Shown piece by piece: positions 1-55,525 of a DNA stretch of 55,525 bases. Positions within the stretch are counted from its first letter, which is position 1. Every line of letters starts with the position of its first letter. The notes below the pieces were generated by a model, which saw only the letters and a program-made list of their open reading frames with translations, was not told where the DNA came from and did not search any database. The position numbers and the translations under genes are program-made. Location: contig JACQZM010000191.1 in the NCBI GenBank assembly GCA_016213885.1, positions 1 through 55,525 on the forward strand, given 5' to 3'. Source of the DNA: Candidatus Rifleibacteriota bacterium. Lineage in GTDB: Bacteria > Muiribacteriota > UBA6191 > JACPRK01 > JACQZM01.

Positions 1-835
1 CCTGGTACAGATCCTTGATGACCTGCCGGTAGACCTCTCCGGGGAACGGCACGTTGTCGGCCAGCCAGATGTCCAGCGCCAGGAAGCTCTTCAGGTACGC
101 CGGGTCGTTGTGACGCTCGATCAGGGTGCGGAGCTTCTTCAAGGGCGCCGTCGGGACGATCCAGGGGAACGACATCCTGAAGAACGTGTCCGGGATGTTC
201 CCGAACGTGTTCACCAGCTTGTCAGCGTCGAAGTGACCCGGCCTGGACCACCAGCTCAGGATCCCCCGGTCCACGAAGTTCACCGGGGTGGTCATGGAGA
301 TGAAGCTGGTCACCGGGGCGTCGGCCCGGCTCGCCAGGTAGAGGGCCGACATGGTCCCGCCGAGGCAGTAGCCCAGGAGGTGGCACGTCCTGGCCGATGC
401 GGCTTTCAGGGTGCGCTTCACCACCCGGTCGAGGTAATGATCCAGGTAGTACTCGAGCTTGAGCTGACGCTGTCCCGGGTTGGGCATGCCCCAGTCCAGC
501 AGGAACACGTCGAACCGCTGCCGGCTCAGATACTCGGCCATGCTCTCGCCGGGCAGGAAGTCCATGATCCAGGAGCGGTTGACCAGCGAGGGCACCATGA
601 GCACCGGCTCGCCCCGTCGGGCCCCCTGCCCCCGGTACCGCCGCAGCGTCACCGAGTGCTCCCGGTAGATCTCGTCGGCCGGCGTGGTGCCGAGGAGCGA
701 GCGCACCTCCTCCCTGGTTCTCTCGATGCGGGGGAGGCTGGCCATGAAGCTGGCCATCTCGGAGTATCCCTGGGCCACCTTGTCCCACTCGATGCCGCCC
801 TCGATGAGGGCCGCAGGGTCCGTGGAGCTGGTCAT
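1..835 (-). CDS. phaC: Polyhydroxyalkanoate synthase catalytic subunit, class III/IV type (runs off the window edge)
   Basis: Not in the ORF track; translated by hand from ATG at 835: GTTPADEIYRE..., PVLMVPSLVNRSWIMDFLPGES, FDVFLLDWG, lipase-box HLLGYCLGG, FGNIP, WLADNVPFPGEVYRQVIKDLYQ. Start overlaps the upstream stop (ATGA). Confidence 0.93.
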   Translation of the reverse strand, partial: MTSSTDPAALIEGGIEWDKVAQGYSEMASFMASLPRIERTREEVRSLLGTTPADEIYREHSVTLRRYRGQGARRGEPVLMVPSLVNRSWIMDFLPGESMAEYLSRQRFDVFLLDWGMPNPGQRQLKLEYYLDHYLDRVVKRTLKAASARTCHLLGYCLGGTMSALYLASRADAPVTSFISMTTPVNFVDRGILSWWSRPGHFDADKLVNTFGNIPDTFFRMSFPWIVPTAPLKKLRTLIERHNDPAYLKSFLALDIWLADNVPFPGEVYRQVIKDLYQ

Positions 836-1290
836 CGCTTCCTCCTGACGTTCTTGCCGCGACGGTTCGTCGCGGATCGACCTGGAGCGGGCTTCCGCTT
901 CATGGCGCTTCTCGCCGGCGCCGTGGAGCGACCCGCCCGGGCCGTGCCCTCCGGGGCCCTGGCCGGCTCGGCCGGCCCGGCGGGGCCCGGCCTCGATGCG
1001 GCCCGGGACAGCTCCTCCACCTTCTCCTCGAGATCGATGATCCGGGTCTCCAGGCCGTTGAGCGTCACGAAGAGCGCCTCCATGTCCTTCCTGGTCACCA
1101 GGTTCATCCCCTTCAACAGCTCCTCGATGCGAGCGTCCAGCTGCGCCTTGGCGTCCAGCGACACCCCCATGGACTTGCTGAGGATCTGCATGAAGTCAGG
1201 GTCGCGCATGCGCTTGTCGAAGAACTCCGCGAGAGCCTTCTCGAACTGACCGAACAGACCGGCGTTGAACTCCAGCGGATTGAACCCCAT
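832..1290 (-). CDS. PHA synthase small subunit (PhaR class IV / PhaE-like) with basic Ala/Pro/Arg tail
   Basis: Translationally coupled to phaC; coiled-coil MNLVTRKDMEALFVTLNGLETRIIDLEEKVEEL resembles the C-terminal segment of PhaR/PhaE subunits; GGAG SD upstream. Confidence 0.65.
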   Translation of the reverse strand: MGFNPLEFNAGLFGQFEKALAEFFDKRMRDPDFMQILSKSMGVSLDAKAQLDARIEELLKGMNLVTRKDMEALFVTLNGLETRIIDLEEKVEELSRAASRPGPAGPAEPARAPEGTARAGRSTAPARSAMKRKPAPGRSATNRRGKNVRRKR

Positions 1291-1332
1291 CCTGGTCTCC
1301 TTTTCGCCACGGACCGTTGACGACGTGTGGAC

Positions 1333-1361
1333 ATTATAGATCCGGGGGCCCCGGCGACCAA
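1333..1361 (-). promoter_or_regulatory. Sigma70-type promoter for the pha pair
   Basis: Minus strand TTGGTC (1361-1356), 17-nt spacer, TATAAT (1338-1333), ~40 nt upstream of the ATG at 1290. Confidence 0.6.
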
Positions 1362-1395
1362 GGCCGACGCGAGGGCACCCGGGACGGCCCGGACG

Positions 1396-1701
1396 TCAGC
1401 GCTCCCGGCGCGAGGTTCCTGGAGCGCCCAGCGCGGCCCTGAGGCCGTTCGCCGAGGCGGCGCACCAGGCGCCCAGACAGCCCAGCCCCAGCACGGTCAG
1501 GTCGAGCTGCGTCCGAAAGAGGGTGCGACCGACCATGCCCATCACCGCGACGGCCTCCCGGGTCATCCGGTCCAGCTCCGACCTCGGGGTCTCCCACGCC
1601 TCCACGGTGTGCCGGCATCCGGCCGACGCATGGTGGATCAGCGTCTCCATCGTCTCGACAACGTCCCCCCGCTGTCTGCTCTCTTGTTCCGGGGCAGCCA
1701 T
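1396..1701 (-). CDS. Small hypothetical protein, possibly PHA-granule associated
   Basis: ATG at 1701 with AAGGGAG SD; 101 aa, helical/amphipathic, directly upstream of the pha genes. Confidence 0.45.
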   Translation of the reverse strand: MAAPEQESRQRGDVVETMETLIHHASAGCRHTVEAWETPRSELDRMTREAVAVMGMVGRTLFRTQLDLTVLGLGCLGAWCAASANGLRAALGAPGTSRRER

Positions 1702-1814
1702 CGGTTCGATCTCCCTTCGTCGATCGTCATTGTGCGACGCAACATAGGATAGACGATCGATCGGCTGGAAGTCAACAGCCTGTTGTGCGCTGCGACAAGG
1801 AACGGGGCCGGGCG

Positions 1815-3116
1815 CTAGCCGTCCCGCTGCAACAGCTGGAGGACCTCGCCCGTCCCGGAGGGGGCCACGCGGACGGCACAGAAGACCGGGGGACGGTGGA
1901 CCAGGAAGATCCAGTCGCACCCCCTGAGCGACAGCTCCGCCAGGATCTTCCCTTCGAACCTGGGCGGTAGCGTCATGGAACGTTCCACCAGCTCCAAGGC
2001 GGCCCTCCTGAGGCCGGCGTGAGTCGTGGGCCCCGGGTGGAACACGTCCGACGGCGTCGGCCGGCCCGGGCCTCGATTGAGCACCAGGAACCGGCCGGCC
2101 AGGTGGGCCCGGACCTCCCGGCTCGTCTTCGCTGTCGCCAGAGCCCGCCGGGTCGTGGTCAGGACCTCGTCCTGGAGCTCTCGCCACTCCCTGATCCGGT
2201 GGCCGGGGTCGAGGAGACGCTCCTCCAGCGAGAGCACCCGGACATCGTCGGCCCGTACCCACCCCTGCCGGGCGGCATCGTTCCCCATGGGGGACCTGGC
2301 CACGCGATACCATCCGGTTCCCGCACCCAGGATGACCAGCGGCTCGCCGGTCCGCAGGGTGCCGGAGGGCCTCACGCCGGGGCTATCCACCAGCGGCCTG
2401 TCGTGGATCGGGCGCTTCCCGGTCAGCGCCAGGGCGTCGATCGACCAGAGACGCCCGACGCTGCCGGGCGCCCAGTCGACCAGGGAGAACCCCTCGTCCA
2501 GCCGGATCTCGGCTGCGACCAGCGGCGCCCTGAGGGCGAGCCCCACGCCGGGCTGGACCACGTCGATCTGCCTGAACGGGCCCCCGGACGCGGCCCGGGC
2601 CGCCGGCCCCAGCTGTCGGCACAGGACCGCCCCGGTGACCGGCCGCTCCCCGTCGGCACCGTCGGCCACGCGTACCGTCGCCTCGCTCTCCAGCACACCG
2701 ACCCTGTAGTCCCGCCCCTTCTGGAGCGTTCCCTTGGTGCGGTCCGCCGGGATGTGGAGCGACGGCCACCAGAGCTCCGTGCTCCTGGCCGAGCCGGGCG
2801 CCGGGTGGATCCCCTGGGCGTCGGATCGCAGCTCTTCGAACGAGATCGCAGGGTCGCGTCCGAACCACCACGAGACCCGCTTGAGCCGGATGTCGTGGCG
2901 ATCCGGTCGACGGTCCACCCGGTCGACGATCCAGATCTCGTTCCGGTCGGCCCCGCAGTAGTGCCACCAGGAGCCGGGTACCAGCAGCGGCTCGGCCACC
3001 GGCTCGGCCCCGACTCCCGCGACGCACGCCAGAAGGACCAGCAACGCTGCGACCCGCGACGGGCCGCGGCCCGGCCGACCCCGCCAGCTCATGGTTCGAT
3101 CCTCCGTGTCGGACAT
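1815..3116 (-). CDS. Exported protein with a bacterial SH3-like domain
   Basis: Signal peptide VAALLVLLACVAGVGA; SH3b-like segment GTLRTGEPLVILGAGTGWYRV...QGWVRADDV. Confidence 0.6.
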   Translation of the reverse strand: MSDTEDRTMSWRGRPGRGPSRVAALLVLLACVAGVGAEPVAEPLLVPGSWWHYCGADRNEIWIVDRVDRRPDRHDIRLKRVSWWFGRDPAISFEELRSDAQGIHPAPGSARSTELWWPSLHIPADRTKGTLQKGRDYRVGVLESEATVRVADGADGERPVTGAVLCRQLGPAARAASGGPFRQIDVVQPGVGLALRAPLVAAEIRLDEGFSLVDWAPGSVGRLWSIDALALTGKRPIHDRPLVDSPGVRPSGTLRTGEPLVILGAGTGWYRVARSPMGNDAARQGWVRADDVRVLSLEERLLDPGHRIREWRELQDEVLTTTRRALATAKTSREVRAHLAGRFLVLNRGPGRPTPSDVFHPGPTTHAGLRRAALELVERSMTLPPRFEGKILAELSLRGCDWIFLVHRPPVFCAVRVAPSGTGEVLQLLQRDG

Positions 3117-3301
3117 GAATCATGTCGGCACGGCCCGACCTCGTGGCCACTGCCCCGGACCTGGGTCGGATGGCGGAGCGCCGGTCGTTGAAGTAAGGTA
3201 GTAGAGGGGCGCTGCGACCCGGGCTGCGACCCCGACGACGTCGCGACCGGCGGCGCTGTCGATCGCAGCGGGGTGTCCATCCCGACCACGACGAGGACGG
3301 C

Positions 3302-6300
3302 ATGAGGACGCTGGATGGCTGTTCGGCGACGACTCGGCGGCCCGGCCCGGCTGGCGAGCGTCTCGCGAAGGCGGCGGCGTTCGCCGCGCTCGCCGCGTTC
3401 GCCGCCCTGGCGATCGCCGGCTGCGGCACCGGACCGGGGAGCAGCGGGGGAGCGTCGGGAGGCGGCGGCGATCCGTCCGGACCGCTCAAGATCACCTCGT
3501 TCTCCCCGACGCTGGGGCCGATGACCGGCGGCACCCTGCTCAGGTTCGAGGGGTCGGGGTTCGTCGGGTCCATGGCGGTCACCGTGGGCGGCGTGGCCAC
3601 CACGGACCTCCAGGTCCTCTCCAGCGTCCTCATGACCTGCATCACCCCCGCGACGAGCGAGCCCGGCGAACGCGACGTCGTGGTGACCTCGAGCCTGACC
3701 GGCGCGGTCTCCCTGCCCCGGGCGTTCGCCTACGGTCCCGGAGCCAGGGCCTCGGCGGTCAGCCCGTCCAGCGGCCCGCTGGCCGGGGGAACGCCGATCA
3801 CGATCGGCGGAAGCGCCTTCGAGGGCTCGATCACCGTGATGATCGACGGGATCGCCGTCGTCGGCCCCTGGGTGAACGGCGCGAAGAACCAGATCACCTG
3901 CCTGACCCCTCCGGGCGTCTCGACCGGTCCCAAGGACGTGACCGTGGTCTCCTCGACGAACGGCACTTTCAGCATGGCCGGCGCCTTCACGTACAACCCG
4001 CTGCCCACCATCGGGAGCGTGACCCCGGGATCGGGCCTCCTCGTGGGTGGTACCCCGATCACCATCGACGGCACCGGCTTCGGCGGGGTCGTCCTGGTCA
4101 CGGTCGGTGGGGTTCCCGCGCCGGACGTGGCCGTGGACCAGACGAGGACCCGGATCCAGTGCCGGACGCCGCCGGGGGAGGCGCCCGGGGCCGGGGACGT
4201 GACGGTCGGCTCGTCGACCCACGGCTCATGCACGCTCACCGACGGTTTCTCGTACAACCCGCTGCCGTCGATCACGGCGGTGTCGCCCGCGAGCGGGCCG
4301 CTGATCGGCGGGACATCCATCGCCCTCGACGGGGCCAACTACGGCGGCACCGTCTCGGTGACCGTGGGCAGCCGCGCCGCCGCCAACGTGGCGGTGAACG
4401 GCGCCGAGACCCGGATCACCTGCGACACCCCGGCCGGCGACTCCGCGGGCCCCAAGGACGTGACGGTCCACTCGTCGGTGAATGGGGTCTTTACCTACCC
4501 GAGCGGTTTCTCGTACAATCCGGCGCTCTCCGTGAGCGCCGTGTGGCCCACCAGCGGCCCGCTGGCCGGCGGCAACATCGTCATCATCCAGGGCGCCAAC
4601 TTCGAGTCGATCACGTCGGTCACCCTGGGCGGCGCGCCGGTCACGGGCGACCAGATCGATGCCACCAGGACCAGGATCACCGGCTGGGCCCCGGCCGGGG
4701 CGCTCGGCCAGGCCACCGTGGCCGTGGCCTCGGCGACCCACGGCTCGGCGACCCTCGTGAACGGCTACACGTACAACCCGGCGCCCTCGATCGGCGTCGT
4801 GACCCCTGGCAGCGGGCCGCTGATCGGCGGCACACCGATCGCCATCGACGGCTCGAACTTCTGGGGGACCGTGTCGGTGACCATCGACAGCGTCGCCGCG
4901 ACCGGCGTGACCGTGAACGCCACCGGCACCCGCGTCACCTGCGCGACGCCGCCGGGCGTCGCCGCCGGCTTGGTGGACGTGATCGTCGACTCCTCGAGCC
5001 ACGGCAGGTACACCTTGACCGACGGCTTCGAGTACAACGCCGCGGTGACGATCGCCAGCGTCACGCCGCCCAGCGGACCGCTGGTCGGCGGCACGCCGCT
5101 CTCGATCGCCGGGACCAACTTCGAGGGGGCGGTCACGGTCACGATCGGCGGCAAGGCGCCGTCCAGCTTCGCCGTCGACGGCGCCAGGACCCACATCACC
5201 TGCCCGGCGCCGTTCGGAAACGCCGCGGGCCCCGTGGACGTCGCCGTGAACTCGTCCACCCACGGGCCGGCCACCCTGGCCGGAGGCTACAGGTACAACC
5301 CCGCGCCCACGATCCTCGCGGTCACGCCGTCCACGGGGCCGCTGGCCGGAGGCACCGCGATCGCCATCGACGGCGCCGGCTTCGAGCCCACCATGACCGT
5401 CACCATCGGCAGCACCGCCGTGGCGGGCGTCTCGGTCAACACCTCAGGGACCCAGGCCACGTGCAGCACGCCGCCGGGGTCGACGGCCGGGCCGGTGAAC
5501 GTGGCGGTCCATTCGACGCTGAACGGGTCGGCGATCCTGGTCGACGGTTTCGCGTACAACCCGCTGGCGATCACCGGCGTCACCCCCGGGTCGGGGCCGG
5601 TCACCGGAGGCACCGAGCTCACCATCGACGGCCAGGGGTTCGAGGGCACGGTGAACGTGACGATCGGCACCCGGGCCGCCACGGACCTGTGGATCAGCAC
5701 GCTCTACGACAGGATCGTCTGCAAGGCGCCGGCCACCACGGCGGCCGGAACCGTGTCGGTGACCGTGACGTCGTCCACGTGGGGCCAGGTGGCCAGACCC
5801 GCGGCGTTCACCTACACCGTCGTGGACCCGTGGCCCTCCTTCGCGGCGATGGTCGGGTTCGCTTCGGGAACCGGTCCCCGATCGATCGCCGTGGCCGACT
5901 TCAACGGGGACTTCGTGCCCGACCTGGCCGCGGCCAACTCCCTTGCGAGCACGGTCTCGGTCTTCAGGAACAGGACCAGGCTGGCGATCGTGCCGCCTCG
6001 ATTCGACGGGGCGCAGAATTACGGCGTGGACCTGGAGCCGTGGTGCGTGGCGTCCGGAGATTTCGACCTGGACGGCCGGCCCGACCTCGCCACGGCCAGC
6101 TTCATCTCCGGCACGGTCTCGGTGCTGCTGAACCGCACCGCCCCGGGCGCCACGACGTTCACGTTCACCGGGGCCGTGGACACCCCCACCGGAGGCACGG
6201 CGCTGGGCTCCATGGCCGCGGCGGACCTGAACGCCGACGGCAGGCCGGACCTGGCCGTGGCCGACGCCGGGGCCGGGAGCTTCCGGGTGCTCGTGAACAC

Positions 6301-8146
6301 CACGCCGCCCGGCGGCTCGACCCCCTCGTTCGCCCCGTTCGCGGTCTCCACCGGCTCCACGACCCAGACGGCGCTGGTCGTCGAGGACCTGAACCGGGAC
6401 GGGAAGCCCGACGTCGTCCTGGTGCAGACCGGGGCGAACGCGGTGCGGGTCTACCTGAACACCACCGTTCCAGGGAGCGCCGCCGTCACCTTCGCAGCCC
6501 CGATCGCCGTCTCGACCGGCCCGCTGCCCTCGGCCGTGGCCGCCACCGACCTCAACGGGGACGGGGCGCTCGATCTGGCCGTGACCCATGGGGGCAACGG
6601 CACCGTGGGCGTGTGCCTGGCGACGCTCTTGCCCGGGTCGGTCTCCGTGACGTTCGCCGCCCGGGTCGATGTCGCCGTGGGCGCGGGCCCGGTCTCGATC
6701 GCGAGCGGGGACGCCAACCACGACGGGAGGCGCGACCTCGTGATCGCCAACAGCACCGACAGCTCCGTCTCGGTGCTGGTGAACGTGACCCCGATCGGGT
6801 CGACGGTGCCGGTCTTCCTGGACCGTCAACCCGACCTGGCCGTGGGCACCGACCCCCGGGCCGTGGCCCTCTTCGATATCACCGGGGACTTCAAGCCGGA
6901 CATCCTGGTGGCCAACGCCGGCTCGAACACGATCGGCGTCCTGGAGAGCTCCCTGGTGCTCCCGTCGCCGGCTCCCTCGTTCCGGACCGTGCTGGAGTTC
7001 TCCACCGGCCCCGCGCCCCGGGCGATGGCGGCGGCCGATCTGAACGGCGACGGCAGGGTGGACCTCGTGTCGGCCAACAGCTCCGCCTGCACCGTGTCGG
7101 TGCTGCTCAACACCACCGCCCCTGGCGCCACGGTCCCGTCGCTGGCGCCCCGGGTGGACCTGCCGGTGGCCTGCTTCCCATGGGCCGTGACGGTCGCCGA
7201 CCTGGACCTGGACGGCAAGCCTGACCTGGCCGCCGCCGGCGCCTCCGAGACCGACCCCGGCGTGGGCCTGGTGAGCGTCCTGACCAACCGCACCACCGCC
7301 GGCTCACCGACGCCGGCGTTCACCAGGTCTTCCGGCACCGACCTGATCTGCGGCCCGGGACCGACCGGCGTCGCCGCCGGCGATCTGAACGGGGACGGCA
7401 AGCCCGACCTGGTGGTGTCTCACCGGATCTCGGCCACGGATCAAGACCCGGCCTGCGCCAGCTGCTTCATCGCGGTGCTGATGAACACGACCCCGGCGCT
7501 GCCCGCGGCGCCGACGTTCAACACGACCAAGGTGGACCTCGACGTGGGCGACCCGGCGCTGCCGCCCTGGTCGCTGGTGCTCAAGGACATGCGGGGCCAC
7601 GGGATCCCGGATCTCACCATCGGTTTCGCCGGCGGGGTCAGGGTGTTCCACAACACCACCGTCACCGGCGATCCGACGCCCACGTTCTCGGCCACGGCCC
7701 CCACGACGCGGACCGACGCGACGGAGGTGTCCGGGATCGCCGACCTGAACGGGGACTGGAGGCCCGACCTCGTCCTGGCCACGGGCACGCCGCCGATCGC
7801 AACCGACGTGACGCCGCTTCTCATGACCGATCCGGTGTCGGCGACCTTCTCGGTCCAGACCGCCGCGGCGGCCGGCAGCGCCCAGGGGATCGCGGCCGCG
7901 GACCTGAACCGCGACGGCATCCCGGACCTCGCCACCGGGAACTTCCACGAGAACGCCGCGTCGGTCCTGGTGAACCAGACCGTGCCCGGGAGCGCCGCGA
8001 CCAGCCTGGCGCCCAAGGTGGACGTGTCCTCCGGCATCGGCCCCACGGCGGTCCTGTTCGCCGACTTCAACGGCGACGGCAAGCCAGACATGATCGTCTT
8101 GAACCGGACGTCCAACACCGTGTCGGTGTACCTGAACGCCCGGTGA
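3302..8146 (+). CDS. Large surface lipoprotein with 9 IPT/TIG domains and 14 FG-GAP/VCBS repeats
   Basis: Lipobox IAGC; nine repeats starting (I/V)xx(V/F)xPxxGxxxGG(T/N) and ending F/YxY; fourteen DxxxDGxxD-type motifs (ADFNGDFVPD ... ADFNGDGKPD). Confidence 0.9.
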   Translation: MRTLDGCSATTRRPGPAGERLAKAAAFAALAAFAALAIAGCGTGPGSSGGASGGGGDPSGPLKITSFSPTLGPMTGGTLLRFEGSGFVGSMAVTVGGVATTDLQVLSSVLMTCITPATSEPGERDVVVTSSLTGAVSLPRAFAYGPGARASAVSPSSGPLAGGTPITIGGSAFEGSITVMIDGIAVVGPWVNGAKNQITCLTPPGVSTGPKDVTVVSSTNGTFSMAGAFTYNPLPTIGSVTPGSGLLVGGTPITIDGTGFGGVVLVTVGGVPAPDVAVDQTRTRIQCRTPPGEAPGAGDVTVGSSTHGSCTLTDGFSYNPLPSITAVSPASGPLIGGTSIALDGANYGGTVSVTVGSRAAANVAVNGAETRITCDTPAGDSAGPKDVTVHSSVNGVFTYPSGFSYNPALSVSAVWPTSGPLAGGNIVIIQGANFESITSVTLGGAPVTGDQIDATRTRITGWAPAGALGQATVAVASATHGSATLVNGYTYNPAPSIGVVTPGSGPLIGGTPIAIDGSNFWGTVSVTIDSVAATGVTVNATGTRVTCATPPGVAAGLVDVIVDSSSHGRYTLTDGFEYNAAVTIASVTPPSGPLVGGTPLSIAGTNFEGAVTVTIGGKAPSSFAVDGARTHITCPAPFGNAAGPVDVAVNSSTHGPATLAGGYRYNPAPTILAVTPSTGPLAGGTAIAIDGAGFEPTMTVTIGSTAVAGVSVNTSGTQATCSTPPGSTAGPVNVAVHSTLNGSAILVDGFAYNPLAITGVTPGSGPVTGGTELTIDGQGFEGTVNVTIGTRAATDLWISTLYDRIVCKAPATTAAGTVSVTVTSSTWGQVARPAAFTYTVVDPWPSFAAMVGFASGTGPRSIAVADFNGDFVPDLAAANSLASTVSVFRNRTRLAIVPPRFDGAQNYGVDLEPWCVASGDFDLDGRPDLATASFISGTVSVLLNRTAPGATTFTFTGAVDTPTGGTALGSMAAADLNADGRPDLAVADAGAGSFRVLVNTTPPGGSTPSFAPFAVSTGSTTQTALVVEDLNRDGKPDVVLVQTGANAVRVYLNTTVPGSAAVTFAAPIAVSTGPLPSAVAATDLNGDGALDLAVTHGGNGTVGVCLATLLPGSVSVTFAARVDVAVGAGPVSIASGDANHDGRRDLVIANSTDSSVSVLVNVTPIGSTVPVFLDRQPDLAVGTDPRAVALFDITGDFKPDILVANAGSNTIGVLESSLVLPSPAPSFRTVLEFSTGPAPRAMAAADLNGDGRVDLVSANSSACTVSVLLNTTAPGATVPSLAPRVDLPVACFPWAVTVADLDLDGKPDLAAAGASETDPGVGLVSVLTNRTTAGSPTPAFTRSSGTDLICGPGPTGVAAGDLNGDGKPDLVVSHRISATDQDPACASCFIAVLMNTTPALPAAPTFNTTKVDLDVGDPALPPWSLVLKDMRGHGIPDLTIGFAGGVRVFHNTTVTGDPTPTFSATAPTTRTDATEVSGIADLNGDWRPDLVLATGTPPIATDVTPLLMTDPVSATFSVQTAAAAGSAQGIAAADLNRDGIPDLATGNFHENAASVLVNQTVPGSAATSLAPKVDVSSGIGPTAVLFADFNGDGKPDMIVLNRTSNTVSVYLNAR

Positions 8147-8210
8147 CCGGGGCTTGCACCACGGTCGAGGGGACAACGCCCCTATCCAGCGGACGCGGCT
8201 GGTGCCGTTC

Positions 8211-8864
8211 TCAGCGGGCCAGAACCGAGATGAGCTTCACGAGGCACCCGGCGACGACGATCCCCCAGAGCAACGGCTGCGGGTGCGACGTCTCGCCCTC
8301 CTTGCGGAACAGCCGGGTGAACCGCTCGCCCAGCAGGCCGCCCAGGGTGATGAACAGGAGTCCCGGCACCACCGACTGATCGAGGCACCGGAGGAACGAG
8401 AACGGCCAGCAGGGCCGGAGCACACGGTAGAGCAGCCAGAGGGAGGAGAGGAGGGCGCCGGCCACGGCGGCGACCCCGGCGCCCCGGCGGCCGAAAGGCA
8501 CCGCCGCCAGGAAGCCGGTCAGCAGCAGCACGCCGTAGAACGAGGCAGCGCCGAAGGGCAAGTACGGGTACGAACCGAGCCGGGCCGGGATGTCGTGGAC
8601 CAGGAAGTACGCTACCGACGCCAGGGCGCCCTCGTAGAGCAGCCGGAACCTCAGGCCCCGGTCGAAGGCGTACAGGATCGTCAGGCCGGTCCACCAGAGC
8701 GGGAGGATCAGCAGCGTCAGGACGCTGCGGCCGAACCCCCCGGGATAGAACAGCTTCCACCCGAGGACCAGCCCGGTCCACCACAGGACCAGGACCGTGA
8801 GGGAGATGGACAGCCACAGGGTTCGTCGCTCCAGGACGCTGCCGGACGGGGTCGTGCCGTTCAT
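8211..8864 (-). CDS. Multi-pass membrane protein of unknown function
   Basis: ATG at 8864 with GGAGG SD; about 6-7 hydrophobic segments. Confidence 0.7.
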   Translation of the reverse strand: MNGTTPSGSVLERRTLWLSISLTVLVLWWTGLVLGWKLFYPGGFGRSVLTLLILPLWWTGLTILYAFDRGLRFRLLYEGALASVAYFLVHDIPARLGSYPYLPFGAASFYGVLLLTGFLAAVPFGRRGAGVAAVAGALLSSLWLLYRVLRPCWPFSFLRCLDQSVVPGLLFITLGGLLGERFTRLFRKEGETSHPQPLLWGIVVAGCLVKLISVLAR

Positions 8865-9039
8865 TCGGATCGCCTCCTCAACATGTAATGTGTAGGCGCG
8901 GCCGGGGGCGGCGGCCAGGTCTTCGAGCGAAACCGTGCGATCGGAGCCCTGAATGACACGTCGTGGTGCTAATCCCCGCCGGGGTTCTCTCCGACATGAA
9001 GGCATGAGCGCGCCCTGCTGGGCCGCGGTCGGGAGAATC

Positions 9040-9582
9040 ATGCTGAAGAGACTGGTCGGCACCTCGATCCTGGTCGTCGTCCTGTGCGCCCCGGGCCTGG
9101 CCAGACCGCGCGGCGGCGACCTGAGGCTCGCGGACGTGCCAGGGGACCACTGGGCGGTGGACCACATCCGCCGGGTCACCGCCGCGGGGCTCATGCAGAC
9201 CTACGACGGCAAGTTCCTGGGCAACACCTCTTTGACCCGCTACCAGACCGCCCAGATGCTCTCCCGGCTCATGGACCGGATGGGGAACCAGCCGATCGAC
9301 CGCAACACCGGCGGCCCGTCGAGCGAGATCACGATCCAGCTGGCCGACGAGGTCGCCAGCCTCAACGTGGCCCACTCCAACCTGGAGGAGAAGGTCGTGC
9401 AGCTCCGCCACGACCTGGAGGCTGTCCGGGAGGGGAACGGCGGAGGCGGCCACCACGGCGGACCGCCGCCGCCCCGGATCACCCCCGACGAATGGAACGA
9501 GCGGCTCCGCACCCAGGCCCCCGCGGCGTTCGCAGCGCTGCTGCTGTTCGCGTCGGCGGGCTTCGTGAAGACGTTCAAGTAG
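9040..9582 (+). CDS. SLH-domain / coiled-coil protein with C-terminal hydrophobic anchor (Omp-alpha-like)
   Basis: Signal peptide; SLH motif ADVPGDHWAVDHI...GLMQTYDGKFLGNTSLTRYQTA; coiled coil IQLADEVASLNVAHSNLEEKV; C-terminal AAFAALLLFASAGFV. Confidence 0.8.
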   Translation: MLKRLVGTSILVVVLCAPGLARPRGGDLRLADVPGDHWAVDHIRRVTAAGLMQTYDGKFLGNTSLTRYQTAQMLSRLMDRMGNQPIDRNTGGPSSEITIQLADEVASLNVAHSNLEEKVVQLRHDLEAVREGNGGGGHHGGPPPPRITPDEWNERLRTQAPAAFAALLLFASAGFVKTFK

Positions 9583-9767
9583 CCCTGCGACCGAGGGGCC
9601 GGTTCGCCTCGCGCGTCCAGAGAGCTCGTCTTTGGGCGTCGCGAGAATCTCTGGCCCCAAGATCCGGATCTGCTCCCCCTCCCCGCGGCTGCCGGGCCAC
9701 GGCTCCAGCGCCACGCCACCGTTCGGTCCGATCGTGATCGCCCGGGCACATCGTGGTCGGGGCGGGT

Positions 9768-10349
9768 TCAGGCCACGAGGTCGGCGATGCGCACGGAGAA
9801 GCCCGGGAGCACGTCGCCACCTTCCAGGAGCTCGTCTTTCCCGAGCTGGAGCACCTCGCGCCCGGGCCGGTACACATGGGCCGTGCGGGAGCGGGGGTCG
9901 ACGATCCACACGAGGCGCACACCCGCAGAAAGCCACTCCCGCGCCTTCTCGACGACCTCGCTCCATCGGTCCGAAGGCGAGACGACCTCGACCGCGAGGT
10001 CGGGTGCGATCGGCCAGAACCCATCCTCCGGGACATCGACAGGGATGCGAGCCGCCGCCACGAAGGCCACGTCCGGTGCTCGCACGGTGTCGGGGTCGCG
10101 CGATAGGATGAATCCGGTCTCGGCACCGCTCACCTCGCCCAGGTGGTTGGCAGCGACGTGGTTGCCGAGGACTCGGGCGATCTCCGCCGTGAGCTTGCCG
10201 TGCCTGCGCCCCGACGGAGACATCATCATCAGACTCCCTTTCACGAGCTCGCACCGCCCGACGTTGACGAGCTCGAGGAGCCGCTCGGCGGTGACCGGTT
10301 GCTCGCGCCTCGTCGCGACGGCATCCGACCGGGTTGACTTCATGGCCAT
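9768..10349 (-). CDS. Uma2 family (PD-(D/E)xK) endonuclease
   Basis: ELVKG...MSPS...HG, ETGF, RAPDVAFV, APDLAVEVVSPSD, GVRLVWIVDP, VLPGF; start 10349 or 10343 after GGAG SD. Confidence 0.92.
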   Translation of the reverse strand: MAMKSTRSDAVATRREQPVTAERLLELVNVGRCELVKGSLMMMSPSGRRHGKLTAEIARVLGNHVAANHLGEVSGAETGFILSRDPDTVRAPDVAFVAAARIPVDVPEDGFWPIAPDLAVEVVSPSDRWSEVVEKAREWLSAGVRLVWIVDPRSRTAHVYRPGREVLQLGKDELLEGGDVLPGFSVRIADLVA

Positions 10350-10674
10350 GCTCCTCTCCGGGAAGCCTACACCTTCCGGCTCACCGGATCCACACAGGGG
10401 TCCATCATTCTGAAAGTCGAACCCACGCGGGCGGGGGGCTCCGGCTCTTTCCCTGGTCAGGGCCGCAGCAGGCTGCGGGTTTCGGGACAGGGTCTGGACC
10501 AAAGCCACCGGTGGAGCCCGATTTTCGTGCGACATTTTCGGCCGAACACCTCAACGATTTGTCACCGGCTGTCGATGCCCTGGATAAGCCTTGTCGCGGC
10601 GAGTGCTGTTCGTTCGACTCGGCCCCCAGCCACGGGGCGCGGGAATCGCCGCAGGGAAGGCCAGAGGAAGACAC

Positions 10675-13600
10675 GTGGCCAGCTGGTCCAGGTCAGTGAA
10701 CAAAGACCCAGCCGCCAACGGCGGCGTCGGCCCCACGAGCCGGGCGACGGTTCTCCGGCGCCGGCCCGGGAGAGCCGCGTGGATGGCGCTCGTCATCCTG
10801 CTCGCCTGGGCCGGCCCGGCGCTGGCGCAGACCACGGCCACCTTCGCCACCAGCCTCGACTCCGCCTTGATCCCGCTGGGCGGTCCGGTGATCGAGCCGG
10901 GGGACACGATCTACATCCACGTCGCCAACGGTCCCGTCAGCCTGTTCCCGTTCGACAACGCGATCACCGCCGACATCGTCACCTCCCGGGGCGACACCGA
11001 ACGGATCTACCTGTTCGAGACCGACCAGGACTCCACGTACACCGGGTTCATCAAGACCAAGTTCGGCCCCAAGAACGGCCCACCGGTGATCTGGAACGGA
11101 CAGCTCGAGGTCCGGGGCAACGACACCGTCACGGTCACCGTGCAGAACGCCCCCCAGATCACGGCGACGGTCTTGACGAACGGCACCGTGAAGCTCCTGG
11201 AGATCCGGGAGAACGCCGACAGCCTCAACATCCCGGTGAACCCGCTTCCCGAGGAGGCCGGGGAGCTCAAGCTGCTCACCGTGGGCAAGTCGTTTCTGAT
11301 CCGGGTCGTCGACGACGACCGCAACCTGAACCCGGGCGTGGTGGACACGATCGCCCTGGTACCGCTCCAGGTCCAGATCGTGGGCGGCGTCGATCTGGAG
11401 ATCCCCGGGACCGGTGGCGGCCTGCCGCTGTTGAGCGAGACCGGCCCGGACTCCGGCGTCTTCGAACTGGTCGTACCCACCCGGTACGCCCGGACCGTCA
11501 CGCCGAACAACGGGATCCTGGAGATCGACGCGGGGGTCGACAGGATCATCGCCACCTACAACGACCTGTTCACCACCCACGGCATCCAGCCGCTGCCGGC
11601 CCTGGCCGACGTCCGCGGCGGCTACGACGGGACGATCCAGTACACGAGCCCGATCGCCCCTCCGATCCTGACCCCCGGGCCCGGGATGGACCTGAGGGTC
11701 CAGGTGGACGACCGGGACGACGCCGCGAACCAGCACGCCGGGCCGGGGAACGACACCGTCATGGTGACCCTGACCGCCTACAACGTGGGTCACACCGTGG
11801 CGCTGGACCGCGAGACGTTCGAGGTCAACGAGGACAACCTGGAGGCGCTGCCCCAGATCCTGTTCTTGCGGTCGATCCCGTTCCGGTTCATCCCGACCGG
11901 CTCGTACACGGTGCACAACGGCGTCCTCGAGGTGGCCCCGGGCCAGGAGATCTGGGTCACCTACAACGACGCCCTCCGGGCCACCGGCGAGCGGGACGTG
12001 CCGATCTCCACCACGGTCAACGTGTCGATCTCCACCGCCTGGGCCAACGTGGAGCCGACGATGAAGTGGTCCAACGACCTGTTCTGCGGCGACCGGCCCA
12101 ACCCGCCCGGGGACGTCATCAAGCCGGGCGACACGGTGTACATGTGCGTCACCGACGTGAACTCCGACCTGTCGAGCGATGTGGACCGGGTCACGGTGAC
12201 GCTCGTCACGCAACCGGACCTGTCCCCGGCCCCGGGGCCGAACGACCGGGAGGTCGTGGTGCTCACGGAGACCGGCCCGCACACCGGTATCTTCGCCGGG
12301 TGGATCGACTCCCGGTTCGGCGACCCGATCGTCCAGAGGAACGGCATGCTGGACGTGCGGGGCCGCGACACGCCCACCGCCCAGGTGACCGCCACCTACC
12401 TCCCGTTCTGGAGGCAGGGCGGTCCGATCTACCCGATCCAGGGCCTGCGGGTCCATATCGACGGGGCGGTCCGCATCGTCGCAAACGGCACGGCCCGCGG
12501 GTCCAACGCCGCCGGCCCGATCCGGGTCGCGGACAACGGCGGCGGCGAGGTCGGAACGATCGACCAGTTCACCGCCGGCGAGGGGCTGTTCCTCCAGCTG
12601 GTGGATGACGACGCCAACGTGAACCCCAACGCCGCCGACTCGATCGAGGTGACTCTCTCCAGCTTCTCCGGCGCCGATCCCCCGACCGGCCCGATCCAGT
12701 CCTCGGCTGCGAACCTGGTGGACCAGCTGAGGGTCAGGCTTTACGAGACCGGACCGAGCACCGGCATCTTCGTGGTCCAGCCGAACCTGCTGACCGACAT
12801 CCAGCACGACCCGTTCAACTTCATCCCGACCAGGTACACCGCCGGAGCCGGCGACCTGACCAACAGCATCCTGGAGGTGCGCGCCGAGGGCCCGGTCGAC
12901 CCGCCCGGTCCGTGGGAGCTCGCGAACCACCTGAACACCGTGGTGATCGAGTACCCCGACACGGAGCGCACGTACCCGACCCAGCCGGCGTGGCCCCGGG
13001 ACTCGGTGTTCATCCGCAAGGGCCATCCGGACACCGCTCCCAACGTGGTCGACGCCGTGACCGGGGGCGACGTGCAGGGTGGCGACGACCTCAGGGTGAC
13101 GGTCCAGAACGAGCCCGACGCGAGCTTCCACACCGGCCCGGGCAACGACACGCTCACCGTGACCGTGACCTCGTACGCCCCGGACTTCGCCACCGTGGTG
13201 GATGTCGAGCAGGTGGTGCTCCACGAGGACAACGGGACAACCGGGGACTTCGAGGGGCTGTTCCCCACGGCCTACGTGAACGGCCGCGCCCTGGACCCGA
13301 CCCGCTCCCAGGGCAACGGCATCCTGGAGGTGCGGACCGGCGGCCGGATCGTGGCGGTCTACACCGACCCGCTGCGCTACGACGGCAGGCCGAACTTCCC
13401 GGTGGCGTCCGCGACGACCCCGGCCAACGGTCGGGCCGTGGTCACCCCGGCCGCCGCGGCGGTCCGCTTCGTGAGCTCCAACGACGCCACGACCACGAAC
13501 ACGACGCTGAACCCCACCGCGAAGGTGACCCTGACCCAGCCGGGCGACACGCTCTGGATCCGGGTCGACGACCAGGCCGCCCAGGCGGTGCCCAACAATC

Positions 13601-16545
13601 ACACCAACGGCGTCACCGTGACCTTGCGGGTGCTGAACGGGGCCATCGTCGAGGACCAGGAGACTCTGTTCGTGGCGGAGACGCCGGTCAGGGTGTTCGA
13701 GCAGGCGCCCAACGAGATCCGGGGCGTCTACATGGGCCAGATCGACACCATCTGGGGCGACACCATCGGTACCGGAGACTTCCGTCGGGGCGACGGGACG
13801 CTCCAGGTGCGCGGCCGGAACATCGTGGAGGTCTCCTACTGGGACATCACGAACTCCGCCGTCCGGGCGGACGTGACCTACGTCCACGTCCTGGGCGAGG
13901 CGCAGTTCATGTCGAACGGCGGCACCCACGAGCAGCAGGGGAACAACGCCTTCAGGCTCGACGGACGGCTCCAGGCGATCAAGGTGTTGAACGAGACCAA
14001 GAGCGACCAGCTCACGGTCCGGGCCGGCGATCCGATCCGTCTGGTCGTCATCGACGACGACCGGAACGCGGACCCGGTGACGGCGGAGACGTTCACCGTG
14101 GTGGTCTCGTACCCGCCGCCGCCGGCGGTGCCGGTGGACCAGGAGACGGTGACCTTGAGGGAGACCGGGCCGGACACCGGCGTGTTCGTCCTCGACCCGA
14201 CGCTCTACCCCGACGGGCTCCGCACCCAGCTCAACGCCGTGGCGACCGCCGGGGACAACATCGTCCAGGTACCCGCGGGAGGCCGGATCCACCTGAGGTA
14301 CCCGGACACGACCGTGCCGTCGCCGGCGTACGGGCCCTCCATCACCGTGGACATCGAGGACGACATCAACGTGCAGCCTGCCGGGGAGGCGACGCTTCTG
14401 GTGAACGACCAGGCGACCCCGGACCTGGTGACGAACACCGTGATGGCCGGTCACAACCTGTTCATCAGGGTCACGGAGCCGGCCATCGCCGATCCTCATC
14501 AGGAGCCGAGGTTCGACCCCAACGTCCTCGACACGGTGACGGTGAACGTCACCTCCGGTTCCGTGATCGTGGGGCCCGGCGGCAGGACCGAGCGCGACGT
14601 CGAGGCGGTGGCGCTCCACGAGACCGGCCTGGACACGCGGGTGTTCGAGGGGTTCCTCCCCACGGTCCACAACCGGTACGCCACGCCGACCAACGGGGTG
14701 CTCGAGATCGCCGACACGGACGCGGCTCGACGGCCGATCGCCGTCACCTACGTCGACCCGCAACCGGTGCGGGCCGGCACCTTGATCGTGAACGACGGGA
14801 CCTACACGGCCGCCACGTCCAACGTGCTGGTCATCACCTACAACCTGCTGACCCGCTTGGGCGCCGACGCCACCATCGGGATCGTGTCGACCTGGTGCAC
14901 GAACGACGACGAGTTCATCCTGGGTGACACGCTCAGGGTCACGGTGTCCGACCCGGGGTTCGCCGGGATCGACGTCCCCACGGTCGGGGTCACGATCACG
15001 GCGCCGTCCGGAGACCAGGAGTACGTCATCCTGGGCCAGACCGCGGTGGGCAGCGGCTTCTTCGACACCGACGCGGCGCCGTCCCACCGGGTGCCCACGG
15101 CGTTCGACCAGTCGATCGTGAGGTTCGACGGCCTGGTCGAGATGGTGGGCGGGTGCACCTCCGACAACGCCCAGCTCAGGGGCGAGCCGCTGATCGCCAC
15201 GTACGTGATCCCGCTGGACGCGTCGGGGCACGTCATGAGGCCGGTGTCGGCCACGATCCGCGGGTTCACCCGGGCCACCCTCAGGGCCGCCATCGACCGG
15301 CAGCGCCAGTCGCCGCCGACCCCGGCCCGGCCGAACCCGCTGCCGGAGCCGCAGCCGGTCTTCCCCGGGGAGCAGGCGCTGTTCACCAAGGACGATACCC
15401 TGACGGTGTTCAAGGCGTACGACCGGATCTGGATCAAGGTCGTCGATCCGGACATGAACTGCCCGCCGCGGTCGACCAACTCGCTGACCGTGACGTTGAC
15501 CACGAACAACCTGGTGAACGGCATCACCCCCGGCGACTTCGAGGTGATCCGGCTGACCGAGCAGCCGCGGCTGAACGGCGAGACGGTCCGGGGCGTGTTC
15601 ATCGGCTCCATCGGCACCGTGCCCGCCCCGGCCAACACCACCCCGGTGGGGCTCAGCGGCACCGTGGAGCTCGTGGGCCGCGACCTGGTGACCCTGACCT
15701 ACCAGGACTTCAACACGAACGTGGCCAACACCTGCCTGATCTCGTCGATCAACACGTCCACCGAGACCAGGAACGACGGCCAGATCCAGATCGTCGACGG
15801 CCCCAACAGCTCCACGTCGGTCTCGATCATCTCGCTGACCCCGCTGCCGGGCCAGGCGACCGCCATGGTCTGGATCAGAATCGTGGACAAGGACCTCGAC
15901 GGCGACAACCTCCCCGGCACGGACCAGGGCCCGGTGGTCACGATCACCACCGACGCCGGCGACAGCGAGACGGTGAACACGTTCGAGTCGGCCACGGTGC
16001 CCGGGGAGTTCCGGGGCCAGATCCCGATCGTGTACGGCCGCCCGCCGGTCAGCGGCAGCACCAGGATCGAGGTCACGGCGGGCGACAAGGTCACGGCCTG
16101 CTACACCGACGACTTCAACATCAACCCGGGCATCCCCACCCAGCGCTGCGCCTCCGCTTTCGTGGAGCGGTTCTACGGAGCGGTCCTCGAGGTGTTCGTG
16201 CCCAGGACCGGCCTGTACCATCCGCCCAACAGGCTGGAGGAGTTCATCATCCCGGAACGGCTCAGGGTCCGCGTCAGGGACCAGGACCAGAACCTGACCG
16301 CCGCCCGGGACGCCGTGCAGGTCACGTTCGCCACCAACAATCCGATCCGCCCTGACCAGGAGACGCTGATCCTCACCGAGAGCGGCAACGATACCGGGAT
16401 GTTCGAGGGGGAGATCCCCACGGCGTTCCCGGACAACCTGAACTCGCCGGCCAACCTGGCGGCGCGGCAGAACAACGGGGTGCTGACCTGCGTCGGCGGG
16501 GACACCCTGACGATCACGTACGTCGATGCCCACGCTCCACCCTGA
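10675..16545 (+). CDS. Giant secreted Ig-like repeat protein (adhesin/S-layer-like), N-terminal part
   Basis: Signal peptide ...MALVILLAWAGPALA; ~13 repeats with GDxxxIxVxD...D(Q/R)ExxxLxETGxxTGxF...NGxLEV...YxD; start GTG 10675 (GAGG SD) or ATG 10783. Confidence 0.85.
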   Translation: MASWSRSVNKDPAANGGVGPTSRATVLRRRPGRAAWMALVILLAWAGPALAQTTATFATSLDSALIPLGGPVIEPGDTIYIHVANGPVSLFPFDNAITADIVTSRGDTERIYLFETDQDSTYTGFIKTKFGPKNGPPVIWNGQLEVRGNDTVTVTVQNAPQITATVLTNGTVKLLEIRENADSLNIPVNPLPEEAGELKLLTVGKSFLIRVVDDDRNLNPGVVDTIALVPLQVQIVGGVDLEIPGTGGGLPLLSETGPDSGVFELVVPTRYARTVTPNNGILEIDAGVDRIIATYNDLFTTHGIQPLPALADVRGGYDGTIQYTSPIAPPILTPGPGMDLRVQVDDRDDAANQHAGPGNDTVMVTLTAYNVGHTVALDRETFEVNEDNLEALPQILFLRSIPFRFIPTGSYTVHNGVLEVAPGQEIWVTYNDALRATGERDVPISTTVNVSISTAWANVEPTMKWSNDLFCGDRPNPPGDVIKPGDTVYMCVTDVNSDLSSDVDRVTVTLVTQPDLSPAPGPNDREVVVLTETGPHTGIFAGWIDSRFGDPIVQRNGMLDVRGRDTPTAQVTATYLPFWRQGGPIYPIQGLRVHIDGAVRIVANGTARGSNAAGPIRVADNGGGEVGTIDQFTAGEGLFLQLVDDDANVNPNAADSIEVTLSSFSGADPPTGPIQSSAANLVDQLRVRLYETGPSTGIFVVQPNLLTDIQHDPFNFIPTRYTAGAGDLTNSILEVRAEGPVDPPGPWELANHLNTVVIEYPDTERTYPTQPAWPRDSVFIRKGHPDTAPNVVDAVTGGDVQGGDDLRVTVQNEPDASFHTGPGNDTLTVTVTSYAPDFATVVDVEQVVLHEDNGTTGDFEGLFPTAYVNGRALDPTRSQGNGILEVRTGGRIVAVYTDPLRYDGRPNFPVASATTPANGRAVVTPAAAAVRFVSSNDATTTNTTLNPTAKVTLTQPGDTLWIRVDDQAAQAVPNNHTNGVTVTLRVLNGAIVEDQETLFVAETPVRVFEQAPNEIRGVYMGQIDTIWGDTIGTGDFRRGDGTLQVRGRNIVEVSYWDITNSAVRADVTYVHVLGEAQFMSNGGTHEQQGNNAFRLDGRLQAIKVLNETKSDQLTVRAGDPIRLVVIDDDRNADPVTAETFTVVVSYPPPPAVPVDQETVTLRETGPDTGVFVLDPTLYPDGLRTQLNAVATAGDNIVQVPAGGRIHLRYPDTTVPSPAYGPSITVDIEDDINVQPAGEATLLVNDQATPDLVTNTVMAGHNLFIRVTEPAIADPHQEPRFDPNVLDTVTVNVTSGSVIVGPGGRTERDVEAVALHETGLDTRVFEGFLPTVHNRYATPTNGVLEIADTDAARRPIAVTYVDPQPVRAGTLIVNDGTYTAATSNVLVITYNLLTRLGADATIGIVSTWCTNDDEFILGDTLRVTVSDPGFAGIDVPTVGVTITAPSGDQEYVILGQTAVGSGFFDTDAAPSHRVPTAFDQSIVRFDGLVEMVGGCTSDNAQLRGEPLIATYVIPLDASGHVMRPVSATIRGFTRATLRAAIDRQRQSPPTPARPNPLPEPQPVFPGEQALFTKDDTLTVFKAYDRIWIKVVDPDMNCPPRSTNSLTVTLTTNNLVNGITPGDFEVIRLTEQPRLNGETVRGVFIGSIGTVPAPANTTPVGLSGTVELVGRDLVTLTYQDFNTNVANTCLISSINTSTETRNDGQIQIVDGPNSSTSVSIISLTPLPGQATAMVWIRIVDKDLDGDNLPGTDQGPVVTITTDAGDSETVNTFESATVPGEFRGQIPIVYGRPPVSGSTRIEVTAGDKVTACYTDDFNINPGIPTQRCASAFVERFYGAVLEVFVPRTGLYHPPNRLEEFIIPERLRVRVRDQDQNLTAARDAVQVTFATNNPIRPDQETLILTESGNDTGMFEGEIPTAFPDNLNSPANLAARQNNGVLTCVGGDTLTITYVDAHAPP

Positions 16546-17312
16546 CGCTGCCCAACGCGGCCCGGCTGACCCTGCCGGCCGGCGCGGTCCAGCTGAAGCA
16601 GATGATCACCTTCCAGCTCAAGTACCGCGCCCAGTACAGGGACGAGTACGACAAGGTGATCCCCACGCCGCTCAACCCGGGGGTGCAGCTGATCGGCGAC
16701 TCCGGTCGGGTGGGCCTGTACGAGGTGAAGCCGTCGAACCTGGTGTTCAAGAAGCTGGCCACGTTCGAGATCCCGATCCCGGCCACGGCCACCATCCTGG
16801 GCGACGTGACGCCGCTGTCCGATGGCGACCGGCAGCGGCTCAGGCTGTTCTACTTCGACGGGTTCGACTGGCAGCCGTCGGCCGGCGAGTACTTCAGGGA
16901 CTCCACCGGCAAGGAGTACATCCGGGCCGTGTCGAACCACCTGACCTGCTTCACCCTGGCGCTGGACAACCGGCCGCCGCCGCAGCTCATCGGCCCGTTG
17001 CTCTCGGCGATCGTGCTCGACAAGAACCCGTTCACGCCCAACAACGACGGCATCAACGACAACGTGATCCTCCAGTTCGGTCTGGGGCAGGCCGCCTCGG
17101 TGAGCGTGAAGGTGCTCGACGCCAACGGCGACCTGGTGCGGACGCTGCTGGACCGGGGCTCCATGCAGGCCGGGTTCAACACGCTCCAGTGGGACGGTCG
17201 GTACGCCTTCTCGACGAGGACCGTGCCGCAGGGGATCTACGTGGTCGTGGTGAAGGCCGAGACGCCCAGCGCCAAGGACACCCAGAGCATCGGCGTGGGG
17301 GTGATGAAGTGA
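16536..17312 (+). CDS. ZU5-like segment plus FlgD-Ig/T9SS-type C-terminal domain; probable frameshifted C-terminus of the giant protein
   Basis: Frame is open and protein-like upstream of ATG 16602 (STLTLPNAARLTLPAGAV); ends with NPFTPNNDGINDN...VKVLDANGDLVRTL...WDGR...VPQGIYVVVVKA; no signal peptide of its own. Confidence 0.75.
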   Translation, partial: STLTLPNAARLTLPAGAVQLKQMITFQLKYRAQYRDEYDKVIPTPLNPGVQLIGDSGRVGLYEVKPSNLVFKKLATFEIPIPATATILGDVTPLSDGDRQRLRLFYFDGFDWQPSAGEYFRDSTGKEYIRAVSNHLTCFTLALDNRPPPQLIGPLLSAIVLDKNPFTPNNDGINDNVILQFGLGQAASVSVKVLDANGDLVRTLLDRGSMQAGFNTLQWDGRYAFSTRTVPQGIYVVVVKAETPSAKDTQSIGVGVMK

Positions 17313-18322
17313 GGCTCCTCGTCCTCGTGATCGGCCTCCTCGTCCTCGCCATGCCGACCCGGGCCGAGTTCAACGACATCGTCACCGGCGCCCGGCCGGC
17401 CGGCATGGGCGGGGCGTTCGTGGCCCTGGCCGACGACATCAACGCCCTGTACTGGAATCCTGCCGGGCTGACCCTCTCCCGGGCCCCTCAGATAGGCGCC
17501 ATGAAGGCCGACGAGATGACGCCGACCCTGGGGCCGAAGTTCACCACGGACTTCTTCGGGCTGTCCAGCGGGAACGCGGGCTACGGCGCCCTGGGGATCG
17601 CGGTGCTCCGGCAGGGCCTGTCGGACATCCTGCAGGAGCGGACGCTGTCGCTCTCGTACGGCCTGGCGCTCAACCCGTTCACCAGGCTCGGGCTGAACCT
17701 CAAGACGATGGCGCTGATCACCAAGCCGGAGGGGCGCTACTTCCCGGACCCGGCGCTGACCGACAGCTCCACGCTGGGGTTCGACCTCGGCGGGCTCCAC
17801 GTGGTGACGCCGGACCTGAGGTTCGGCTTCCTCGTGAGGAACCTGGCCGCCAGGCTGGGAACGGTCGAGCGCGAGGAGGTCCGCAGGACGTACCGCGTCG
17901 GCGCCGCGTACCGCCTGCACACGGAGCTGATCGACGAGGACTACCTCTGGATCACCCTCGACCTCTTCACCAAGGAAGACATCGACGACGAGGCCGGGCT
18001 GAAGATCCGGAACTCCTTCGGTTTCGAATGGCAGCTCACCCCCTGGATCGCGGTCCGGATGGGAGCGGACCGGGGTCGGCTCACGGCCGGCGCCGGCATC
18101 ACCGCCCTGGGCCTCTCGATCGACTACGCGTTCGCCGAGGAGCAAGACGCCGTGGGGACGAGCCAGCGGATCTCGCTGACCTACCGGTTCGGCGGCGAGG
18201 TGCACACGGAGCGCAGGGAAGTGACGGTGCGGCACCGCCCGGAGCCGCCGTACACGCCGGCCCCCAGGTTCGAGAAGCCGCCCAAGTTCGAGAAGAAGCC
18301 TAAGCGGAAGCCCGAGGGCTAG
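17309..18322 (+). CDS. PorV/PorQ-like (FadL superfamily/UPF0164-type) outer-membrane beta-barrel
   Basis: GTG overlaps upstream TGA; signal peptide; GARPAGMGGAFVALADDINALYWNPAGL; alternating beta-strands ending IDYAF...QRISLTYRF. Confidence 0.8.
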   Translation: MRLLVLVIGLLVLAMPTRAEFNDIVTGARPAGMGGAFVALADDINALYWNPAGLTLSRAPQIGAMKADEMTPTLGPKFTTDFFGLSSGNAGYGALGIAVLRQGLSDILQERTLSLSYGLALNPFTRLGLNLKTMALITKPEGRYFPDPALTDSSTLGFDLGGLHVVTPDLRFGFLVRNLAARLGTVEREEVRRTYRVGAAYRLHTELIDEDYLWITLDLFTKEDIDDEAGLKIRNSFGFEWQLTPWIAVRMGADRGRLTAGAGITALGLSIDYAFAEEQDAVGTSQRISLTYRFGGEVHTERREVTVRHRPEPPYTPAPRFEKPPKFEKKPKRKPEG

Positions 18323-18513
18323 GTCATAGGGCGCACAAGGCGGCGTCGAAGAGTCGAGAGTCCAAGGTCGAAGAGGACGGATTTTCAACCTCGATTCCCT
18401 CGCAAGAACCGCCCTTGGGCCTACTTCGGCGAAATCCGACCCGCATGGGGAGCCGGCTTCCAGGTGTGGGTTTCGCGCCGGCGGGGGTTTGCACGGGAGA
18501 ATCAACCTTCTGT

Positions 18514-18636
18514 GGGCACGTGTTCTGCAGCTTCCTGGGACTGGTGCTCATGAAGGAGCTACAGCATCGGATGGAGGAACGTGGCTGGCACGCGGAGTGG
18601 GCCCAGGTCATGCAGGACCTGGACATGCTGTACGAG
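18514..18636 (+). mobile_element. IS1634-family transposase C-terminal remnant
   Basis: GHVFCSFLGLVLMKELQHRMEERGWHAEWAQVMQDL matches the (I/V)RGHVFCSFLALVL..EL...EW..DL tail of IS1634 transposases; rest of the gene absent. Confidence 0.7.
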
Positions 18637-18917
18637 AACGAAGACTTTGTCGCTGGCCCTGATCCCCGCGAGCGCGGGGGAGCCCCCTGGCTTGTCCTCT
18701 TGCCGTTGGCAGTGCGCTAAGGAATGCCTCTCTCGATGACCGCTCCCCCGAGCCATCGGGGATCGACCCTGGAAAGGGAGCGATTGCCGTCGACGCTCCA
18801 GAGGCTCCCCCGCGTCCGCGGGGACAGATCCGGTGACGGGCACGAAAGGGCCGATGGCCACCCGGTTAGCGACTATGCCCGCGACCAAGCGTGGGTCTGC
18901 CCGCGACCGCCGGACGG

Positions 18918-20213
18918 TCAGAGGAGGAACGAGTCGAGCTCTGCGGTCAGTCCACCGATCGGGACGTGTCTCACCCGGGACCTCCCGACCAGAACCTGCT
19001 CTTCGGGGTCGGAACAGACCACCAGGAAGACCGAGGGCTCGTACGCCTCGATGAAACTCCGGGCGGAACGGCTGAGCGTCCCCCGCCGGGCGCTGGCCTT
19101 CACCTCGATGGCTGCCGTCGAGCCCCGGTGGTCCAGGACGAAGTCGACCTCTGCCCCGGCCTTGCTCCGCCAGTACCGGAGACTGTCCAGGATGGGATCC
19201 ATGCGCTTGAGGAGTTCCGAGAAGACCAGGTTCTCCAGGAGCGGCCCCCGGTCGGGTCTCGTCTCCAGCGGAGCGAATCCTCCGAACAGCTGGTTCCGGA
19301 TCCCGTTGTCCACGAAGTAGACCTTGGGGGCGCTGGTCAGCTCCGCTCTCTTCCCACCGACATAGGGGCGCAGGAGCCTGATGACATGGCTATCCTCGAG
19401 GATCTGCGCATAGTCCGCGACGGTGTCGTTGCTCACGGAGCACAGGGACGCCCATTCGGAGTTGTTGACCAGGTTACCGACCTGGCTCGCCATCAGCTGC
19501 ATCAGCTTTCTGAACGCCCCGACGTTCCGGATCTTGAAGCGGTCCGACGCGTCCCTGAGAATCAGGGACTCCACGAGGCTCGCCAGCTCCCTGTCGGGAT
19601 CCACCGCGGTCACGACGCCGGGGTAGGAGCCATGAATGGCGCTCCTTCGAACGAGGTCTCCCCACCCTTGCTCGCGGACGAGCGGGTTGTCTCCACAGCC
19701 GGACGGCGCGAGCTCCTCCAAGCTGAACGGGAGCAGGAGATGTCTCCGGGCCCTCCCGGCCAGCGACTCCCGGACCCTGGCCTCCAGGTCGAAGGAGGAG
19801 CTTCCCGTCGCGAAGAGGAAGAGTCCCGATCGTCGGTCGACGACCCCTTTGAGAAAGAGGCCCGCATCGGGAAGCCTCTGGATCTCCTCGAAGAAGAGCG
19901 CCCTCGCCGATGAGGCGAGCGCCTCGACTTCGGACAGGAATCCAGCAGGCGACCTGAGCCAATCCCTGATGCTGGGCTCTTCGCAATTCAGGTACAGGGC
20001 AGGGATGGACCGGTCAGCCAGGGTGCGCCAGATCAGCGTCGACTTGCCCGATTGCCGCGGCCCGACCACCAGAACGACCCTCTGATCCGGCTCGAGGCGC
20101 GTCCTCCTGGGGACATAGGAGGGCGGCAGGAAACGCCCGCGCCACTGCCCAGGGTCTTGCCCTCGAAGCCAGCCATTGTCCGCAAGGAGCACCTGTCTCG
20201 TCGTATGATCCAT
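18918..20213 (-). CDS. AAA_14 ATPase with DUF4143 domain
   Basis: Walker A GPRQSGKST, Walker B FFEEIQ, TGSSS, ESLAGR, GSYP, PKVYFVDNG, LENLV, YWRSKAGAEVDFV, IEVK. Confidence 0.9.
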   Translation of the reverse strand: MDHTTRQVLLADNGWLRGQDPGQWRGRFLPPSYVPRRTRLEPDQRVVLVVGPRQSGKSTLIWRTLADRSIPALYLNCEEPSIRDWLRSPAGFLSEVEALASSARALFFEEIQRLPDAGLFLKGVVDRRSGLFLFATGSSSFDLEARVRESLAGRARRHLLLPFSLEELAPSGCGDNPLVREQGWGDLVRRSAIHGSYPGVVTAVDPDRELASLVESLILRDASDRFKIRNVGAFRKLMQLMASQVGNLVNNSEWASLCSVSNDTVADYAQILEDSHVIRLLRPYVGGKRAELTSAPKVYFVDNGIRNQLFGGFAPLETRPDRGPLLENLVFSELLKRMDPILDSLRYWRSKAGAEVDFVLDHRGSTAAIEVKASARRGTLSRSARSFIEAYEPSVFLVVCSDPEEQVLVGRSRVRHVPIGGLTAELDSFLL

Positions 20214-20470
20214 CCAGGAGAATTTAGCAGGGATAGCTTCTGCCGACAAGAGAATCCGGCCTTCCTTCAGATCGGCCGTCCTCACGCACCGGCCTGGCAA
20301 GGCGGATCATCCTGTCCACCCTGCCGTGGTCTCGACCGTTCGGTTCGAGCCGCCAGGTGCCGATATCAAATCATGGGACCGACCACGGGTTCCTGTGTGC
20401 TGTCTTTTCGTGGAGGCCCGAGGGCCGTCCCTCGCGGGCCGGCCCAAGTGGCCAGGAACGGAGAGAGCCC

Positions 20471-21286
20471 ATGAAGAAGTGCAGCCGCTGCCAGGCCGAG
20501 AACTTCGAGGACCAGAAGTTCTGTAACCTCTGTGGGCGGGAGCTGACGCAGAGGATCTCTCTCGATCTCGTCGGTACGGACCCGACCTCCGGCAAGGGCG
20601 ATCGCCCCCGGACGGCCGCGCCGGCCGCGGAGTCGCCGCCCCCGACCAAGTCTCCCGCCGAGAGGCTGGCCTACCAGCATTTTCTTCTGGCCAAGGAGGA
20701 GGTCAAGAGGAAGAACCTGGACGGAGCGGTCCGGGAGTTCCAGGCCGCGCTCGCCGCCTGCCCCGGAGATCCCATGATCGAGCGCCTTCTGCAGAAGCCC
20801 ATGGACGCCAGGGACAAGGCCCGCGCCCAGGCCCAGGCAGCTCGCTCGGCCCGCGGCGGCGTTCAGGCGTCCAGGAGCGGGAGCGGCGCTCGACCGGCCG
20901 TGGGCGGCGGCCGGGCCGCGGCGGCGCTGGCAGAGGCGCCGGAGGCGGAGTGGGACCAGCCGCTTCCCGGTATCCCCTCCCGCGCCCGGGGTCAACCCCA
21001 ACCCGCCAGGACGGCCCCCCGGGTCACGGCTCATGCCCATCACCACGAGCCCTCGACGCTCCACCGGAAGGGCCGGGCCGACCCGTCGGCTGGCGACGGG
21101 AGCGTCGAGGGCGACACCAGACCGACGGGACACACCGGGCGGTTCCTCGAGGTGTACAGCCGGACGCCCACCCTCTCCCCGGCGATGATGATGGACGGCC
21201 GGTCCGACGACGGCATCAAGGAGATAGCGGTCTCCGTCCTGATGCTGGCCGGTCTGGTGGCGTTCGGGTTCCTGCTGCTGTTGTAG
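20471..21286 (+). CDS. Zinc-ribbon / TPR protein with C-terminal membrane anchor
   Basis: CSRC...FCNLCG at N-terminus, one TPR-like helix pair, low-complexity linker, C-terminal TM helix. Confidence 0.75.
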   Translation: MKKCSRCQAENFEDQKFCNLCGRELTQRISLDLVGTDPTSGKGDRPRTAAPAAESPPPTKSPAERLAYQHFLLAKEEVKRKNLDGAVREFQAALAACPGDPMIERLLQKPMDARDKARAQAQAARSARGGVQASRSGSGARPAVGGGRAAAALAEAPEAEWDQPLPGIPSRARGQPQPARTAPRVTAHAHHHEPSTLHRKGRADPSAGDGSVEGDTRPTGHTGRFLEVYSRTPTLSPAMMMDGRSDDGIKEIAVSVLMLAGLVAFGFLLLL

Positions 21287-21370
21287 CGGGCCGGCAAGAC
21301 CGTCATCCGATCGCGGTTCACGCGGCGGCCTGCCGTCGCCGATCGTTCACCCGTCTGGAGGGGCTCGACC

Positions 21371-21552
21371 CGGACCCGGCGAGGCGCCGGGTCGTGGCGC
21401 GCCAGGATCCCCCACCTGTTTCGCGGAGTCGGGTTTGGGATCAGGCCTCGGCCTGGCTGCAGAGTCACCAGGGAGAAGGAAGAGGAGGGGATCCGGATTG
21501 AGGTCGCGCTCGGGGGCGCGACTCGGACCCGGCGAGGCGCCGGGTCGTGGCG
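21371..21552 (+). repeat. Modular intergenic repeat, copy 1 (C-A-B-C)
   Basis: Module A CCAGGATCCCCC...CAGAGTCACC, module B GGAGGGGATCCGGATTGAGGTCGCGCTCGGG, hairpin C GACCCGGCG-AGG-CGCCGGGTC at both ends. Confidence 0.9.
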
Positions 21553-21583
21553 GGCGTCGGCGCCGCGGGTGTATGCTGCCGGG

Positions 21584-22009
21584 GTGCGCGCCGCGCCTCT
21601 CATACTGGTACTGTTGCTGTCGAGCATGCCGGGACGGGCTGCCGGCCTGCCGCCCGCTTCGCTGGCCGCCCTTCACGAACCGGGGCGCGTCCGGCTGGTG
21701 CTCAAGGAGGCGCCGGCCACCGTGGTGATCGAGGCGCTCTCCCGCGCGGCCGGCCTCGATCTCGTGATGCCGGCGCTCCCGGGTCTCACGCTGACGGTCC
21801 ACCTGCACTCCGCCTCCATCGCCGAGGCGTTGGCTGCGATCTCCGACGTGTCCGGCATCGAGACCGAGATCCGCGGCCGGATCCTCGTGGTGTTCGCCCC
21901 GGGGCGGCAGCCGACCACGACCAGGCTCTACACGACGGATCGGCTCACGCCGCGGGCGCTCTCGGACGCCCTGGAAGAGCGGGAGCGGCAGGCAGCGCCG
22001 CCGCCTTGA
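21584..22009 (+). CDS. Secretin/TonB short N-terminal (STN)-like stand-alone protein
   Basis: Signal peptide; RVRLVLKEAPATVVIEALSRAAGLDLV...LTVHLHSASIAEALAAI...GIETEIRGRILVV; GTG 6 nt after TATGCT suggests a leaderless mRNA. Confidence 0.65.
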   Translation: MRAAPLILVLLLSSMPGRAAGLPPASLAALHEPGRVRLVLKEAPATVVIEALSRAAGLDLVMPALPGLTLTVHLHSASIAEALAAISDVSGIETEIRGRILVVFAPGRQPTTTRLYTTDRLTPRALSDALEERERQAAPPP

Positions 22010-22050
22010 CGGGCTCGGCTGGCGGTCCCCTCGGGCTCGCCGGCTTTGCA

Positions 22051-22135
22051 CGGACCCGGCCGGAGGGGAAAAGGAGGGGATCCGGTTGGAATCGCGCTCG
22101 GAGGCGCGAACTGGATCCGGCGAGGCGCCGGATCT
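22051..22135 (+). repeat. Modular intergenic repeat, copy 2 (partial, B-C)
   Basis: GGAGGGGATCCGGTTGGAATCGCGCTCGG followed by hairpin GATCCGGCG-AGG-CGCCGGATC (22114-22134). Confidence 0.8.
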
Positions 22136-22149
22136 TTCGCAGGACATCG

Positions 22150-22179
22150 TTGTCGGTGCGGTGAACCACGTGCTATGAT
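22150..22179 (+). promoter_or_regulatory. Sigma70-type promoter
   Basis: TTGTCG, 18-nt spacer, extended -10 TGcTATGAT upstream of ATG 22247. Confidence 0.45.
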
Positions 22180-22246
22180 CCGCCTCCGCCAGAGCCGCGG
22201 GTGTTCCTGCTCTGGTGTCTTTCTCAACACGAAGGAGCTTCGCTTC

Positions 22247-23835
22247 ATGATTCGCCTGTTCGCCTGGACGCTCGTCCTCCTGGTCGTCGCGCTGGTGCCG
22301 TCCCACGCCGTGGTCGGAGCCCCGAACACCACCCCCCCCCGAGATTCGGTGTCGAGTCAGCCCTACGAGGCGCCGTGGTTGCCCTACTTCGGCTCCAACA
22401 GCTGCGTGTACCTGGCGGTCCGCGACCCGAACGTGGAGGGTCCGCTCGTCCAGAAGGCGATGAACCCCGACAACCTCTCGAAAGCCGATGAGGTCGCGGC
22501 CAAGAAGCCCGAGTTCGAGGAGATCCACAAGCTGCTGAAGGAGTTCGTCGAGGAGGCGAAGAAGCAGAAGTTCATCGAGAAGAGCTTCACGGAGCTGTTC
22601 CCGACCGGCCTCGGGATGGCCGTGGGGCCCACCGGTTCCGCGCCGGATCTGGGCGCGCTCGTGGTCGTTCCGAAGACCGACAGGCTGATGAAGTTCTACG
22701 AGTTCGCCGTGGCCCACATGAAGAAGGTCAAGGGGGCCGACTCGCTGAAGGCGATCTCCGTGGAAGGGACCGGCGGGTACGTGCTGACCAAGCTGGACAA
22801 GATCAAGCCGGTGGTGCTGGTCGGCGACCGTGTCATCGGGTCGCCGCCGACGCGGCCATGTTCGCCATCGTGGAGCCGGCGCCGCTGTTCGACACGCTGA
22901 CCAAGACGCTGCCCGACCCGGAGCAGCAGAAGAAGGCCGCCGAGGCCAAGAAGTCCCTGGAGTCGCTGGACTGCCTGGTGTTCCAGGTGTCGGCCAACCC
23001 GAAGATGACCCACTTCGACGGCGCCGCTGTCTTCACGCCGGGCTCCCCCGGATTCGCCAAGCTGCCCAAGATCTTCCCGGCCAAGTTCATCAAGGGAGCC
23101 GCGATCTGCCCGGCCGAGATGCCGGCCTTCGCGGGGCTCATCCGGCCGCCCGATCTGGCCGCCGCCATGGCCGATGCCCAGCGAGATGCCATGAACGCCC
23201 AGTTCCAGACGCTGAAGGGCATGCTCCAGGCACAGACCGGTCTGGCCTACGACACGGATGTGGCCCCGTGGTGGGGGGGAGAGCTCGACCTGATGCTGAC
23301 CCTGCCGGAGCAGGGGATGCCGGAGCTGGCGATCCTGTTCGACAGCCTGGACAACAAGGCGTCCCAGGAGACCGTGGCCAAGATGGTGAAGCATCTCAAG
23401 TTCGCCCAGAACCGGGAGTTCGACGAGAAGAAGATCGGCAAGTACACGGTCTCCGTGGTGCGGCCGATGCCGCAACAGCAGCAGCAACTGCCGATCAACC
23501 CGAGCGTGTGCGCCCTGGACAGCTTCCTGGTCATCGGGACCGGCCCCTCCGTGGTGGAGACCATCGCCCAGGCAGACAAGAAGCTCGCGGAGAACCGCTC
23601 CTACAAGGCGCTGGAAGGGACCCACAACGTGGAGCGCATGGCGTTCTCCCTGTTCGTGAAGTCCGAGCTGTTCGTGAAGGCCAAGGCCATGGGGACCCAG
23701 CAGCCCGGCACTCCGGTGGACAACTCGGTCCAGCGGTTCGCCGACCAGGTCGAGTCGCTCCTCGTGGGCCTGGGCTCGCCCGACCAGGAGACCGTGCGGC
23801 TGTCGGTCATCTTCAACGCCAAGGGCGTCAAGTAG
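22247..23835 (+). pseudogene. Exported DUF3352-like protein, split by a frameshift near 22845
   Basis: Signal peptide from ATG 22247 (AAGGAG SD); first frame turns to junk after VLVGDRVIG, second frame (VAADAAMFAIV...) has no signal peptide or clear SD; TGLAYDTDVAPWWGGEL and FLVIGT are DUF3352-like. Confidence 0.6.
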
Positions 23836-24007
23836 CTCTCGCCGACGGTTCGTGCCGCCCCCGGCCGGTCGGTTGCCTCGCCCTGGTCGTGTGAGCGAGA
23901 TTCTTCGCGGAATCCTGGCTTTCGTGCTGCTGCCCACTTGTCATTTGGACGATCCTCTTGTTATATTTATGCGCTCCTTTTCCCTTGGAGAAGATCGGAG
24001 GCTCTTG

Positions 24008-24787
24008 GTGAGGCTGATCCTGGCTATCGCGCTCCTTGTTCTGTGGGGGATGGCAGCTGTGGCCGCACCCACCGCGATCACCGGCTACGAGATCGTGGCG
24101 GATCCGGCGCTGATCTCAGGCATCAAGCCGCTCAAGCCCAAGTTCGTCGCCAACGTGGGCAAGCCCTATTCGCGCACCCTGCTCCTGGAGGATGTCCGGC
24201 GGTTCCAGATGCTGGGCACCGTGGGCATGGTCAGGGCCGGCGAACAGTCGTTCAAGCAGGGCAAGAAGCTGCTCTACCGCGTGGAAGCCAACCCGGCCAT
24301 CCGATCGATCACCCTCTCCGGGGTCAGCCTCTTCAAGCCCGAGGAGATCCTGAAGCGGTTCCAGACCAGGCCCCAGCAGATCCTCGACTACAATCGTCTT
24401 TTCGCCGACATCAACGCGATCCCCGACTACTACATGGAAAAGAAGGGGATCATGTACGCCGATGTCACGGACCTGAAGGACGTGGCGGTGCGAGACGGCC
24501 ACGTGAAGATTCACGTCCGGGAGTTCAAGATGGGGGATCTCGTCGTCAAGGGGGTCAAGGGACCGGAGGCGGACCTGATCCGGAAGTCGTTCAAGGTCAA
24601 GAAGGGTTCCGTGATCAACCGGGCCACCCTGCTGGCGTCGCTTCACGACATCTTCCAGCTGTCCACCGTCAAAGATCTGGACTGGTACCCCCGCTTCGAC
24701 AGGGAGCGGGCCACGGTCTCGATGATCCTCCAGGTCACCCCGGTGGACGAGTCGCTACCGCCCAAGGGGCGCTCGCGCGCGGACTGA
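24008..24787 (+). CDS. POTRA-domain-only periplasmic protein
   Basis: GTG with GGAGG SD and signal peptide; three POTRA-like units (e.g. IRSITLSGVSLFKPEEIL...ILDYNRLFADINAIPDYY); stops without a beta-barrel. Confidence 0.75.
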   Translation: MRLILAIALLVLWGMAAVAAPTAITGYEIVADPALISGIKPLKPKFVANVGKPYSRTLLLEDVRRFQMLGTVGMVRAGEQSFKQGKKLLYRVEANPAIRSITLSGVSLFKPEEILKRFQTRPQQILDYNRLFADINAIPDYYMEKKGIMYADVTDLKDVAVRDGHVKIHVREFKMGDLVVKGVKGPEADLIRKSFKVKKGSVINRATLLASLHDIFQLSTVKDLDWYPRFDRERATVSMILQVTPVDESLPPKGRSRAD

Positions 24788-24889
24788 CCGCCCGGAGAGC
24801 GTCGTTCCCCTGTGGTCGGGTGCCACGAAGGCTCCGATGGTCAAACTCTCTACCCGGTCGTCGAGGGGTGGCCCCCCCGCCCGGGCCGG

Positions 24890-24925
24890 AAAAACAGAGG
24901 CCAGCCCCTCACGGGCTGGCCTTTC
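24890..24925. terminator. Probable bidirectional intrinsic terminator
   Basis: AGGCCAGCCC-CTCAC-GGGCTGGCCT stem between convergent genes, A-run on the left, TTT on the right. Confidence 0.65.
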
Positions 24926-24959
24926 GACGTCGGCGCCGGCGCCTTCGAGACTTCCGGGG

Positions 24960-25310
24960 CTACCAGCGGATCGCCGTGACCATGACGGCAGGATAGTGCT
25001 CGGGTTGCGGCTGGTACTGGATCGCCATGCCACCGGTCTGGTTCGCCAGGCTCGTCTGGCGCTCGAACCGGGCTGTCTTGAGCCGCTCGAACTCGACCCG
25101 AAGCGACTGGGTCTGTTCATCCAGGGCGTTCACCTTGATCTGATTCCACAACTTGGCCGTCGCTGCGACCTCGGTGGGAAACTCCTCAGTGTACGCCTTG
25201 GGGGAGTAGCCTGGCGGGGCGACCTTGAGCTCGTAGGTCGCGTCCTGAGCCCACACCGGACACAGAAGTGTGAGCAAGAGGACCCCACACAAGAAAGGAG
25301 ATCTTGGCAC
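24960..25310 (-). CDS. Small exported hypothetical protein
   Basis: AGGAGG SD, GTG start, signal peptide ending VWA-Q. Confidence 0.7.
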   Translation of the reverse strand: MPRSPFLCGVLLLTLLCPVWAQDATYELKVAPPGYSPKAYTEEFPTEVAATAKLWNQIKVNALDEQTQSLRVEFERLKTARFERQTSLANQTGGMAIQYQPQPEHYPAVMVTAIRW

Positions 25311-25479
25311 ACGTCACCTCCTAGGCGCTAGAATGCCGAGGGTCTTCGCACTGCGAACCTCCCCCCAATGATCCTTCTACGTAGCTCCGGCCAGTAGGTT
25401 GCCCGAAAGACGAAGAAAGGCTAATAGATTTCGCAGCCGCCCCCCGCGGGGCCGGGCCGGCGGAAGTGAGGAGTTCTGA

Positions 25480-26211
25480 ATGCTGGATCGCTTCTCGTGG
25501 GGCCGCAAGCTGGCCCAGGTCTCCAGGCTGTTCTTCTTCAAGCACGATGTGCTCCGATCGGGCACTCTCAGGGGGGACCCCAAGACGATCATGCGGTTGT
25601 ACGACTTCTTCGCGCCGGTCTACGATCTCCTGTTCCCGCGCATCCAGACGTACACCGCCACGGCGAACCACATCGTCACGACCCTGGTCCAGCCGGGCGA
25701 CCAGATTCTGGACCTCGGCGCCGGCACGGGGCTGTTGACCGTCAAGATGGCGGTGAAGGCCTCTCACGTGGTGGCCATGGACCTTCACCAGGCCATGTTG
25801 AGGCGGGCACGGGACAAGGCGCTCGAGCTCGGGCTCGACGGCAGGGTCAACTACAGCCAGGGAAACGCCACGGTCCTGCCGTTCAGGGACGCGGTGTTCA
25901 ACCTGGTGACCTCCAGCTTCATGGAGGTCTACCTCACGGTCCCCGAGAAGACCCAGATGCTCGAGGAGATCCACCGCGTGCTGGCCCCGGGTGGGCGTCT
26001 CATCTTCATGACCGGCAACGGAGAGGTGTCGAACCGGTACATCAAACGTCACCAGTGGACCCGGATCCTCGAGCGGAGCCTGTTCACCGATATCGAATTC
26101 ACCGACCACTATGACGTCTTCCGGGTGATCTTCGCCCGGAAGGCCGGCCGTGGTAACGTTCTGGAACCGAGCTTGAACCGCTCCTCGAGAGACGAGAGGG
26201 AGGGCGCATGA
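25480..26211 (+). CDS. Class I SAM-dependent methyltransferase (UbiE/Methyltransf_11-like)
   Basis: APVYD, ILDLGAGTG, MDLHQAML, GNATVLPF, EIHRVLAPGGRL. Confidence 0.9.
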   Translation: MLDRFSWGRKLAQVSRLFFFKHDVLRSGTLRGDPKTIMRLYDFFAPVYDLLFPRIQTYTATANHIVTTLVQPGDQILDLGAGTGLLTVKMAVKASHVVAMDLHQAMLRRARDKALELGLDGRVNYSQGNATVLPFRDAVFNLVTSSFMEVYLTVPEKTQMLEEIHRVLAPGGRLIFMTGNGEVSNRYIKRHQWTRILERSLFTDIEFTDHYDVFRVIFARKAGRGNVLEPSLNRSSRDEREGA

Positions 26212-27200
26212 GCTGGCTGGACAAGCTGAGCGAAGTCGACAAGAAGAGACTCCAGGGTGAGGATCTCCTCGCCGCCGGGGCTTTCGAACAGGCCAAGACG
26301 CTGCTGGAGCAGGCCAACGAGATCCTCGAGTCGTTCTACCAGGCCCACCATCAGGTGCTGCAGCGGGACCTGGAGACCGCCTGCGCCAAGATCGTCGAGA
26401 AGAACATGCAGCTCGGCGATGCTCACCTGGCCGAGGGCAACCTGGAGATGGCCAGGGAGTGCTACCAGATCTGTCTGGACCTGACCCGATCGCCCCGCGA
26501 GAGGGACGAGATCCTGATCAAGCTGGGTCAGATCGACCAGAAGGAGGTGCCCAGCGAGAACCTGGAGAAGCTGGGCCAGAAGGTCGCCGACAACCCCGTG
26601 TCGCCGGAGGCCCTCTACGATTTCGCCACCGAGCTCGCCATGGAGGGCTATCTCAACGAGGCGATCCGGTACCTCGAGAAGCTCGCCACGCTGGTCCCGG
26701 ATGACGGGGACGTCTACTACAGGCTCGGCAACGCGCTCCTGGACACCAAGCGTCTCGACGAGGCCCGGGCCGCCTACGAGAAGGCGCTCGATCTGAAGTA
26801 CGAAGACCAGGCCGAGATCTTCTACAGGCTGGGCTGCGTGGAGCTGGAGGGGCCGGCCAACTACCTGGAGGCCAAGAAGCACTTCAAGAAGGGCCTGGAG
26901 ATCCGCTCCGATCACGTCGAATGTCTCAAGCGCCTGGCCCGTCTGTACGTTCTGGAAGACGATCTGCATGGAGCGGTCGAGCACCTCGAAGCGGCGGCGA
27001 AGATCGATGTCGAGGATCCTTCCGTCTTCGTGGCGCTGGGCGACCTGTACGCCCGGATGGGCCGACTGGAGAAGGCGCGGGAGAACTGGTCCAGGGCGAT
27101 CGAGATCGCCCCGGACAGCGAGGACGCTGAGGACGCCCAGGAGAAGCTGGACGCCGCCCAGCTCGAGGAGGAAGCCCGGCGTGAAAGAGGGGAGGAGTGA
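26208..27200 (+). CDS. Tetratricopeptide repeat protein
   Basis: Multiple TPR units (YYRLGNALLDTKRLDEARAAYEKALDL etc.); ATGA overlap with the methyltransferase. Confidence 0.88.
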   Translation: MSWLDKLSEVDKKRLQGEDLLAAGAFEQAKTLLEQANEILESFYQAHHQVLQRDLETACAKIVEKNMQLGDAHLAEGNLEMARECYQICLDLTRSPRERDEILIKLGQIDQKEVPSENLEKLGQKVADNPVSPEALYDFATELAMEGYLNEAIRYLEKLATLVPDDGDVYYRLGNALLDTKRLDEARAAYEKALDLKYEDQAEIFYRLGCVELEGPANYLEAKKHFKKGLEIRSDHVECLKRLARLYVLEDDLHGAVEHLEAAAKIDVEDPSVFVALGDLYARMGRLEKARENWSRAIEIAPDSEDAEDAQEKLDAAQLEEEARRERGEE

Positions 27201-27230
27201 GCGTCCTGCGGGGCGGGGGACCGGAGTCCC

Positions 27231-28034
27231 GTGATCCTGGATGAGATCCTCGCCTCGACGAGGCGAGACATCAGAGAGAGGAGCCGGCGGCGTCCGCTGG
27301 AGAGCGGGCCGGTCCGACAGCCCCGCAACGCTCTGCGGGCGGCACTGTCCCGCCCGGGGGTGGGGCTGATCTGCGAGATCAAGAAGGCCTCTCCGTCGAG
27401 CGGACCGATCGCCCCGGCCCTCGACGTCGCGGCCCGGGCGCGGGAGTACGCCGAGGCGGGGGCCCGGGCGATCTCGGTCCTGACGGAGCCGCACTACTTC
27501 TCGGGGTCGCTGGCCGATCTCGAGACGGCCGGGCAGGCCGTCCAGATCCCTCTTCTCAGAAAGGACTTCATCCTGTGCGAGTACCAGGTCTACGAGACGG
27601 CGCTCTCGTCGGCGGCGGCCCTGCTCCTCATCGTGGCCGCCCTGGACTCGAGCACCCTGTCCCGGCTTCTGACCCTCGCCGATCAGCTGGGCCTCGACTG
27701 CCTGGTGGAGGTGCACACCGACCGTGAGCTCGATGTGGCCCTCGAGTGCGGCAGCACCCTCATCGGGGTCAACAACCGGGACCTGTCGACCTTGAAGGTG
27801 GATCTCGCCGTCTCGGAGCGATTGATCCCGTCGATACGCCCGCCCCGGATCGCCGTGGCCGAATCGGGCTTCTCCACCCCGGGTCAGATCGCTCGATTGG
27901 CCGATCTGGGCGCCTCCGCCTTCCTCGTGGGAGGGGCGCTCATGACCCACCGCAGTCCGGGCCAGAAGATCGCCGAGCTGATGAGCCTGGTGAGCCGGCG
28001 TTCCCAACCGACCGGGCCATCGTCTATACAATAG
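27231..28034 (+). CDS. trpC: Indole-3-glycerol phosphate synthase
   Basis: ILDEI, EIKKASPS, ISVLTEPHYFSGS, LRKDFI, LVEVH, IGVNNRDL, VAESG, FLVG. Confidence 0.96.
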   Translation: MILDEILASTRRDIRERSRRRPLESGPVRQPRNALRAALSRPGVGLICEIKKASPSSGPIAPALDVAARAREYAEAGARAISVLTEPHYFSGSLADLETAGQAVQIPLLRKDFILCEYQVYETALSSAAALLLIVAALDSSTLSRLLTLADQLGLDCLVEVHTDRELDVALECGSTLIGVNNRDLSTLKVDLAVSERLIPSIRPPRIAVAESGFSTPGQIARLADLGASAFLVGGALMTHRSPGQKIAELMSLVSRRSQPTGPSSIQ

Positions 28035-28383
28035 GAAACGTCCCGGTGGATCCACTTGCCGAACGGTCGGTCGACATGGTGACAGGGCGATCAGCGGGCT
28101 TTGGCTGGAACCTGCCCAGCCGGTTCCGCCGCGCTCCCGCGACCCCTCCGGAGGGGGAGAGAACCGTAACCATCGACCGGCCCCGCGGATCTTCTAGCGG
28201 TGAGTCGGCGGGGAGCCGAAGCCGTTCGCGCTGCCTTGAACGCCCGTCAGGCACGACGATCCATAGCGGGGGAGAACCCGGTCTTCACCCGGCAACGGCC
28301 GACTCGCGAGGTGAATCGCCATCTTCACGATCACGCCCGGAGGCGTCGACTCCCCCCCCTGGTCTCGACCGGAGACGCCCCCT

Positions 28384-30846
28384 ATGACCAGCGGCACCAC
28401 CGTCAAGCTGCAGCTGCCTCCGTCCCTGGTCGGCTCCTACGAGTTGACGCGAGAGCTGGCCGTGGGCGGCATGGGGGTCATCTACCTGGGCAGAGACCTG
28501 ATCAACCAGAGGGACGTGGTCTTCAAGTTCATCGCCCCGGAACTGCTGGGAGACGACGAGACCCGGCAACGGTTCATCAACGAGGCCAAGCTGACGGCCC
28601 AGCTGAACCACCCCAACATCGTCCAGCTGTACGGGGCCGGCGAAGAGGCCGGTCTTCTGTACATCATCTACGAGTTCATCGACGGGCAGAACCTGAAGAC
28701 GCTCCTGGAGAAGTACGGCATCTACCCCATAGGCAAGGCGCTGGACATCCTCATCAAGGTGGCCGACGGGCTGGCCTACGCTCACCAGCACAAGATCCTC
28801 CATCGGGACATCAAGCCCGAGAACATCCTGGTGAGCCCGCTGGGAGATTCCATCAAGATCGTCGATTTCGGGATCGCCAAGTCCATGGAAGACTCCCAGA
28901 AGCTCACCCAGACCGGCTTCATCATCGGGACCCCGGAGTACCTGTCGCCGGAGCAGGCGGTGGGCCACAAGGCCACGGTCCATTCGGACCAGTACGCCGT
29001 GGCGGTGCTGGCGTACGAGCTGTTGACAGGTCGGCTCCCCATCGAGGAGGTCAACACCGTCGACCTGTTCACGAAGAAGATACGGGGCGACTGTGTTCCG
29101 ATCCGGGAGCGCCGCCCGGAGATCCCGGTGGAGCTCCAGAAGATCATCGATCGGGCCATGGCCACGGAGGCGCCGAAACGCTACCCCGCCATGTCCGATC
29201 TCTTGAACGATCTGAGGACGTTCGCCGGCAGGCGCACCGCCGGCGGCGGCGCCAGGGCCCCGGGCCCCCGCAGCGGAGTGGGTGAGCGAGAGCCCGGGGC
29301 GAGCGGCATCCGGGGCCGCCCCCTTGCCGCCGGGCCGGCTCCCCAGTCCACCACCGGCACATCCGCCGGCCTCCATCGCAAGGAGGAGCCGACGGTCCAG
29401 GTTCCTTCCCTCCGGGGAGGCTACTGGCGTGACCGGACCGATCGGTTCTGGCATTTCACCATGCGGATCCCCAGCGCCGTGGTCTACGGAGGGGTCATGG
29501 TGCCGCTGGTCATCGCCCTCTTGTGGGCGCTCGCCCCGTCCCGGAAGAAGGAGACCGGCCTGCCGCGCATGATCGGCACTCTGGCGGTGCTGCACAGCCT
29601 CGATGGCGTCACGTTCTCCTGGGACATCCAGATGCAGGGGGAGGCGCTGCTGATCGTGGAGCCGCCGGCGAGGACGTACCCCATGCGCCACGATGGCAAG
29701 CGGTACTCGGTTCACATGGCTCCGGCCTCCATCGAGGGAGCGGAGCGGATGAGCCTCGTGTTCAAGCAGGGATCGCGGGTCGAAGCGGAGATCAGGGGGA
29801 TCCCGCTCCTGGGAGTCCACGTGGGCGTCGACGGTGTGACCGTGGACGTCCCCCCCACGGCGGCTCCGAAGCCGGTCCTGGTCTACTGGGGCAAGAACCG
29901 CGTGAAGAAGGGCCTGCCCTGCACGGTCAGCGACAAGGGGCCGGCCCACGTCAAGCTGCCGGTCGACCCGGCGGAGGAGCTCCACGTGGAGCTGGCCACC
30001 GGCACCGATCCCCCCCGGGAGCCGCTCAGTCTTCCCCAGAGGATCGAACCGCCTCAGGATTACCTGGAGCGGGTCAGCGACAAGCTGGATCGTCTGGGCG
30101 CCCTCAAGGTGTTCAGCACCCACGCTGCCGATGCGGATCGCGACTGGTTGAATCGTCGGGTCCGCGAGGTCGTGAAGGCCGTCTGGGACGAGCTGGGCGA
30201 CCTGTTCAACGCGTTCGAGCCGTTCAAGGCCTACATCTCTTCTCCGGGGCTCGATCTGGCCTTGCGGCGATCGCTGTGCGAGAGGGTCCGGAGGCTGGAA
30301 GTGATGATGGAGATGGCCAAGAGAGCGTCGGAGGACCACCAGAGGACCCAGGCTGCCACGGATGTGGCGAGGCTGTTCGCTCTGCCGTGGCCGATCGGCT
30401 CCAGGTGGGACCTCGAGAAATCGCTCACCGGGGCCCGGCAGCCCCAGGAGTCCCAGGACAAGATCCTCCAGAGGGAGAGGCCGTTGAATCGCTTCAGATC
30501 GGAGAGCCTGGACAGGGCCGCGGCAAAGTCGGCGGTGATCCAGCTGAAGTGCCTGGTCTCCGGCGTGGGCACCTACCTGAAGATCTCGCTGAACGAGAAG
30601 CCGCTCACCTACGCCCTGGGGCCCGGCGAGCTCCCCAAGACGGTGCAGGCCCAGATGGGAACGATCTCGGTGACCATGGATGCGGCGTTGCTGAAGGACG
30701 GGGAGAACGTCGTGGAGCTGGAGCACTTCCCCGTGGCGGGCCTCGCCTGGAACAGCAAGGAGATCCTGGTGCTCGACCAGAAGCTCAAGCTGGTGGACTC
30801 CGGGGGGCGTTCCAGCGAGAAGAAGCTGCACTCCGAGCTGAAGTAG
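28384..30846 (+). CDS. Hanks-type Ser/Thr protein kinase with TM helix and unrecognised extracytoplasmic region
   Basis: GGMGVIY, HPNIV, HRDIKPENIL, DFGIAK, GTPEYLSPEQ; TM AVVYGGVMVPLVIALLWAL. Confidence 0.93.
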   Translation: MTSGTTVKLQLPPSLVGSYELTRELAVGGMGVIYLGRDLINQRDVVFKFIAPELLGDDETRQRFINEAKLTAQLNHPNIVQLYGAGEEAGLLYIIYEFIDGQNLKTLLEKYGIYPIGKALDILIKVADGLAYAHQHKILHRDIKPENILVSPLGDSIKIVDFGIAKSMEDSQKLTQTGFIIGTPEYLSPEQAVGHKATVHSDQYAVAVLAYELLTGRLPIEEVNTVDLFTKKIRGDCVPIRERRPEIPVELQKIIDRAMATEAPKRYPAMSDLLNDLRTFAGRRTAGGGARAPGPRSGVGEREPGASGIRGRPLAAGPAPQSTTGTSAGLHRKEEPTVQVPSLRGGYWRDRTDRFWHFTMRIPSAVVYGGVMVPLVIALLWALAPSRKKETGLPRMIGTLAVLHSLDGVTFSWDIQMQGEALLIVEPPARTYPMRHDGKRYSVHMAPASIEGAERMSLVFKQGSRVEAEIRGIPLLGVHVGVDGVTVDVPPTAAPKPVLVYWGKNRVKKGLPCTVSDKGPAHVKLPVDPAEELHVELATGTDPPREPLSLPQRIEPPQDYLERVSDKLDRLGALKVFSTHAADADRDWLNRRVREVVKAVWDELGDLFNAFEPFKAYISSPGLDLALRRSLCERVRRLEVMMEMAKRASEDHQRTQAATDVARLFALPWPIGSRWDLEKSLTGARQPQESQDKILQRERPLNRFRSESLDRAAAKSAVIQLKCLVSGVGTYLKISLNEKPLTYALGPGELPKTVQAQMGTISVTMDAALLKDGENVVELEHFPVAGLAWNSKEILVLDQKLKLVDSGGRSSEKKLHSELK

Positions 30847-31002
30847 GGTCCGGCCGAGACCGGCTCGGCCAGACCTTTCGCGAATCGATCTCCTCAAGTC
30901 TGGCGGTGTCCCTGTCCGTGGGCCACGGTCCGCCGTTAGGATCCGCTCGGTCGCCCGCGACGACCGTCGCGATTCCGACCATCCAACCATCGAGGAGGAT
31001 CC

Positions 31003-31797
31003 ATGCGAGGTGCTCACCCTGTCCTTTCCGTGCTGGTCATGACGATGATGTGCGGCGTCCCCGGCCTCGCCGCCGGGGATGCGCCGGCCCCACCGGCGAT
31101 GGCTCCCGTCAGGCCCGATCCTGCGGGTACGACCTACGTGGCGCTCACCCCGCGCGGCGGTCGATACCATCGACTCTCGTGCCGCTGGGTGAAGAAGGAC
31201 GGCATCGTGGTGTCGCTCGACGTGGCGGTCGGGAAGGGGGTCCCCCCCTGCAAGAGCTGCCTGGCCAGGCCGCGAAGGCGTAGCGGGACCGGCCCGGCTG
31301 ACGATCCCTCCGGGATCGCCGGCTTCGCCGGGACTCAGCCGGGAAGCGTTGAAGCCAGGGGGACCGTTGCTGCGCAGCGGCCCCCCTGGACCCCCCCGGG
31401 CCGTCCCTTCCGGCCCGGCCCGGGAGCGACGGACCGCGGCGGGCCAGGCGGGGCGATGCCTGCCGGAGGCCCAGCTGGTCTCGCCGCCCCCCGTCCGGGT
31501 CCCGGCGCAGCCGACAAGCCGTCGGTGGCCGCTCCGGCGGTGACGACGGGCGGCCCGACCGCGAGCGACGCTGCCGGTCCCGTGCAGGGCCGGGCCGGGC
31601 CGCGGGCGATCGGCCCGGCCGTCCCGCAGCGTTCAGACACCGGTCCGGGCGCTCCGGGACGGCGGCGGGTCCGGCCGTGCAGGCGCAGGGCGGGCCGGGC
31701 CGCCTCGGAGCTCAAGCCCTGGGAGCGCCGGCCCGACGGGGTATCGTCGGCTCTCTCCGGCGCCGGCTCGAACCAGACGAGCGAAGGGGCCAACTAG
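31003..31797 (+). CDS. Exported protein with Ada-like His/Cys metal-binding motif and Pro/Gly-rich tail
   Basis: Signal peptide; YVALTPRGGRYHRLSC...AVGKGVPPCKSC. Confidence 0.6.
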   Translation: MRGAHPVLSVLVMTMMCGVPGLAAGDAPAPPAMAPVRPDPAGTTYVALTPRGGRYHRLSCRWVKKDGIVVSLDVAVGKGVPPCKSCLARPRRRSGTGPADDPSGIAGFAGTQPGSVEARGTVAAQRPPWTPPGRPFRPGPGATDRGGPGGAMPAGGPAGLAAPRPGPGAADKPSVAAPAVTTGGPTASDAAGPVQGRAGPRAIGPAVPQRSDTGPGAPGRRRVRPCRRRAGRAASELKPWERRPDGVSSALSGAGSNQTSEGAN

Positions 31798-31849
31798 CAC
31801 GACAACGGAAGATCCCGCCCTGTTGCGGCCCCCACCTGGCATGGAAGCG

Positions 31850-34564
<2,715 letters not shown>

Positions 34565-35169
34565 CAGGGTCCTCCTGGGCAGGCTGCCTGCTACTGCATG
34601 ATGGTGGAAGTCGGCGATCTGGCGGGGCCCCGACGTCGAGATGGCGACAAAAAACTCCGAGTTCAGGGATCATTTGTCGGATACTGCCGGGCGAGGGGTT
34701 CGACGAAAATATCACACGGGTCGCACCCTCGCAAGAGAGTTCTGGTTTTTTTCACAGAATGCCGATCTGGAGCGGATTCGCTCGACTCGTCCAGGCGTCG
34801 TTCCGGTTCGCTTTACACGTCACCACGGTCGGATTAATAGCTGAGGTGCTGAGTGCCCTCATCGCGGCGCTTTGGGCGTGGGTTGACGAGCCGATCTCGA
34901 TCTAATCCGGAGAACGCCCTCCGTCGATGCATGGAAGGAGGTGTGGGACACTACGGACCCATCCGTGGTCGTCGTCTTGTGGCGAGCTCGGCCGGGGAAG
35001 CGCCGGGCCGACGAGCCGCGGATAGGTTCGAAGGGGTTCGGGAGGTGAGGAGCCGTCTAGAGACCCATCTCTGGAGCAGCAGGGCGCTTTAGCTAGCAGC
35101 AGCAACAGTCGCAGAACTGGGGAAGGGGCAGGGCCAGCGAAGGGAAGACCGGAGTCCCGCGGGCAGGCG

Positions 35170-35189
35170 CAAGGGAACATGGAAACTTG
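35170..35189 (+). promoter_or_regulatory. Conserved leader hairpin, copy 1
   Basis: CAAG-GGAACATGGAAA-CTTG, ~75 nt upstream of the TTG start at 35264. Confidence 0.55.
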
Positions 35190-35263
35190 CCGCCAGGACC
35201 CGGGAAAGAGGCCTTCCGGAACGCGACGCCTTGACTCCTCCTCAAGACGAAGGAGGGAGTCGC

Positions 35264-37276
35264 TTGAACCGCTTCGTTGTGTGGGGTACCGCGTTAGGAG
35301 TGTTGTTCAGTGGCCTTCCAGGCTATACCGCTGACGCGCCGAAGGCGGCGGACAAGGGGGCCACCGAGGCCGGCAAGGAAGCGCCTCGCAAGGCCAAGAA
35401 GGCTCGCAAGGCCAAGAGAATGAAGAAGGACGTCGGCCACGTCTCCGCGGAGAGGGCGAGCGGCCCGTTCGCCGACATCCCGAAGGGGCACTGGGCCTAC
35501 GAGGCCGTGGCGAAAGCCGTGGAATCGGGGCTGCTCCAGGGTTACGAGAACAAGTACTACGGGAACCGCGCCATGACCCGGTACCAGATGGCCGTGGTGG
35601 TGGCCCGGATGCTCGAGAAGTTGGCCGTGCTGAGGTCCAACGGCCGGATGTTCACGGCGCAGGACATCGCGAACCTCGAGGCGCTGACCATCGAGTTCGC
35701 CGATGAGCTCGCGCTGTTGAACGTCAAGGTGTCGACCTTGGAGGAGCAGACGGCGGTCCTGAGGAAGGACGTCGACCAGCTGAAGTACGAGCTGGGCACC
35801 GGCGGGCCCAGGAGCCCGATCACCGGCCTGATCGCGGCCCGCGCCGTGGTCACCTCCAGCGGCAACCCGGGTTACGGCCAGCTGGCCCCGGCCAACACCC
35901 CTCGATCCGCCGCCACCCCCAGCATGCTCCGCTACCGGGGCGACCCCTCCGGCCCGGGCGACATCTTCGCCAACGGCGGTGGCATCGCTGGCAATCCGTG
36001 GCAGTTCTCCAACAGGTTCTTCATGACGGTCTCGCAGCTGTCGCTGAACCTGGACCGCCAGATCGCCAAGGATGTGGAACTGCACACCCAGATCGACGTC
36101 AACGCCGAGGCTGCGGACCGGGCGTACGGCGTTCCGGCCAACGGCCCCCAGATGACGTTCGACCCGATCTACGGCACTGCGGCTAGACTGCAGGACACGC
36201 CGTTCAGCTTGAACGGCCCGTTCTACCAGGGCAGCGGTCGAGGAGCCAGCTTCTTCGGCAGCCCGATCCAGGTCAACGAAGCGTACGTCCAGTTCAACGG
36301 CTGGGTCGGCGACGCCGACGCCAAGCTCGGCGTCTTCGCCACTCCGTTCAACGTTGAAGTGAACGGCCCCTCGAGGACCTACAACTGGACGCTCACCCCG
36401 TCGGTGGCGAACAGCTTCTGGGAAGGCCTGCGGATGACCGGGGTGGAAGTCCGCCAGGGCCGGAAGGAAGACTACTGGCTGTGGAACCTCGGCGTGTTCT
36501 CGAACCTCGACATGCCCAACGGCGCTGCCGGTGCCACCCTGCTGTCCGGCACCCAGGCCGCCTCTGGCGCCGGCCCGCTGGATCCGTTCGGCAACCTGGC
36601 CGGCACCCGGTTCCCGACCCCCCGCGCCGGTGTGATGACCGACGCTCCGCGGGGCATCAACGGTGAGACCGAGCAGGACAACGTGGGCTACTACGCCCGG
36701 GTCGGTGGCCAGGAGAAGGACAACCTGGGCTTCGGCTGGCAGCTCGGCTACGTCAACAACGGCGGGGAGATCCGGCCGTCCAGCTCTGGCCGGGGCACCT
36801 GGTCCGAGTGGGACGCCTATCAGATCGCCCTGGACTACAAGTGGCACGAGTGGATGATCCTCTCCCAGTACTACGGTGGCCGGACCAAGAACCTGTCGGT
36901 CGTCGATCTGACCAGCGGGATCGCCGGGTTCGACTACCGCCGATCGTTCGCCGTCGCCGGTTTCCTGGGAACGCCGTTCCCGAACGCGACCCGCGCCGAC
37001 ACCACGTCGGATTCGGTGATGGGCCTGGTCTCCTACGCCTGGTCCAAGCAGTCGTCGCTGACCCTGAGGTACGAGAACGCCGTGGATCAGACCGGCAACG
37101 CGATGATCGGCGGCTCGTTCTGGACTTTCGGTTACAACCGGAAGGTCGGCGATCGCGGGATGCTGCAGGCGGAGTACATCACCGCGACCACCCGGACCCG
37201 AGCCGAGAACCTGAGCTACATCGGCACGGACATCGCCGACGACATCGCCCAGCTGAACTACAAGCTGCAGTTCTAG
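35264..37276 (+). CDS. SLH-coiled-coil-beta-barrel outer-membrane tether (OmpM-like), paralogue 1
   Basis: TTG after AGGAGG; signal peptide; SLH FADIPKGHWAYEAV...GLLQGY...MTRYQMAVVVARML; coiled coil EFADELALLNVKVSTLE; beta-rich body ending LNYKLQF. Confidence 0.85.
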   Translation: MNRFVVWGTALGVLFSGLPGYTADAPKAADKGATEAGKEAPRKAKKARKAKRMKKDVGHVSAERASGPFADIPKGHWAYEAVAKAVESGLLQGYENKYYGNRAMTRYQMAVVVARMLEKLAVLRSNGRMFTAQDIANLEALTIEFADELALLNVKVSTLEEQTAVLRKDVDQLKYELGTGGPRSPITGLIAARAVVTSSGNPGYGQLAPANTPRSAATPSMLRYRGDPSGPGDIFANGGGIAGNPWQFSNRFFMTVSQLSLNLDRQIAKDVELHTQIDVNAEAADRAYGVPANGPQMTFDPIYGTAARLQDTPFSLNGPFYQGSGRGASFFGSPIQVNEAYVQFNGWVGDADAKLGVFATPFNVEVNGPSRTYNWTLTPSVANSFWEGLRMTGVEVRQGRKEDYWLWNLGVFSNLDMPNGAAGATLLSGTQAASGAGPLDPFGNLAGTRFPTPRAGVMTDAPRGINGETEQDNVGYYARVGGQEKDNLGFGWQLGYVNNGGEIRPSSSGRGTWSEWDAYQIALDYKWHEWMILSQYYGGRTKNLSVVDLTSGIAGFDYRRSFAVAGFLGTPFPNATRADTTSDSVMGLVSYAWSKQSSLTLRYENAVDQTGNAMIGGSFWTFGYNRKVGDRGMLQAEYITATTRTRAENLSYIGTDIADDIAQLNYKLQF

Positions 37277-37308
37277 TGGCTTCGTAGCCGCGGCGACTCG
37301 ATAGTCGA

Positions 37309-37355
37309 GAGCCGGCCCGTGGGGATCGCCCCGCAGGCCGGCTTCTTCCTTGTTC
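37309..37355 (+). terminator. Intrinsic terminator
   Basis: AGCCGGCC...GGGG-ATCG-CCCC...GGCCGGCT followed by a pyrimidine/T-rich tract. Confidence 0.6.
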
Positions 37356-37371
37356 GACGTTTTCCAGGCGA

Positions 37372-37482
37372 CCAGGATCCCCCGCCTGTTTCGCGGAGTC
37401 GGGCCTGTGATCAGGCCTCGGCCTGCCTACAGAGTCACCAAGGAAGCGGAGGGTGTTCATTTGAAGTCGCGCTCGGGGGCGC
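37372..37482 (+). repeat. Modular intergenic repeat, copy 3 (A-B', no hairpin C)
   Basis: CCAGGATCCCCCGCCTGTTTCGCGGAGTCGGGCCTGTGATCAGGCCTCGGCCTG...TTGAAGTCGCGCTCGGGGGCGC. Confidence 0.9.
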
Positions 37483-37843
37483 TGCTCTGGAGCCGGTTCT
37501 CGGAGCTTCCGGGCAGTCGGAGCGGCCGCATCCCGCTGCCAGAGCCGATCGTCATCGATCACACCCCACGGCGGCGCCGGTGCACGATGGCCTGTATTCC
37601 ACTCATGAAGAGCATTTGGGCACGTGGCTGGAGCTCGCGGGAGAACCCCGGGCAGGCGGGCCGGGTCGTTCACCCATGGCGCTTCTCACTATATAGGGGC
37701 CGGTGGGGGATGGTAGCCCCCAGCGGGTCGATCGTCACCCCGCCGGGCATCGCCTTCGTCGCGGACTTCTTTTTTCTACCTCCATGGGCCAGGTCGCCAC
37801 GAAATGCCGTTGGGAAGCCCATCTTCCCGACTCGAAAAAAAAC

Positions 37844-37873
37844 TTGTGCCGGCACTAGACGATTTGCTATTCT
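37844..37873 (+). promoter_or_regulatory. Possible sigma70 promoter for OmpM-like paralogue 2
   Basis: TTGTGC, 18-nt spacer, extended -10 TGcTATTCT, preceded by an A-tract (UP-like). Confidence 0.45.
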
Positions 37874-37969
37874 CTTGCCGCTTCAACCAAACTGTGGGTC
37901 CTCTGACTGATTTTGTCCTCTGAAGACTCATCGCCGGAACGAAGCGGCAGCCGCACGCGGCACCCTCAT

Positions 37970-37989
37970 CAAGGCAACTTGGAAACTTG
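37970..37989 (+). promoter_or_regulatory. Conserved leader hairpin, copy 2
   Basis: CAAG-GCAACTTGGAAA-CTTG, ~100 nt upstream of GTG 38091. Confidence 0.55.
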
Positions 37990-38090
37990 CTGAGAAGAGC
38001 GTCGGCCATCCCGCCATCGAACCTCGGGCGATCGTTCAAGAGGCGACCCGGTCGGACGAGACCCGGGATGTGACCTTTCAGGAGGTTCAC

Positions 38091-39934
38091 GTGCGACGCT
38101 TTTTCTTGACGATCCTGGCACTGATGGTCCTCGTCAGTGCGACCGCCGCTTTCGCCGACGCGTTCTCCAGGGCTGGGACAACAGGTTCCACGGCAACAAG
38201 GTGGTCAACCGCTACCAGATGGCAGTGGTCGTGGCCCGGATGCTCGACCGCGTTGGCGTCTTGAAGGCCAACGGCAAGGTCATCACGGCCCAGGACATCG
38301 CCAACCTGGAATCGCTGACCATCGAGTTCGCCGATGAGCTCGCGCTCTTGAACGTGAAGGTCAGCACCCTGGAAGACACCGTGGCCGGTCTGAAGAAAGA
38401 TGTCGACCTGATCAAGGCCGACCTCCGTGGCGTCGGCGCCCGCGCCGGCATCACCGGGACCATGCAGGCCCGCTTCGTGTTCACCTCCGACGGCTCCAAC
38501 GGCTGGGCGCCCGGCAACTTCGTGACCGGCCAGGTTCCGAACGCCGCCGCGTCGACCGCCATCGGCCGCTACAAGGGTGGCTCCACCGGGCTGGCCGTCA
38601 ACAACGCCTTCCTGGCCAACAGCGTGACCAACCCGTACCGGTTCGACAGCCGCCAGTTCTTCTCGGTCTCCAACTTCGCGGTCAACATCGACCGCGAGTT
38701 CGACCCGAAGTTCCACTTCCACGCGCAGGTGGACATCAACGCGGAAGGCGCCTGGGATCAGATGGGCGCCCGGTCGGTCTTCGGTGGCTTCTCCCCGACC
38801 TGGGCCGGCTCGACCTTCGCGATCGGTGGCAATCCTCTCTCCGGCCGTGGCGAGAACTTCGCGTTCGCCAACGGGTCGGTGCTCGATGCCCTCGTGAACG
38901 AAGTGTACGTGGTGTGGGACGACTGGTTCACCGACGGCGTGTCTGGCCGGCTGGGTATCTGGGCGCTCCCGATGAACACTGAAGTGAACGGCCCGAGCCG
39001 CTCCTACCAGTGGACGATCACCCCGTCGATCGCGAACAGCAAGTGGGAAAGCCTGAGGCCGGTCGGTCTGGACATCTTCCAGCACAACGACAAGGAAAGC
39101 CTGGTGTTCTACGTCGGATTCTTCACCCCCGGCGACACGACCCAGATGATCCACCGGTCCGGTACCCTCCTCTCCGCCCCGACCGGGTTCACCGCGGTGC
39201 CGGTCACCACGAACCTGGCCACCAACGTCTTCGGCACGCAGGTCGACCCCACCGTGAATCCTGGTGGAGCCGCCTGGGGTCTTGGCCGGTTCCCGACCCC
39301 GCTGGCCTACGCGGCGATGACCGACGCGGCTCGCGGCGTTCAGGGCCAGACGCTGGCCTCCGACGACATCGGGTTCTACTTCCAGATCGGGACGCACCCG
39401 ACCAACAAGGGCCACGAAGGTCTGACCTGGCACGTCGCCTACTTCGATCGCAACGGCGATCTGCGGCCTGCCACCGACGACTTCATCAGCGCCACCGACT
39501 GGTACGCCTGGCAGCTCGCGGCCAACTACCAGTGGGAGAAGGTCATGCTGGGCATCCAGTACTTCGACGCGACCTCCAGGAACTACAACCTGGCGGATCC
39601 GGTCGTGGACTGGCGCCGGCAGAACACCACCCCGTTCCTGAACGTGGGCGGCCAGGACACCCAGTCCCGGTCGATCATGGCCATCGTGAACTGGGCGTTC
39701 TCCAAGCGTGGCAACGTGACGGTCCGCTACGAAGCCGCGGAAGACAAGACCGGCCTCGCGAAGCTCGAAGCCGATGTCTGGACGTTCGGTTTCAACTGGA
39801 AGACCAGCGACCACAGCCGGTTCCAGCTGGAGTGGATCGCCCCCACGACCAAGGCCACCTCCGAGAACGGCTGGCGGAACACCAGCGACATCAAGGACGA
39901 CCTGGTCCAGCTGAACTACAAGCTCAACTGGTAA
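38091..39934 (+). pseudogene. OmpM-like paralogue 2, frameshifted by an apparent deletion in the SLH domain near 38165
   Basis: GTG after GGAGG gives MRRFFLTILALMVLVSATAAFA-DAFS, then another frame continues LQGWDNRFHGNKVVNRYQM...; the DVP..HWAY..GI part of the SLH is missing; ends LNYKLNW. Confidence 0.85.
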
Positions 39935-39946
39935 GGTCCCACCGTC

Positions 39947-40016
39947 CCGGGCCCTGACAGGGCCCGGCGGACATCGAACCCGGCCCGCGGTCTCCCGCTG
40001 GCCGGGTTTTCGTTTG
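39947..40016 (+). terminator. Tandem hairpins ending in an intrinsic terminator
   Basis: CCGGGCCCTG-A-CAGGGCCCGG (39947-39967), then AACCCGGCC...GGCCGGGTT followed by TTCGTTTG. Confidence 0.7.
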
Positions 40017-40258
40017 TCCGCCGGGTGGTGGCGCACGACCGAACGACGCCTGCCGGTGGGCCCGGGAGCAGAAAAGACAGGCTGGGCGTTCCGGCCCCCT
40101 CGAATGTAGAAAAATCGGCCGCTCGACCACTGATTTGTCAGATTTTCCTCCGTGACCGCCGATAGATGGCCTAGGGAGAGCGTCCGTTCTCTCGGGTGGT
40201 CATCGGTGGACACGGCGTCGCGCACGGCCGAGCCGGCGAGTCACCGGGAGCGATCGAA

Positions 40259-40278
40259 CAAGGAAACACGGCCACTTG
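40259..40278 (+). promoter_or_regulatory. Conserved leader hairpin, copy 3
   Basis: CAAG-GAAACACGGCCA-CTTG within the longer stem CGAACAAG/CTTGTTCG, ~80 nt upstream of TTG 40361. Confidence 0.55.
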
Positions 40279-40360
40279 TTCGTCAGGCTCGCGGGGCCTC
40301 GTCCCGGACCGGAACCGGACCGGGTCGTGTCCATCACCGGATGTTCGAGGAGGTCTGGAC

Positions 40361-42238
40361 TTGAAGTGCACCGCTAGGTTACTCGTCGCGGCCCTCTTTC
40401 TGAGCTTGGTGCTCGGCGCGGAAGCCGCCCCGGCGAAGAAGAGCAAGAAGAAGAAGGCGCGACCTGCAGTTGCCTGCTCGAAGGTCAAGGCGGGCCCAAG
40501 CGGCCCGTTTGCCGACGTTCCTCCGGGCCACTGGGCCTACGAGGCGATCTCGAAGGCGGTTGGCGCCGGGATCCTCCAGGGCTGGGAGAACAAGTTCCAC
40601 GGAAACAAGGTGGTCAACCGCTACCAGATGGCGGTGATCGTGGCCCGGATGGTCGACCGGATGGGCGTCTGGAAGGCGAACGGCCGGACGATCACCGCCG
40701 AGGACGTGGCCAACCTGGAATCCCTGGTCATCGAGTTCGCCGATGAGCTGGCCATGCTCAACGTGCGGATCAACAAGGCCGAGGACGCCATCGCCGGCAT
40801 CAGGAAGGATCTCGATCTGATCAAGGCGGAGATGGCCAGCGGCGGGGTCAAGTCCGGCATCTCCGGAGTCCTCTCCACGAGGTTCGTCATGACCGGGAAT
40901 GCCTCCCCGGGCTGGAACCCCGGCTCGTTCATCGGTAGCGCCACGATCCCCGACCCGGCCGCCACGCACCCGCTGGTGCGCTACAGGGGCGGATGTTCGT
41001 CGGGCATCGGAACAAGGGCCAATCCGCTGCGGTTCGACAGCCGGAACTTCTTCACCGCCTCCAACTTCTCGGTGTCCATCGACAGACACTACGATCCGCA
41101 CCGCTACTTCCACGCGCAGGTCGATCTGAACTCCGAGGGCCTGCTGGAGGACTTCGCCGTGCAGGCCACGGCCGGCACTGGCCTGCCCACCGCGGGGCGT
41201 GGCGAGAACTTCGCCTCGTCGGCCAGTCAGCTCATGGTGAACGAGGCGTACGCGGTCTGGGAGGACTGGTTCAAGCCCCAGATCAACGGCCGGCTGGGCA
41301 TCTTCGCCCTGCCGATGAACACGGAGGTGAACGGCCCCGGGCGGACCTACCTGTGGACGCTCACCCCGTCGATCGCCAACTCCAAGTGGGAATCGCTCAG
41401 GCCCGTCGGCCTGGACATCTTCCAGGACATCGACTGTGACGAGTTGACGTTCTACGTCGGCTTCTTCACCCCCGGCGAGACCGCGGGCGGCGTCCTCCGG
41501 TCGGGCACCCTCCTCTCGTCGCCGACCCCGTTCGGCGCCACTGCCCAGACCGACCTGAGCGTGAACCCTGCCGGTGCCGGGTTCGGAGCAGGACGGTTCC
41601 CGTCGCCGCTGTTCGGTCCGGCCATGACCGACGGTCCGCGGGGAGTCCAGGGGCAGAGCCTGTCGGCGACCGACATCGGGTTCTACGGCTGCATCGGGAC
41701 CCGACCGACCAAGAAGGCCGACGGGATCCGATGGCACCTGGCCTACTTCGACAGGAACGGCGATCTGAGAGCCGGAACCAACGAGCACATCAGCCAGACC
41801 GACTGGTACGCCTGGCAGGCCTCCGCCAGCTATCAGTGGACCGAGTACCTGCTGCTGGCCCAGTACTACAACGGTATCTCGAAGAACTACAACACGGCGG
41901 ACGGCATCATCGACGCCCGCCGTGGGATCACCACGCCGTTCGTGAACGTGGGCGCGCTGGATACGGACTCCGCGTCGTTCATGTTCCTGTTCAACTGGCA
42001 GTTCTGCCCCAAGGGGGCGACGACGGTGCGGTTCGAGAAGGCGTGGGACGAGACCGGACTGGCCAGGCTCGAAGCCGAGGTCCTGACGTTCGCCTTCAAC
42101 TGGAAGGCGTCGGACCACAGCTGGCTGCAGGCGGAGTACATCACGGGGAACTCCCGAAGCCGCTCCGAGAATGGCTTCCGGAACACCCAGGACATCGAGG
42201 ACGACATGTTCCAGGTCAACTACAAGTTGAACTGGTAG
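40361..42238 (+). CDS. OmpM-like SLH-coiled-coil-beta-barrel, paralogue 3
   Basis: TTG after GGAGG; signal peptide; Lys-rich linker; FADVPPGHWAYEAI...GILQGW...NRYQMA; EFADEL; ends VNYKLNW. Confidence 0.85.
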   Translation: MKCTARLLVAALFLSLVLGAEAAPAKKSKKKKARPAVACSKVKAGPSGPFADVPPGHWAYEAISKAVGAGILQGWENKFHGNKVVNRYQMAVIVARMVDRMGVWKANGRTITAEDVANLESLVIEFADELAMLNVRINKAEDAIAGIRKDLDLIKAEMASGGVKSGISGVLSTRFVMTGNASPGWNPGSFIGSATIPDPAATHPLVRYRGGCSSGIGTRANPLRFDSRNFFTASNFSVSIDRHYDPHRYFHAQVDLNSEGLLEDFAVQATAGTGLPTAGRGENFASSASQLMVNEAYAVWEDWFKPQINGRLGIFALPMNTEVNGPGRTYLWTLTPSIANSKWESLRPVGLDIFQDIDCDELTFYVGFFTPGETAGGVLRSGTLLSSPTPFGATAQTDLSVNPAGAGFGAGRFPSPLFGPAMTDGPRGVQGQSLSATDIGFYGCIGTRPTKKADGIRWHLAYFDRNGDLRAGTNEHISQTDWYAWQASASYQWTEYLLLAQYYNGISKNYNTADGIIDARRGITTPFVNVGALDTDSASFMFLFNWQFCPKGATTVRFEKAWDETGLARLEAEVLTFAFNWKASDHSWLQAEYITGNSRSRSENGFRNTQDIEDDMFQVNYKLNW

Positions 42239-42453
42239 CGGCTCGACAAGGCGCTGCCTCAAGAGCGCCCGGTCCGCGGCCCTCGGGTCGCTGGCCGGGC
42301 GCTCCGGTTTCGTGGGCGGCCATCGGACCACCGCCATGACGCGGCCGGGCCCACATTATGTGGAACATCCGGCACTTTGCCAGGTCCTTTTACAGAGGGT
42401 TCTTGTGCCTGCCCAGAGGTCAGAAACCCTGATCTGAAGCGGGTTTTGCGGCC

Positions 42454-42482
42454 TTGACAACCCCGAGGGTCGATGATATAGT
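42454..42482 (+). promoter_or_regulatory. Near-consensus sigma70 promoter upstream of pilB
   Basis: TTGACA (42454-59), 17-nt spacer, TATAGT (42477-82) with TG extension. Confidence 0.75.
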
Positions 42483-42623
42483 CATAGATGGCGGTTCAGT
42501 GGCTTCCCATCAGGTTTTCCGCGGGTTCCTTGGGACCCGGAGACTCCCCCCCGATCCCCTCCCAGGTCCCGCGAGAAGACGCACGGTCGGTCTGACCACG
42601 ACCGGTCACCCCTAAGGAGACAG

Positions 42624-44369
42624 ATGACCACTACCCAGAGAATTGCCAAGATGAAGCTGGGGGAGGCGCTCATCGCCAACGGCTTCATCAACCAGGAGCA
42701 GCTCAAGGAGGCCATCGCACGCCAGAAGCAGACCGGCAAGCGACTCGGACAGATCCTCATCGAGATGAGGGTCGTGACCGAGCGGGACATCACAGAAGTC
42801 CTGTCCAAGCAGCTCAACGTCCCGTTCATCGACCTGTCGAACTACATCATCGACCCGGCGATCGCCAAGCTGGTGCCGGAGCACATCGCCCAGCGACACC
42901 AGCTGATCCCGATCAACAAGGTGGGCAACAAGCTCACCGTGGCGATGGTGGACCCGCTGAACGTCCTGGCCGTGGACGACATCCAGCTCATGACGGGGCT
43001 TCAGGTGAAGGCGGTGGTGGCCACCCCGTCTGACGTGCAGAAGGCCCTGCAAGACACCTACGGCGCCCATTCCCAGCTCGACAAGGTGTTCGACGACATC
43101 GCCGGGACCGACATCGCCAAGGAAGCTGCCAGCGCAGAGGACCTCGAGTCTTTCGGAGAGCTGGGCGAGAACGACGCTCCGATCATCCGGCTGGTGAACC
43201 TCATCATCACCCAGGCCGTCAATATCGGGGTTTCCGACATCCACATCGAACCCTACGAGAAGGAGCTGAGGGTCAGGTACCGCAAGGACGGAGTGCTCTA
43301 CACGGAGATGACCCCTCCCAAGAAGGCCCAGGCAGCCATCACGAGCCGCGTGAAGATCATGTCCTCCCTGGACATCGCGGAGAAGCGGCTCCCCCAGGAC
43401 GGTCGTATCAAGCTGAAGGTGAACAACCGCGGCATCGACCTCAGGGTATCGGTCCTGCCCACCGCCTGGGGCGAGAAGGTGGTCATGCGGATCCTCGACC
43501 AGGCGGGCCTCCGGGTGAACCTCGAGGACCTGGGGTTCGAGCCCGCCACGTACGAGCGGTTCAAGGACGGCATCAAGACCCCGTACGGCATCATCCTGGT
43601 GACCGGACCCACCGGATCGGGCAAGACCACCACGCTCTACTCCGCCCTCACGACGCTCAACGAGATCAGGGTGAACATCCTGACCGCAGAAGACCCGATC
43701 GAGTACCAGCTCCACGGAGTCAACCAGGTGCAGTGCAAGCCGGAGATCGGGCTCACGTTCGCGGCGGCGCTCCGGTCTTTCCTGCGGCAAGACCCGGACA
43801 TCATCATGGTGGGAGAGATCCGCGACTACTAGACCGCGGAGATCGCCATCAAGGCCTCCATGACCGGCCACCTGGTGCTGTCGACGCTCCACACGAACGA
43901 CGCGCCCTCCACGGTGGGCCGGTTGCTGGACATGGGCGTCGAGGCTTTCATGGTCACCTCCTCGGTCATCTTGATCCAGGCCCAGCGGCTGGTCCGCACC
44001 TGCTGCAAGGACTGCAAGAAGGAGCTGAAGCCGAAGAAAGAGGTGGTGGACAGCCTCGGGATCAACACGGAGCTGCTGCGCCGCCTCGACCTCCCTCACA
44101 TCGACGAGAAGAACCTCAAGTTCTTCAAGGGTGAAGGGTGCGACACCTGCAACCGCGACGGCTACAAGGGTCGCATGGGCGTGTACGAGGTCATGAAGAT
44201 GTCCGAGAACGTCCGCCAGTGCATCTTGAAGGGCGGATCCACCACGGACGTCTTCCGCCTGGCCAAGTCGGAGGGGATGCTCACCCTGCGTGAGTCGGCC
44301 CTCCGGAAGGCGCTCCTGGGAGTCACCACCGTGGAAGAGGTGGTCCGGGTCACCGCCGCCGACCGGTAG
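42624..44369 (+). pseudogene. pilB: Type IV pilus assembly ATPase PilB interrupted by an in-frame TAG at 43830-43832
   Basis: MshEN-like KLGEALIANGFI...RLGQIL; SDIHIEP; RLPQDGRI; GPTGSGKTT; EDPIEY; [40 protein letters not shown] continues in the same frame. Confidence 0.95.
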
Positions 44370-44391
44370 AACCGGGGAGCGGACCGGCCAT

Positions 44392-44575
44392 CCAGGATCC
44401 CGCACCCGTTTCGCAGGGCTTGGGCTGTGATCACCCTCTTGGCCGGATCGAGGCTCACGAAGGAAGTGGAGGGGATCCGGTTGGAGTCGCACTCGGGAGA
44501 GAGAAAGAGGAGAGGATCAGGTTGAAGGTCGCGCTCGGGGGCGCGACTCGGATCCGGCGAGACGCCGGATCTGGC
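44392..44575 (+). repeat. Modular intergenic repeat, copy 4 (diverged A-B-B-C)
   Basis: CCAGGATCCC...TGTGATCA..., two B modules, hairpin GATCCGGCG-AGA-CGCCGGATC (44551-44571). Confidence 0.85.
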
Positions 44576-44584
44576 AGAGCCGCC

Positions 44585-44614
44585 TTGTGCGAGCGCTCCT
44601 CGAACGGGTAGAAT
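44585..44614 (+). promoter_or_regulatory. Possible sigma70 promoter for pilT
   Basis: TTGTGC, 18-nt spacer, TAGAAT, just after the repeat. Confidence 0.45.
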
Positions 44615-44803
44615 CTCTGAACCGGAGAGAGCGGGCATCGGCGGCCCAGGGAGACGGGCCGGGACCGGCTCGTGCCGTCCCGGGGCATCCCCCGCGCTCA
44701 CCCTCCGGTATCTGGCTGGGCATCGCGGACCAGCGCCGGGTCTTCAGAGGAGTTTCCGCAGACAGCGTACCAACCACCAGCCGAGAGCAGGGAGAGACCA
44801 GGA

Positions 44804-45862
44804 ATGTTCGTTCTGAACGATCTCCTCAATCTGGTAGTCGACAACGACGCATCGGACCTTCACCTGACCGTCGGGACGCCACCGATCATCCGCGTCGACG
44901 GAGACCTGATCCCGACCGACCTGGACGTTCTGACGCCCATGGACACGCGCAGCCTCATCTACAACATGCTCACCGCGGAGCAGCAGAAGGCGTTCGAGAA
45001 AGACCTCGAGCTGGACATCAGCTACTCCGTGCACGGGTTCGGTCGGTTCCGCGTGAACGTCTACAAGCAGCGCGGCTGCATCGCTGCCGCATTCCGGATC
45101 ATTCCCTCGAAGATCCCGACCCTGGAGGAGCTGAAGCTCTCGCCGGTCATCCAGGAGTTCTCGAAGCTTCACAAGGGGCTGGTGTTGATCACGGGGCCCA
45201 CCGGGTCCGGAAAGTCCACGACGCTGGCGGCCCTGATCGACCTGATCAACGAGACCCGTCGGTGCCACATCGTCACGATCGAGGACCCGATCGAGTACCT
45301 GCACTACCACAAGAAGTCGATCATCAATCAGCGGGAGCTCCACGTCGACACCCACTCGTTCCCCAACGCCTTGAAGCACGTCCTCAGAGAAGACCCCGAC
45401 GTGATCCTGGTCGGTGAAATGCGAGACCTGGAGACGATCGAGACGGCGCTCACCCTGGCAGAGACCGGCCACCTCGTGTTCGGTACGCTGCACACCACCG
45501 ATGCGGCCCAGACGATCAACCGCGTGGTGGACGTGTTCCCGCCCCACCAGCAAGGGCAGGTGAGAACGCAGCTGTCGTTCGTGCTGCGAGCCGTGGTGGC
45601 GCAGCAGCTTCTCCAGACCGCATCCGGCAAGGGCCGGGTCGTCTGCGAGGAGATCCTGATCGTCAATCCGGCGGTCCAGAACATCGTCCGGGAGCAGAAG
45701 ATCCAGCAGCTGTACACGGTCATGCAGACCGGTCAGAGTCTGGGCATGAAGACGTTCGAACAGTCGCTCAGGGACCTCTACTCCAGGGGCGAGATCACCT
45801 ACCAGGAGGCCATGGTTCACACGTCCAGACCGGATGAGCTGGCACGGATGCTGAAAGGTTAG
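44804..45862 (+). CDS. pilT: Type IV pilus retraction ATPase
   Basis: ASDLHL, RFRVNVY, GPTGSGKSTT, EDPIEY, REDPDVILVGEMRD, ETGHLVFGTLHT, AIRNLIRE-like AVQNIVRE. Confidence 0.95.
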   Translation: MFVLNDLLNLVVDNDASDLHLTVGTPPIIRVDGDLIPTDLDVLTPMDTRSLIYNMLTAEQQKAFEKDLELDISYSVHGFGRFRVNVYKQRGCIAAAFRIIPSKIPTLEELKLSPVIQEFSKLHKGLVLITGPTGSGKSTTLAALIDLINETRRCHIVTIEDPIEYLHYHKKSIINQRELHVDTHSFPNALKHVLREDPDVILVGEMRDLETIETALTLAETGHLVFGTLHTTDAAQTINRVVDVFPPHQQGQVRTQLSFVLRAVVAQQLLQTASGKGRVVCEEILIVNPAVQNIVREQKIQQLYTVMQTGQSLGMKTFEQSLRDLYSRGEITYQEAMVHTSRPDELARMLKG

Positions 45863-46033
45863 CCCGGACAGGTTATCATTCAATTGATGGAACGGTTTGG
45901 CCCCCAGACCGGTCCCAGGCATACGACGCTCGATCAGGTAGCGGTTGTTGGCTCCATCTCGACGCTGTCGACTCCGGACGAGGTGACGGCGTTGCGTTGG
46001 CTCGTGGCCGATCTTGGCCGGGAGGCGTGATTC

Positions 46034-47239
46034 ATGCCCACCTTTATGGTCAGATCCCGTAACTGGGAAGGCAAAGTCGTCACCAACGAGCTGGAGGGCG
46101 AGAGCAAAGACGTCGTCGTAGCCAAGCTTCGCGAGAAGGGCTTCTTCGTCACCTCCATCACCGAGAAGAAGGCCGGCAAGGGCCTGCCTTTCCTGGGCGG
46201 CGGCAGAGTCTCCTCCAAGGAGGTCGCCATCTTCGCCCAGATGTTCTCGGTGATGATCGGCTCCGGCGTGCCCCTGGTCCGATGTCTGTCGATTCTCCAG
46301 GTCCAGCTGGAGAACCCCGCCTTCGCCAAGATGGTCGGCCAGATCCGGACCGCCGTGGAAGAGGGGTCGACGTTCTCGGCTGCGCTGGGGAAGCATCCCA
46401 AGGCGTTCGACAACCTCTTCGTCAACCTGGTCAAGGCCGGAGAGGCCGGCGGTATCCTGGACAAGATCCTCCAGCGACTGGCCGGTTACCTGGAGAAGTC
46501 GGAGGAGCTCAAGGCCAAGGTGAAGGGCGCCCTGACCTACCCGGTGGTGGTCCTGGCGATCGCCGCCATCGTCGTCCTCGCCTTGGTCATGTTCGTGCTG
46601 CCACAGTTCAAGTCGATCTTCAACTCCATGAACGTGGAGTTGCCGGCCGTGACCAAGGCGCTGCTGGCTTTCTCCGACATCATGCAAGAGTGGTGGTGGA
46701 TCATCATTCCCTGCCTGCTGCTCATCCCGATGTCGATCGCCCAGTTCTTCAAGTCGCCGCAGGGGCAACGGGTCTTCGACTCCAACATCCTGAGAGTACC
46801 GGTCCTCGGGATGATGATGAGAAAGGTGGCCGTGGCCCGGTTCACCCGGACGCTGGGCACCATGATCGCATCCGGCGTGCCGATCTTGCAGGCGCTGGAG
46901 GTGACGGCTGCCACGGCCGGCAACGTGATCATCAAGGAGGCCGTGGACCGGACCCGGATCTCGATCCGCGAGGGCGAATCGATCGCGGATCCGCTGAAGA
47001 CCTCCGGGGTGTTCCCGCCGATGGTGGTCCAGATGATCTCCGTCGGTGAGGAGACCGGCGAGCTGGACAAGATGCTCATGAAGATCGCCGAGTTCTACGA
47101 CACCGAAGTGGACGCGGCGGTCAAGGGCCTCACGTCGGTCATCGAGCCGATCGTCATCGTGTTCATGGGTCTGGTCATCGGCGGCATCGTTCTCGCCGTG
47201 TTCATGCCCATGTTGAAGCTGATCAACAACGTCGGCTGA
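46034..47239 (+). CDS. pilC: Type IV pilus platform protein (T2SSF family)
   Basis: SGVPL, AGEAGGIL, ALTYP, SGVPIL, VGEETGELDKML, IEP; three TM segments. Confidence 0.95.
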   Translation: MPTFMVRSRNWEGKVVTNELEGESKDVVVAKLREKGFFVTSITEKKAGKGLPFLGGGRVSSKEVAIFAQMFSVMIGSGVPLVRCLSILQVQLENPAFAKMVGQIRTAVEEGSTFSAALGKHPKAFDNLFVNLVKAGEAGGILDKILQRLAGYLEKSEELKAKVKGALTYPVVVLAIAAIVVLALVMFVLPQFKSIFNSMNVELPAVTKALLAFSDIMQEWWWIIIPCLLLIPMSIAQFFKSPQGQRVFDSNILRVPVLGMMMRKVAVARFTRTLGTMIASGVPILQALEVTAATAGNVIIKEAVDRTRISIREGESIADPLKTSGVFPPMVVQMISVGEETGELDKMLMKIAEFYDTEVDAAVKGLTSVIEPIVIVFMGLVIGGIVLAVFMPMLKLINNVG

Positions 47240-47260
47240 GCCGACACCGCAGCGACCCGA

Positions 47261-47305
47261 GGGCCCGGTCCGGCCTCTCCCGAGGCGATCGCGACCGGGC
47301 CTTTC
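47261..47305. terminator. Hairpin between convergent pilC and TMTC-like gene
   Basis: GGCCCGGTC...GACCGGGCC followed by TTT. Confidence 0.45.
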
Positions 47306-47325
47306 GCTGTCCTCCGGCTCCAGGT

Positions 47326-49024
47326 CTATCGAACGGTCTCCGGTGGGCGCCCCACGAGGCTCCGTCTCAGCACCGGCAACCTGGGATCCTCCGGATTTTC
47401 CCGGATCAGGGCATCGACCAGGCCGAGCGCCCTGGCGACCTCCCTGCGTCGCAGGTAGATCTGGGCCAGATTGACCCCAGACGCCACGTCATGACGATCC
47501 AGCGCCATGGCCTCTTCGAGGTGGGGAGTCGCCCGGTCCGGCTCGCCCCGCTTGAGATAGAGAAACGCCAGGTTGGCGGCCAGACGCGGCAGGTCCGCCC
47601 GGATCCGCCGCGCCTCCAGAAGGGCCGGTTCGGCCGCATCCAGGTGGCCTAGCAAGAGCCGCGCCCGTCCCAGGCCCAGGAGGAACTCCGGCGGGGTGTA
47701 GCGCTGCTCCCTGGCCAGCGCCAGCGCCAGCTCGAATCGTGAGCACGCCTCTCCGGGCTCGCCCTGGGCCAGGAGCACCTGGGCCAGGTTCCCCTGGGCG
47801 ACCGGCCAGCGGTCGTTCACCCGGACCTGGTGGCTCCAGAGCGACCTGGCGTCCCGCCAGGGCGGCAGGTTCACCACGAGCAAGGCCCCGTACATGAGCA
47901 AGAGACCGACCAGCACCACCGGGGAGGCCCGGGAGGGGCGGCCGGTGCGGGGAACGAGGAACCGGGCGATCCCCAGGCACGCGGCAGCGCTGGGCAGGTA
48001 CAGGTACCGCTCCTGGATCAGGTTCGTCCCCGGCCGGGTCAGGTTCAGGGTCAGCGGGGCGAGGAGCAGCAGCAGGCAAACGCTCCACACCCATCGTCAG
48101 CGTCGCCACGATCTCGTGGGCCGGCGGCGGGGGCCCCTGGCCCAGACGGGCCACCGAGTAGTCCAGGCGGCTGGTGCCACAGCCGACCAGGTGGGCGGCT
48201 GTCTGGGTGCCGAGCGCCCAGGCACACCGGACGACCTGGGCGCCGGGCGAGCTCATGAGCTGATGTGCGAGGCCGGTCGGCACGCTGCCCACCACGACGG
48301 TGCGGATCGCGAGCCACGCGAGAGCGCAGGCCGAGAGAGCGGCGAACACGACGAGCCACCGGCGTGGGGCCGGGTCGGGCGACCGCGCCGGACTCGCCCC
48401 TCCCGGGGCCCGCCAGCCAGCCAGCCAGCCATGGGCCAGAACGACCACGGGCAGAACGATGACCGATTCCTTGGAGAGGAGCGCCCCGGCGAAGGCGAGG
48501 ACCGAAGCGGCCAGGTACGAGCTCCCCCTGGTCAGCGCTCCCAACGCCAGGATCCAGGTCCCCAGGGCCAGAGCCGTGGACAGGAGGTCTGCCCGGGCGC
48601 TGATCCAGCAGATCGCCTCGGCGTGGGCCGGGTGCAGAGCGAACAGCAGGCCCGTTGCCAGAGCGACTCGACGCCGCTGCCCAAGCGACAGCGCCCAGAT
48701 CCCCACGAGCAGGGAGCAGCAGCCGTGGAGCAGGGCGTTGGTGACGTGTCCTCCACCGGGACCGGGGCCGGAGAGTGTCCGATCCGAAGCGTAGGTGAGC
48801 ATGGTGAGAGGCCTGTAGAACGGATACCCTCTTCCCATCCATCTCTCGAGGGAGCCGGTGAGCAGCCGGCCGGTCCCGCCCGGCTCGGCGAGATCGCGAT
48901 TCTGGACGATCAGGCCGAAGTCGTCATGGACGAAACCGAAGGTGTGGGTCTGCCAGGCCACGGCGATACCGACCAGCAGCGGGGCGACGACGGCCAGAGC
49001 CTTGAATCGGTCGGGGTTCGGCAT
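47326..49024 (-). pseudogene. TMTC-like GT-C glycosyltransferase with C-terminal TPRs, frameshifted near 48092
   Basis: FVHDD, YRPL, HPAHAEAICWISARADL, SKE in frame 1; ERYLYLP, W..ARSLW and TPRs in frame 2. Confidence 0.85.
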
Positions 49025-49118
49025 GGGGGTGGGGCCAGCGTCCGCCGGAGCAGATCGCGGGCTGGCGATCACAGAGCCTATCATCGCTGCGGCGGCCGAT
49101 CAACCGGTCGCCGGGACC

Positions 49119-49376
49119 AAGACCCGGCGCCTCGCCGGGTCCGAGTCGCCAGACCCGGCGCCTCGCCGGGTCCGAGTCGCGCCCCCGAGCGCGACCTCAA
49201 TCCGGATCCCCTCCTCTTTCTTCTCCCTCCCGAGCGCGACCTCAATCCGGATCCCCTCCTCTTCCCTTCCCCCGAGCGCGACCTCAAAGGAATCCCCTCC
49301 ACTTCGTTGATGACTCTGCAGCCAGGCCGAGGCCTGATCACAGGCCCGACTCCGCGAACCAGGTGGAGGATCCGGG
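49119..49376 (-). repeat. Modular intergenic repeat, copy 5 (A-B'-B-B-C-C)
   Basis: Reverse complement of the same modules; hairpins at 49121-49141 and 49152-49172; three B-type units. Confidence 0.92.
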
Positions 49377-49572
49377 CGGCCGCTGGCCCTGTCAATCGAG
49401 GCCTCGTGGTTCGAGGGTCCGGAACGTTCGAAAAAAAAGAAGAAAGGCTGAACCGTATCCCCCCTGACCCGTCTTTCCGATACAGTTGAGCAGAATCGGG
49501 ATATTGCGTGCCCCATCTCGATTTGCTAAGATTGGCGTTACTCAGATCTCGAAAGGAGGTGAAAGAAAAGAA

Positions 49573-49944
49573 ATGAGGTACTTCAATCGACCGACCCGGC
49601 GCCAGGGCTTCACCCTGATTGAACTCATGATCGTCATCGCCATCATCGGAGTTCTGGCAGCCATCGCAGTTCCCAACTTCAAGGCCGCTCGCGAGCGCGC
49701 CAACACGCGCGCCTGCTACGCCAACCAGAAGACGGTGGCCGGCGCCATCGAAATGTACAACCTGGACAAGAATACCAAGCGAACCGTCCTGGAAAGCAGT
49801 CTGTGGACCTCGCTGAAGTCCGGCGGCTACCTGCAGTCGATCCCGCAGGACCCCGGCCAGGGCAGCGGCTCTTCTTCGCAGTATCAGTGGACGAGCAACG
49901 GCAACGGCATCAAGTGCAGCAGCCACGGCTACATCCAGAACTAG
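49573..49944 (+). CDS. pilA: Type IV major pilin candidate
   Basis: Strong SD AAAGGAGGT; class III signal peptide MRYFNRPTRRQG|FTLIELMIVIAIIGVLAAIAVPNF; two Cys; own terminator. Confidence 0.9.
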   Translation: MRYFNRPTRRQGFTLIELMIVIAIIGVLAAIAVPNFKAARERANTRACYANQKTVAGAIEMYNLDKNTKRTVLESSLWTSLKSGGYLQSIPQDPGQGSGSSSQYQWTSNGNGIKCSSHGYIQN

Positions 49945-49971
49945 GCCGGAGCTAGCAGCGCTTGCTGGTCG

Positions 49972-50018
49972 CCGGGTCCAGATGGACTTGAATGGCCACT
50001 GGACCCGGTTTTTCGTTT
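49972..50018 (+). terminator. Intrinsic terminator after the pilin
   Basis: CCGGGTCCAG...CTGGACCCGG followed by TTTTTCGTTT. Confidence 0.8.
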
Positions 50019-50049
50019 GTTCCGGATCCGGCGCGTCTCGATCGGCCCG

Positions 50050-52227
50050 ATGGCCGAGCATGACGAACGGGGCTCACCCCTGGGGGCATCAGACAGCATG
50101 GCCACGGGAAACGCATCGCCCGCGAATCGACACCTGGCGGTCCTTCTGATCGCCGTGGCTCTGTGCTACGTCCACGGGTACTACGAGTCGTTCGTGTTCG
50201 ACGACATCAACCTCATCGAACGAAACGAATCGATCCGCAGTCTCGACTACCTGCCCGGCCTGGTGGGGCTCGGAGGCGAGAAGGTCCCCACCCACCGGGT
50301 GGTGAGAACGCTGACCTACGCCCTCGACTACCAGCTCTGGGGGACCAACGCCAAGGGATACCACCTCACCAACCTGCTCATCCACCTGCTGAACGTCGTT
50401 CTGGTCCTGAAGATCGGGTCGCTCCTCTGGCCTTCGGGCCCCACCCCGTTCCTGGCGGCGCTGCTGTGGGGCATCCACCCGGTCCAGACCGAGGCGGTGA
50501 CGTACCTGTCGGGTCGCAGGGACGTCCTCTCCGCCCTGTTCTATCTGTGGGCGGTGTTCCTCTACCTGAGGTGGAGGTGCGGTCACGGGTCGCCCCGACA
50601 TCTCGCGGGCTGCCTGGCCGCGTACGCGATCGGCTGCTTCACCAAGGAGGTGACGGTCACCGTACCGGGAGTGATCGGCGCCTACGAGCTGGTCCGGTTC
50701 TTCAAGGACCGATCGGTCGAGGCCGCGAAGCTGCCGGACGGGACAGGTCCGGGATTCGTCGGGGCGCTGCTGTCGCGGGTGCGGGACCTGGTCGGCGGGG
50801 CGCCGCTGTTCTTCGGGTTGCTGGCCCTCTTCCCGCTGGCGTTCACGGCGTACATATTCAAGCTCCACCCGTTCAACTACGGGCAGTACTACGTCACCCG
50901 GCCCCTTCCCACGGACCTCCTCTCCCTGGCCAAGTTCGGTGTGCACTACCTCTGGCTGCTGATCTTCCCGAAGGACCTCTCGATCGACTACTTCCCCGAA
51001 TCGCTCTCCCCGTCCACGGGGCTCCTGGAGCCCGCCACACTGGGAGCGCTGGCAGTCCACCTGGCGCTCGCCGTCGTGCTGATCCGGTTCACCTGGCGTG
51101 GCTCCAAGGCCGCCTTCGCCGGGCTCTGGTTCGTCGTGACGTTCCTGCCCATGTCGAACCTGTTCTTCTCGAGCAACGAGCCGGTGGCGGAGCACTATCT
51201 GTACCTCCCGTCGGTGGGGTTCTTCTGGGCCGTCGCCCTGGGCGTGGCGGCGATCCAGACCCTGAGGCCGGACTGGACGCCTCTCGTGAACGCGTTCGTG
51301 GTGGTGGCGGCGCTGGGCCTCGCGTTCCGGACCGATGGGAGGAACCGGGAATGGGAGGACCCTGTCCGCATCTACAGGAGCTCCCTGTCGGTCTTTCCAC
51401 GGAACTCCCGCCTCATGAACAACCTGGCCTGCTACTACCTGGGCCGCCAGGACTACGAGAAGGCGCTTCCGCTGCTGGATGCGTCGATGAAGCTCTCGCC
51501 CCGGGAGAACCTCTACCACTACAACAAGGCGCTGGCCCTCAGGAAGCTCGGCCTGTTCAAAGAGGCCCATCTGGAGTACCAGGAGGCGCTCAGGGGGGCG
51601 CCGCACTACGTGGATGCCATGATGGGACTGGCGTTCAACCAGATCCTCCTCAAGGACTTCAGGGGGGCGCTGTCCACGTACGAGCATGCCCTGCACCACG
51701 TGGGAGACCGGGCCTGGTACATCCACCACTGGCGGGGGGTGGCGCTGCGCGAGCTCGGCGACTTCGCCAGATCCAGAGAGGAGTTCCAGGCCGCTCTGAA
51801 GCTGGGGCACAGGCACCCCGAGACGCTCTGGCAGCTGGCGCTGGCCATCGCGGCCCAGGCCCGGACCCGGACCGGCGAGCCCCGAGGGCGAGCCGGGAGG
51901 CTCCGTTCGGAGGCCGAACAGCTGCTCGAGGAGGCGGTGGCGGCAGCACCGGAGTCGGCGGTGCTCAGGGGCACGCTGGGCGATCTGTACAGGGAGTCCG
52001 GCGACCTGGCCAGGGCGCTGGAGCAGTACACGGCCATGGGGCTGGCCAACGAGGAGTACACCGCCGAATCGGCGCTCAGGAGGGCCCGGGTGCACAGGCA
52101 GACGGGCGACCGGGCCAAGGCGCTGGAGGCGTACAGAGCCGCCCTGTCGTTCGGGTTCGCCGACAAAGATCTGGAGGGCTACCTGGGTCTGAGCAGCTCG
52201 AGCTCGGCGAACCGCTCCGTGCGGTAG
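50050..52227 (+). CDS. TMTC-like GT-C glycosyltransferase (DUF1736-type) with C-terminal TPRs
   Basis: FVFDD, YHLTNLLIH, HPVQTEAVTYLSGRRD, TKE, LSIDY, AEHYLYLPSVG, then TPR repeats. Confidence 0.88.
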   Translation: MAEHDERGSPLGASDSMATGNASPANRHLAVLLIAVALCYVHGYYESFVFDDINLIERNESIRSLDYLPGLVGLGGEKVPTHRVVRTLTYALDYQLWGTNAKGYHLTNLLIHLLNVVLVLKIGSLLWPSGPTPFLAALLWGIHPVQTEAVTYLSGRRDVLSALFYLWAVFLYLRWRCGHGSPRHLAGCLAAYAIGCFTKEVTVTVPGVIGAYELVRFFKDRSVEAAKLPDGTGPGFVGALLSRVRDLVGGAPLFFGLLALFPLAFTAYIFKLHPFNYGQYYVTRPLPTDLLSLAKFGVHYLWLLIFPKDLSIDYFPESLSPSTGLLEPATLGALAVHLALAVVLIRFTWRGSKAAFAGLWFVVTFLPMSNLFFSSNEPVAEHYLYLPSVGFFWAVALGVAAIQTLRPDWTPLVNAFVVVAALGLAFRTDGRNREWEDPVRIYRSSLSVFPRNSRLMNNLACYYLGRQDYEKALPLLDASMKLSPRENLYHYNKALALRKLGLFKEAHLEYQEALRGAPHYVDAMMGLAFNQILLKDFRGALSTYEHALHHVGDRAWYIHHWRGVALRELGDFARSREEFQAALKLGHRHPETLWQLALAIAAQARTRTGEPRGRAGRLRSEAEQLLEEAVAAAPESAVLRGTLGDLYRESGDLARALEQYTAMGLANEEYTAESALRRARVHRQTGDRAKALEAYRAALSFGFADKDLEGYLGLSSSSSANRSVR

Positions 52228-53869
52228 GCTTCCCCGAGATCGAGGCAGGTCAGATCCAGGGAGAGCGCCTCCTCGAGGTGCGCCCTGGCCTTGTCCATCT
52301 GGCCGTTCACGGCGTAGACCTTGGCCAGCGAGTAGAACAGGAGCCGGTTCCGCGGCGACGACCGCCTCGCGTCGTCGAACGCCCTGAAGGCGCCGTCCCG
52401 GTCGTTCGCCTCGAGGAGGTCCAGCCCCCGGTGGAAGAGGATCTCCCCGCCGACAGCCGCCGCCTCGTAGTCGACCAGCGCCGGGTCCCCGGCGATCCGT
52501 GCCCGGAGTGGACCGCCCGGTGCCGCGGTGGGAGCTCTCCCGGAAGGAAGTTGGCGTACATCTCGTGGGATGGGACCTTGCCCTGTCGGAAGACCGGCAG
52601 GAGCCCTTCGTACTCCTCCTGCCCGCCGATGTGCACGTCCTTGCGCACGCCCTCGCAGTACTGGAGGTAGTCGACCATCAGCGTGGACGCATCGCCCGCC
52701 AGGAACAGGATCGCCCCCCGGGGCAGCGGGGCCAGCAGAGCCTGGGCATAGTCGCGAGGAAAGACCGTGCCGGAGCGGTCGCACCGGCTCCGGTTGGCCC
52801 AGCCCGACCAGAGAAGCAGCGCCACGGCCAGCCCCAGGACCCAGGGACCGCGGCGATCGAGGCCCACCATGAGCCGTTCCAGACCGATGGCGAAGAAGAT
52901 CGAGAGCACCAGGCCCCACAGCAGGAAGTAGCGAGGAAGGAAGTAGATGTCCCGGTTGTCTCCGTAGGCCAGCAGGATGAACAGGTTGAGGAGCGCCGGC
53001 ACTCCCAGCAGGAGGTGGAGCCGCCCCCCGATCCGGTGGATCCCATGAACCCCGAACGCCGCCACCACCAGCAGAGCGGCGGACCAGGGGTGGTCACCGG
53101 CCACACCATGGACCAGGGTCGAGAAGAACGCCCTGACGTTGGCCGGCGAGCGGGCGAACTGCTTGTTCCGGTAGCGCTTCTCGGTCAGGTAGTCGGTCAT
53201 CTGCCCCACGGTGGTCAACGGACCGTAGGCGTTGTACCGCGTGACCGGCGCCCGGATCGGCAGGTACGCGTAGAGCGAGAGGGCGAGGACGAACAGCGCG
53301 AGCGCCTGGGCCCGGCGGGTCCATGATTCCTGGAGCGCCACATAGGCCAGAAGCGGCAGGATGAGGACCGCCAGCAGGTGGGTCGAGAGGGAGAAGCCCG
53401 CCAGAAGCGCCAGCAGGAGGAACGACCTGGAGCCTCGACGATCGAGGACCACCAGCACGAGGAGGAGCTCCCAGGCCAGGAGCGCCTGGGTCAGCCGATA
53501 GGTCCGGGCGATCGTGGCCTGGGACCACGGAGTGGCCGCGAGCCCGTAGGTGAGCGCCCCGACCAGGGCGAGGGAGGGGCGGACTTGCCGGCGGAGGATC
53601 CAGAAGACGGCGAGGCAGGCGCTGGCCGAAGCGACGCTCGACAGCAGGTTGACCCGGAGCGCCAGCGATCCCAGCGGCACCCGGCAGAACAGGTTCCCCA
53701 GCAGACAGTAGAGCGGAAACCCCGTGGGCTGGGCCACCCCCAGGGTGTGGGCCAGGGCGATCATCTCGCCGGAATCGCCCACGTAGACCGTCGGACAGAC
53801 CGTGGCGACGTAGCACAGAAGCGGCAGGAAGAAGGCCAGAAGAGCGGGGAAGAACCGCGGGAGGCTCAG
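52179..53869 (-). pseudogene. DUF2723 / TMEM260-like GT-C glycosyltransferase with TPR tail, frameshifted near 52505
   Basis: YVATVCPTVYVGDSGE...LGVAQPTGFPLY, RVNLLS, WSQAT, YLPIRA, RYFL, GD...YLQ...GVRKDV; second frame carries TPRs; frame open upstream to a CTG overlapping the preceding stop. Confidence 0.85.
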
Positions 53870-54054
53870 AGGAGGAAGGCCCAGAGCATGGCCAGGATGC
53901 CGCCGACGATGACCGGCGGGGCCAGATCCGGGTGGTTCCGGGCCAGCAGGATGAACCCCAGGATGTACGTCAACAGCCCGATACCGAAGACGACCCAGTT
54001 GGTGGCCGTCAGCTCTTCATGCGCGTCGTCGGTCCGGGGGGGAACGTCGCCCAT
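53866..54054 (-). CDS. Small two-TM membrane protein (DUF3098-like)
   Basis: NWVVFGIGLLTYILGFILL...LAPPVIVGGILAMLWAFLL; stop overlaps the DUF2723 reading frame. Confidence 0.6.
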   Translation of the reverse strand: MGDVPPRTDDAHEELTATNWVVFGIGLLTYILGFILLARNHPDLAPPVIVGGILAMLWAFLL

Positions 54055-54095
54055 CGTTCGCAGTCTAGCAGCGCCGCGTCTCGTTGGCAAGGCGC

Positions 54096-54307
54096 CCAGG
54101 ATCCCCCGCCTGTTTCGCGGATTCGGGCCTGTGATCAGGCCTCGGCCTGGCTGCAGAGTCACCGAGGACGTGGAGGGGGTTCATTTGAAGTCGCGCTCGG
54201 GATAGAGAAAGAGGAGGGGATCCGGATTGAGGTCGCGCTCGGGGGCGCGACTCGGACCCGGCGAGGCGCCGGGTCTGGCGACTCGGATCCGGCGAGGCGC
54301 CGGGTCT
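54096..54307 (+). repeat. Modular intergenic repeat, copy 6 (A-B'-B-C-C)
   Basis: Full module A, two B-type units, hairpins at 54255-54275 and 54286-54306. Confidence 0.92.
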
Positions 54308-54334
54308 TGACAAGATGGGGAGCCGGGGTAAAGT
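54307..54334 (+). promoter_or_regulatory. Possible sigma70 promoter abutting the repeat
   Basis: TTGACA (54307-12), 16-nt spacer, TAAAGT (54329-34). Confidence 0.45.
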
Positions 54335-54424
54335 GGCACCGGAGTCCATGGTCGTTTCCCGCTCCCGATGCCCCACCCCGCCGCCGCGGGCCGGTCAGGG
54401 AGAGCGAACCCGGCGCGTCCGGTC

Positions 54425-55366
54425 ATGTCTCATCCCGAACTCTCCGTCGTCATTCCGGTCTACAACGAGGAAGAGGTTCTTCCGTCCCTCTTCAAGGAGC
54501 TCGACGGCGTCCTCGCTGCGCTGGGTCTCGCCCACGAGATCATCCTGGTCAACGACGGTTCCAGGGACGGCTCTCTGGAGCTCCTGGAGCGGTTCGTCCT
54601 GTCCCGTTCCGATGTGAAGGTGGTGGATCTGTCGAGGAACTTCGGCCACCAGGCCGCCATCTCCGCAGGCCTGGACTGCGCCAGGGGCGACGCGGTCATC
54701 GTGATGGACGCCGACCTCCAGGACCCCCCGGACCTGATCCCCGAGCTGGTCACCAGGTGGCGCCAGGGGTTCGACGTGGTGTCGGCCGTGCGCAAGGAGC
54801 GGGAGGGCGAGTCGTTCCTCAAGAGGGCGCTCACCTACGTGTTCTACCGTATCCTGCGGGCTGTCGCGGGGGTGGACATCCCCGTGGACGTGGGCGATTT
54901 CCGCCTGATCGGCCGGTCCGTCGTCGACCAGGTGAAGCTCTGCCGGGAGCGGAACCGGTTCGTCCGCGGGATCATCGCGTGGGTCGGGTTCAGACCGTCC
55001 CTGGTGGAGTACGTGCGCCCGGGCCGGCTGGCCGGCCAGACCAAGTACTCGTGGCGGAAGCTGCTCCGTCTGGCCCTGGACGGGCTGGCGTCGTTCTCGT
55101 ACCTGCCGCTCCAGCTCGCCAGCTGGCTCGGGTTCTGCTTCGCCTTCCTGGCGTTCGCCTACGCGTCGTGGGCCGTGGCGGTCATCGGCCTGGGGCACCA
55201 CCCGCCGGCCGGCTGGACGTCTCTGGCGTTCGTGGTGCTCGGGCTCGGGGGGGTGCAGCTGATCTGCCTGGGCACCATCGGCGAGTACCTGGGCAGGGTG
55301 TACGATGAGGTGAGGGGGCGACCGCTGTACATCGTCAGGCGGGTCATCGAACCGCCGTCCAGCTGA
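54425..55366 (+). CDS. GT2 polyprenol-phosphate glycosyltransferase (GtrB/ArnC/DPM1-like)
   Basis: SVVIPVYNEE, VNDGSRD, SRNFGHQAA, MDADLQDPP, GDFRL, GEYLGRVYDEVRGRPLY; two C-terminal TM helices. Confidence 0.93.
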   Translation: MSHPELSVVIPVYNEEEVLPSLFKELDGVLAALGLAHEIILVNDGSRDGSLELLERFVLSRSDVKVVDLSRNFGHQAAISAGLDCARGDAVIVMDADLQDPPDLIPELVTRWRQGFDVVSAVRKEREGESFLKRALTYVFYRILRAVAGVDIPVDVGDFRLIGRSVVDQVKLCRERNRFVRGIIAWVGFRPSLVEYVRPGRLAGQTKYSWRKLLRLALDGLASFSYLPLQLASWLGFCFAFLAFAYASWAVAVIGLGHHPPAGWTSLAFVVLGLGGVQLICLGTIGEYLGRVYDEVRGRPLYIVRRVIEPPSS

Positions 55367-55368
55367 TC

Positions 55369-55525
55369 GTGGAACCCCAGGTTTACCAGGAGATAGCCGA
55401 TCTGGAGGATTGGCACTGGTGGTTCGTGGGCACTCGCCGGGCACTCCTGGGCTGCGTGCTGCCGGGCCTCGAGCCGACCGCCAGGGTGCTGGATGCGGGG
55501 TGCGGGTCCGGCGGAACGCTGAGGG
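55369..55525 (+). CDS. Class I SAM-dependent methyltransferase (N-terminus only)
   Basis: Hand translation from GTG: MEPQVYQEIADLEDWHWWFVG...RVLDAGCGSGG. Confidence 0.8.
   Translation, partial: MEPQVYQEIADLEDWHWWFVGTRRALLGCVLPGLEPTARVLDAGCGSGGTLR

What the first reader, a model, noticed from the sequence alone, without database searches (positions are those of the whole stretch)
10675..18322. T9SS-like cargo/shuttle gene pair in an SLH-tethered diderm
Seen: a giant signal-peptide-bearing repeat protein whose probable C-terminus is an NPFTPNNDGIND/FlgD-Ig domain, translationally coupled (GTGA) to a PorV/PorQ-like barrel. Established: in Bacteroidota, CTD-bearing cargo depends on barrel shuttles (PorV for type A CTDs; co-encoded PorP/SprF-like proteins for type B, e.g. 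SprB-SprF). Inference: this lineage, with an OmpM-type envelope unlike Bacteroidota, may use a reduced or ancestral CTD-plus-barrel secretion/display system.
Basis: partly seen in the sequence, partly recalled or inferred. Interest (0 to 1): 0.7.

Follow-up and report, generated by a model that had tools for sequence, protein, structure and literature searches.

The report
Giant surface protein with its own PorV-like anchor barrel
A very large secreted repeat protein ending in a type-IX-style sorting domain sits directly in front of its own PorV-like outer-membrane barrel in a Wallbacteria-like bacterium that appears to lack the usual type IX secretion pore and sortase, suggesting that this cargo-plus-carrier pairing works outside the bacterial group it is known from.

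Summary
A giant signal-peptide repeat protein (10696/10783-16545), a C-terminal piece in another frame (16542-17312; ZU5-like domain plus FlgD_ig/CHU_C sorting domain) and a 337-aa barrel (17309-18322, GTGA overlap) are all present. Giant ORF and CTD ORF are one gene. An orthologous metagenome locus has a single 2181-aa ORF. The window lacks about 97 nt at ~16533, and contigs of public runs read differently there.

The barrel is a 14-strand FadL-type barrel whose nearest solved structures are PorV chains. A complex prediction places the CTD on its long loops (0.83; best control 0.00), but a like complex is solved.

rpoB puts the MAG nearest a Candidatus Wallbacteria MAG, and the window carries SLH-porin genes. 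No SprA (0 of 87 genomes of its phylum) and no PorU (3 genomes searched) passes the family cut-off, while Ignavibacteria controls score 780-1397 bits. GldL/M/N tests were inconclusive.

Of 60 hand-picked PorV-family loci in the phylum, 37 lie downstream of a CTD-bearing ORF.

Most likely the barrel is a dedicated carrier/anchor for a surface protein. How the cargo crosses the outer membrane is unknown; a short SprA-related OMP family is a lead. New variant of a known kind.

The parts
10696..16545 (+). Giant repeat protein, N-terminal 1,900+ residues of the cargo. Start is GTG 10696 or ATG 10783. The frame ends at TGA 16543-16545 only because of the break at ~16533.
   Evidence: ORF and translation. 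GC3 0.96. Repeat signature. 66% identity to L111 residues 1685-1889. The paralogue on C695 hits the Kustd1514 S-layer glycoprotein family NF052345 at 51 bits, far below its cut-off of 1400.
10783..10827 (+). Signal-peptide-like hydrophobic stretch MALVILLAWAGPALA followed by Q.
   Evidence: Read from the sequence. No signal-peptide predictor was run.
16479..16534 (.). Break point: about 97 nt (32 codons + 1) are missing relative to relatives, which shifts the frame.
   Evidence: blastx: the giant frame aligns to L111 up to aa 1889 and the CTD frame from aa 1922, both meeting at window 16533. P0124 (77% identical fragment) reads through in one frame. Logan contigs: one (X1, 9 other letters in 86) has 152 letters in place of 55; one (X2, 0 other letters over 16534-16707) has 144 unlike letters before 16534; no contig covers 16487-16527.
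16542..16973 (+). ZU5-like beta-sandwich domain preceding the CTD.
   Evidence: AF2 model of the last 254 aa, pLDDT 80.6. VIA-align: 3f59_A Z 9.8, rmsd 2.9, 109 aligned; 3ud1_A Z 9.5; 6m3q_E Z 9.2; CD97 GAIN 9mqr_A Z 8.2. All cover model residues 1-142. No Pfam hit.
16935..16946 (+). Conserved N-H-L-T (N-H-[LF]-[ST] in relatives) at the turn between the last two strands of the ZU5-like domain; a candidate autoproteolysis site.
   Evidence: N130 and H131 are invariant in 6 of 6 aligned sequences. Strands E123-132 and E134-140. The same motif is in 7 of 7 phylum cargo ORFs that match the domain HMM. The likeness to HL|T (GPS) and HF|S (ZU5) cleavage sites is recalled, not tested.
16989..17312 (+). 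C-terminal sorting domain (CTD) with NPFTPNNDGIND, Ig-like beta-sandwich, stop TGA 17310-17312.
   Evidence: PF13860 37 bits and PF13585 30.2 bits, both over 27. TIGR04131 20.6 (cut-off 35) and TIGR04183 17.3 (cut-off 23) are below cut-off. Fold matches include the PorU C-terminus 6za2_B Z 7.9 and PorZ 5m11_A Z 7.7, among many Ig-like folds.
17309..18322 (+). PorV/PorQ-family 14-strand outer-membrane barrel (337 aa). GTG start overlaps the cargo stop (GTGA). Signal peptide about 17309-17365. Basic, proline-rich C-terminal tail about 18206-18319.
   Evidence: NF033709 E 8.2e-19, 68.3 bits. AF2 pLDDT 85.1, 14 strands. PorV chains are the top Foldseek hits. Homologues of 59-72% identity are known only from unnamed metagenome proteins.
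35231..42238 (+). Context: three SLH-porin-like genes (35231-37276, 38201-39934, 40196-42238) that indicate an OmpM/SlpA-type outer-membrane tether.
   Evidence: Pfam SLH in two of the three. NF033921 SLH-porin region in all three, below cut-off. phmmer to D. radiodurans SlpA 7zgx (6.8e-13) and V. parvula OmpM1 8bym/8byt (2.2e-10), over the SLH/coiled-coil part only.

Best explanation
One operon encodes a Sec-exported surface protein of about 2,200 aa and, translationally coupled to it, the outer-membrane barrel that holds it. The cargo is made of repeated beta-sandwich modules, followed by a ZU5-like domain, a short proline linker and a T9SS-type C-terminal domain (CTD).

The barrel is a PorV-like 14-strand FadL-fold protein. 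Its long (extracellular) loops bind the CTD, as PorV binds type A CTDs and as PorP/SprF-like carriers hold co-encoded type B CTD adhesins in Bacteroidota. The giant protein is thereby displayed and anchored on the cell surface as an adhesin or S-layer-like coat.

Shown by calls: domain content, one-gene status of the cargo, gene coupling, PorV-like fold, recurrence of the pairing across the phylum, and lack of SprA and PorU orthologues.

Inferred: that CTD and barrel bind (in-silico only), that the complex faces outward, and that it anchors rather than merely shuttles.

Not known: the route across the outer membrane. My preferred guess is a non-canonical route that uses the short SprA-related OMP family found in this phylum (a 652-aa copy sits between cargo and barrel in the paralogous locus on contig C695), or BAM-assisted assembly. 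The conserved N-H-L-T in the ZU5-like domain may let the passenger be cut from its CTD stub while staying attached or being shed.
For: - Domains: FlgD_ig and CHU_C over Pfam cut-offs; PorV_fam E 8e-19.
- One gene: the paralogue on C695 has its CTD in frame; orthologue L111 is a 2181-aa ORF with an ATGA overlap to a barrel 67% identical; P0124 reads through.
- Fold: 14 strands, pLDDT 85.1. PorV chains 8gl6_F (E 6.7e-12, TM 0.70/0.64, rmsd 4.3) and 6h3i_F rank above FadL.
- Complex: ipSAE 0.83/0.83/0.82, best of 3 controls 0.00, partner pLDDT at least 87, runs share at least 89% of contacts. The mark was reached by 116 of 157 solved complexes and 2 of 215 mismatched pairs. My own alignments were used, so these counts hold only roughly. 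Contacts fall on the connections after strands 1, 3, 5, 9, 11 and 13, which are the long loops of the model.
- Recurrence: of 60 PorV-family loci that I picked from the rows listed, 26 have a CTD ORF ending 250 nt or less upstream on the same strand, 11 have one about 900-1350 nt upstream, and 23 have none. All 41 of 41 CTD segments hit FlgD_ig, CHU_C or Por_Secre_tail at E<=1e-3, and 35 of 41 reach 27 bits or more.
- Outside the phylum, by my own HMM only: 6 of 17 genome loci and 14 of 19 metagenome loci.
- Literature: the CTD binds PorV's extracellular loops (PMC10994853, passages). Type B cargo binds PorP-like barrels and is genetically linked to them (PMC9143113 abstract; PMC12618676 abstract and section 10).
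Against: - The barrel is below the curated cut-off of every PorV/PorQ model: 68.3 vs 90, 24.4 vs 250, 17.3 vs 220, 53.6 vs 325. It has no Pfam hit, PorP_SprF included.
- A PorV-CTD complex is already solved (8GL6), so the complex score may reflect memory of that structure rather than binding of this pair.
- 23 of 60 sampled barrels have no CTD neighbour, including all 10 sampled from the window's own class, so the family also has other roles.
- The cargo gene is broken in the window as assembled.
- No expression or localisation data exist.
- A 14-strand plugged barrel cannot itself pass a 2,200-aa folded protein (general knowledge), so the explanation lacks its translocation step.
- The genome is only 78% complete.
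Confidence: 0.6

Rival explanations
1. The lineage has a complete but very divergent T9SS (translocon, motor, ring, sortase) that the searches missed, and the pair is an ordinary carrier-cargo pair of it.
For: GldM, GldL and GldN TIGR models did not ring even in Ignavibacteria that have a full SprA, and GldM rang in only 6 of 25 Bacteroidota (5 over cut-off), so these absences mean little. 80 of 87 genomes carry an ~850-1300 aa OMP with a SprA-like stretch (hhalign prob 95.8, E 6.6e-9). Other non-FCB MAGs that have pairs carry 1387-2043 aa ORFs with several colinear SprA segments, best 136.5 bits. A Peptidase_C25 protein exists in the own genome (229 bits for PF01364). The genome is 78% complete.
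Against: SprA passes its cut-off in 0 of 87 genomes, 44 of which are at least 90% complete, while controls score 778-994 bits. The SprA-like short family coexists with true SprA in all 4 Ignavibacteria controls, so it is a paralogue and not the orthologue. PorU reaches at most 151 bits (C25 domain only) against 935-1397 bits in controls.
Confidence: 0.15
2. The barrel, alone or with BAM, is both translocator and anchor. This would be a two-partner system working like Slam/type XI or type V secretion, with the CTD as the recognition domain and no separate translocon.
For: Most pairs in the phylum are strictly two genes (26 of 60 sampled loci directly adjacent), as in the window and L111. No canonical translocon was found. 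FadL-type barrels can serve as platforms for surface proteins within BAM (BamG-BamH; PMC12578637, passages). That Slam is a 14-strand barrel encoded next to its cargo is recalled, not tested.
Against: There is no precedent for a PorV/FadL-fold barrel moving a protein. The model has the N-terminal segment inside the barrel, as in FadL/PorV. No Pfam family at all was hit, which would include the Slam barrel family DUF560 if that family is in the library, as I recall. The paralogous and G001/G002 loci insert a ~660 aa OMP between cargo and barrel, which hints that a further membrane component is needed.
Confidence: 0.15
3. In this strain the cargo gene is a real pseudogene (97-nt deletion with frameshift) and the pair is decaying.
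For: The window as assembled has the stop at 16543-16545 and the frame change. No public contig was found that reads the expected in-frame sequence with 100% identity on both sides.
Against: No contig supports the window's own junction either: depth is 0 over 16487-16527 in 4 of 4 runs. A contig identical over 16534-16707 continues upstream with different letters. A related contig carries +97 nt, which restores the frame. Both halves keep GC3 of 0.96-0.98. The same MAG also has rpoB split into two frames with an in-frame TGA and pilB split, which points to assembly errors.
Confidence: 0.12
4. The barrel is an ordinary FadL-type channel for hydrophobic compounds and its position behind the giant gene is incidental.
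For: FadL-family fold. FadL/TodX chains are significant Foldseek hits (E about 1e-8). Some homologues carry precomputed PF03349 hits.
Against: The 4-nt start/stop overlap is kept in the orthologue. The pairing recurs in 37 of 60 sampled loci. PorV chains fit far better than FadL (rmsd 4.3 vs 9-12). The window's barrel has no PF03349 hit. The complex prediction passes against its controls.
Confidence: 0.03

Closest known systems
Type B CTD cargo with co-encoded PorP/SprF-like carrier (SprB-SprF; PG1035-PorP) of the Bacteroidota T9SS
   Same: A giant repeat adhesin-like cargo with a C-terminal sorting domain bearing an NPFTPN.DG.ND-type motif (CHU_C over cut-off). The barrel gene lies immediately downstream. 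One dedicated barrel per cargo, with several pairs per genome in relatives. A proposed anchoring role (PMC9143113 abstract; PMC12618676 abstract and section 10).
   Different: The barrel matches PorV/PorQ models, not PorP_SprF. The host is a Wallbacteria-like OmpM-type diderm. No SprA or PorU orthologue was found. TIGR04131 is below its cut-off.
PorV (LptO), carrier of type A CTD substrates on the SprA translocon (PDB 6H3I, 8GL6)
   Same: Best structural neighbour (TM 0.68-0.70). The CTD is predicted on the extracellular loops, as in the solved complex (PMC10994853, passages).
   Different: 17% identity. The T9SS_OM_PorV equivalog scores 24.4 bits against a cut-off of 250. There is no SprA to dock on. 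PorV serves many cargos and is not encoded next to them, whereas here there is one barrel per cargo.
BamG-BamH of the Bacteroidota BAM complex
   Same: A 14-strand FadL-fold barrel that holds a surface protein through its extracellular loops. The bamG2-bamH2 pair lies in an operon (PMC12578637, passages). 9hiv_F is a weaker Foldseek hit (rank 37, TM 0.42).
   Different: The partner there is a lipoprotein, not a CTD protein. That resembles the 'core' PorV-like genes of this phylum, which follow a lipoprotein gene, more than the window's pair.
ZU5/GPS superfamily autoproteolytic domains in large bacterial surface proteins (Zhang et al. 2012, PMC3482391, passages)
   Same: ZU5-like fold (Z 9.2-9.8) in a giant surface protein. 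A conserved His-containing motif sits at the turn before the last strand.
   Different: No Pfam ZU5 hit. The CxH motif named in that paper is not what is conserved here (N-H-[LF]-[ST]). Cleavage is untested. I did not find its position directly before a T9SS-type CTD described in the passages I read.

Membership tests
PorV/PorQ family (NCBIfam NF033709) | Score over the curated cut-off (90 bits) | tested here: not met
   68.3 bits, E 8.2e-19, aligned over model positions 3-326 of 326; 64.7 bits in the genome search. Other paralogues in the phylum do pass: 79 of 87 genomes.
PorV/PorQ family (NCBIfam NF033709) | 14-strand FadL-fold barrel closest to solved PorV | tested here: met
   AF2 model with 14 strands, pLDDT 85.1. 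8gl6_F and 6h3i_F rank 1 and 2.
T9SS PorV / PorQ / PorV2 equivalogs (NF033710, NF033711, NF052325) | Score over the equivalog cut-off | tested here: not met
   24.4 vs 250, 17.3 vs 220, 53.6 vs 325. PorV2 passes in 0 of 87 genomes of the phylum.
PorP/SprF family (PF11751) | Sequence match to the family model | tested here: not met
   No Pfam family at E<=0.01 for the barrel and no PorP model among the NCBIfam hits. Three distant homologues (P0076, P0082, P0100) carry precomputed PF11751 hits.
PorP/SprF family (PF11751) | Encoded directly downstream of its CTD cargo | tested here: met
   GTGA overlap. ATGA overlap in L111. 26 of 60 sampled loci directly adjacent.
T9SS C-terminal sorting domain | Match to type B models (PF13585 CHU_C; TIGR04131) | tested here: inconclusive
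   PF13585 30.2 bits, over 27. TIGR04131 20.6 bits, under 35.
T9SS C-terminal sorting domain | Match to type A models (TIGR04183; PF18962) | tested here: not met
   TIGR04183 17.3 bits, under 23. No PF18962 hit for the window's CTD. Other cargos of the phylum do hit PF18962.
FlgD Ig-like domain (PF13860) | Score over the gathering threshold | tested here: met
   37 bits vs 27; 39.1 bits in the genome search.
Canonical type IX secretion system | SprA/Sov translocon present | tested here: not met
   Own genome best 23.2 bits. 0 of 87 phylum genomes over 200 bits, best 53.7. Controls 778-994 bits in 4 of 4 genomes.
Canonical type IX secretion system | PorU sortase present | tested here: not met
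   G000 best 54.4 bits; G061 151 and G001 60.7 bits; controls 935-1397 bits. Only three genomes of the phylum were searched. A generic Peptidase_C25 protein exists on C330.
Canonical type IX secretion system | PorL/M motor and PorK/N ring present | tested here: inconclusive
   No GldM, GldL or GldN hit in G000, G061 or G001 (one 17-bit GldL hit aside), but none in the two Ignavibacteria controls either. GldM rings in 6 of 25 Bacteroidota. GldK was not searched.
FadL/Toluene_X transporters (PF03349) | Sequence match to the family; FadL as nearest structure | tested here: not met
   No Pfam hit. FadL chains have TM 0.49-0.58 and rmsd 9-12, ranking below PorV.
ZU5/GPS autoproteolytic superfamily | ZU5 fold | tested here: met
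   3f59_A Z 9.8, rmsd 2.9, 109 aligned; 3ud1_A Z 9.5; 6m3q_E Z 9.2, all over model residues 1-142. The model comes from a 6-row alignment, pLDDT 80.6.
ZU5/GPS autoproteolytic superfamily | Self-cleavage at the conserved motif | not testable with these tools
   Only conservation of N-H-[LF]-[ST] was seen.
OmpM-type outer-membrane tether (context) | N-terminal SLH domain joined to a porin barrel | tested here: inconclusive
   SLH hits and matches to the SLH/coiled-coil part of OmpM1 and SlpA. The C-terminal barrels were not modelled.

The most novel reading that the evidence does not exclude
The CTD-plus-PorV-like-carrier module is a self-standing surface-display system, older or more widespread than the Bacteroidota T9SS. 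In Wallbacteria/Riflebacteria-type OmpM diderms it would work without SprA, PorU and the PorKLMN motor, using instead a short SprA-related outer-membrane protein. That protein exists as a 650-aa copy encoded between cargo and barrel in some loci, and as an ~850-1300-aa copy next to xerD in 80 of 87 genomes. The classical T9SS would then be an elaboration of this minimal core, and a ZU5-like self-cleaving joint before the CTD would let the giant passenger be shed.
Probability: 0.25. Interest if true: 0.85.

Novelty: new variant of a known kind. Interest (0 to 1): 0.62.

Why it matters
Every paper listed or read here describes the T9SS as confined to Bacteroidota or the FCB group (listings). Its carrier step is understood only in the context of the SprA translocon. 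In this lineage the carrier-CTD pair is common and often multi-copy: up to 11 PorV-family matches in one genome, most of those examined sitting behind a CTD ORF. The lineage lacks SprA and PorU orthologues and has a different, OmpM-type envelope.

If the pairs are functional, two possibilities follow. Either giant proteins reach the surface by an undescribed route, or a much-reduced SprA relative is enough. Either answer bears on how the T9SS arose and on what its minimal working core is. It also gives a simple two- or three-gene module that could be tested by co-expression.

On the practical side, the finding shows that 'PorV/PorQ family' annotations outside Bacteroidota mark cargo-linked barrels rather than a T9SS.

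Tried and rejected
- GldM, GldL and GldN (TIGR03517, TIGR03513, TIGR03523) as tests for the motor and ring: rejected as uninformative. They missed Ignavibacteria that have SprA, and GldM rang in only 6 of 25 Bacteroidota.
- The 14 built-in control genomes were of no use for T9SS families; nothing rang for SprA or GldM.
- PorV2 equivalog: 0 of 87 over cut-off.
- Foldseek on the two-domain C-terminal model gave only generic tandem beta-sandwich matches with TM 0.18-0.28. The VIA-align wide search was needed to see the ZU5 likeness.
- phmmer of the first 1000 aa of the giant against PDB sequences: 0 hits at E<=1. Pfam and NCBIfam: 0 families. The repeat fold remains unnamed.
- Read laying: no contig covers 16487-16527 in any of 4 runs, so the exact missing letters could not be read. 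A 30-letter loose-end consensus from that output was not found anywhere in the MAG.
- 'Mini-SprA' reading of the 652-aa OMP: hhalign to SprA gives only prob 79.5, E 1.5e-5 over 132 columns. Kept as a lead, not a finding. ESM Atlas look-alikes are unnamed hypothetical proteins.
- Paper searches for PorV-like proteins or a T9SS outside Bacteroidota and for Wallbacteria/Riflebacteria found no description of such pairs. These are full-text word searches of an open-access library, not proof that nothing is in print.
- No phylogeny was built, so 'ancestral' versus 'acquired' was not addressed.

Full report
**What is there**

The window is contig C142 of a MAG: 8.39 Mb, 710 contigs, 78% complete, 68% GC.

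Three reading frames on the + strand make up the finding:
- The giant ORF 10591..16545. Plausible starts are GTG 10696 (AGG 4 nt upstream) or ATG 10783. The stretch MALVILLAWAGPALA|Q looks like a signal peptide.
- A stop-to-stop frame 16356..17312 whose last ~105 residues are the CTD.
- The barrel ORF, which starts at GTG 17309 and overlaps the CTD stop (GTGA). Its product begins with VRLLVLVIGLLVLAMPTRA|EF.

The long Arg/Pro-rich N-terminal part of the ORF listing' 16526..18322 ORF is an out-of-frame read of the CTD gene.

Family matches:
- CTD segment: FlgD_ig 37 bits and CHU_C 30.2 bits, both over the cut-off of 27.
- Type B model TIGR04131 (20.6 vs 35) and type A model TIGR04183 (17.3 vs 23): both below cut-off.
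- Barrel: NF033709 PorV/PorQ family over its whole length, E 8.2e-19, 68.3 bits, below the curated 90. No Pfam family.
- Giant part: no family. It carries about 7-8 copies of a signature DxDxN ... ETGxxTGxF ... NG.L.V.

**The giant ORF and the CTD ORF are one gene**

- A paralogous locus on the MAG's contig C695 has the same architecture with the CTD in frame. It aligns with the window's CTD frame from the residue encoded at ~16542, which is 20 codons before the first ATG.
- A metagenome contig (L111) with a barrel 67% identical carries a single 2181-aa ORF ending ...VGVGVLK*. That ORF overlaps its barrel by ATGA.
- blastx of the window against that protein aligns the giant frame up to residue 1889 and the CTD frame from residue 1922. 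Both alignments meet at window 16533, so about 32 codons plus one base are missing.
- A 77%-identical protein fragment (P0124) reads straight through this region.
- Logan contigs of four runs of one groundwater study do not cover 16487-16527. One contig has 152 letters where the window has 55 (+97 nt, which restores the frame), though it differs at 9 of 86 neighbouring letters. Another is identical over 16534-16707 but continues upstream with unlike sequence.
- The same MAG has rpoB split over two frames with an in-frame TGA and pilB split in two.

I therefore read the break as most likely an assembly fault. A real strain-specific deletion is not excluded.

**Who carries it**

The rpoB piece is 76% identical to a Candidatus Wallbacteria MAG. 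The other 79 loci listed are 64% or less, mostly Bacillota and Atribacterota.

The window holds three SLH-porin-like genes. Their SLH/coiled-coil part matches D. radiodurans SlpA and V. parvula OmpM1. A preprint (10.1101/2021.05.31.446380; passages read) reports OmpM homologues in Wallbacteria and Riflebacteria and places them among diderm Terrabacteria.

**Is there a canonical T9SS?**

- SprA (TIGR04189): best 23 bits in the MAG. It is over cut-off in 0 of the 87 genomes of its GTDB phylum (best 53.7 bits; 44 of these are at least 90% complete).
- The same search gives 778-994 bits in 4 of 4 Ignavibacteria genomes that I reached through a PorV homologue.
- PorU (NF033707): 54 bits in G000, 151 in G061, 61 in G001, against 935-1397 in three controls. 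The weak hits are a C25 peptidase domain or CTD-like tails.
- One 791-aa Peptidase_C25 protein is encoded on C330.
- GldM, GldL and GldN found nothing, but they also missed the Ignavibacteria controls. GldM rang in only 6 of 25 Bacteroidota. The motor and ring are therefore untested in practice, and GldK was not searched.

**The barrel and its predicted contact with the CTD**

With a 40-row alignment, AlphaFold2 gives a 14-strand barrel, pLDDT 85.1.

Foldseek ranks PorV chains first: 8gl6_F (E 6.7e-12, TM 0.70/0.64, rmsd 4.3) and 6h3i_F. FadL/TodX chains follow with TM 0.49-0.58 and rmsd 9-12. BamG (9hiv_F) is at rank 37.

The complex prediction of barrel 17-300 with CTD 150-254:
- It scored 0.83, 0.83 and 0.82; the best of 3 controls scored 0.00.
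- Partner pLDDT is at least 87 and the runs share at least 89% of contacts.
- The mark was reached by 116 of 157 solved complexes and 2 of 215 mismatched pairs. These counts hold only roughly because my own alignments were used.
- Contacts lie on the connections after strands 1, 3, 5, 9, 11 and 13. These are the long loops, so by ordinary OMP topology the outer face.
- This is how PorV holds a type A CTD (PMC10994853, passages).
- Because that complex is solved, the pass shows likeness; it does not show that this pair binds.

**The pairing is a system, not a coincidence**

PorV-family matches occur in 85 of 87 genomes of the phylum, with 1 to 11 matches each.

I fetched 60 such loci, chosen by me from the rows listed to spread over 10 of the 11 families (none from f4); it is not a random sample. 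I scanned them with HMMs built from my alignments:

| Arrangement | Loci (of 60) |
|---|---|
| CTD-bearing ORF ends within ~250 nt upstream, same strand | 26 |
| CTD ORF ~900-1350 nt upstream (all from family f10) | 11 |
| No CTD neighbour | 23 |

- In the one spaced locus whose gap I looked at and found an ORF (L246), a 232-aa lipoprotein-like ORF lies between cargo and barrel.
- The 23 without a CTD neighbour include all 10 from the window's own class. Two of the 23 have little upstream sequence.
- Pfam confirmed 41 of 41 CTD segments at E<=1e-3 and 35 of 41 at 27 bits or more.
- Barrels without a CTD neighbour tend to follow a ~430-500-aa lipoprotein gene near aroE-pilB. This recalls BamG-BamH (PMC12578637, passages).
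- Outside the phylum, my HMM (not Pfam-checked) finds the adjacency in 6 of 17 genome loci (Desantisbacteria, 'Clostridia' and unclassified MAGs) and 14 of 19 metagenome loci.
- The window's own barrel subfamily is rare among reference genomes (best 30-31% identity). It has 59-72% identical relatives only in unnamed metagenome proteins.

**A lead on the missing translocation step**

In the paralogous locus on C695, and in G001 and G002, a ~650-670-aa OMP ending in Phe lies between cargo and barrel.
- It is homologous (hhalign prob 99.6, E 1.3e-23) to an ~850-1300-aa OMP family encoded next to xerD. That family accounts for the weak SprA matches seen in 80 of 87 genomes.
- The xerD-linked family shares a 96-column stretch with SprA (prob 95.8, E 6.6e-9). 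The 650-aa form shares 132 columns (prob 79.5, E 1.5e-5).
- Ignavibacteria have both this family and full SprA, so it is a paralogue.
- MAGs of other lineages that have pairs carry 1387-2043-aa ORFs with several colinear SprA segments, best 136.5 bits.
- The window's own pair has no such gene beside it.

**The domain before the CTD**

The model of the last 254 aa (6-row alignment, pLDDT 80.6) has a first domain (residues 1-142) that matches ZU5 domains: 3f59_A Z 9.8, rmsd 2.9, 109 aligned; 3ud1_A Z 9.5; 6m3q_E Z 9.2. It also matches the CD97 GAIN domain at Z 8.2.

N-H-[LF]-[ST] is conserved at the turn before its last strand: 6 of 6 sequences and 7 of 7 phylum hits. ZU5/GPS domains as autopeptidases of large bacterial surface proteins were noted by Zhang et al. 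2012 (PMC3482391, passages). That the motif here is a cleavage site is my inference from recalled HL|T and HF|S sites.

**Verdict**

The most likely function is a dedicated carrier/anchor barrel that holds a giant CTD-bearing surface protein, in a phylum without SprA or PorU orthologues. The export route is unknown.

No paper found in my searches describes such pairs outside Bacteroidota. NCBI does already name distant relatives 'PorV/PorQ family protein' in Elusimicrobia, Glassbacteria and others.

I rate it a new variant of a known kind, interest 0.62.

Noticed in passing
G000 C695:1485-11795 (L211): A paralogous three-gene locus: a ~2,350-aa cargo (interrupted by an N run) with its CTD in frame, then a 652-aa OMP ending in Phe with a faint SprA-like stretch, then a 417-aa PorV-like barrel 52% identical to the window's. 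The same three-gene order occurs in G001 C45 and G002 C2.
   Followed up: partly
L212:7041-8897, L218:7067-9619(-), L220:7760-10786: An ~850-1300-aa OMP family encoded next to xerD. It accounts for the weak SprA matches in 80 of 87 genomes of the phylum, has no Pfam family, and shares a ~96-column stretch with SprA. Ignavibacteria have it alongside true SprA. Its function is unknown.
   Followed up: partly
G115 C60, G117 C106, G118 C475, G119 C221 (genomes of L010, L016, L002, L013): ORFs of 1387-2043 aa with several colinear SprA segments (best 136.5 bits, none over 200 singly) in Desantisbacteria, a 'Clostridia' MAG and two unclassified MAGs. These may be divergent SprA-like proteins outside the FCB group.
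   Followed up: no
L254, L263, L265, L268, L276 (sampled loci of the phylum): PorV-family genes without a CTD neighbour follow a ~430-500-aa lipoprotein-like gene and often lie near aroE and pilB. This resembles the BamG-BamH arrangement of Bacteroidota.
   Followed up: no
window 3302-8146 (+): A second giant gene (1614 aa): nine IPT/TIG domains, then FG-GAP/VCBS repeats, with a lipoprotein-like N-terminus (...AIAGCG). It has no CTD.
   Followed up: no
window 42624-43832 and 43860-44369; G000 C529:9645-13299: pilB (T2SSE ATPase) is split into two ORFs, and rpoB lies in two frames with an in-frame TGA. These are signs of indel or stop errors in this assembly.
   Followed up: partly
G000 C330:26190-28565 (L215:10191-12566, - strand): A 791-aa protein with Propeptide_C25, Peptidase_C25 (229 bits) and the C25 C-terminal Ig-like domain. 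It is gingipain/PorU-like in its catalytic domain only, and is a possible CTD-processing enzyme.
   Followed up: no
G000 C295:12030-17551 (L213): A 1677-aa CTD protein is followed directly by a 152-aa protein that is little more than a signal peptide plus a second CTD. Both end in KIAVLR, like the f10-type cargos. No barrel is seen on that contig.
   Followed up: no
L216:14567-15904, L217:9092-10408(-); proteins P0045, P0076, P0083, P0084: Related barrels carry extra C-terminal or fused domains: Cu_amine_oxidN1-like (just below cut-off), OmpA, LysM and TPR. The window's barrel has a Lys/Pro-rich tail. These may tether the barrel to the cell wall.
   Followed up: no
G000 C543:6108-6548(-), C52:18-161(-): Two further partial PorV-like barrel matches in the MAG, found only with my own HMM. 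One lies at a contig end.
   Followed up: no
window 23852-24787 (+): A 311-aa ORF with a single POTRA domain and a weak BamA N-terminal match, preceded by a DUF3352 ORF. It may be a fragment of an Omp85-type gene.
   Followed up: no

Follow-up and report, generated by a model that had tools for sequence, protein, structure and literature searches.

Mosaic intergenic repeats have been described in a few well-studied bacteria; their spread and role are still debated. In BOX elements the boxB module has about 45 nt. The MIRU of mycobacteria are tandem units of 40-100 bp which lie in intra-operon spacers, run in the direction of the genes, have lengths which keep the reading frame and contain short ORFs whose ends overlap the stop and start codons of the flanking genes. 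Integron attC sites are imperfect palindromes with RYYYAAC / GTTRRRY core sites, placed after each cassette.

The BOX elements of Streptococcus pneumoniae and its relatives are described as composite intergenic repeats with a head, a variable tandem middle and a tail, boxA - boxB(n) - boxC (PMC3049150). They are transcribed as 5' or 3' extensions of operons and are then predicted to form stable stem-loops (PMC3049150). Their long arrays generate spurious ORFs on both strands, annotated as hypothetical proteins, and their two ends carry inverted repeats which resemble those of ISSpn2 (PMC3049150). According to a table title in the same paper, pneumococcal repeats are over-represented between convergent genes (PMC3049150). 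MITEs such as Correia/NEMIS, ERIC and RUP are presented there as small non-autonomous intergenic repeats with a strong secondary structure, which can alter the fate of mRNA when they are transcribed (PMC3049150). Successive palindromic units of a BIME have alternating orientations (PMC2817692); for REP and BIME sequences the proposed roles include stabilisation of mRNA, termination and protein binding (PMC2817692, PMC3733652).

We have studied a stretch of 55,525 nt, which we will call the window, and find in it six copies of a GC-rich intergenic repeat made of three modules. The head module A has 68 nt. After it come B units of 42 or 45 nt, one to five in tandem, and then zero to two tandem C units of 31 nt each. 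A B unit is formed by a purine-rich, GGA-rich linker and then GGAGGGGATCCGG..TTGAGGTCGCGCTCGGG; the last B core closes a hairpin GTCGCGC/GCGCGAC. There are two kinds, B' in the first place and B in the later ones, which differ by 1-nt indels. Each C unit is a perfect GC-rich hairpin of 9 bp, GACCCGGCG-AGG-CGCCGGGTC, and the units are direct tandem copies, head-to-tail. GGATCC occurs in both A and B, and also in the C variants of E2, E4 and E6. The order A - B'/B(1-5) - C(0-2) is fixed in the six window copies, in one genomic copy found elsewhere (L040) and in four copies seen in translation. An earlier note on this DNA had listed six such sites; sequence reading, nhmmer and motif anchoring find A, B/B' and C modules at every one of them, in arrangements identical to those given there:

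E1, 21357..21552, plus strand, C-A-B-C: a truncated stump (GGAGGGG..., with a C hairpin module at 21367-21393) followed by a full element, which has A 21402-21469, B 21470-21514, the arm closing the B-core hairpin (21515-21522) and C 21520-21546; pattern scans place its B motif at 21484-21501 and its B core at 21503-21514
E2, 22051..22135, plus strand, B-C: no A; purine-rich linker, B motif 22073-22090, core ATCGCGCTCGGA, closing hairpin arm and C 22108-22134, the latter a GGATCC...GGATC variant
E3, 37372..37482, plus strand, A-B': A 37372-37438, B' 37448-37477 and a partial closing arm; no C
E4, 44392..44575, plus strand, A-B-B-C: A 44392-44458, B 44468-44497, a B ending in core 44528-44539, and C 44545-44571 (GGATCC...GACGCCGGATC)
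E5, 49119..49376, minus strand, A-B'-B-B-C-C: the longest copy; A 49376-49310, B' 49300-49272, a B with motif 49259-49242 and core 49240-49229, a B with motif 49214-49197 and core 49195-49184, C 49178-49152 and C 49147-49121
E6, 54096..54307, plus strand, A-B'-B-C-C: A 54096-54162, B' 54172-54200, B motif 54213-54230 with core 54232-54243, C 54249-54275 and C 54280-54306

The leading C of E1 is preceded by GGAGGGGCTCGAC, and we therefore take it for what is left of a second element, truncated and placed head-to-tail, and not for a module of E1 itself. E4 is the most diverged copy: its A is 65-73% identical to the other A modules. The A of E5 is bracketed by an inverted repeat of 13 nt (49296-49308 / 49357-49369, 85%), and L040 has an internal one of 10 nt.

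The repeat is well defined. Profiles built from the copies (nhmmer) find five A modules in the window with E values from 1e-21 to 7e-16, the next match having E 1.4, and eight C modules with E from 3e-8 to 1e-6, followed by a match with E 0.83. Anchoring on the B core gives ten B/B' modules. The B and C motifs exceed chance by far, as is apparent from 100 dinucleotide shuffles: an 18-nt B pattern is matched six times (0.09 expected), a 22-nt C hairpin pattern eight times (0.00 expected) and the 12-nt B core, with at most one mismatch, eleven times (2.11 expected). Nine of these eleven core matches lie inside the elements and two elsewhere in the window. Similarity between copies extends up to 104 nt at 99% and 160 nt at 86%. 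Tandem Repeats Finder detects the C arrays with period 31 and 2.0 copies (100% and 96% matches) and a B array with period 45 and 2.9 copies.

All six elements are intergenic. They occupy 6 of the 23 spacers of at least 50 nt, in a window where spacers amount to 8,359 of 55,525 nt (15%, from an approximate gene map). Apart from E1 and E2 they are 5-15 kb apart; the density of one element per 9 kb applies to the window only, the first 21 kb of which have none. The four elements in co-directional spacers all share the direction of the flanking genes, and each of the six has a gene start on its 3' side. With a null probability over the 23 spacers of 0.52 per element, the latter has a probability of about 0.02, calculated on six elements.

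Five of the six elements end within 100 nt of the downstream start. E1 lies between two plus-strand genes (spacer 21287-21568) and ends 17-32 nt before the GTG candidates of a 146-aa ORF, 21569-22009. E2, also between plus-strand genes (spacer 22010-22199), ends about 40 nt before the next start. Beyond its 3' end there is a promoter-like site at 22150-22179 (9/12), an uncertain call because an in-frame ATG at 22175 falls within it. E4 starts 22 nt past the stop of a gene for a PilB-type ATPase and ends 97 nt before a PilT-type gene (44672-45862). E5 lies between divergent genes (spacer 49085-50016), its 3' end being 35 nt from ATG 49084 of a minus-strand frame with coding-type GC3. The distance for E6 is 61 nt. 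This nearness is partly forced, because the elements take up most of their short spacers. E3 is about 600 nt from the next gene start. It is preceded, about 17 nt upstream and after the stop of an SLH gene (35231-37276), by a long GC-rich inverted repeat with a T-rich run (37308-37355), which we read as a putative terminator; our consensus scan, with its rule of 3-8 nt loops, did not list this site. E6 is flanked by two outward-facing promoter-like sites, on the minus strand at 54090-54062 (9/12) and on the plus strand at 54307-54334 (10/12), the last bases of the element being the TTG of the first hexamer of the plus-strand site. Shuffled versions of the E6 region have 0.0 such sites.

The whole window has no Rfam match at the gathering threshold, in keeping with the earlier note, whose author did not recognise the sequence. 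With E values up to 10 around E5 and E1/E2, no credible Rfam match appears either, the best one having 17.1 bits against a threshold of 42.5. A blastn comparison of E5 with PLSDB plasmids and INPHARED phages gave no match, none of five element translations reaches the Pfam threshold (a single sub-threshold row has E 0.04), and a tRNA/tmRNA scan found nothing at the elements. In sequence comparisons, then, the family matches no Rfam, Pfam, PLSDB or INPHARED entry, and we set it beside BOX by description only. Among the papers listed on Riflebacteria genomes and on Rokubacteria intergenic repeats, no title or abstract describes such repeats.

Signs of mobility are also absent from the window, where the earlier note had seen neither terminal inverted repeats nor a transposase. 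In none of the six regions is the 5' end of A complementary to the 3' end of C, so that there are no inverted repeats at the two ends of the element. Among 35 ORF translations (32 + 3) Pfam finds neither a transposase nor an integrase, and none of the first 32 window ORFs scanned is a RAYT (Y1 transposase) gene. In the flanks of the window copies and L040 we saw no target-site duplication or shared word: the bases to the left of A are GCGA, CCAT, CCGC, GCGC, ACCG and CGCG, and they have no duplicated word in common with those to the right of C.

Two known designs had been proposed as parallels, BOX and BIME, and only the first one is maintained, as an analogy of design. Like BOX, the present family has a head, a tandem middle of variable number (here 42/45 nt), a tail and predicted stable folds, and its long arrays have been mis-called as ORFs. 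It differs from BOX by its tandem C tail (0-2) and two kinds of B, by the lack of end inverted repeats joining A and C and by its host lineage; furthermore, none of the six convergent spacers is occupied. The parallel with BIME fails since the C units are direct tandem repeats and do not alternate. Short GC-rich extragenic palindromes in mosaic clusters with linker motifs are indeed shared with REP, BIME and REPIN sequences; however the C units are head-to-tail with period 31, and apparent inverted pairs are simply a palindrome matching its neighbour. The GTAG or CGTC tag described for REP sequences (PMC3733652) is not found beside the C or B-core hairpins: nine aligned C copies are flanked by GACTCG... 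and ...TCTKG, and the flank of the B-core hairpin is GAG/GTCGCGC. A Y1-transposase gene, as in REPIN/RAYT systems, is not among the 32 window ORFs scanned. Unlike MIRU, the arrays are bracketed by the non-repeated modules A and C and have no stop/start coupling. Unlike MITEs, the elements have no end inverted repeats or target-site duplication and are GC-rich, not AT-rich. Integron attC sites were considered and rejected: no such cores are present in the element sequences, and these stand, E1/E2 aside, at distances of 5-15 kb from each other.

The earlier note had left it to be seen whether copies exist beyond the window. We have found five, one in a genome and four through proteins, so that at least 11 copies are documented (6 in the window, L040 and 4 seen through proteins). 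With this number, the large genome-wide family to which the note had extrapolated from one element per 9 kb is still a conjecture. A scan of a genome collection with the 18-nt B pattern gave at least 57 loci. Among the 57 loci listed, 56 share with the window just 18-22 nt of the pattern (blastn); these are chance matches in unrelated phyla, and L040 is the sole true copy. It is an A-B-C element at the end of a 1.2-kb MAG contig, co-oriented with an upstream peptidase gene and running into the contig end. The four other copies, which have up to five B units, are mis-called ORFs in a MAG from NCBI whose label is Candidatus Riflebacteria:

P0002, sense frame: four B, then C
P0003, sense frame: A-B-B-C-C
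P0004: B-C-C joined to a kinase whose start is over-called and whose first 37 residues are element
P0006, antisense frame: five B and C

The search at the protein level covered one sense and one antisense frame of E5. The sense frame gave three matches in 1.84 billion representative proteins (phmmer) and two matches among 9 candidates; the antisense frame gave one match among 12 candidates, restricted to lengths of 50-160 aa. Three matches in 1.84 billion proteins for a translated frame make the family a rare one in public data, and it appears to be confined to a narrow, poorly sampled bacterial lineage. The TrpC of the window has its best non-self matches at 64-67% identity, with none above 67% among 5.8 billion proteins; matches with a name reach at most 52% and come from several phyla. 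The MAG labels differ at the phylum level, Candidatus Riflebacteria for the protein copies and Candidatus Methylomirabilota for L040, whose 1.2-kb contig may be mis-binned.

We consider it somewhat better than an even chance that these elements are a non-coding mosaic intergenic repeat of the BOX-like kind, with no relation to a catalogued family and limited to a narrow lineage, which gives co-transcribed stem-loops and varies by slippage. Copies would spread to new spacers through an enzyme or a recombination route which is not encoded in the window. At each site tandem B and C units would be gained or lost by slipped-strand mispairing or unequal recombination; slippage is the probable cause of the changing numbers of B (42/45 nt) and C (31 nt) units. 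The elements are co-oriented with the adjoining genes and often end 17-100 nt from a start codon, and are therefore probably transcribed together with them. In the transcript the very stable predicted stem-loops could stall exonucleases or RNA polymerase, and would thus tune the stability or the read-through of the adjoining transcripts; they would encode nothing. We infer these effects at the RNA level. E6, placed between outward-facing promoter-like sites, and E3, behind a putative terminator, may both lack any transcript.

Folding supports the C hairpin: all 63 stem cells pair in seven distinct copies. One pair of this stem varies as C-G, U-A and U-G, a compensation which is not significant, since 74 of 500 shuffles reach the same. 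The sense strands of E1, E5 and E6 are more stable than shuffles (z -3.0, -2.8 and -3.9), and their antisense strands are equally stable (z -3.1, -2.85 and -3.1), so that folding does not pick a strand. The short copies E3 (z +0.1) and E4 (z -1.1) fold no better than shuffles. A conserved structure of A was also tried (RNAalifold, A and first B) and is rejected: the linkers align poorly and the covariation term, +0.98, is a net penalty.

These data bear on a different reading, which we think unlikely, in which the element is a cis-acting RNA leader or a multi-copy small RNA made on the sense strand. Its single-stranded, GGA/GGAGG-rich B linkers would bind the anti-Shine-Dalgarno end of the ribosome or a CsrA-like protein, with a strength set by the number of B units, and the A 5' end (GGATCC[C/T]CC[A/G]CC) would pair with GGAGGGGATCC of a B unit, hiding or exposing the linkers. 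The orientation of the six window elements towards a gene start, within 100 nt in five of them, agrees with this, as does the end of the P0004 element about 45 nt before the likely true start of its kinase. The A 5' end does pair with GGGGATCC of B, leaving the linkers unpaired, in the folds predicted for E1, E5, E6 and L040; one position of this A-B stem reads G-C in E3, G-U in E6 and A-U in E4 and E5, and wobble pairs restricted to the sense strand are found in the C stem of E6 and in GGUUUG/CAGGCC of E1. However the stem appears in only four of seven minimum-energy folds and is impossible in E3, which has only a B' without GATCC, and there is no net covariation. Neither a conserved promoter before A nor a hairpin with a T run at the 3' end was detected by promoter and terminator scans, and no Rfam family matches. 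Inside A, inspection by eye showed no convincing sigma-54-type or sigma-70-type promoter, and the scans list none. For E6, the best promoter-like site of the following gene is downstream of the element, E3 is about 600 nt from the next gene start, and the proximity to start codons in the other copies is partly a result of short spacers. It is more doubtful still that the elements are orientation-specific leaders in which the GGA/GGAGG B array is a tunable landing pad or decoy, for the anti-Shine-Dalgarno end or a CsrA-like protein, gated by the pyrimidine-rich A 5' end, so that slippage of B sets the expression of downstream cell-envelope genes. If the leader reading were true, the following genes affected would be those of a pilus ATPase, an S-layer-homology protein, a glycosyltransferase, a secreted protein and a kinase.

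The equal fold stability of both strands agrees with an array acting as DNA, in which phased GGATCC cores would bind a nucleoid-associated protein, gyrase or a transcription factor, as reported for REP/BIME, and would act on supercoiling or insulate adjoining promoters. We find this improbable, even if the B spacing of 42-45 bp and the C spacing of 31 bp are near four and three whole helical turns, GGATCC recurs in A, B and the C variants mentioned above, and E6 is exactly between two divergent promoter-like sites. The helical phasing is so far a numerical coincidence, both the binding and its protein are purely putative, and a symmetric structural role would not lead one to expect elements oriented with respect to genes. 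The chance that the B array encodes a repeat protein, EEGIRIEVALG(R/G)EKK, with high GC at third codon positions, is very small. The B units repeat every 42 or 45 nt, both multiples of three, in the four intervals of the window and in the arrays of P0002, P0003 and P0006, whole elements are open in two to four of the six frames, and public annotation lists such ORFs as hypothetical proteins. Yet the 1-nt indel between B' and B puts different frames in one element, the A-B junction changes frame in two copies of six (E1 and L040), and the C period is 31 nt. The public ORFs are on either strand (P0002 and P0003 sense, P0006 antisense), their start codon is inconsistent, and matches in the representative proteins are limited to the three mentioned. 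Long BOX arrays are described as yielding the same artefact (PMC3049150). We reject the coding reading because of the frame changes between B' and B and at the A-B junction and because no Pfam match reaches threshold.

The BOX-like mosaic repeat which we favour would be a clean three-module family in a deep-branching, uncultured lineage, and thus an independent case of this design. Such repeats break metagenome assemblies, as it happens in the L040 contig, which ends inside one. They also give rise to false hypothetical proteins in public annotation (P0002, P0003 and P0006) and to false N-terminal extensions, as in the kinase of P0004. The number of B units, being variable, could help to mark strains in read data. 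Should the bias of orientation hold throughout the genome, the family would lend itself well to the question whether these repeats are under selection for a role at the RNA level.

Six copies of a modular intergenic repeat, E1 to E6, are found in the window, a contig with a G+C content of 67%. They are built from a head (A), middle units (B or B') and a tail hairpin (C).

Copies of the repeat in the window
E1: 21357-21552, + strand
E2: 22051-22135, + strand
E3: 37372-37482, + strand
E4: 44392-44575, + strand
E5: 49119-49376, - strand
E6: 54096-54307, + strand

In a repeat search of the window, pairs of copies match at 99% over as much as 104 nt and at 86% over as much as 160 nt. With nhmmer profiles made from the copies we have found exactly five A modules (E between 1e-21 and 7e-16, the next hit at 1.4) and exactly eight C modules (E between 3e-8 and 1e-6, the next hit at 0.83); anchoring on the B core gives 10 B or B' units. 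Dinucleotide shuffles give expectations of 0.09 for the B motif (6 observed), 0.00 for the C hairpin (8 observed) and 2.11 for the 12-nt B core (11 observed, 9 of them inside elements). In Tandem Repeats Finder the C arrays come out with a period of 31 and 2.0 copies (100% and 96% matches), and the B units of E5 as an array of 2.9 copies with a period of 45. The sequence and these searches confirm the six copies, with the same modules, at all the places where the earlier note had put them, and its module orders (C-A-B-C, B-C, A-B', A-B-B-C, A-B'-B-B-C-C and A-B'-B-C-C) agree exactly with ours.

The A module has 68 nt and starts with CCAGGATCC. There are two types of B: the unit next to A usually has a GAAG(C/T)GGAGGG linker, and in E3, E5 and E6 this is B', from which the word GATCC and one base are missing. 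Later B units have a purine-rich linker followed by the body AAGAGGAGGGGATCCGGATTGAGG; the spacings from B to B are 42, 42, 42 and 45 nt. The last B alone has GGCGCGAC behind it, a closing arm with which its core forms the hairpin GTCGCGC-TCGGGG-GCGCGAC. The C unit (31 nt) consists of this closing arm again and a perfect 9-bp hairpin, GACCCGGCG-AGG-CGCCGGGTC. GGAGGGGCTCGAC stands before the 'C' at the front of E1; from the sequence we read this 'C' as the probable stump of a second, truncated element placed head to tail. The A modules of E1, E3, E5 and E6 are 90-96% identical, those of E4 and of L040, a copy on another contig, are 65-75% identical to them, and the terminal B-C blocks of E5 and E6 share 81 identical nt. 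These differences indicate either younger and older copies or subfamilies.

An approximate gene map, drawn from GC3 frames, ORFs and Pfam, has 23 spacers of at least 50 nt (8,359 nt in total), and on this map none of the six elements overlaps a coding frame. Elements occupy six of these spacers; 10 are co-directional (4 occupied), 7 divergent (2 occupied) and 6 convergent (none occupied). The four elements in co-directional spacers have the orientation of both flanking genes; in the two divergent spacers the element necessarily faces one gene, and E5 lies 35 nt from the ATG of the gene it faces and 640 nt from the other. All six face a gene start, which in this small sample has p ~0.02 under a simple null (0.5 for co-directional, 1 for divergent and 0 for convergent spacers, 12/23 per element). 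The next start codon is 17-32 nt from the 3' end of E1, ~40 from E2, ~600 from E3, 97 from E4, 35 from E5 and 61 from E6; the short distances are partly forced, since the elements leave little room in their short spacers.

E6 lies between two promoter-like sites that face outwards (9 and 10 matches out of 12; 0.0 in shuffles). Another such site follows E2 and contains an in-frame ATG. Just 5' of E3, after the first of three tandem SLH-domain genes, lies a long inverted repeat that is rich in GC and has a T-rich tail; we read this as a putative terminator, which is absent from a consensus terminator scan with a short-loop rule. From these placements E1 and E5 must be part of transcripts and E2 and E4 probably are, while E3 and E6 may lie outside them. 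The tandem paralogues (35231-42238, +; 681, about 614 and 680 aa) have stretches 61-81% identical at a spacing of 2.3-2.6 kb. SLH domains are matched in the first and third, and downstream of all three genes there is a GC-rich hairpin that ends in a T-rich tail. Only the first has an element behind it, so that the other two spacers are paralogous sites without one.

Other features of the window are the following. E1 and E2 bracket a 146-aa ORF (21569-22009, +) that starts like a signal peptide and has no match in Pfam; the arrangement looks cassette-like but shows no integron-type sites. Two giant repeat-protein genes explain the scarcity of spacers and the lack of elements in the first 21 kb: 3302-8146 (+), 1614 aa with 9 IPT/TIG stretches and FG-GAP repeats, and 10591-16545 (+), 1984 aa with internal ~52-nt repeats and no Pfam match at E 1e-5. 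The tRNA-Leu(CAG) called by ARAGORN inside the former (7852-7940, -) is probably a false positive. A PilB/GspE-type secretion ATPase gene (42624-44369, +) is split by an in-frame TAG (43830-43832) within the conserved VGEIRDY*TAEIA; its halves match consecutive parts of the same Pfam model, T2SSE (profile 3-222 and 234-370). A pseudogene, an assembly error and read-through are possible explanations. In 47326-49084 (-) coding-type third-position G+C follows one frame from 49084 down to ~48091 and then moves to that of a TPR ORF (47326-48090), the first frame being open to 47489. A frameshift in a single gene or an overlap of two calls could account for this; Pfam gives no match for the 331 aa upstream.

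Copies are also present beyond the window. The 18-nt B pattern occurs at at least 57 loci in the genome collection, and by blastn with the six elements as queries 56 of those listed share with them just the 18-22 nt pattern. The only exception among the 57 matches listed is L040, a contig of 1,164 nt from a MAG with the title Candidatus Methylomirabilota: a diverged A, B and C lie in sense orientation 3' of a peptidase-M16-type gene, and the contig ends within the element. Further copies were sought through ORFs mis-called across elements, using one sense (P0001) and one antisense (P0005) translation of E5. P0001 matched 2 proteins among 9 candidates from a set of 5.8 billion, and a phmmer search of the full set of 1.84 billion representatives gave 3 matches; P0005 had 1 match among 12 candidates. 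The matches are four proteins in all, in NCBI records named Candidatus Riflebacteria bacterium, each from a separate contig.

Modules read from the matched proteins
P0002: (end of A)-B-B-B-B-C
P0003: A-B-B-C-C
P0004: protein kinase with its annotated start within a B unit; residues 1-37 are B-C-C, kinase domain from residue 123
P0006: five B units and C, read backwards

The documented copies are thus 11, and together they give the grammar A - B(1-5) - C(0-2). Public data contain few copies of the family, and the phylum labels of two public records with copies differ (Riflebacteria and Methylomirabilota). The best non-self relatives of the TrpC of the window (27231-28034, +) among 5.8 billion proteins are 64-67% identical, and named matches, from several phyla, reach at most 52%. 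The absence of any relative above 67% indicates a deep, barely sampled host lineage, which accounts for the rarity; it says nothing about copies per genome.

The long copies are predicted to fold more stably than shuffles (z on the sense strand: E1 -3.0, E5 -2.8, E6 -3.9), and their antisense strands are as stable (-3.1, -2.85 and -3.1). For the short or diverged copies the values are unremarkable (E2 -1.8, E3 +0.1, E4 -1.1, L040 -1.75). Across 7 distinct copies all 63 cells of the C stem are paired. Variation is seen at one pair, as C-G (4), U-A (2) and U-G (1); this compensated change is suggestive only, as 74 of 500 shuffles reach the same. Of 7 minimum-energy folds, 4 have the 5' end of A (GGATCC[C/T]CC) paired to GGGGATCC in a B unit. 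In our reading of the alignment one position of this stem is G-C, G-U or A-U across copies; the stem is impossible in E3. RNAalifold gives a net covariation penalty (+0.98). The few wobble pairs are all on the sense strand, which fits the orientation bias and is far from proof.

Several known identities have been discarded. Rfam, a check suggested in the earlier note, has no match at gathering thresholds and at best 17.1 bits in permissive searches around E5 and E1/E2, and plasmid or phage DNA is rejected as far as PLSDB and INPHARED show with E5 as query. A MITE is rejected by the lack of inverted repeats joining the two ends and of a duplicated word common to the flanks. The earlier note saw no terminal inverted repeats or transposase; we find no such repeats in the six element regions, and Pfam detects no transposase, integrase or Y1 enzyme among 32 ORFs of the window. 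A Uma2-family putative endonuclease (9768-10535, -) and an AAA_14/DUF4143 ATPase (18918-20300, -) lie upstream of the element-bearing region and are not flanked by modules. The parallel with BIMEs drawn in that note does not hold: in contrast with BIMEs and REPINs, as far as described in the portions consulted of PMC2817692 and PMC3733652, the palindromic C units are direct tandem copies without a GTAG or CGTC tag.

We give somewhat better than even chances to a BOX-like, non-coding mosaic repeat: it has modules, tandem variability, a strictly intergenic location, conserved hairpins and copies elsewhere. A coding element is very improbable: there is a 1-nt indel between B' and B, the frame changes at the A-B junction in 2 of 6 copies, C has a period of 31 nt, public ORF calls fall on either strand and Pfam gives no family at threshold. 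The ORFs are called because one B frame has high third-position G+C and the periods are 42/45 nt; in BOX, according to the part consulted of PMC3049150, ORFs are likewise called across long arrays. A true cis-regulatory RNA, with GGA/Shine-Dalgarno-like B arrays, is unlikely; a phased DNA-binding array is less likely still, and the boldest reading, a tunable RNA leader, is a similarly long shot. A small part of the probability is given to none of these explanations.

For the BOX-like repeat, B and C units would be gained and lost by slippage or unequal recombination, and its spread would depend on a trans-acting function encoded outside the window. It may act at the RNA level on co-transcribed neighbours, as a barrier to exonuclease or polymerase. 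Among the features particular to the E1-E6 family are two tandem modules instead of one, direct instead of inverted palindromes, the lack of an occupied convergent spacer (0/6) and possibly a gene-oriented bias. The portions consulted of the literature on repeats in the two candidate phyla contain nothing relevant. Small dispersed modular repeats are a well-known kind of sequence; what we describe here is a new family of them in an unstudied lineage.

What the first reader, a model, noticed from the sequence alone, without database searches (positions are those of the whole stretch)
35170..40278. Conserved CAAG-N12-CTTG hairpin in the leaders of all three OmpM-like genes: candidate new cis-regulatory RNA
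Seen: 35170 CAAG-GGAACATGGAAA-CTTG, 37970 CAAG-GCAACTTGGAAA-CTTG, 40259 CAAG-GAAACACGGCCA-CTTG; loop consensus G-N-AAC-W-Y-GG-M-M-A, always 12 nt, 75-100 nt before the start. The surrounding leaders are otherwise dissimilar, yet each stem extends with different sequence (GGCG/CGCC, CTCA/TGAG, CGAA/TTCG), which favours an RNA structure over a DNA operator. I do not recognise it as a known riboswitch.
Basis: partly seen in the sequence, partly recalled or inferred. Interest (0 to 1): 0.72.

Follow-up and report, generated by a model that had tools for sequence, protein, structure and literature searches.

The report
Conserved RNA hairpin before OmpM genes
The three short palindromes are the tips of a real, widely conserved RNA hairpin in the leaders of outer-membrane tether (OmpM/SLH) genes, very probably the already published but still unexplained "SLH motif".

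Summary
CAAG-N12-CTTG occurs three times in the window (0.33 expected), each 74-102 nt before one of three tandem SLH/OmpM-like genes. A stricter pattern and a covariance model find only these three in the 8.4-Mb genome.

It is an RNA hairpin. The same apex (AAG / G-N-AAC-NN-GG-A/C-N-R / CUU) precedes SLH genes in 36 of 87 genomes of the window's phylum. It also gave more than 131 hits in Synergistota, Negativicutes and other phyla. The lower stem changes sequence but keeps pairing, and the sense strand folds better than the antisense. In a Sporomusa locus, RNA-seq 5' ends map to the base of the hairpin.

It is not new. Stav et al. 2019 (PMC6429828) described an "SLH motif" riboswitch candidate with the same gene context and taxa. 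An intergenic region with exactly their coordinates contains this hairpin. Rfam 15 has no match.

Function is untested. I favour a docking loop for an unknown partner that controls translation or mRNA stability, because the 3' stem strand is often complementary to the Shine-Dalgarno site. CsrA is unlikely.

The parts
35155..35205 (+). Leader hairpin 1 (extended stem); conserved apex 35170-35189
   Evidence: MFE and constrained folds give GGCG.CAAG/CUUG.C.CGCC plus outer pairs, -21.9 kcal/mol. CM R1 scores 38.7 bits; R2 scores 32.1 bits.
37955..38002 (+). Leader hairpin 2; conserved apex 37970-37989
   Evidence: The 61-nt and 52-nt windows fold as a hairpin at -20.1 and -11.7 kcal/mol. R1 scores 36.4 bits. 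In a 149-nt context the MFE fold does not keep the hairpin.
40244..40294 (+). Leader hairpin 3; conserved apex 40259-40278
   Evidence: Perfect 8-bp apical stem CGAACAAG/CUUGUUCG plus outer helix. -28 kcal/mol, z = -3.4, 0 of 200 shuffles as good. The hairpin is kept in the 134-nt leader fold.
35264..37276 (+). omp1, SLH-domain OmpM-like gene (start TTG 35264 predicted; the ORF is open from 35231)
   Evidence: Pfam SLH at E 3.8e-10. 39% identical to omp3.
38092..39934 (+). omp2, an OmpM-like gene with a damaged 5' end. The signal-peptide frame (GTG 38092) is one base out of frame with the main ORF (38201-39934), and the first half of the SLH domain is missing.
40361..42238 (+). omp3, SLH-domain OmpM-like gene
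   Evidence: Pfam SLH at E 4.7e-9. The N-terminus matches D. radiodurans SlpA (7zgx) and the 8bym/8bys SLH-domain protein chains; that these chains are V. parvula OmpM is recalled.
35233..35261 (+). omp1 Shine-Dalgarno region (AAGGAGGGAG), predicted to pair with an upstream CUCCUCCUC anti-SD tract
   Evidence: Both the MFE and centroid folds of 35150-35275 show it. This is a prediction only.
35040..35052 (+). SD-like box GGGAGGUGAGGAG about 120 nt upstream of hairpin 1. It may correspond to the AGGAGGUG box of Synergistota and Riflebacteria leaders.
   Evidence: Sequence. The box is found in 39 of 126 family members at -81 to -151 nt. The correspondence is inferred.
37836..37882 (+). A+T-rich patch with TTGTGC-N18-TATTCT, a possible omp2 promoter
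   Evidence: Read by eye. The consensus scan found 0 promoter-like sites in 34700-40500, so this is weak.
40100..40170 (+). A+T-rich patch after a terminator-like site (39988-40004), a possible omp3 promoter region
   Evidence: Inferred.

Best explanation
The three sites are the apical parts of three ~50-nt RNA hairpins in the 5' leaders of three tandem OmpM-type genes (SLH-domain outer-membrane tether/porin). They belong to a hairpin family that precedes SLH/OmpM genes in the window's phylum, whose relatives carry record titles 'Candidatus Riflebacteria' or 'Ozemobacter'. The same family precedes these genes in Synergistota, Negativicutes and a few other diderm lineages. It is very probably the published orphan 'SLH motif'. 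The invariant part is a 3-bp AAG/CUU stem closing a 12-nt loop, G-N-A-A-C-N-N-G-G-(A/C)-N-R. Below that, only base pairing is conserved, not sequence. Shown here: family-wide conservation, covariation, sense-strand bias, exclusive association with SLH genes in this phylum, and transcription with 5' ends at the hairpin base in one Negativicute. Inferred: the loop is a docking site for a conserved trans-acting partner, more probably a protein or another RNA than a small metabolite, because only a single apical loop is conserved. Also inferred: the hairpin sets the translation and/or lifetime of the ompM mRNA. In many members the 3' strand of the lower stem is C-rich and complementary to the gene's own Shine-Dalgarno region, while the 5' strand is SD-like. 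Hairpin formation would therefore compete with anti-SD:SD pairing and control ribosome access. Where the hairpin sits at the very 5' end (Negativicutes), it would also shield the transcript from 5'-end-dependent decay.
For: Recurrence: 36 of 87 phylum genomes have at least one copy 108-270 nt before an SLH signature (my tally). This includes 3 of the 5 other genomes of the window's order, plus a fourth copy at a contig end. A strict pattern anchored on the SLH 'HW' codons gave more than 131 stretches in genome contigs; I estimate about 2 would be expected by chance.
Structure: among the 105 distinct 36-nt copies, the pair flanking AAG/CUU is GC in 26, AU in 24, CG in 15, UA in 6, GU in 2 and unpaired in 32. 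The covariation score is 0.324 against 0.119 for shuffles (0 of 500 as high), and slid registers pair in at most 52% of cells against 74%. In the 61 rows found by a pattern that did not constrain the outer five pairs, 55.7% of cells pair against 38.0% when shuffled (0 of 1000 as high). Cognate flanks fold at -12.3 kcal/mol against -6.2 for swapped 3' flanks (0 of 200 as good).
Strand: the sense strand is more stable than the antisense in 83 of 108 copies.
Transcription: in locus L089 (Sporomusa ovata record), three raw-read RNA runs show depth 874-1514 over bins 753-799, about 0 at 847-893, and molecule ends at 814-821. The hairpin spans 814-761, a -10-like TAGAAT lies at 839-834 and the ATG at 713-711. 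Consensus promoters lie upstream of the hairpin in many relatives.
SD link: duplex energy of the 3' flank with the SD region is -11.7. Comparison values are -6.5 for the 5' flank, -8.1 for shuffled flanks and -9.4 for non-cognate SD regions (0 of 2000 permutations as good). Anti-SD-like pentamers occur in 42 of 105 3' flanks against 5 of 105 5' flanks; SD-like pentamers occur in 29 of 105 5' flanks against 5 of 105 3' flanks. Spacing from hairpin to start codon has a median of 71 nt, with 101 of 125 in the 60-99 nt range.
Literature.
Against: No function has been tested by anyone, and the mechanism is inference.
In the window itself no promoter or TSS is mapped (0 promoter-like sites), so transcription of these three copies rests on homology.
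The omp2 hairpin is lost in the MFE fold of a longer context, and whole-leader folds are no better than shuffles (z = +0.25, -0.26, -1.47).
The anti-SD signal is partial: 42 of 105 by pentamer. A reversed-flank control already gives -10.1 kcal/mol, so base composition explains part of it. In omp1 the predicted anti-SD lies outside the hairpin.
No partner is known. CsrA, the obvious GGA-loop binder, was not found in any of the 6 genomes of the window's order, which nonetheless keep the loop.
The authors who described the SLH motif rated it a riboswitch candidate. I could not see their consensus (Fig. 3e is not held), so identity with their motif rests on gene context, taxa and coordinates.
Confidence: 0.6

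Rival explanations
1. It is a true metabolite-sensing riboswitch, as the SLH-motif authors proposed (they suggested c-di-GMP). The hairpin, perhaps with lineage-specific upstream parts, would bind a cell-envelope-related small molecule and switch the anti-SD/SD pairing.
For: The published classification (PMC6429828 passages). There is an anti-SD/SD competition that could serve as an expression platform. The spacing to the start codon is fairly fixed. Synergistota and some Riflebacteria leaders carry a further conserved upstream domain with an AGGAGGUG box.
Against: Only one apical loop and three base pairs are conserved across phyla. Internal loops and lower helices differ freely. In Negativicutes the hairpin starts at the mRNA 5' end with no upstream domain. 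I found no covarying pseudoknot partner for most loop segments. There is no terminator and no excess leader coverage. No ligand is known.
Confidence: 0.17
2. It is a passive 5' stabiliser stem-loop of a very abundant mRNA (like the ompA or aprE leaders, recalled), with no regulatory partner.
For: The mapped 5' ends lie 0-7 nt from the first paired base in L089. Predicted promoters lie directly upstream of the hairpin in Selenomonadaceae. OmpM is described as a major envelope protein.
Against: A passive hairpin does not need a loop in which 9 of 12 positions are conserved across phyla. In Riflebacteria and Synergistota, predicted promoters lie about 75-160 nt upstream, so the hairpin is internal to the leader there.
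Confidence: 0.12
3. It is a DNA operator: a palindromic binding site for a dimeric transcription factor that regulates the ompM genes.
For: CAAG/CTTG is a perfect inverted repeat with fixed 12-bp spacing in the window.
Against: The spacer is conserved asymmetrically and always in the gene's orientation. The outer C-G pair covaries through all four Watson-Crick types. The variable lower stems keep pairing, with 110 G-U pairs in the sense folds, and the sense strand folds better than the antisense in 83 of 108 copies. The element lies downstream of the mapped 5' ends in L089.
Confidence: 0.03
4. It is a CsrA/Rsm-type binding hairpin, with GGA presented in an apical loop.
For: The loop has GGA at positions 8-10 in 102 of 106 copies. 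CsrA is present in 73 of 87 phylum genomes.
Against: CsrA was found in 0 of 6 genomes of the window's own order (72-84% complete). At least 4 of those 6 (G000, G001, G002, G005) keep the intact loop; G004 has a further copy at a contig end. Three copies, including omp3, have GGC instead of GGA. Loop conservation extends well beyond GGA.
Confidence: 0.05

Closest known systems
SLH motif RNA, riboswitch candidate (Stav et al. 2019, BMC Microbiol 19:66, PMC6429828; passages and Table S1c read, figure not seen)
   Same: It lies upstream of SLH-domain genes and is reported from Synergistaceae, Negativicutes, Clostridia and metagenomes.
   Different: The paper does not list the window's phylum, and reports 80 examples. 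I could not compare the consensus drawing or alignment. The motif is not in Rfam 15. I found no follow-up paper.
5'-terminal stabiliser stem-loops of abundant mRNAs (E. coli ompA leader, B. subtilis aprE leader; recalled, not looked up)
   Same: It is a hairpin in the 5' UTR of a major outer-membrane protein mRNA, and it sits at the extreme 5' end in the Sporomusa locus.
   Different: Those act through structure alone. Here the loop sequence is conserved across phyla, and the hairpin is internal to the leader in other lineages.
CsrA/RsmA target hairpins (GGA in a loop; recalled)
   Same: A GGA triplet is presented in an apical loop of a leader near the ribosome-binding site.
   Different: The csrA gene was not found in the window's order. 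There is a single site rather than several, and the conserved loop context is much longer.
STAB-SD, a Shine-Dalgarno-like 5' stabiliser of B. thuringiensis cry3A mRNA (recalled)
   Same: Many Synergistota and Riflebacteria leaders carry a near-perfect SD-like box (AGGAGGUG) about 45-60 nt after the predicted TSS and far from any start codon.
   Different: This box is a separate, lineage-restricted element (39 of 126 copies). It is weak or absent in the window's leaders and absent in Negativicutes. No stability data exist.
Thermus thermophilus slpA leader and its post-transcriptional control
   Same: The gene also encodes an SLH-domain outer-envelope protein and has a long regulated 5' UTR.

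Membership tests
SLH motif (Stav et al. 2019) | Located in the intergenic region upstream of genes for SLH-domain proteins | tested here: met
   Two of the three window copies precede a gene with a Pfam SLH hit; omp2 has no Pfam hit but is an OmpM paralogue. In the phylum set, 47 of 68 CM hits have an SLH signature within 450 nt downstream.
SLH motif (Stav et al. 2019) | Occurs in Synergistaceae and Firmicutes (Negativicutes, Clostridia) | tested here: met
   The same apex was found before SLH genes in records titled Synergistaceae, Aminobacteriaceae, Selenomonas, Sporomusa, Phascolarctobacterium and others.
SLH motif (Stav et al. 2019) | The type example, intergenic region 613490-613841 of the T. 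lienii record, contains the element | tested here: met
   G099:C1 has an intergenic region with exactly these bounds (stop codon at 613487-613489, ATG at 613842) and the apex at 613768-613784. I did not establish which record G099 is.
SLH motif (Stav et al. 2019) | Matches the published consensus sequence and secondary structure (Fig. 3e) | not testable with these tools
   Figures are not held. 'SLH' occurs only in the spreadsheet among the 11 supplements. There is no Rfam model.
Metabolite riboswitch (general) | An aptamer with a conserved multi-element binding pocket plus an expression platform | tested here: inconclusive
   Only a single conserved apical loop is present. A partial anti-SD platform exists. 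There is no terminator. Ligand binding cannot be tested here.
5'-terminal stabiliser hairpin | The hairpin begins within a few nucleotides of the transcript's 5' end | tested here: inconclusive
   Met in L089 by RNA-seq. Predicted promoters lie 75-160 nt upstream in Riflebacteria and Synergistota. The TSS is unmapped in the window.
CsrA/Rsm binding site | The genome encodes CsrA | tested here: not met
   PF02599 was found in 0 of 6 genomes of the window's order, including G000.
Intrinsic terminator / attenuator | A G+C-rich hairpin followed by a U tract | tested here: not met
   No terminator-like site was found at any of the three hairpins. Leader coverage is not higher than coding-region coverage in L089.
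Palindromic DNA operator | Two-fold symmetric conservation that does not depend on strand or on G-U pairing | tested here: not met
   The spacer is asymmetric, orientation is fixed, stems covary and there is a sense-strand bias.

The most novel reading that the evidence does not exclude
The hairpin is the receptor of an undiscovered, ancient post-transcriptional regulator (protein or small RNA). This regulator would tune synthesis of OmpM, the ancestral outer-membrane tether, across diderm Terrabacteria (Negativicutes, Synergistota, Riflebacteria and others). Stand-alone copies of the hairpin, such as the promoter-hairpin-U-tract unit in G012 (L066), would act as decoy RNAs that titrate it. 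This would be functionally analogous to, but unrelated to, the sigma-E/sRNA control of porin mRNAs in Proteobacteria.
Probability: 0.2. Interest if true: 0.75.

Novelty: new member of a known kind. Interest (0 to 1): 0.45.

Why it matters
OmpM is regarded as the ancestral tether between outer membrane and cell wall in diderm Terrabacteria (preprint 10.1101/2021.05.31.446380, passages read). I found nothing in print on how its synthesis is controlled. A hairpin whose loop is nearly invariant from Selenomonas to Synergistota to Riflebacteria-type genomes points to a shared, still unknown control step for the main envelope protein of these bacteria. This work adds several things to the 2019 description:
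- The window's phylum and several other candidate lineages carry the hairpin.
- The conserved core is reduced to one apical module.
- Cross-phylum covariation supports the stem.
- RNA-seq places the hairpin at the mRNA 5' end in a Negativicute.
- The lower 3' strand is linked to the Shine-Dalgarno site.
- CsrA is unlikely as the partner.
For this window the practical result is an annotation: three SLH-motif leaders, one of them in front of a damaged gene.

Tried and rejected
**Searches that found nothing**
- Rfam 15: the whole window at gathering thresholds, 34800-40500 at E<=10, and 20 cross-phylum loci at E<=1. Nothing matched at the hairpins. This includes the TwoAYGGAY family, which I considered because some loops read AUGGAC.
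- A sigma-70 promoter scan of 34700-40500 found 0 sites, so the window's TSSs stay unknown.

**Partners considered**
- CsrA is rejected for this lineage.
- I looked for a pseudoknot or kissing partner of the loop. Reverse complements of loop segments L4-8, L5-9, L6-10 and L8-12 are no more frequent in the cognate leader than those of other loop variants. Only GUUUC (the complement of loop GAAAC) is enriched downstream, in 28 of 106 copies. It lies mostly at -7 to -10 in Selenomonadaceae and at -15 in one Riflebacteria clade, so it is clade-bound and remains only a lead.
- I saw no start codon at a usable distance behind the AGGAGGUG box in the leaders I read. This was not tested formally.

**Hits judged to be chance**
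- Of the 68 CM hits in the phylum set, 17 without an SLH signature were set aside: 3 I read lie in apparent coding sequence and 12 have a disrupted or irregular core. L066 and L068 were kept as notes.
- The G008 pattern hit (L008) lies in coding sequence.

**Limits of what was run**
- Model R2 in the Negativicutes phylum sample hit 13 of 151 genomes at E<=0.001. Only 45 candidates were scored per genome, so this is not a prevalence estimate.
- Model R1 missed two genomes that hold pattern matches.

Full report
**1. The observation**

CAAG-N12-CTTG matches three times in the window against 0.33 expected; 1 of 100 shuffles reached three. With the shared loop letters added (CAAGGNAACNNGGNNACTTG), these are the only three matches in the 8.39-Mb, 710-contig genome. 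There are none on the reverse strand and none for the reversed control.

Each site lies 74-102 nt before the predicted start of one of three tandem genes (35264-37276, 38092/38201-39934, 40361-42238). These genes are 38-56% identical to each other. Two have a Pfam SLH domain. The N-terminus of the third gene, omp3, matches D. radiodurans SlpA and the 8bym/8bys SLH-domain protein chains, which I recall as Veillonella parvula OmpM.

Two more paralogues elsewhere in the genome (C413, C604) showed no motif in the upstream sequence I printed and were not hit by a covariance model at E<=1.

**2. Recurrence in relatives**

A relaxed pattern over 61 genomes of the same phylum found 10 places. Three are the window's own. 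Six lie shortly before genes that begin with a signal peptide and the SLH signature F-x-D-V-P-x-x-H-W-A. One (G008) lies in coding sequence and is chance.

A 36-nt covariance model built from the nine good copies (R1) hit 46 of the 87 phylum genomes held at E<=0.1. I re-scored 64 sources, which gave 68 hits, and then applied an independent filter: an SLH signature within 450 nt downstream.
- 47 hits passed. With the window's omp2 copy, which I kept despite its damaged gene, and two exact duplicates dropped, that makes 46 distinct copies.
- Three further hits sit too close to contig ends to judge.
- 17 hits fail. Three that I read lie in apparent coding sequence and 12 have a disrupted or irregular core. 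The other two, L066 and L068, are noted separately.

By my tally, 36 of 87 genomes have at least one context-validated copy. In the window's own order the copies are in G001, G002 and G005, plus G004 at a contig end. G003 (72% complete) has none.

**3. Spread beyond the phylum**

I scanned one genome per species (genome contigs) with AAGGAAACNNGGANACTT, a gap of 160-190 nt, then CAYTGGKC (the H-W-A/S codons). By my arithmetic, equal base frequencies would give about two chance matches.

Record titles among the hits include:
- Selenomonas, Sporomusa ovata and S. silvacetica, Centipeda, Propionispora and Phascolarctobacterium;
- many Synergistaceae, Aminobacteriaceae and Thermovirgaceae;
- Candidatus Saganbacteria and Armatimonadota;
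- Candidatus Riflebacteria and Candidatus Ozemobacter sibiricus.

The last two have the same hairpin sequences as loci from the window's phylum set (compare), which is how I name the phylum.

**4. It is an RNA structure**

Only AAG, the loop and CUU are conserved; everything below them varies. All nine first copies fold with the 12-nt loop on top of a long imperfect helix. All 80 cross-phylum loci do the same when only the three closing pairs are imposed.

Covariation on the 105 distinct copies, aligned without gaps (A4):
- The pair flanking AAG/CUU is G-C in 26, A-U in 24, C-G in 15, U-A in 6, G-U in 2 and unpaired in 32.
- The second pair changes A-U to G-C in two copies.
- Overall, 74.0% of cells pair against 59.7% in shuffles. 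The covariation score is 0.324 against 0.119 (0 of 500 shuffles as high). Slid registers reach at most 52%.

A caveat on this alignment: 61 rows came from a pattern that fixes the core, and 44 came from a model that rewards pairing. I therefore tested the five outer pairs separately in the 61 pattern-derived rows, where nothing constrained them. There, 55.7% pair against 38.0% when shuffled (sd 2.5; 0 of 1000 as high).

Swapping 3' flanks between copies raises the mean constrained folding energy from -12.3 to -6.2 kcal/mol (0 of 200 permutations as good; n = 108).

The sense strand folds better than the antisense in 83 of 108 copies (-12.3 against -9.9 kcal/mol), and the sense folds contain 110 G-U pairs. 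A DNA operator or cruciform predicts none of this.

**5. It is transcribed**

For locus L089 (a Sporomusa ovata record), three raw-read RNA runs of the same species label were laid.
- The gene lies on the minus strand, and the read orientation fits that.
- Depth is 874-1514 in bin 753-799, 110-195 in bin 800-846, and about 0 in bin 847-893.
- Molecule ends pile up at 814, 817, 818 and 821.
- The hairpin's first paired base is at 814, a -10-like TAGAAT is at 839-834, and the ATG is at 713-711.

So in this Negativicute the hairpin is the 5'-terminal structure of a roughly 105-nt leader. Leader depth does not exceed coding depth, so nothing suggests attenuation.

In many Selenomonadaceae, near-consensus promoters end 10-20 nt before the hairpin. 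In Riflebacteria and Synergistota they lie about 75-160 nt upstream.

In the window itself the consensus scan finds no promoter, and only A+T-rich patches hint at them. Transcription of these three copies is therefore inferred.

**6. Comparison with what is known**

Rfam 15 has no match in the window or in 20 cross-phylum loci.

Full-text search led to Stav et al. 2019 (PMC6429828). Their 'SLH motif' riboswitch candidate was found in Thermovirga lienii. It has 80 unique examples in Synergistaceae, Negativicutes, Clostridia and metagenomes. About 60% lie upstream of SLH-domain genes, and c-di-GMP is suggested as the ligand (passages read). Their Table S1c gives the source interval as 613490-613841.

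It lies inside an intergenic region whose bounds are exactly 613490 and 613841. Gene context, taxa and coordinates therefore all agree.

I could not see the consensus drawing, and the supplements hold no alignment. No other paper mentions the motif. The OmpM papers I checked do not discuss leaders.

**7. How it may work**

Across phyla, the shared part is a single apical module. The internal loops and lower helices are free to vary. That is typical of a docking site for a protein or another RNA rather than of a small-molecule pocket.

Two further regularities point to translation:
- The distance to the start codon is constrained: median 71 nt, with 101 of 125 copies in the 60-99 nt range.
- The 28 nt after the apex are complementary to the gene's own Shine-Dalgarno region. 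The mean duplex energy is -11.7 kcal/mol. Comparison values are -6.5 for the 5' flank, -8.1 for shuffled flanks, -10.1 for the reversed flank and -9.4 for non-cognate SD regions (0 of 2000 permutations as good). Anti-SD-like pentamers occur in 42 of 105 3' flanks against 5 of 105 5' flanks, and SD-like pentamers show the mirror image.

The flavour of the two elements matches within lineages. Synergistota pair CCCCC with GGGGG-type SDs, and Negativicutes pair CUCC(UU) with AAGGAGG.

I therefore favour a switch between two states: the full hairpin (SD free) and anti-SD:SD pairing (SD blocked). An unknown partner bound at the loop would bias the choice. Where the hairpin is 5'-terminal it would also protect the end of the mRNA.

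This is inference. The signal is partial. In omp1 the predicted anti-SD (35233-35243) lies outside the hairpin. The omp2 hairpin is not kept in a longer fold, and whole-leader folds are unremarkable in this 68% G+C genome.

CsrA is unlikely as the partner. It is found in 73 of 87 phylum genomes but in none of the 6 genomes of the window's order, which keep the loop.

**8. Surroundings**

Upstream lie a Ser/Thr kinase gene (28384-30846) and a 1004-aa ORF without a Pfam match. Downstream lie type II/IV secretion ATPase and platform genes (42624-47239). Nothing nearby looks like an RNA-binding regulator.

**9. Verdict**

Its interest lies in the breadth of conservation in front of the ancestral outer-membrane tether, and in the fact that its partner and function are still unknown.

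Noticed in passing
window 38092-38260: omp2 looks damaged. The signal-peptide frame starting at GTG 38092 stops at about 38262 and is one base out of frame with the main ORF (38201-39934). Compared with omp3 and omp1, the segment encoding the first half of the SLH domain (F-A-D-V-P-x-G-H-W-A...) is missing. The junction falls at a short repeat (CCTCC.GGGC) that omp3 has twice. This is either a pseudogene or an assembly error.
   Followed up: partly
L066:676-775 (-) = G012:C31, same class as the window's genome: A stand-alone copy of the hairpin. It has a promoter-like TTGACA-N17-TACTAT, then a ~60-nt hairpin whose apex is CAG/GAAACAAGGACA/CUG (the third pair changed A-U to C-G), followed by U6 (MFE -21.5 kcal/mol, z = -2.9). 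The next gene is GNAT-like, not SLH. It could be a small RNA that mimics the leader hairpin. This is a single case, with CM E = 0.07 per genome.
   Followed up: partly
L207/L208 (G099), L209 (G101), L100-L110 and other Synergistota loci; L005, L006, L007, L010, L023 and others: A near-perfect Shine-Dalgarno-like box (GAAAGGAGGUGC) lies 81-151 nt upstream of the hairpin in 39 of 126 copies, with no start codon behind it. In Synergistota it sits at the tip of a second, nested helix (CCGC...GCGG, GGC...GCC, GGAGG...CYCCC) with some compensatory changes visible by eye. It is absent in Negativicutes. In the window only omp1 has a weak version (35040-35052).
   Followed up: partly
L089 around 723-732: About a quarter of RNA reads carry other letters at 723 and 726, and 250-790 reads per run diverge from the locus upstream of 732. 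This suggests a second, highly expressed paralogue that shares the start of the coding region but has a different leader.
   Followed up: no
translation start regions of L078-L152 (Selenomonadaceae) and L044/L045/L055/L058: GUUUC, the complement of loop positions 1-5 (GAAAC), lies between the SD and AUG (-7 to -10) in Selenomonadaceae and just before the SD (-15) in one Riflebacteria clade. It occurs downstream in 28 of 106 leaders overall. This could be a loop-to-start-site contact, or it could reflect clade history.
   Followed up: partly
G000-G005, G007, G009: The csrA gene (PF02599) was not found in the window's order or in two neighbouring families (including a genome reported as 100% complete), although 73 of 87 genomes of the phylum have it.
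   Followed up: no
window 42624-45862: Two T2SSE ATPase ORFs. The first (42624-43832) matches only profile positions 3-222 of 370 and is followed by short overlapping ORFs, which suggests a frameshift or split gene. A T2SSF gene is at 46034-47239.
   Followed up: no
L068 (G020:C15): A motif-like sequence (CAAG/GGAACAUGGAAA/CGUG, with one stem mismatch) lies directly before the SD of an ABC-transporter permease-like ORF. It could be a diverged copy or chance (CM E = 0.08).
   Followed up: no
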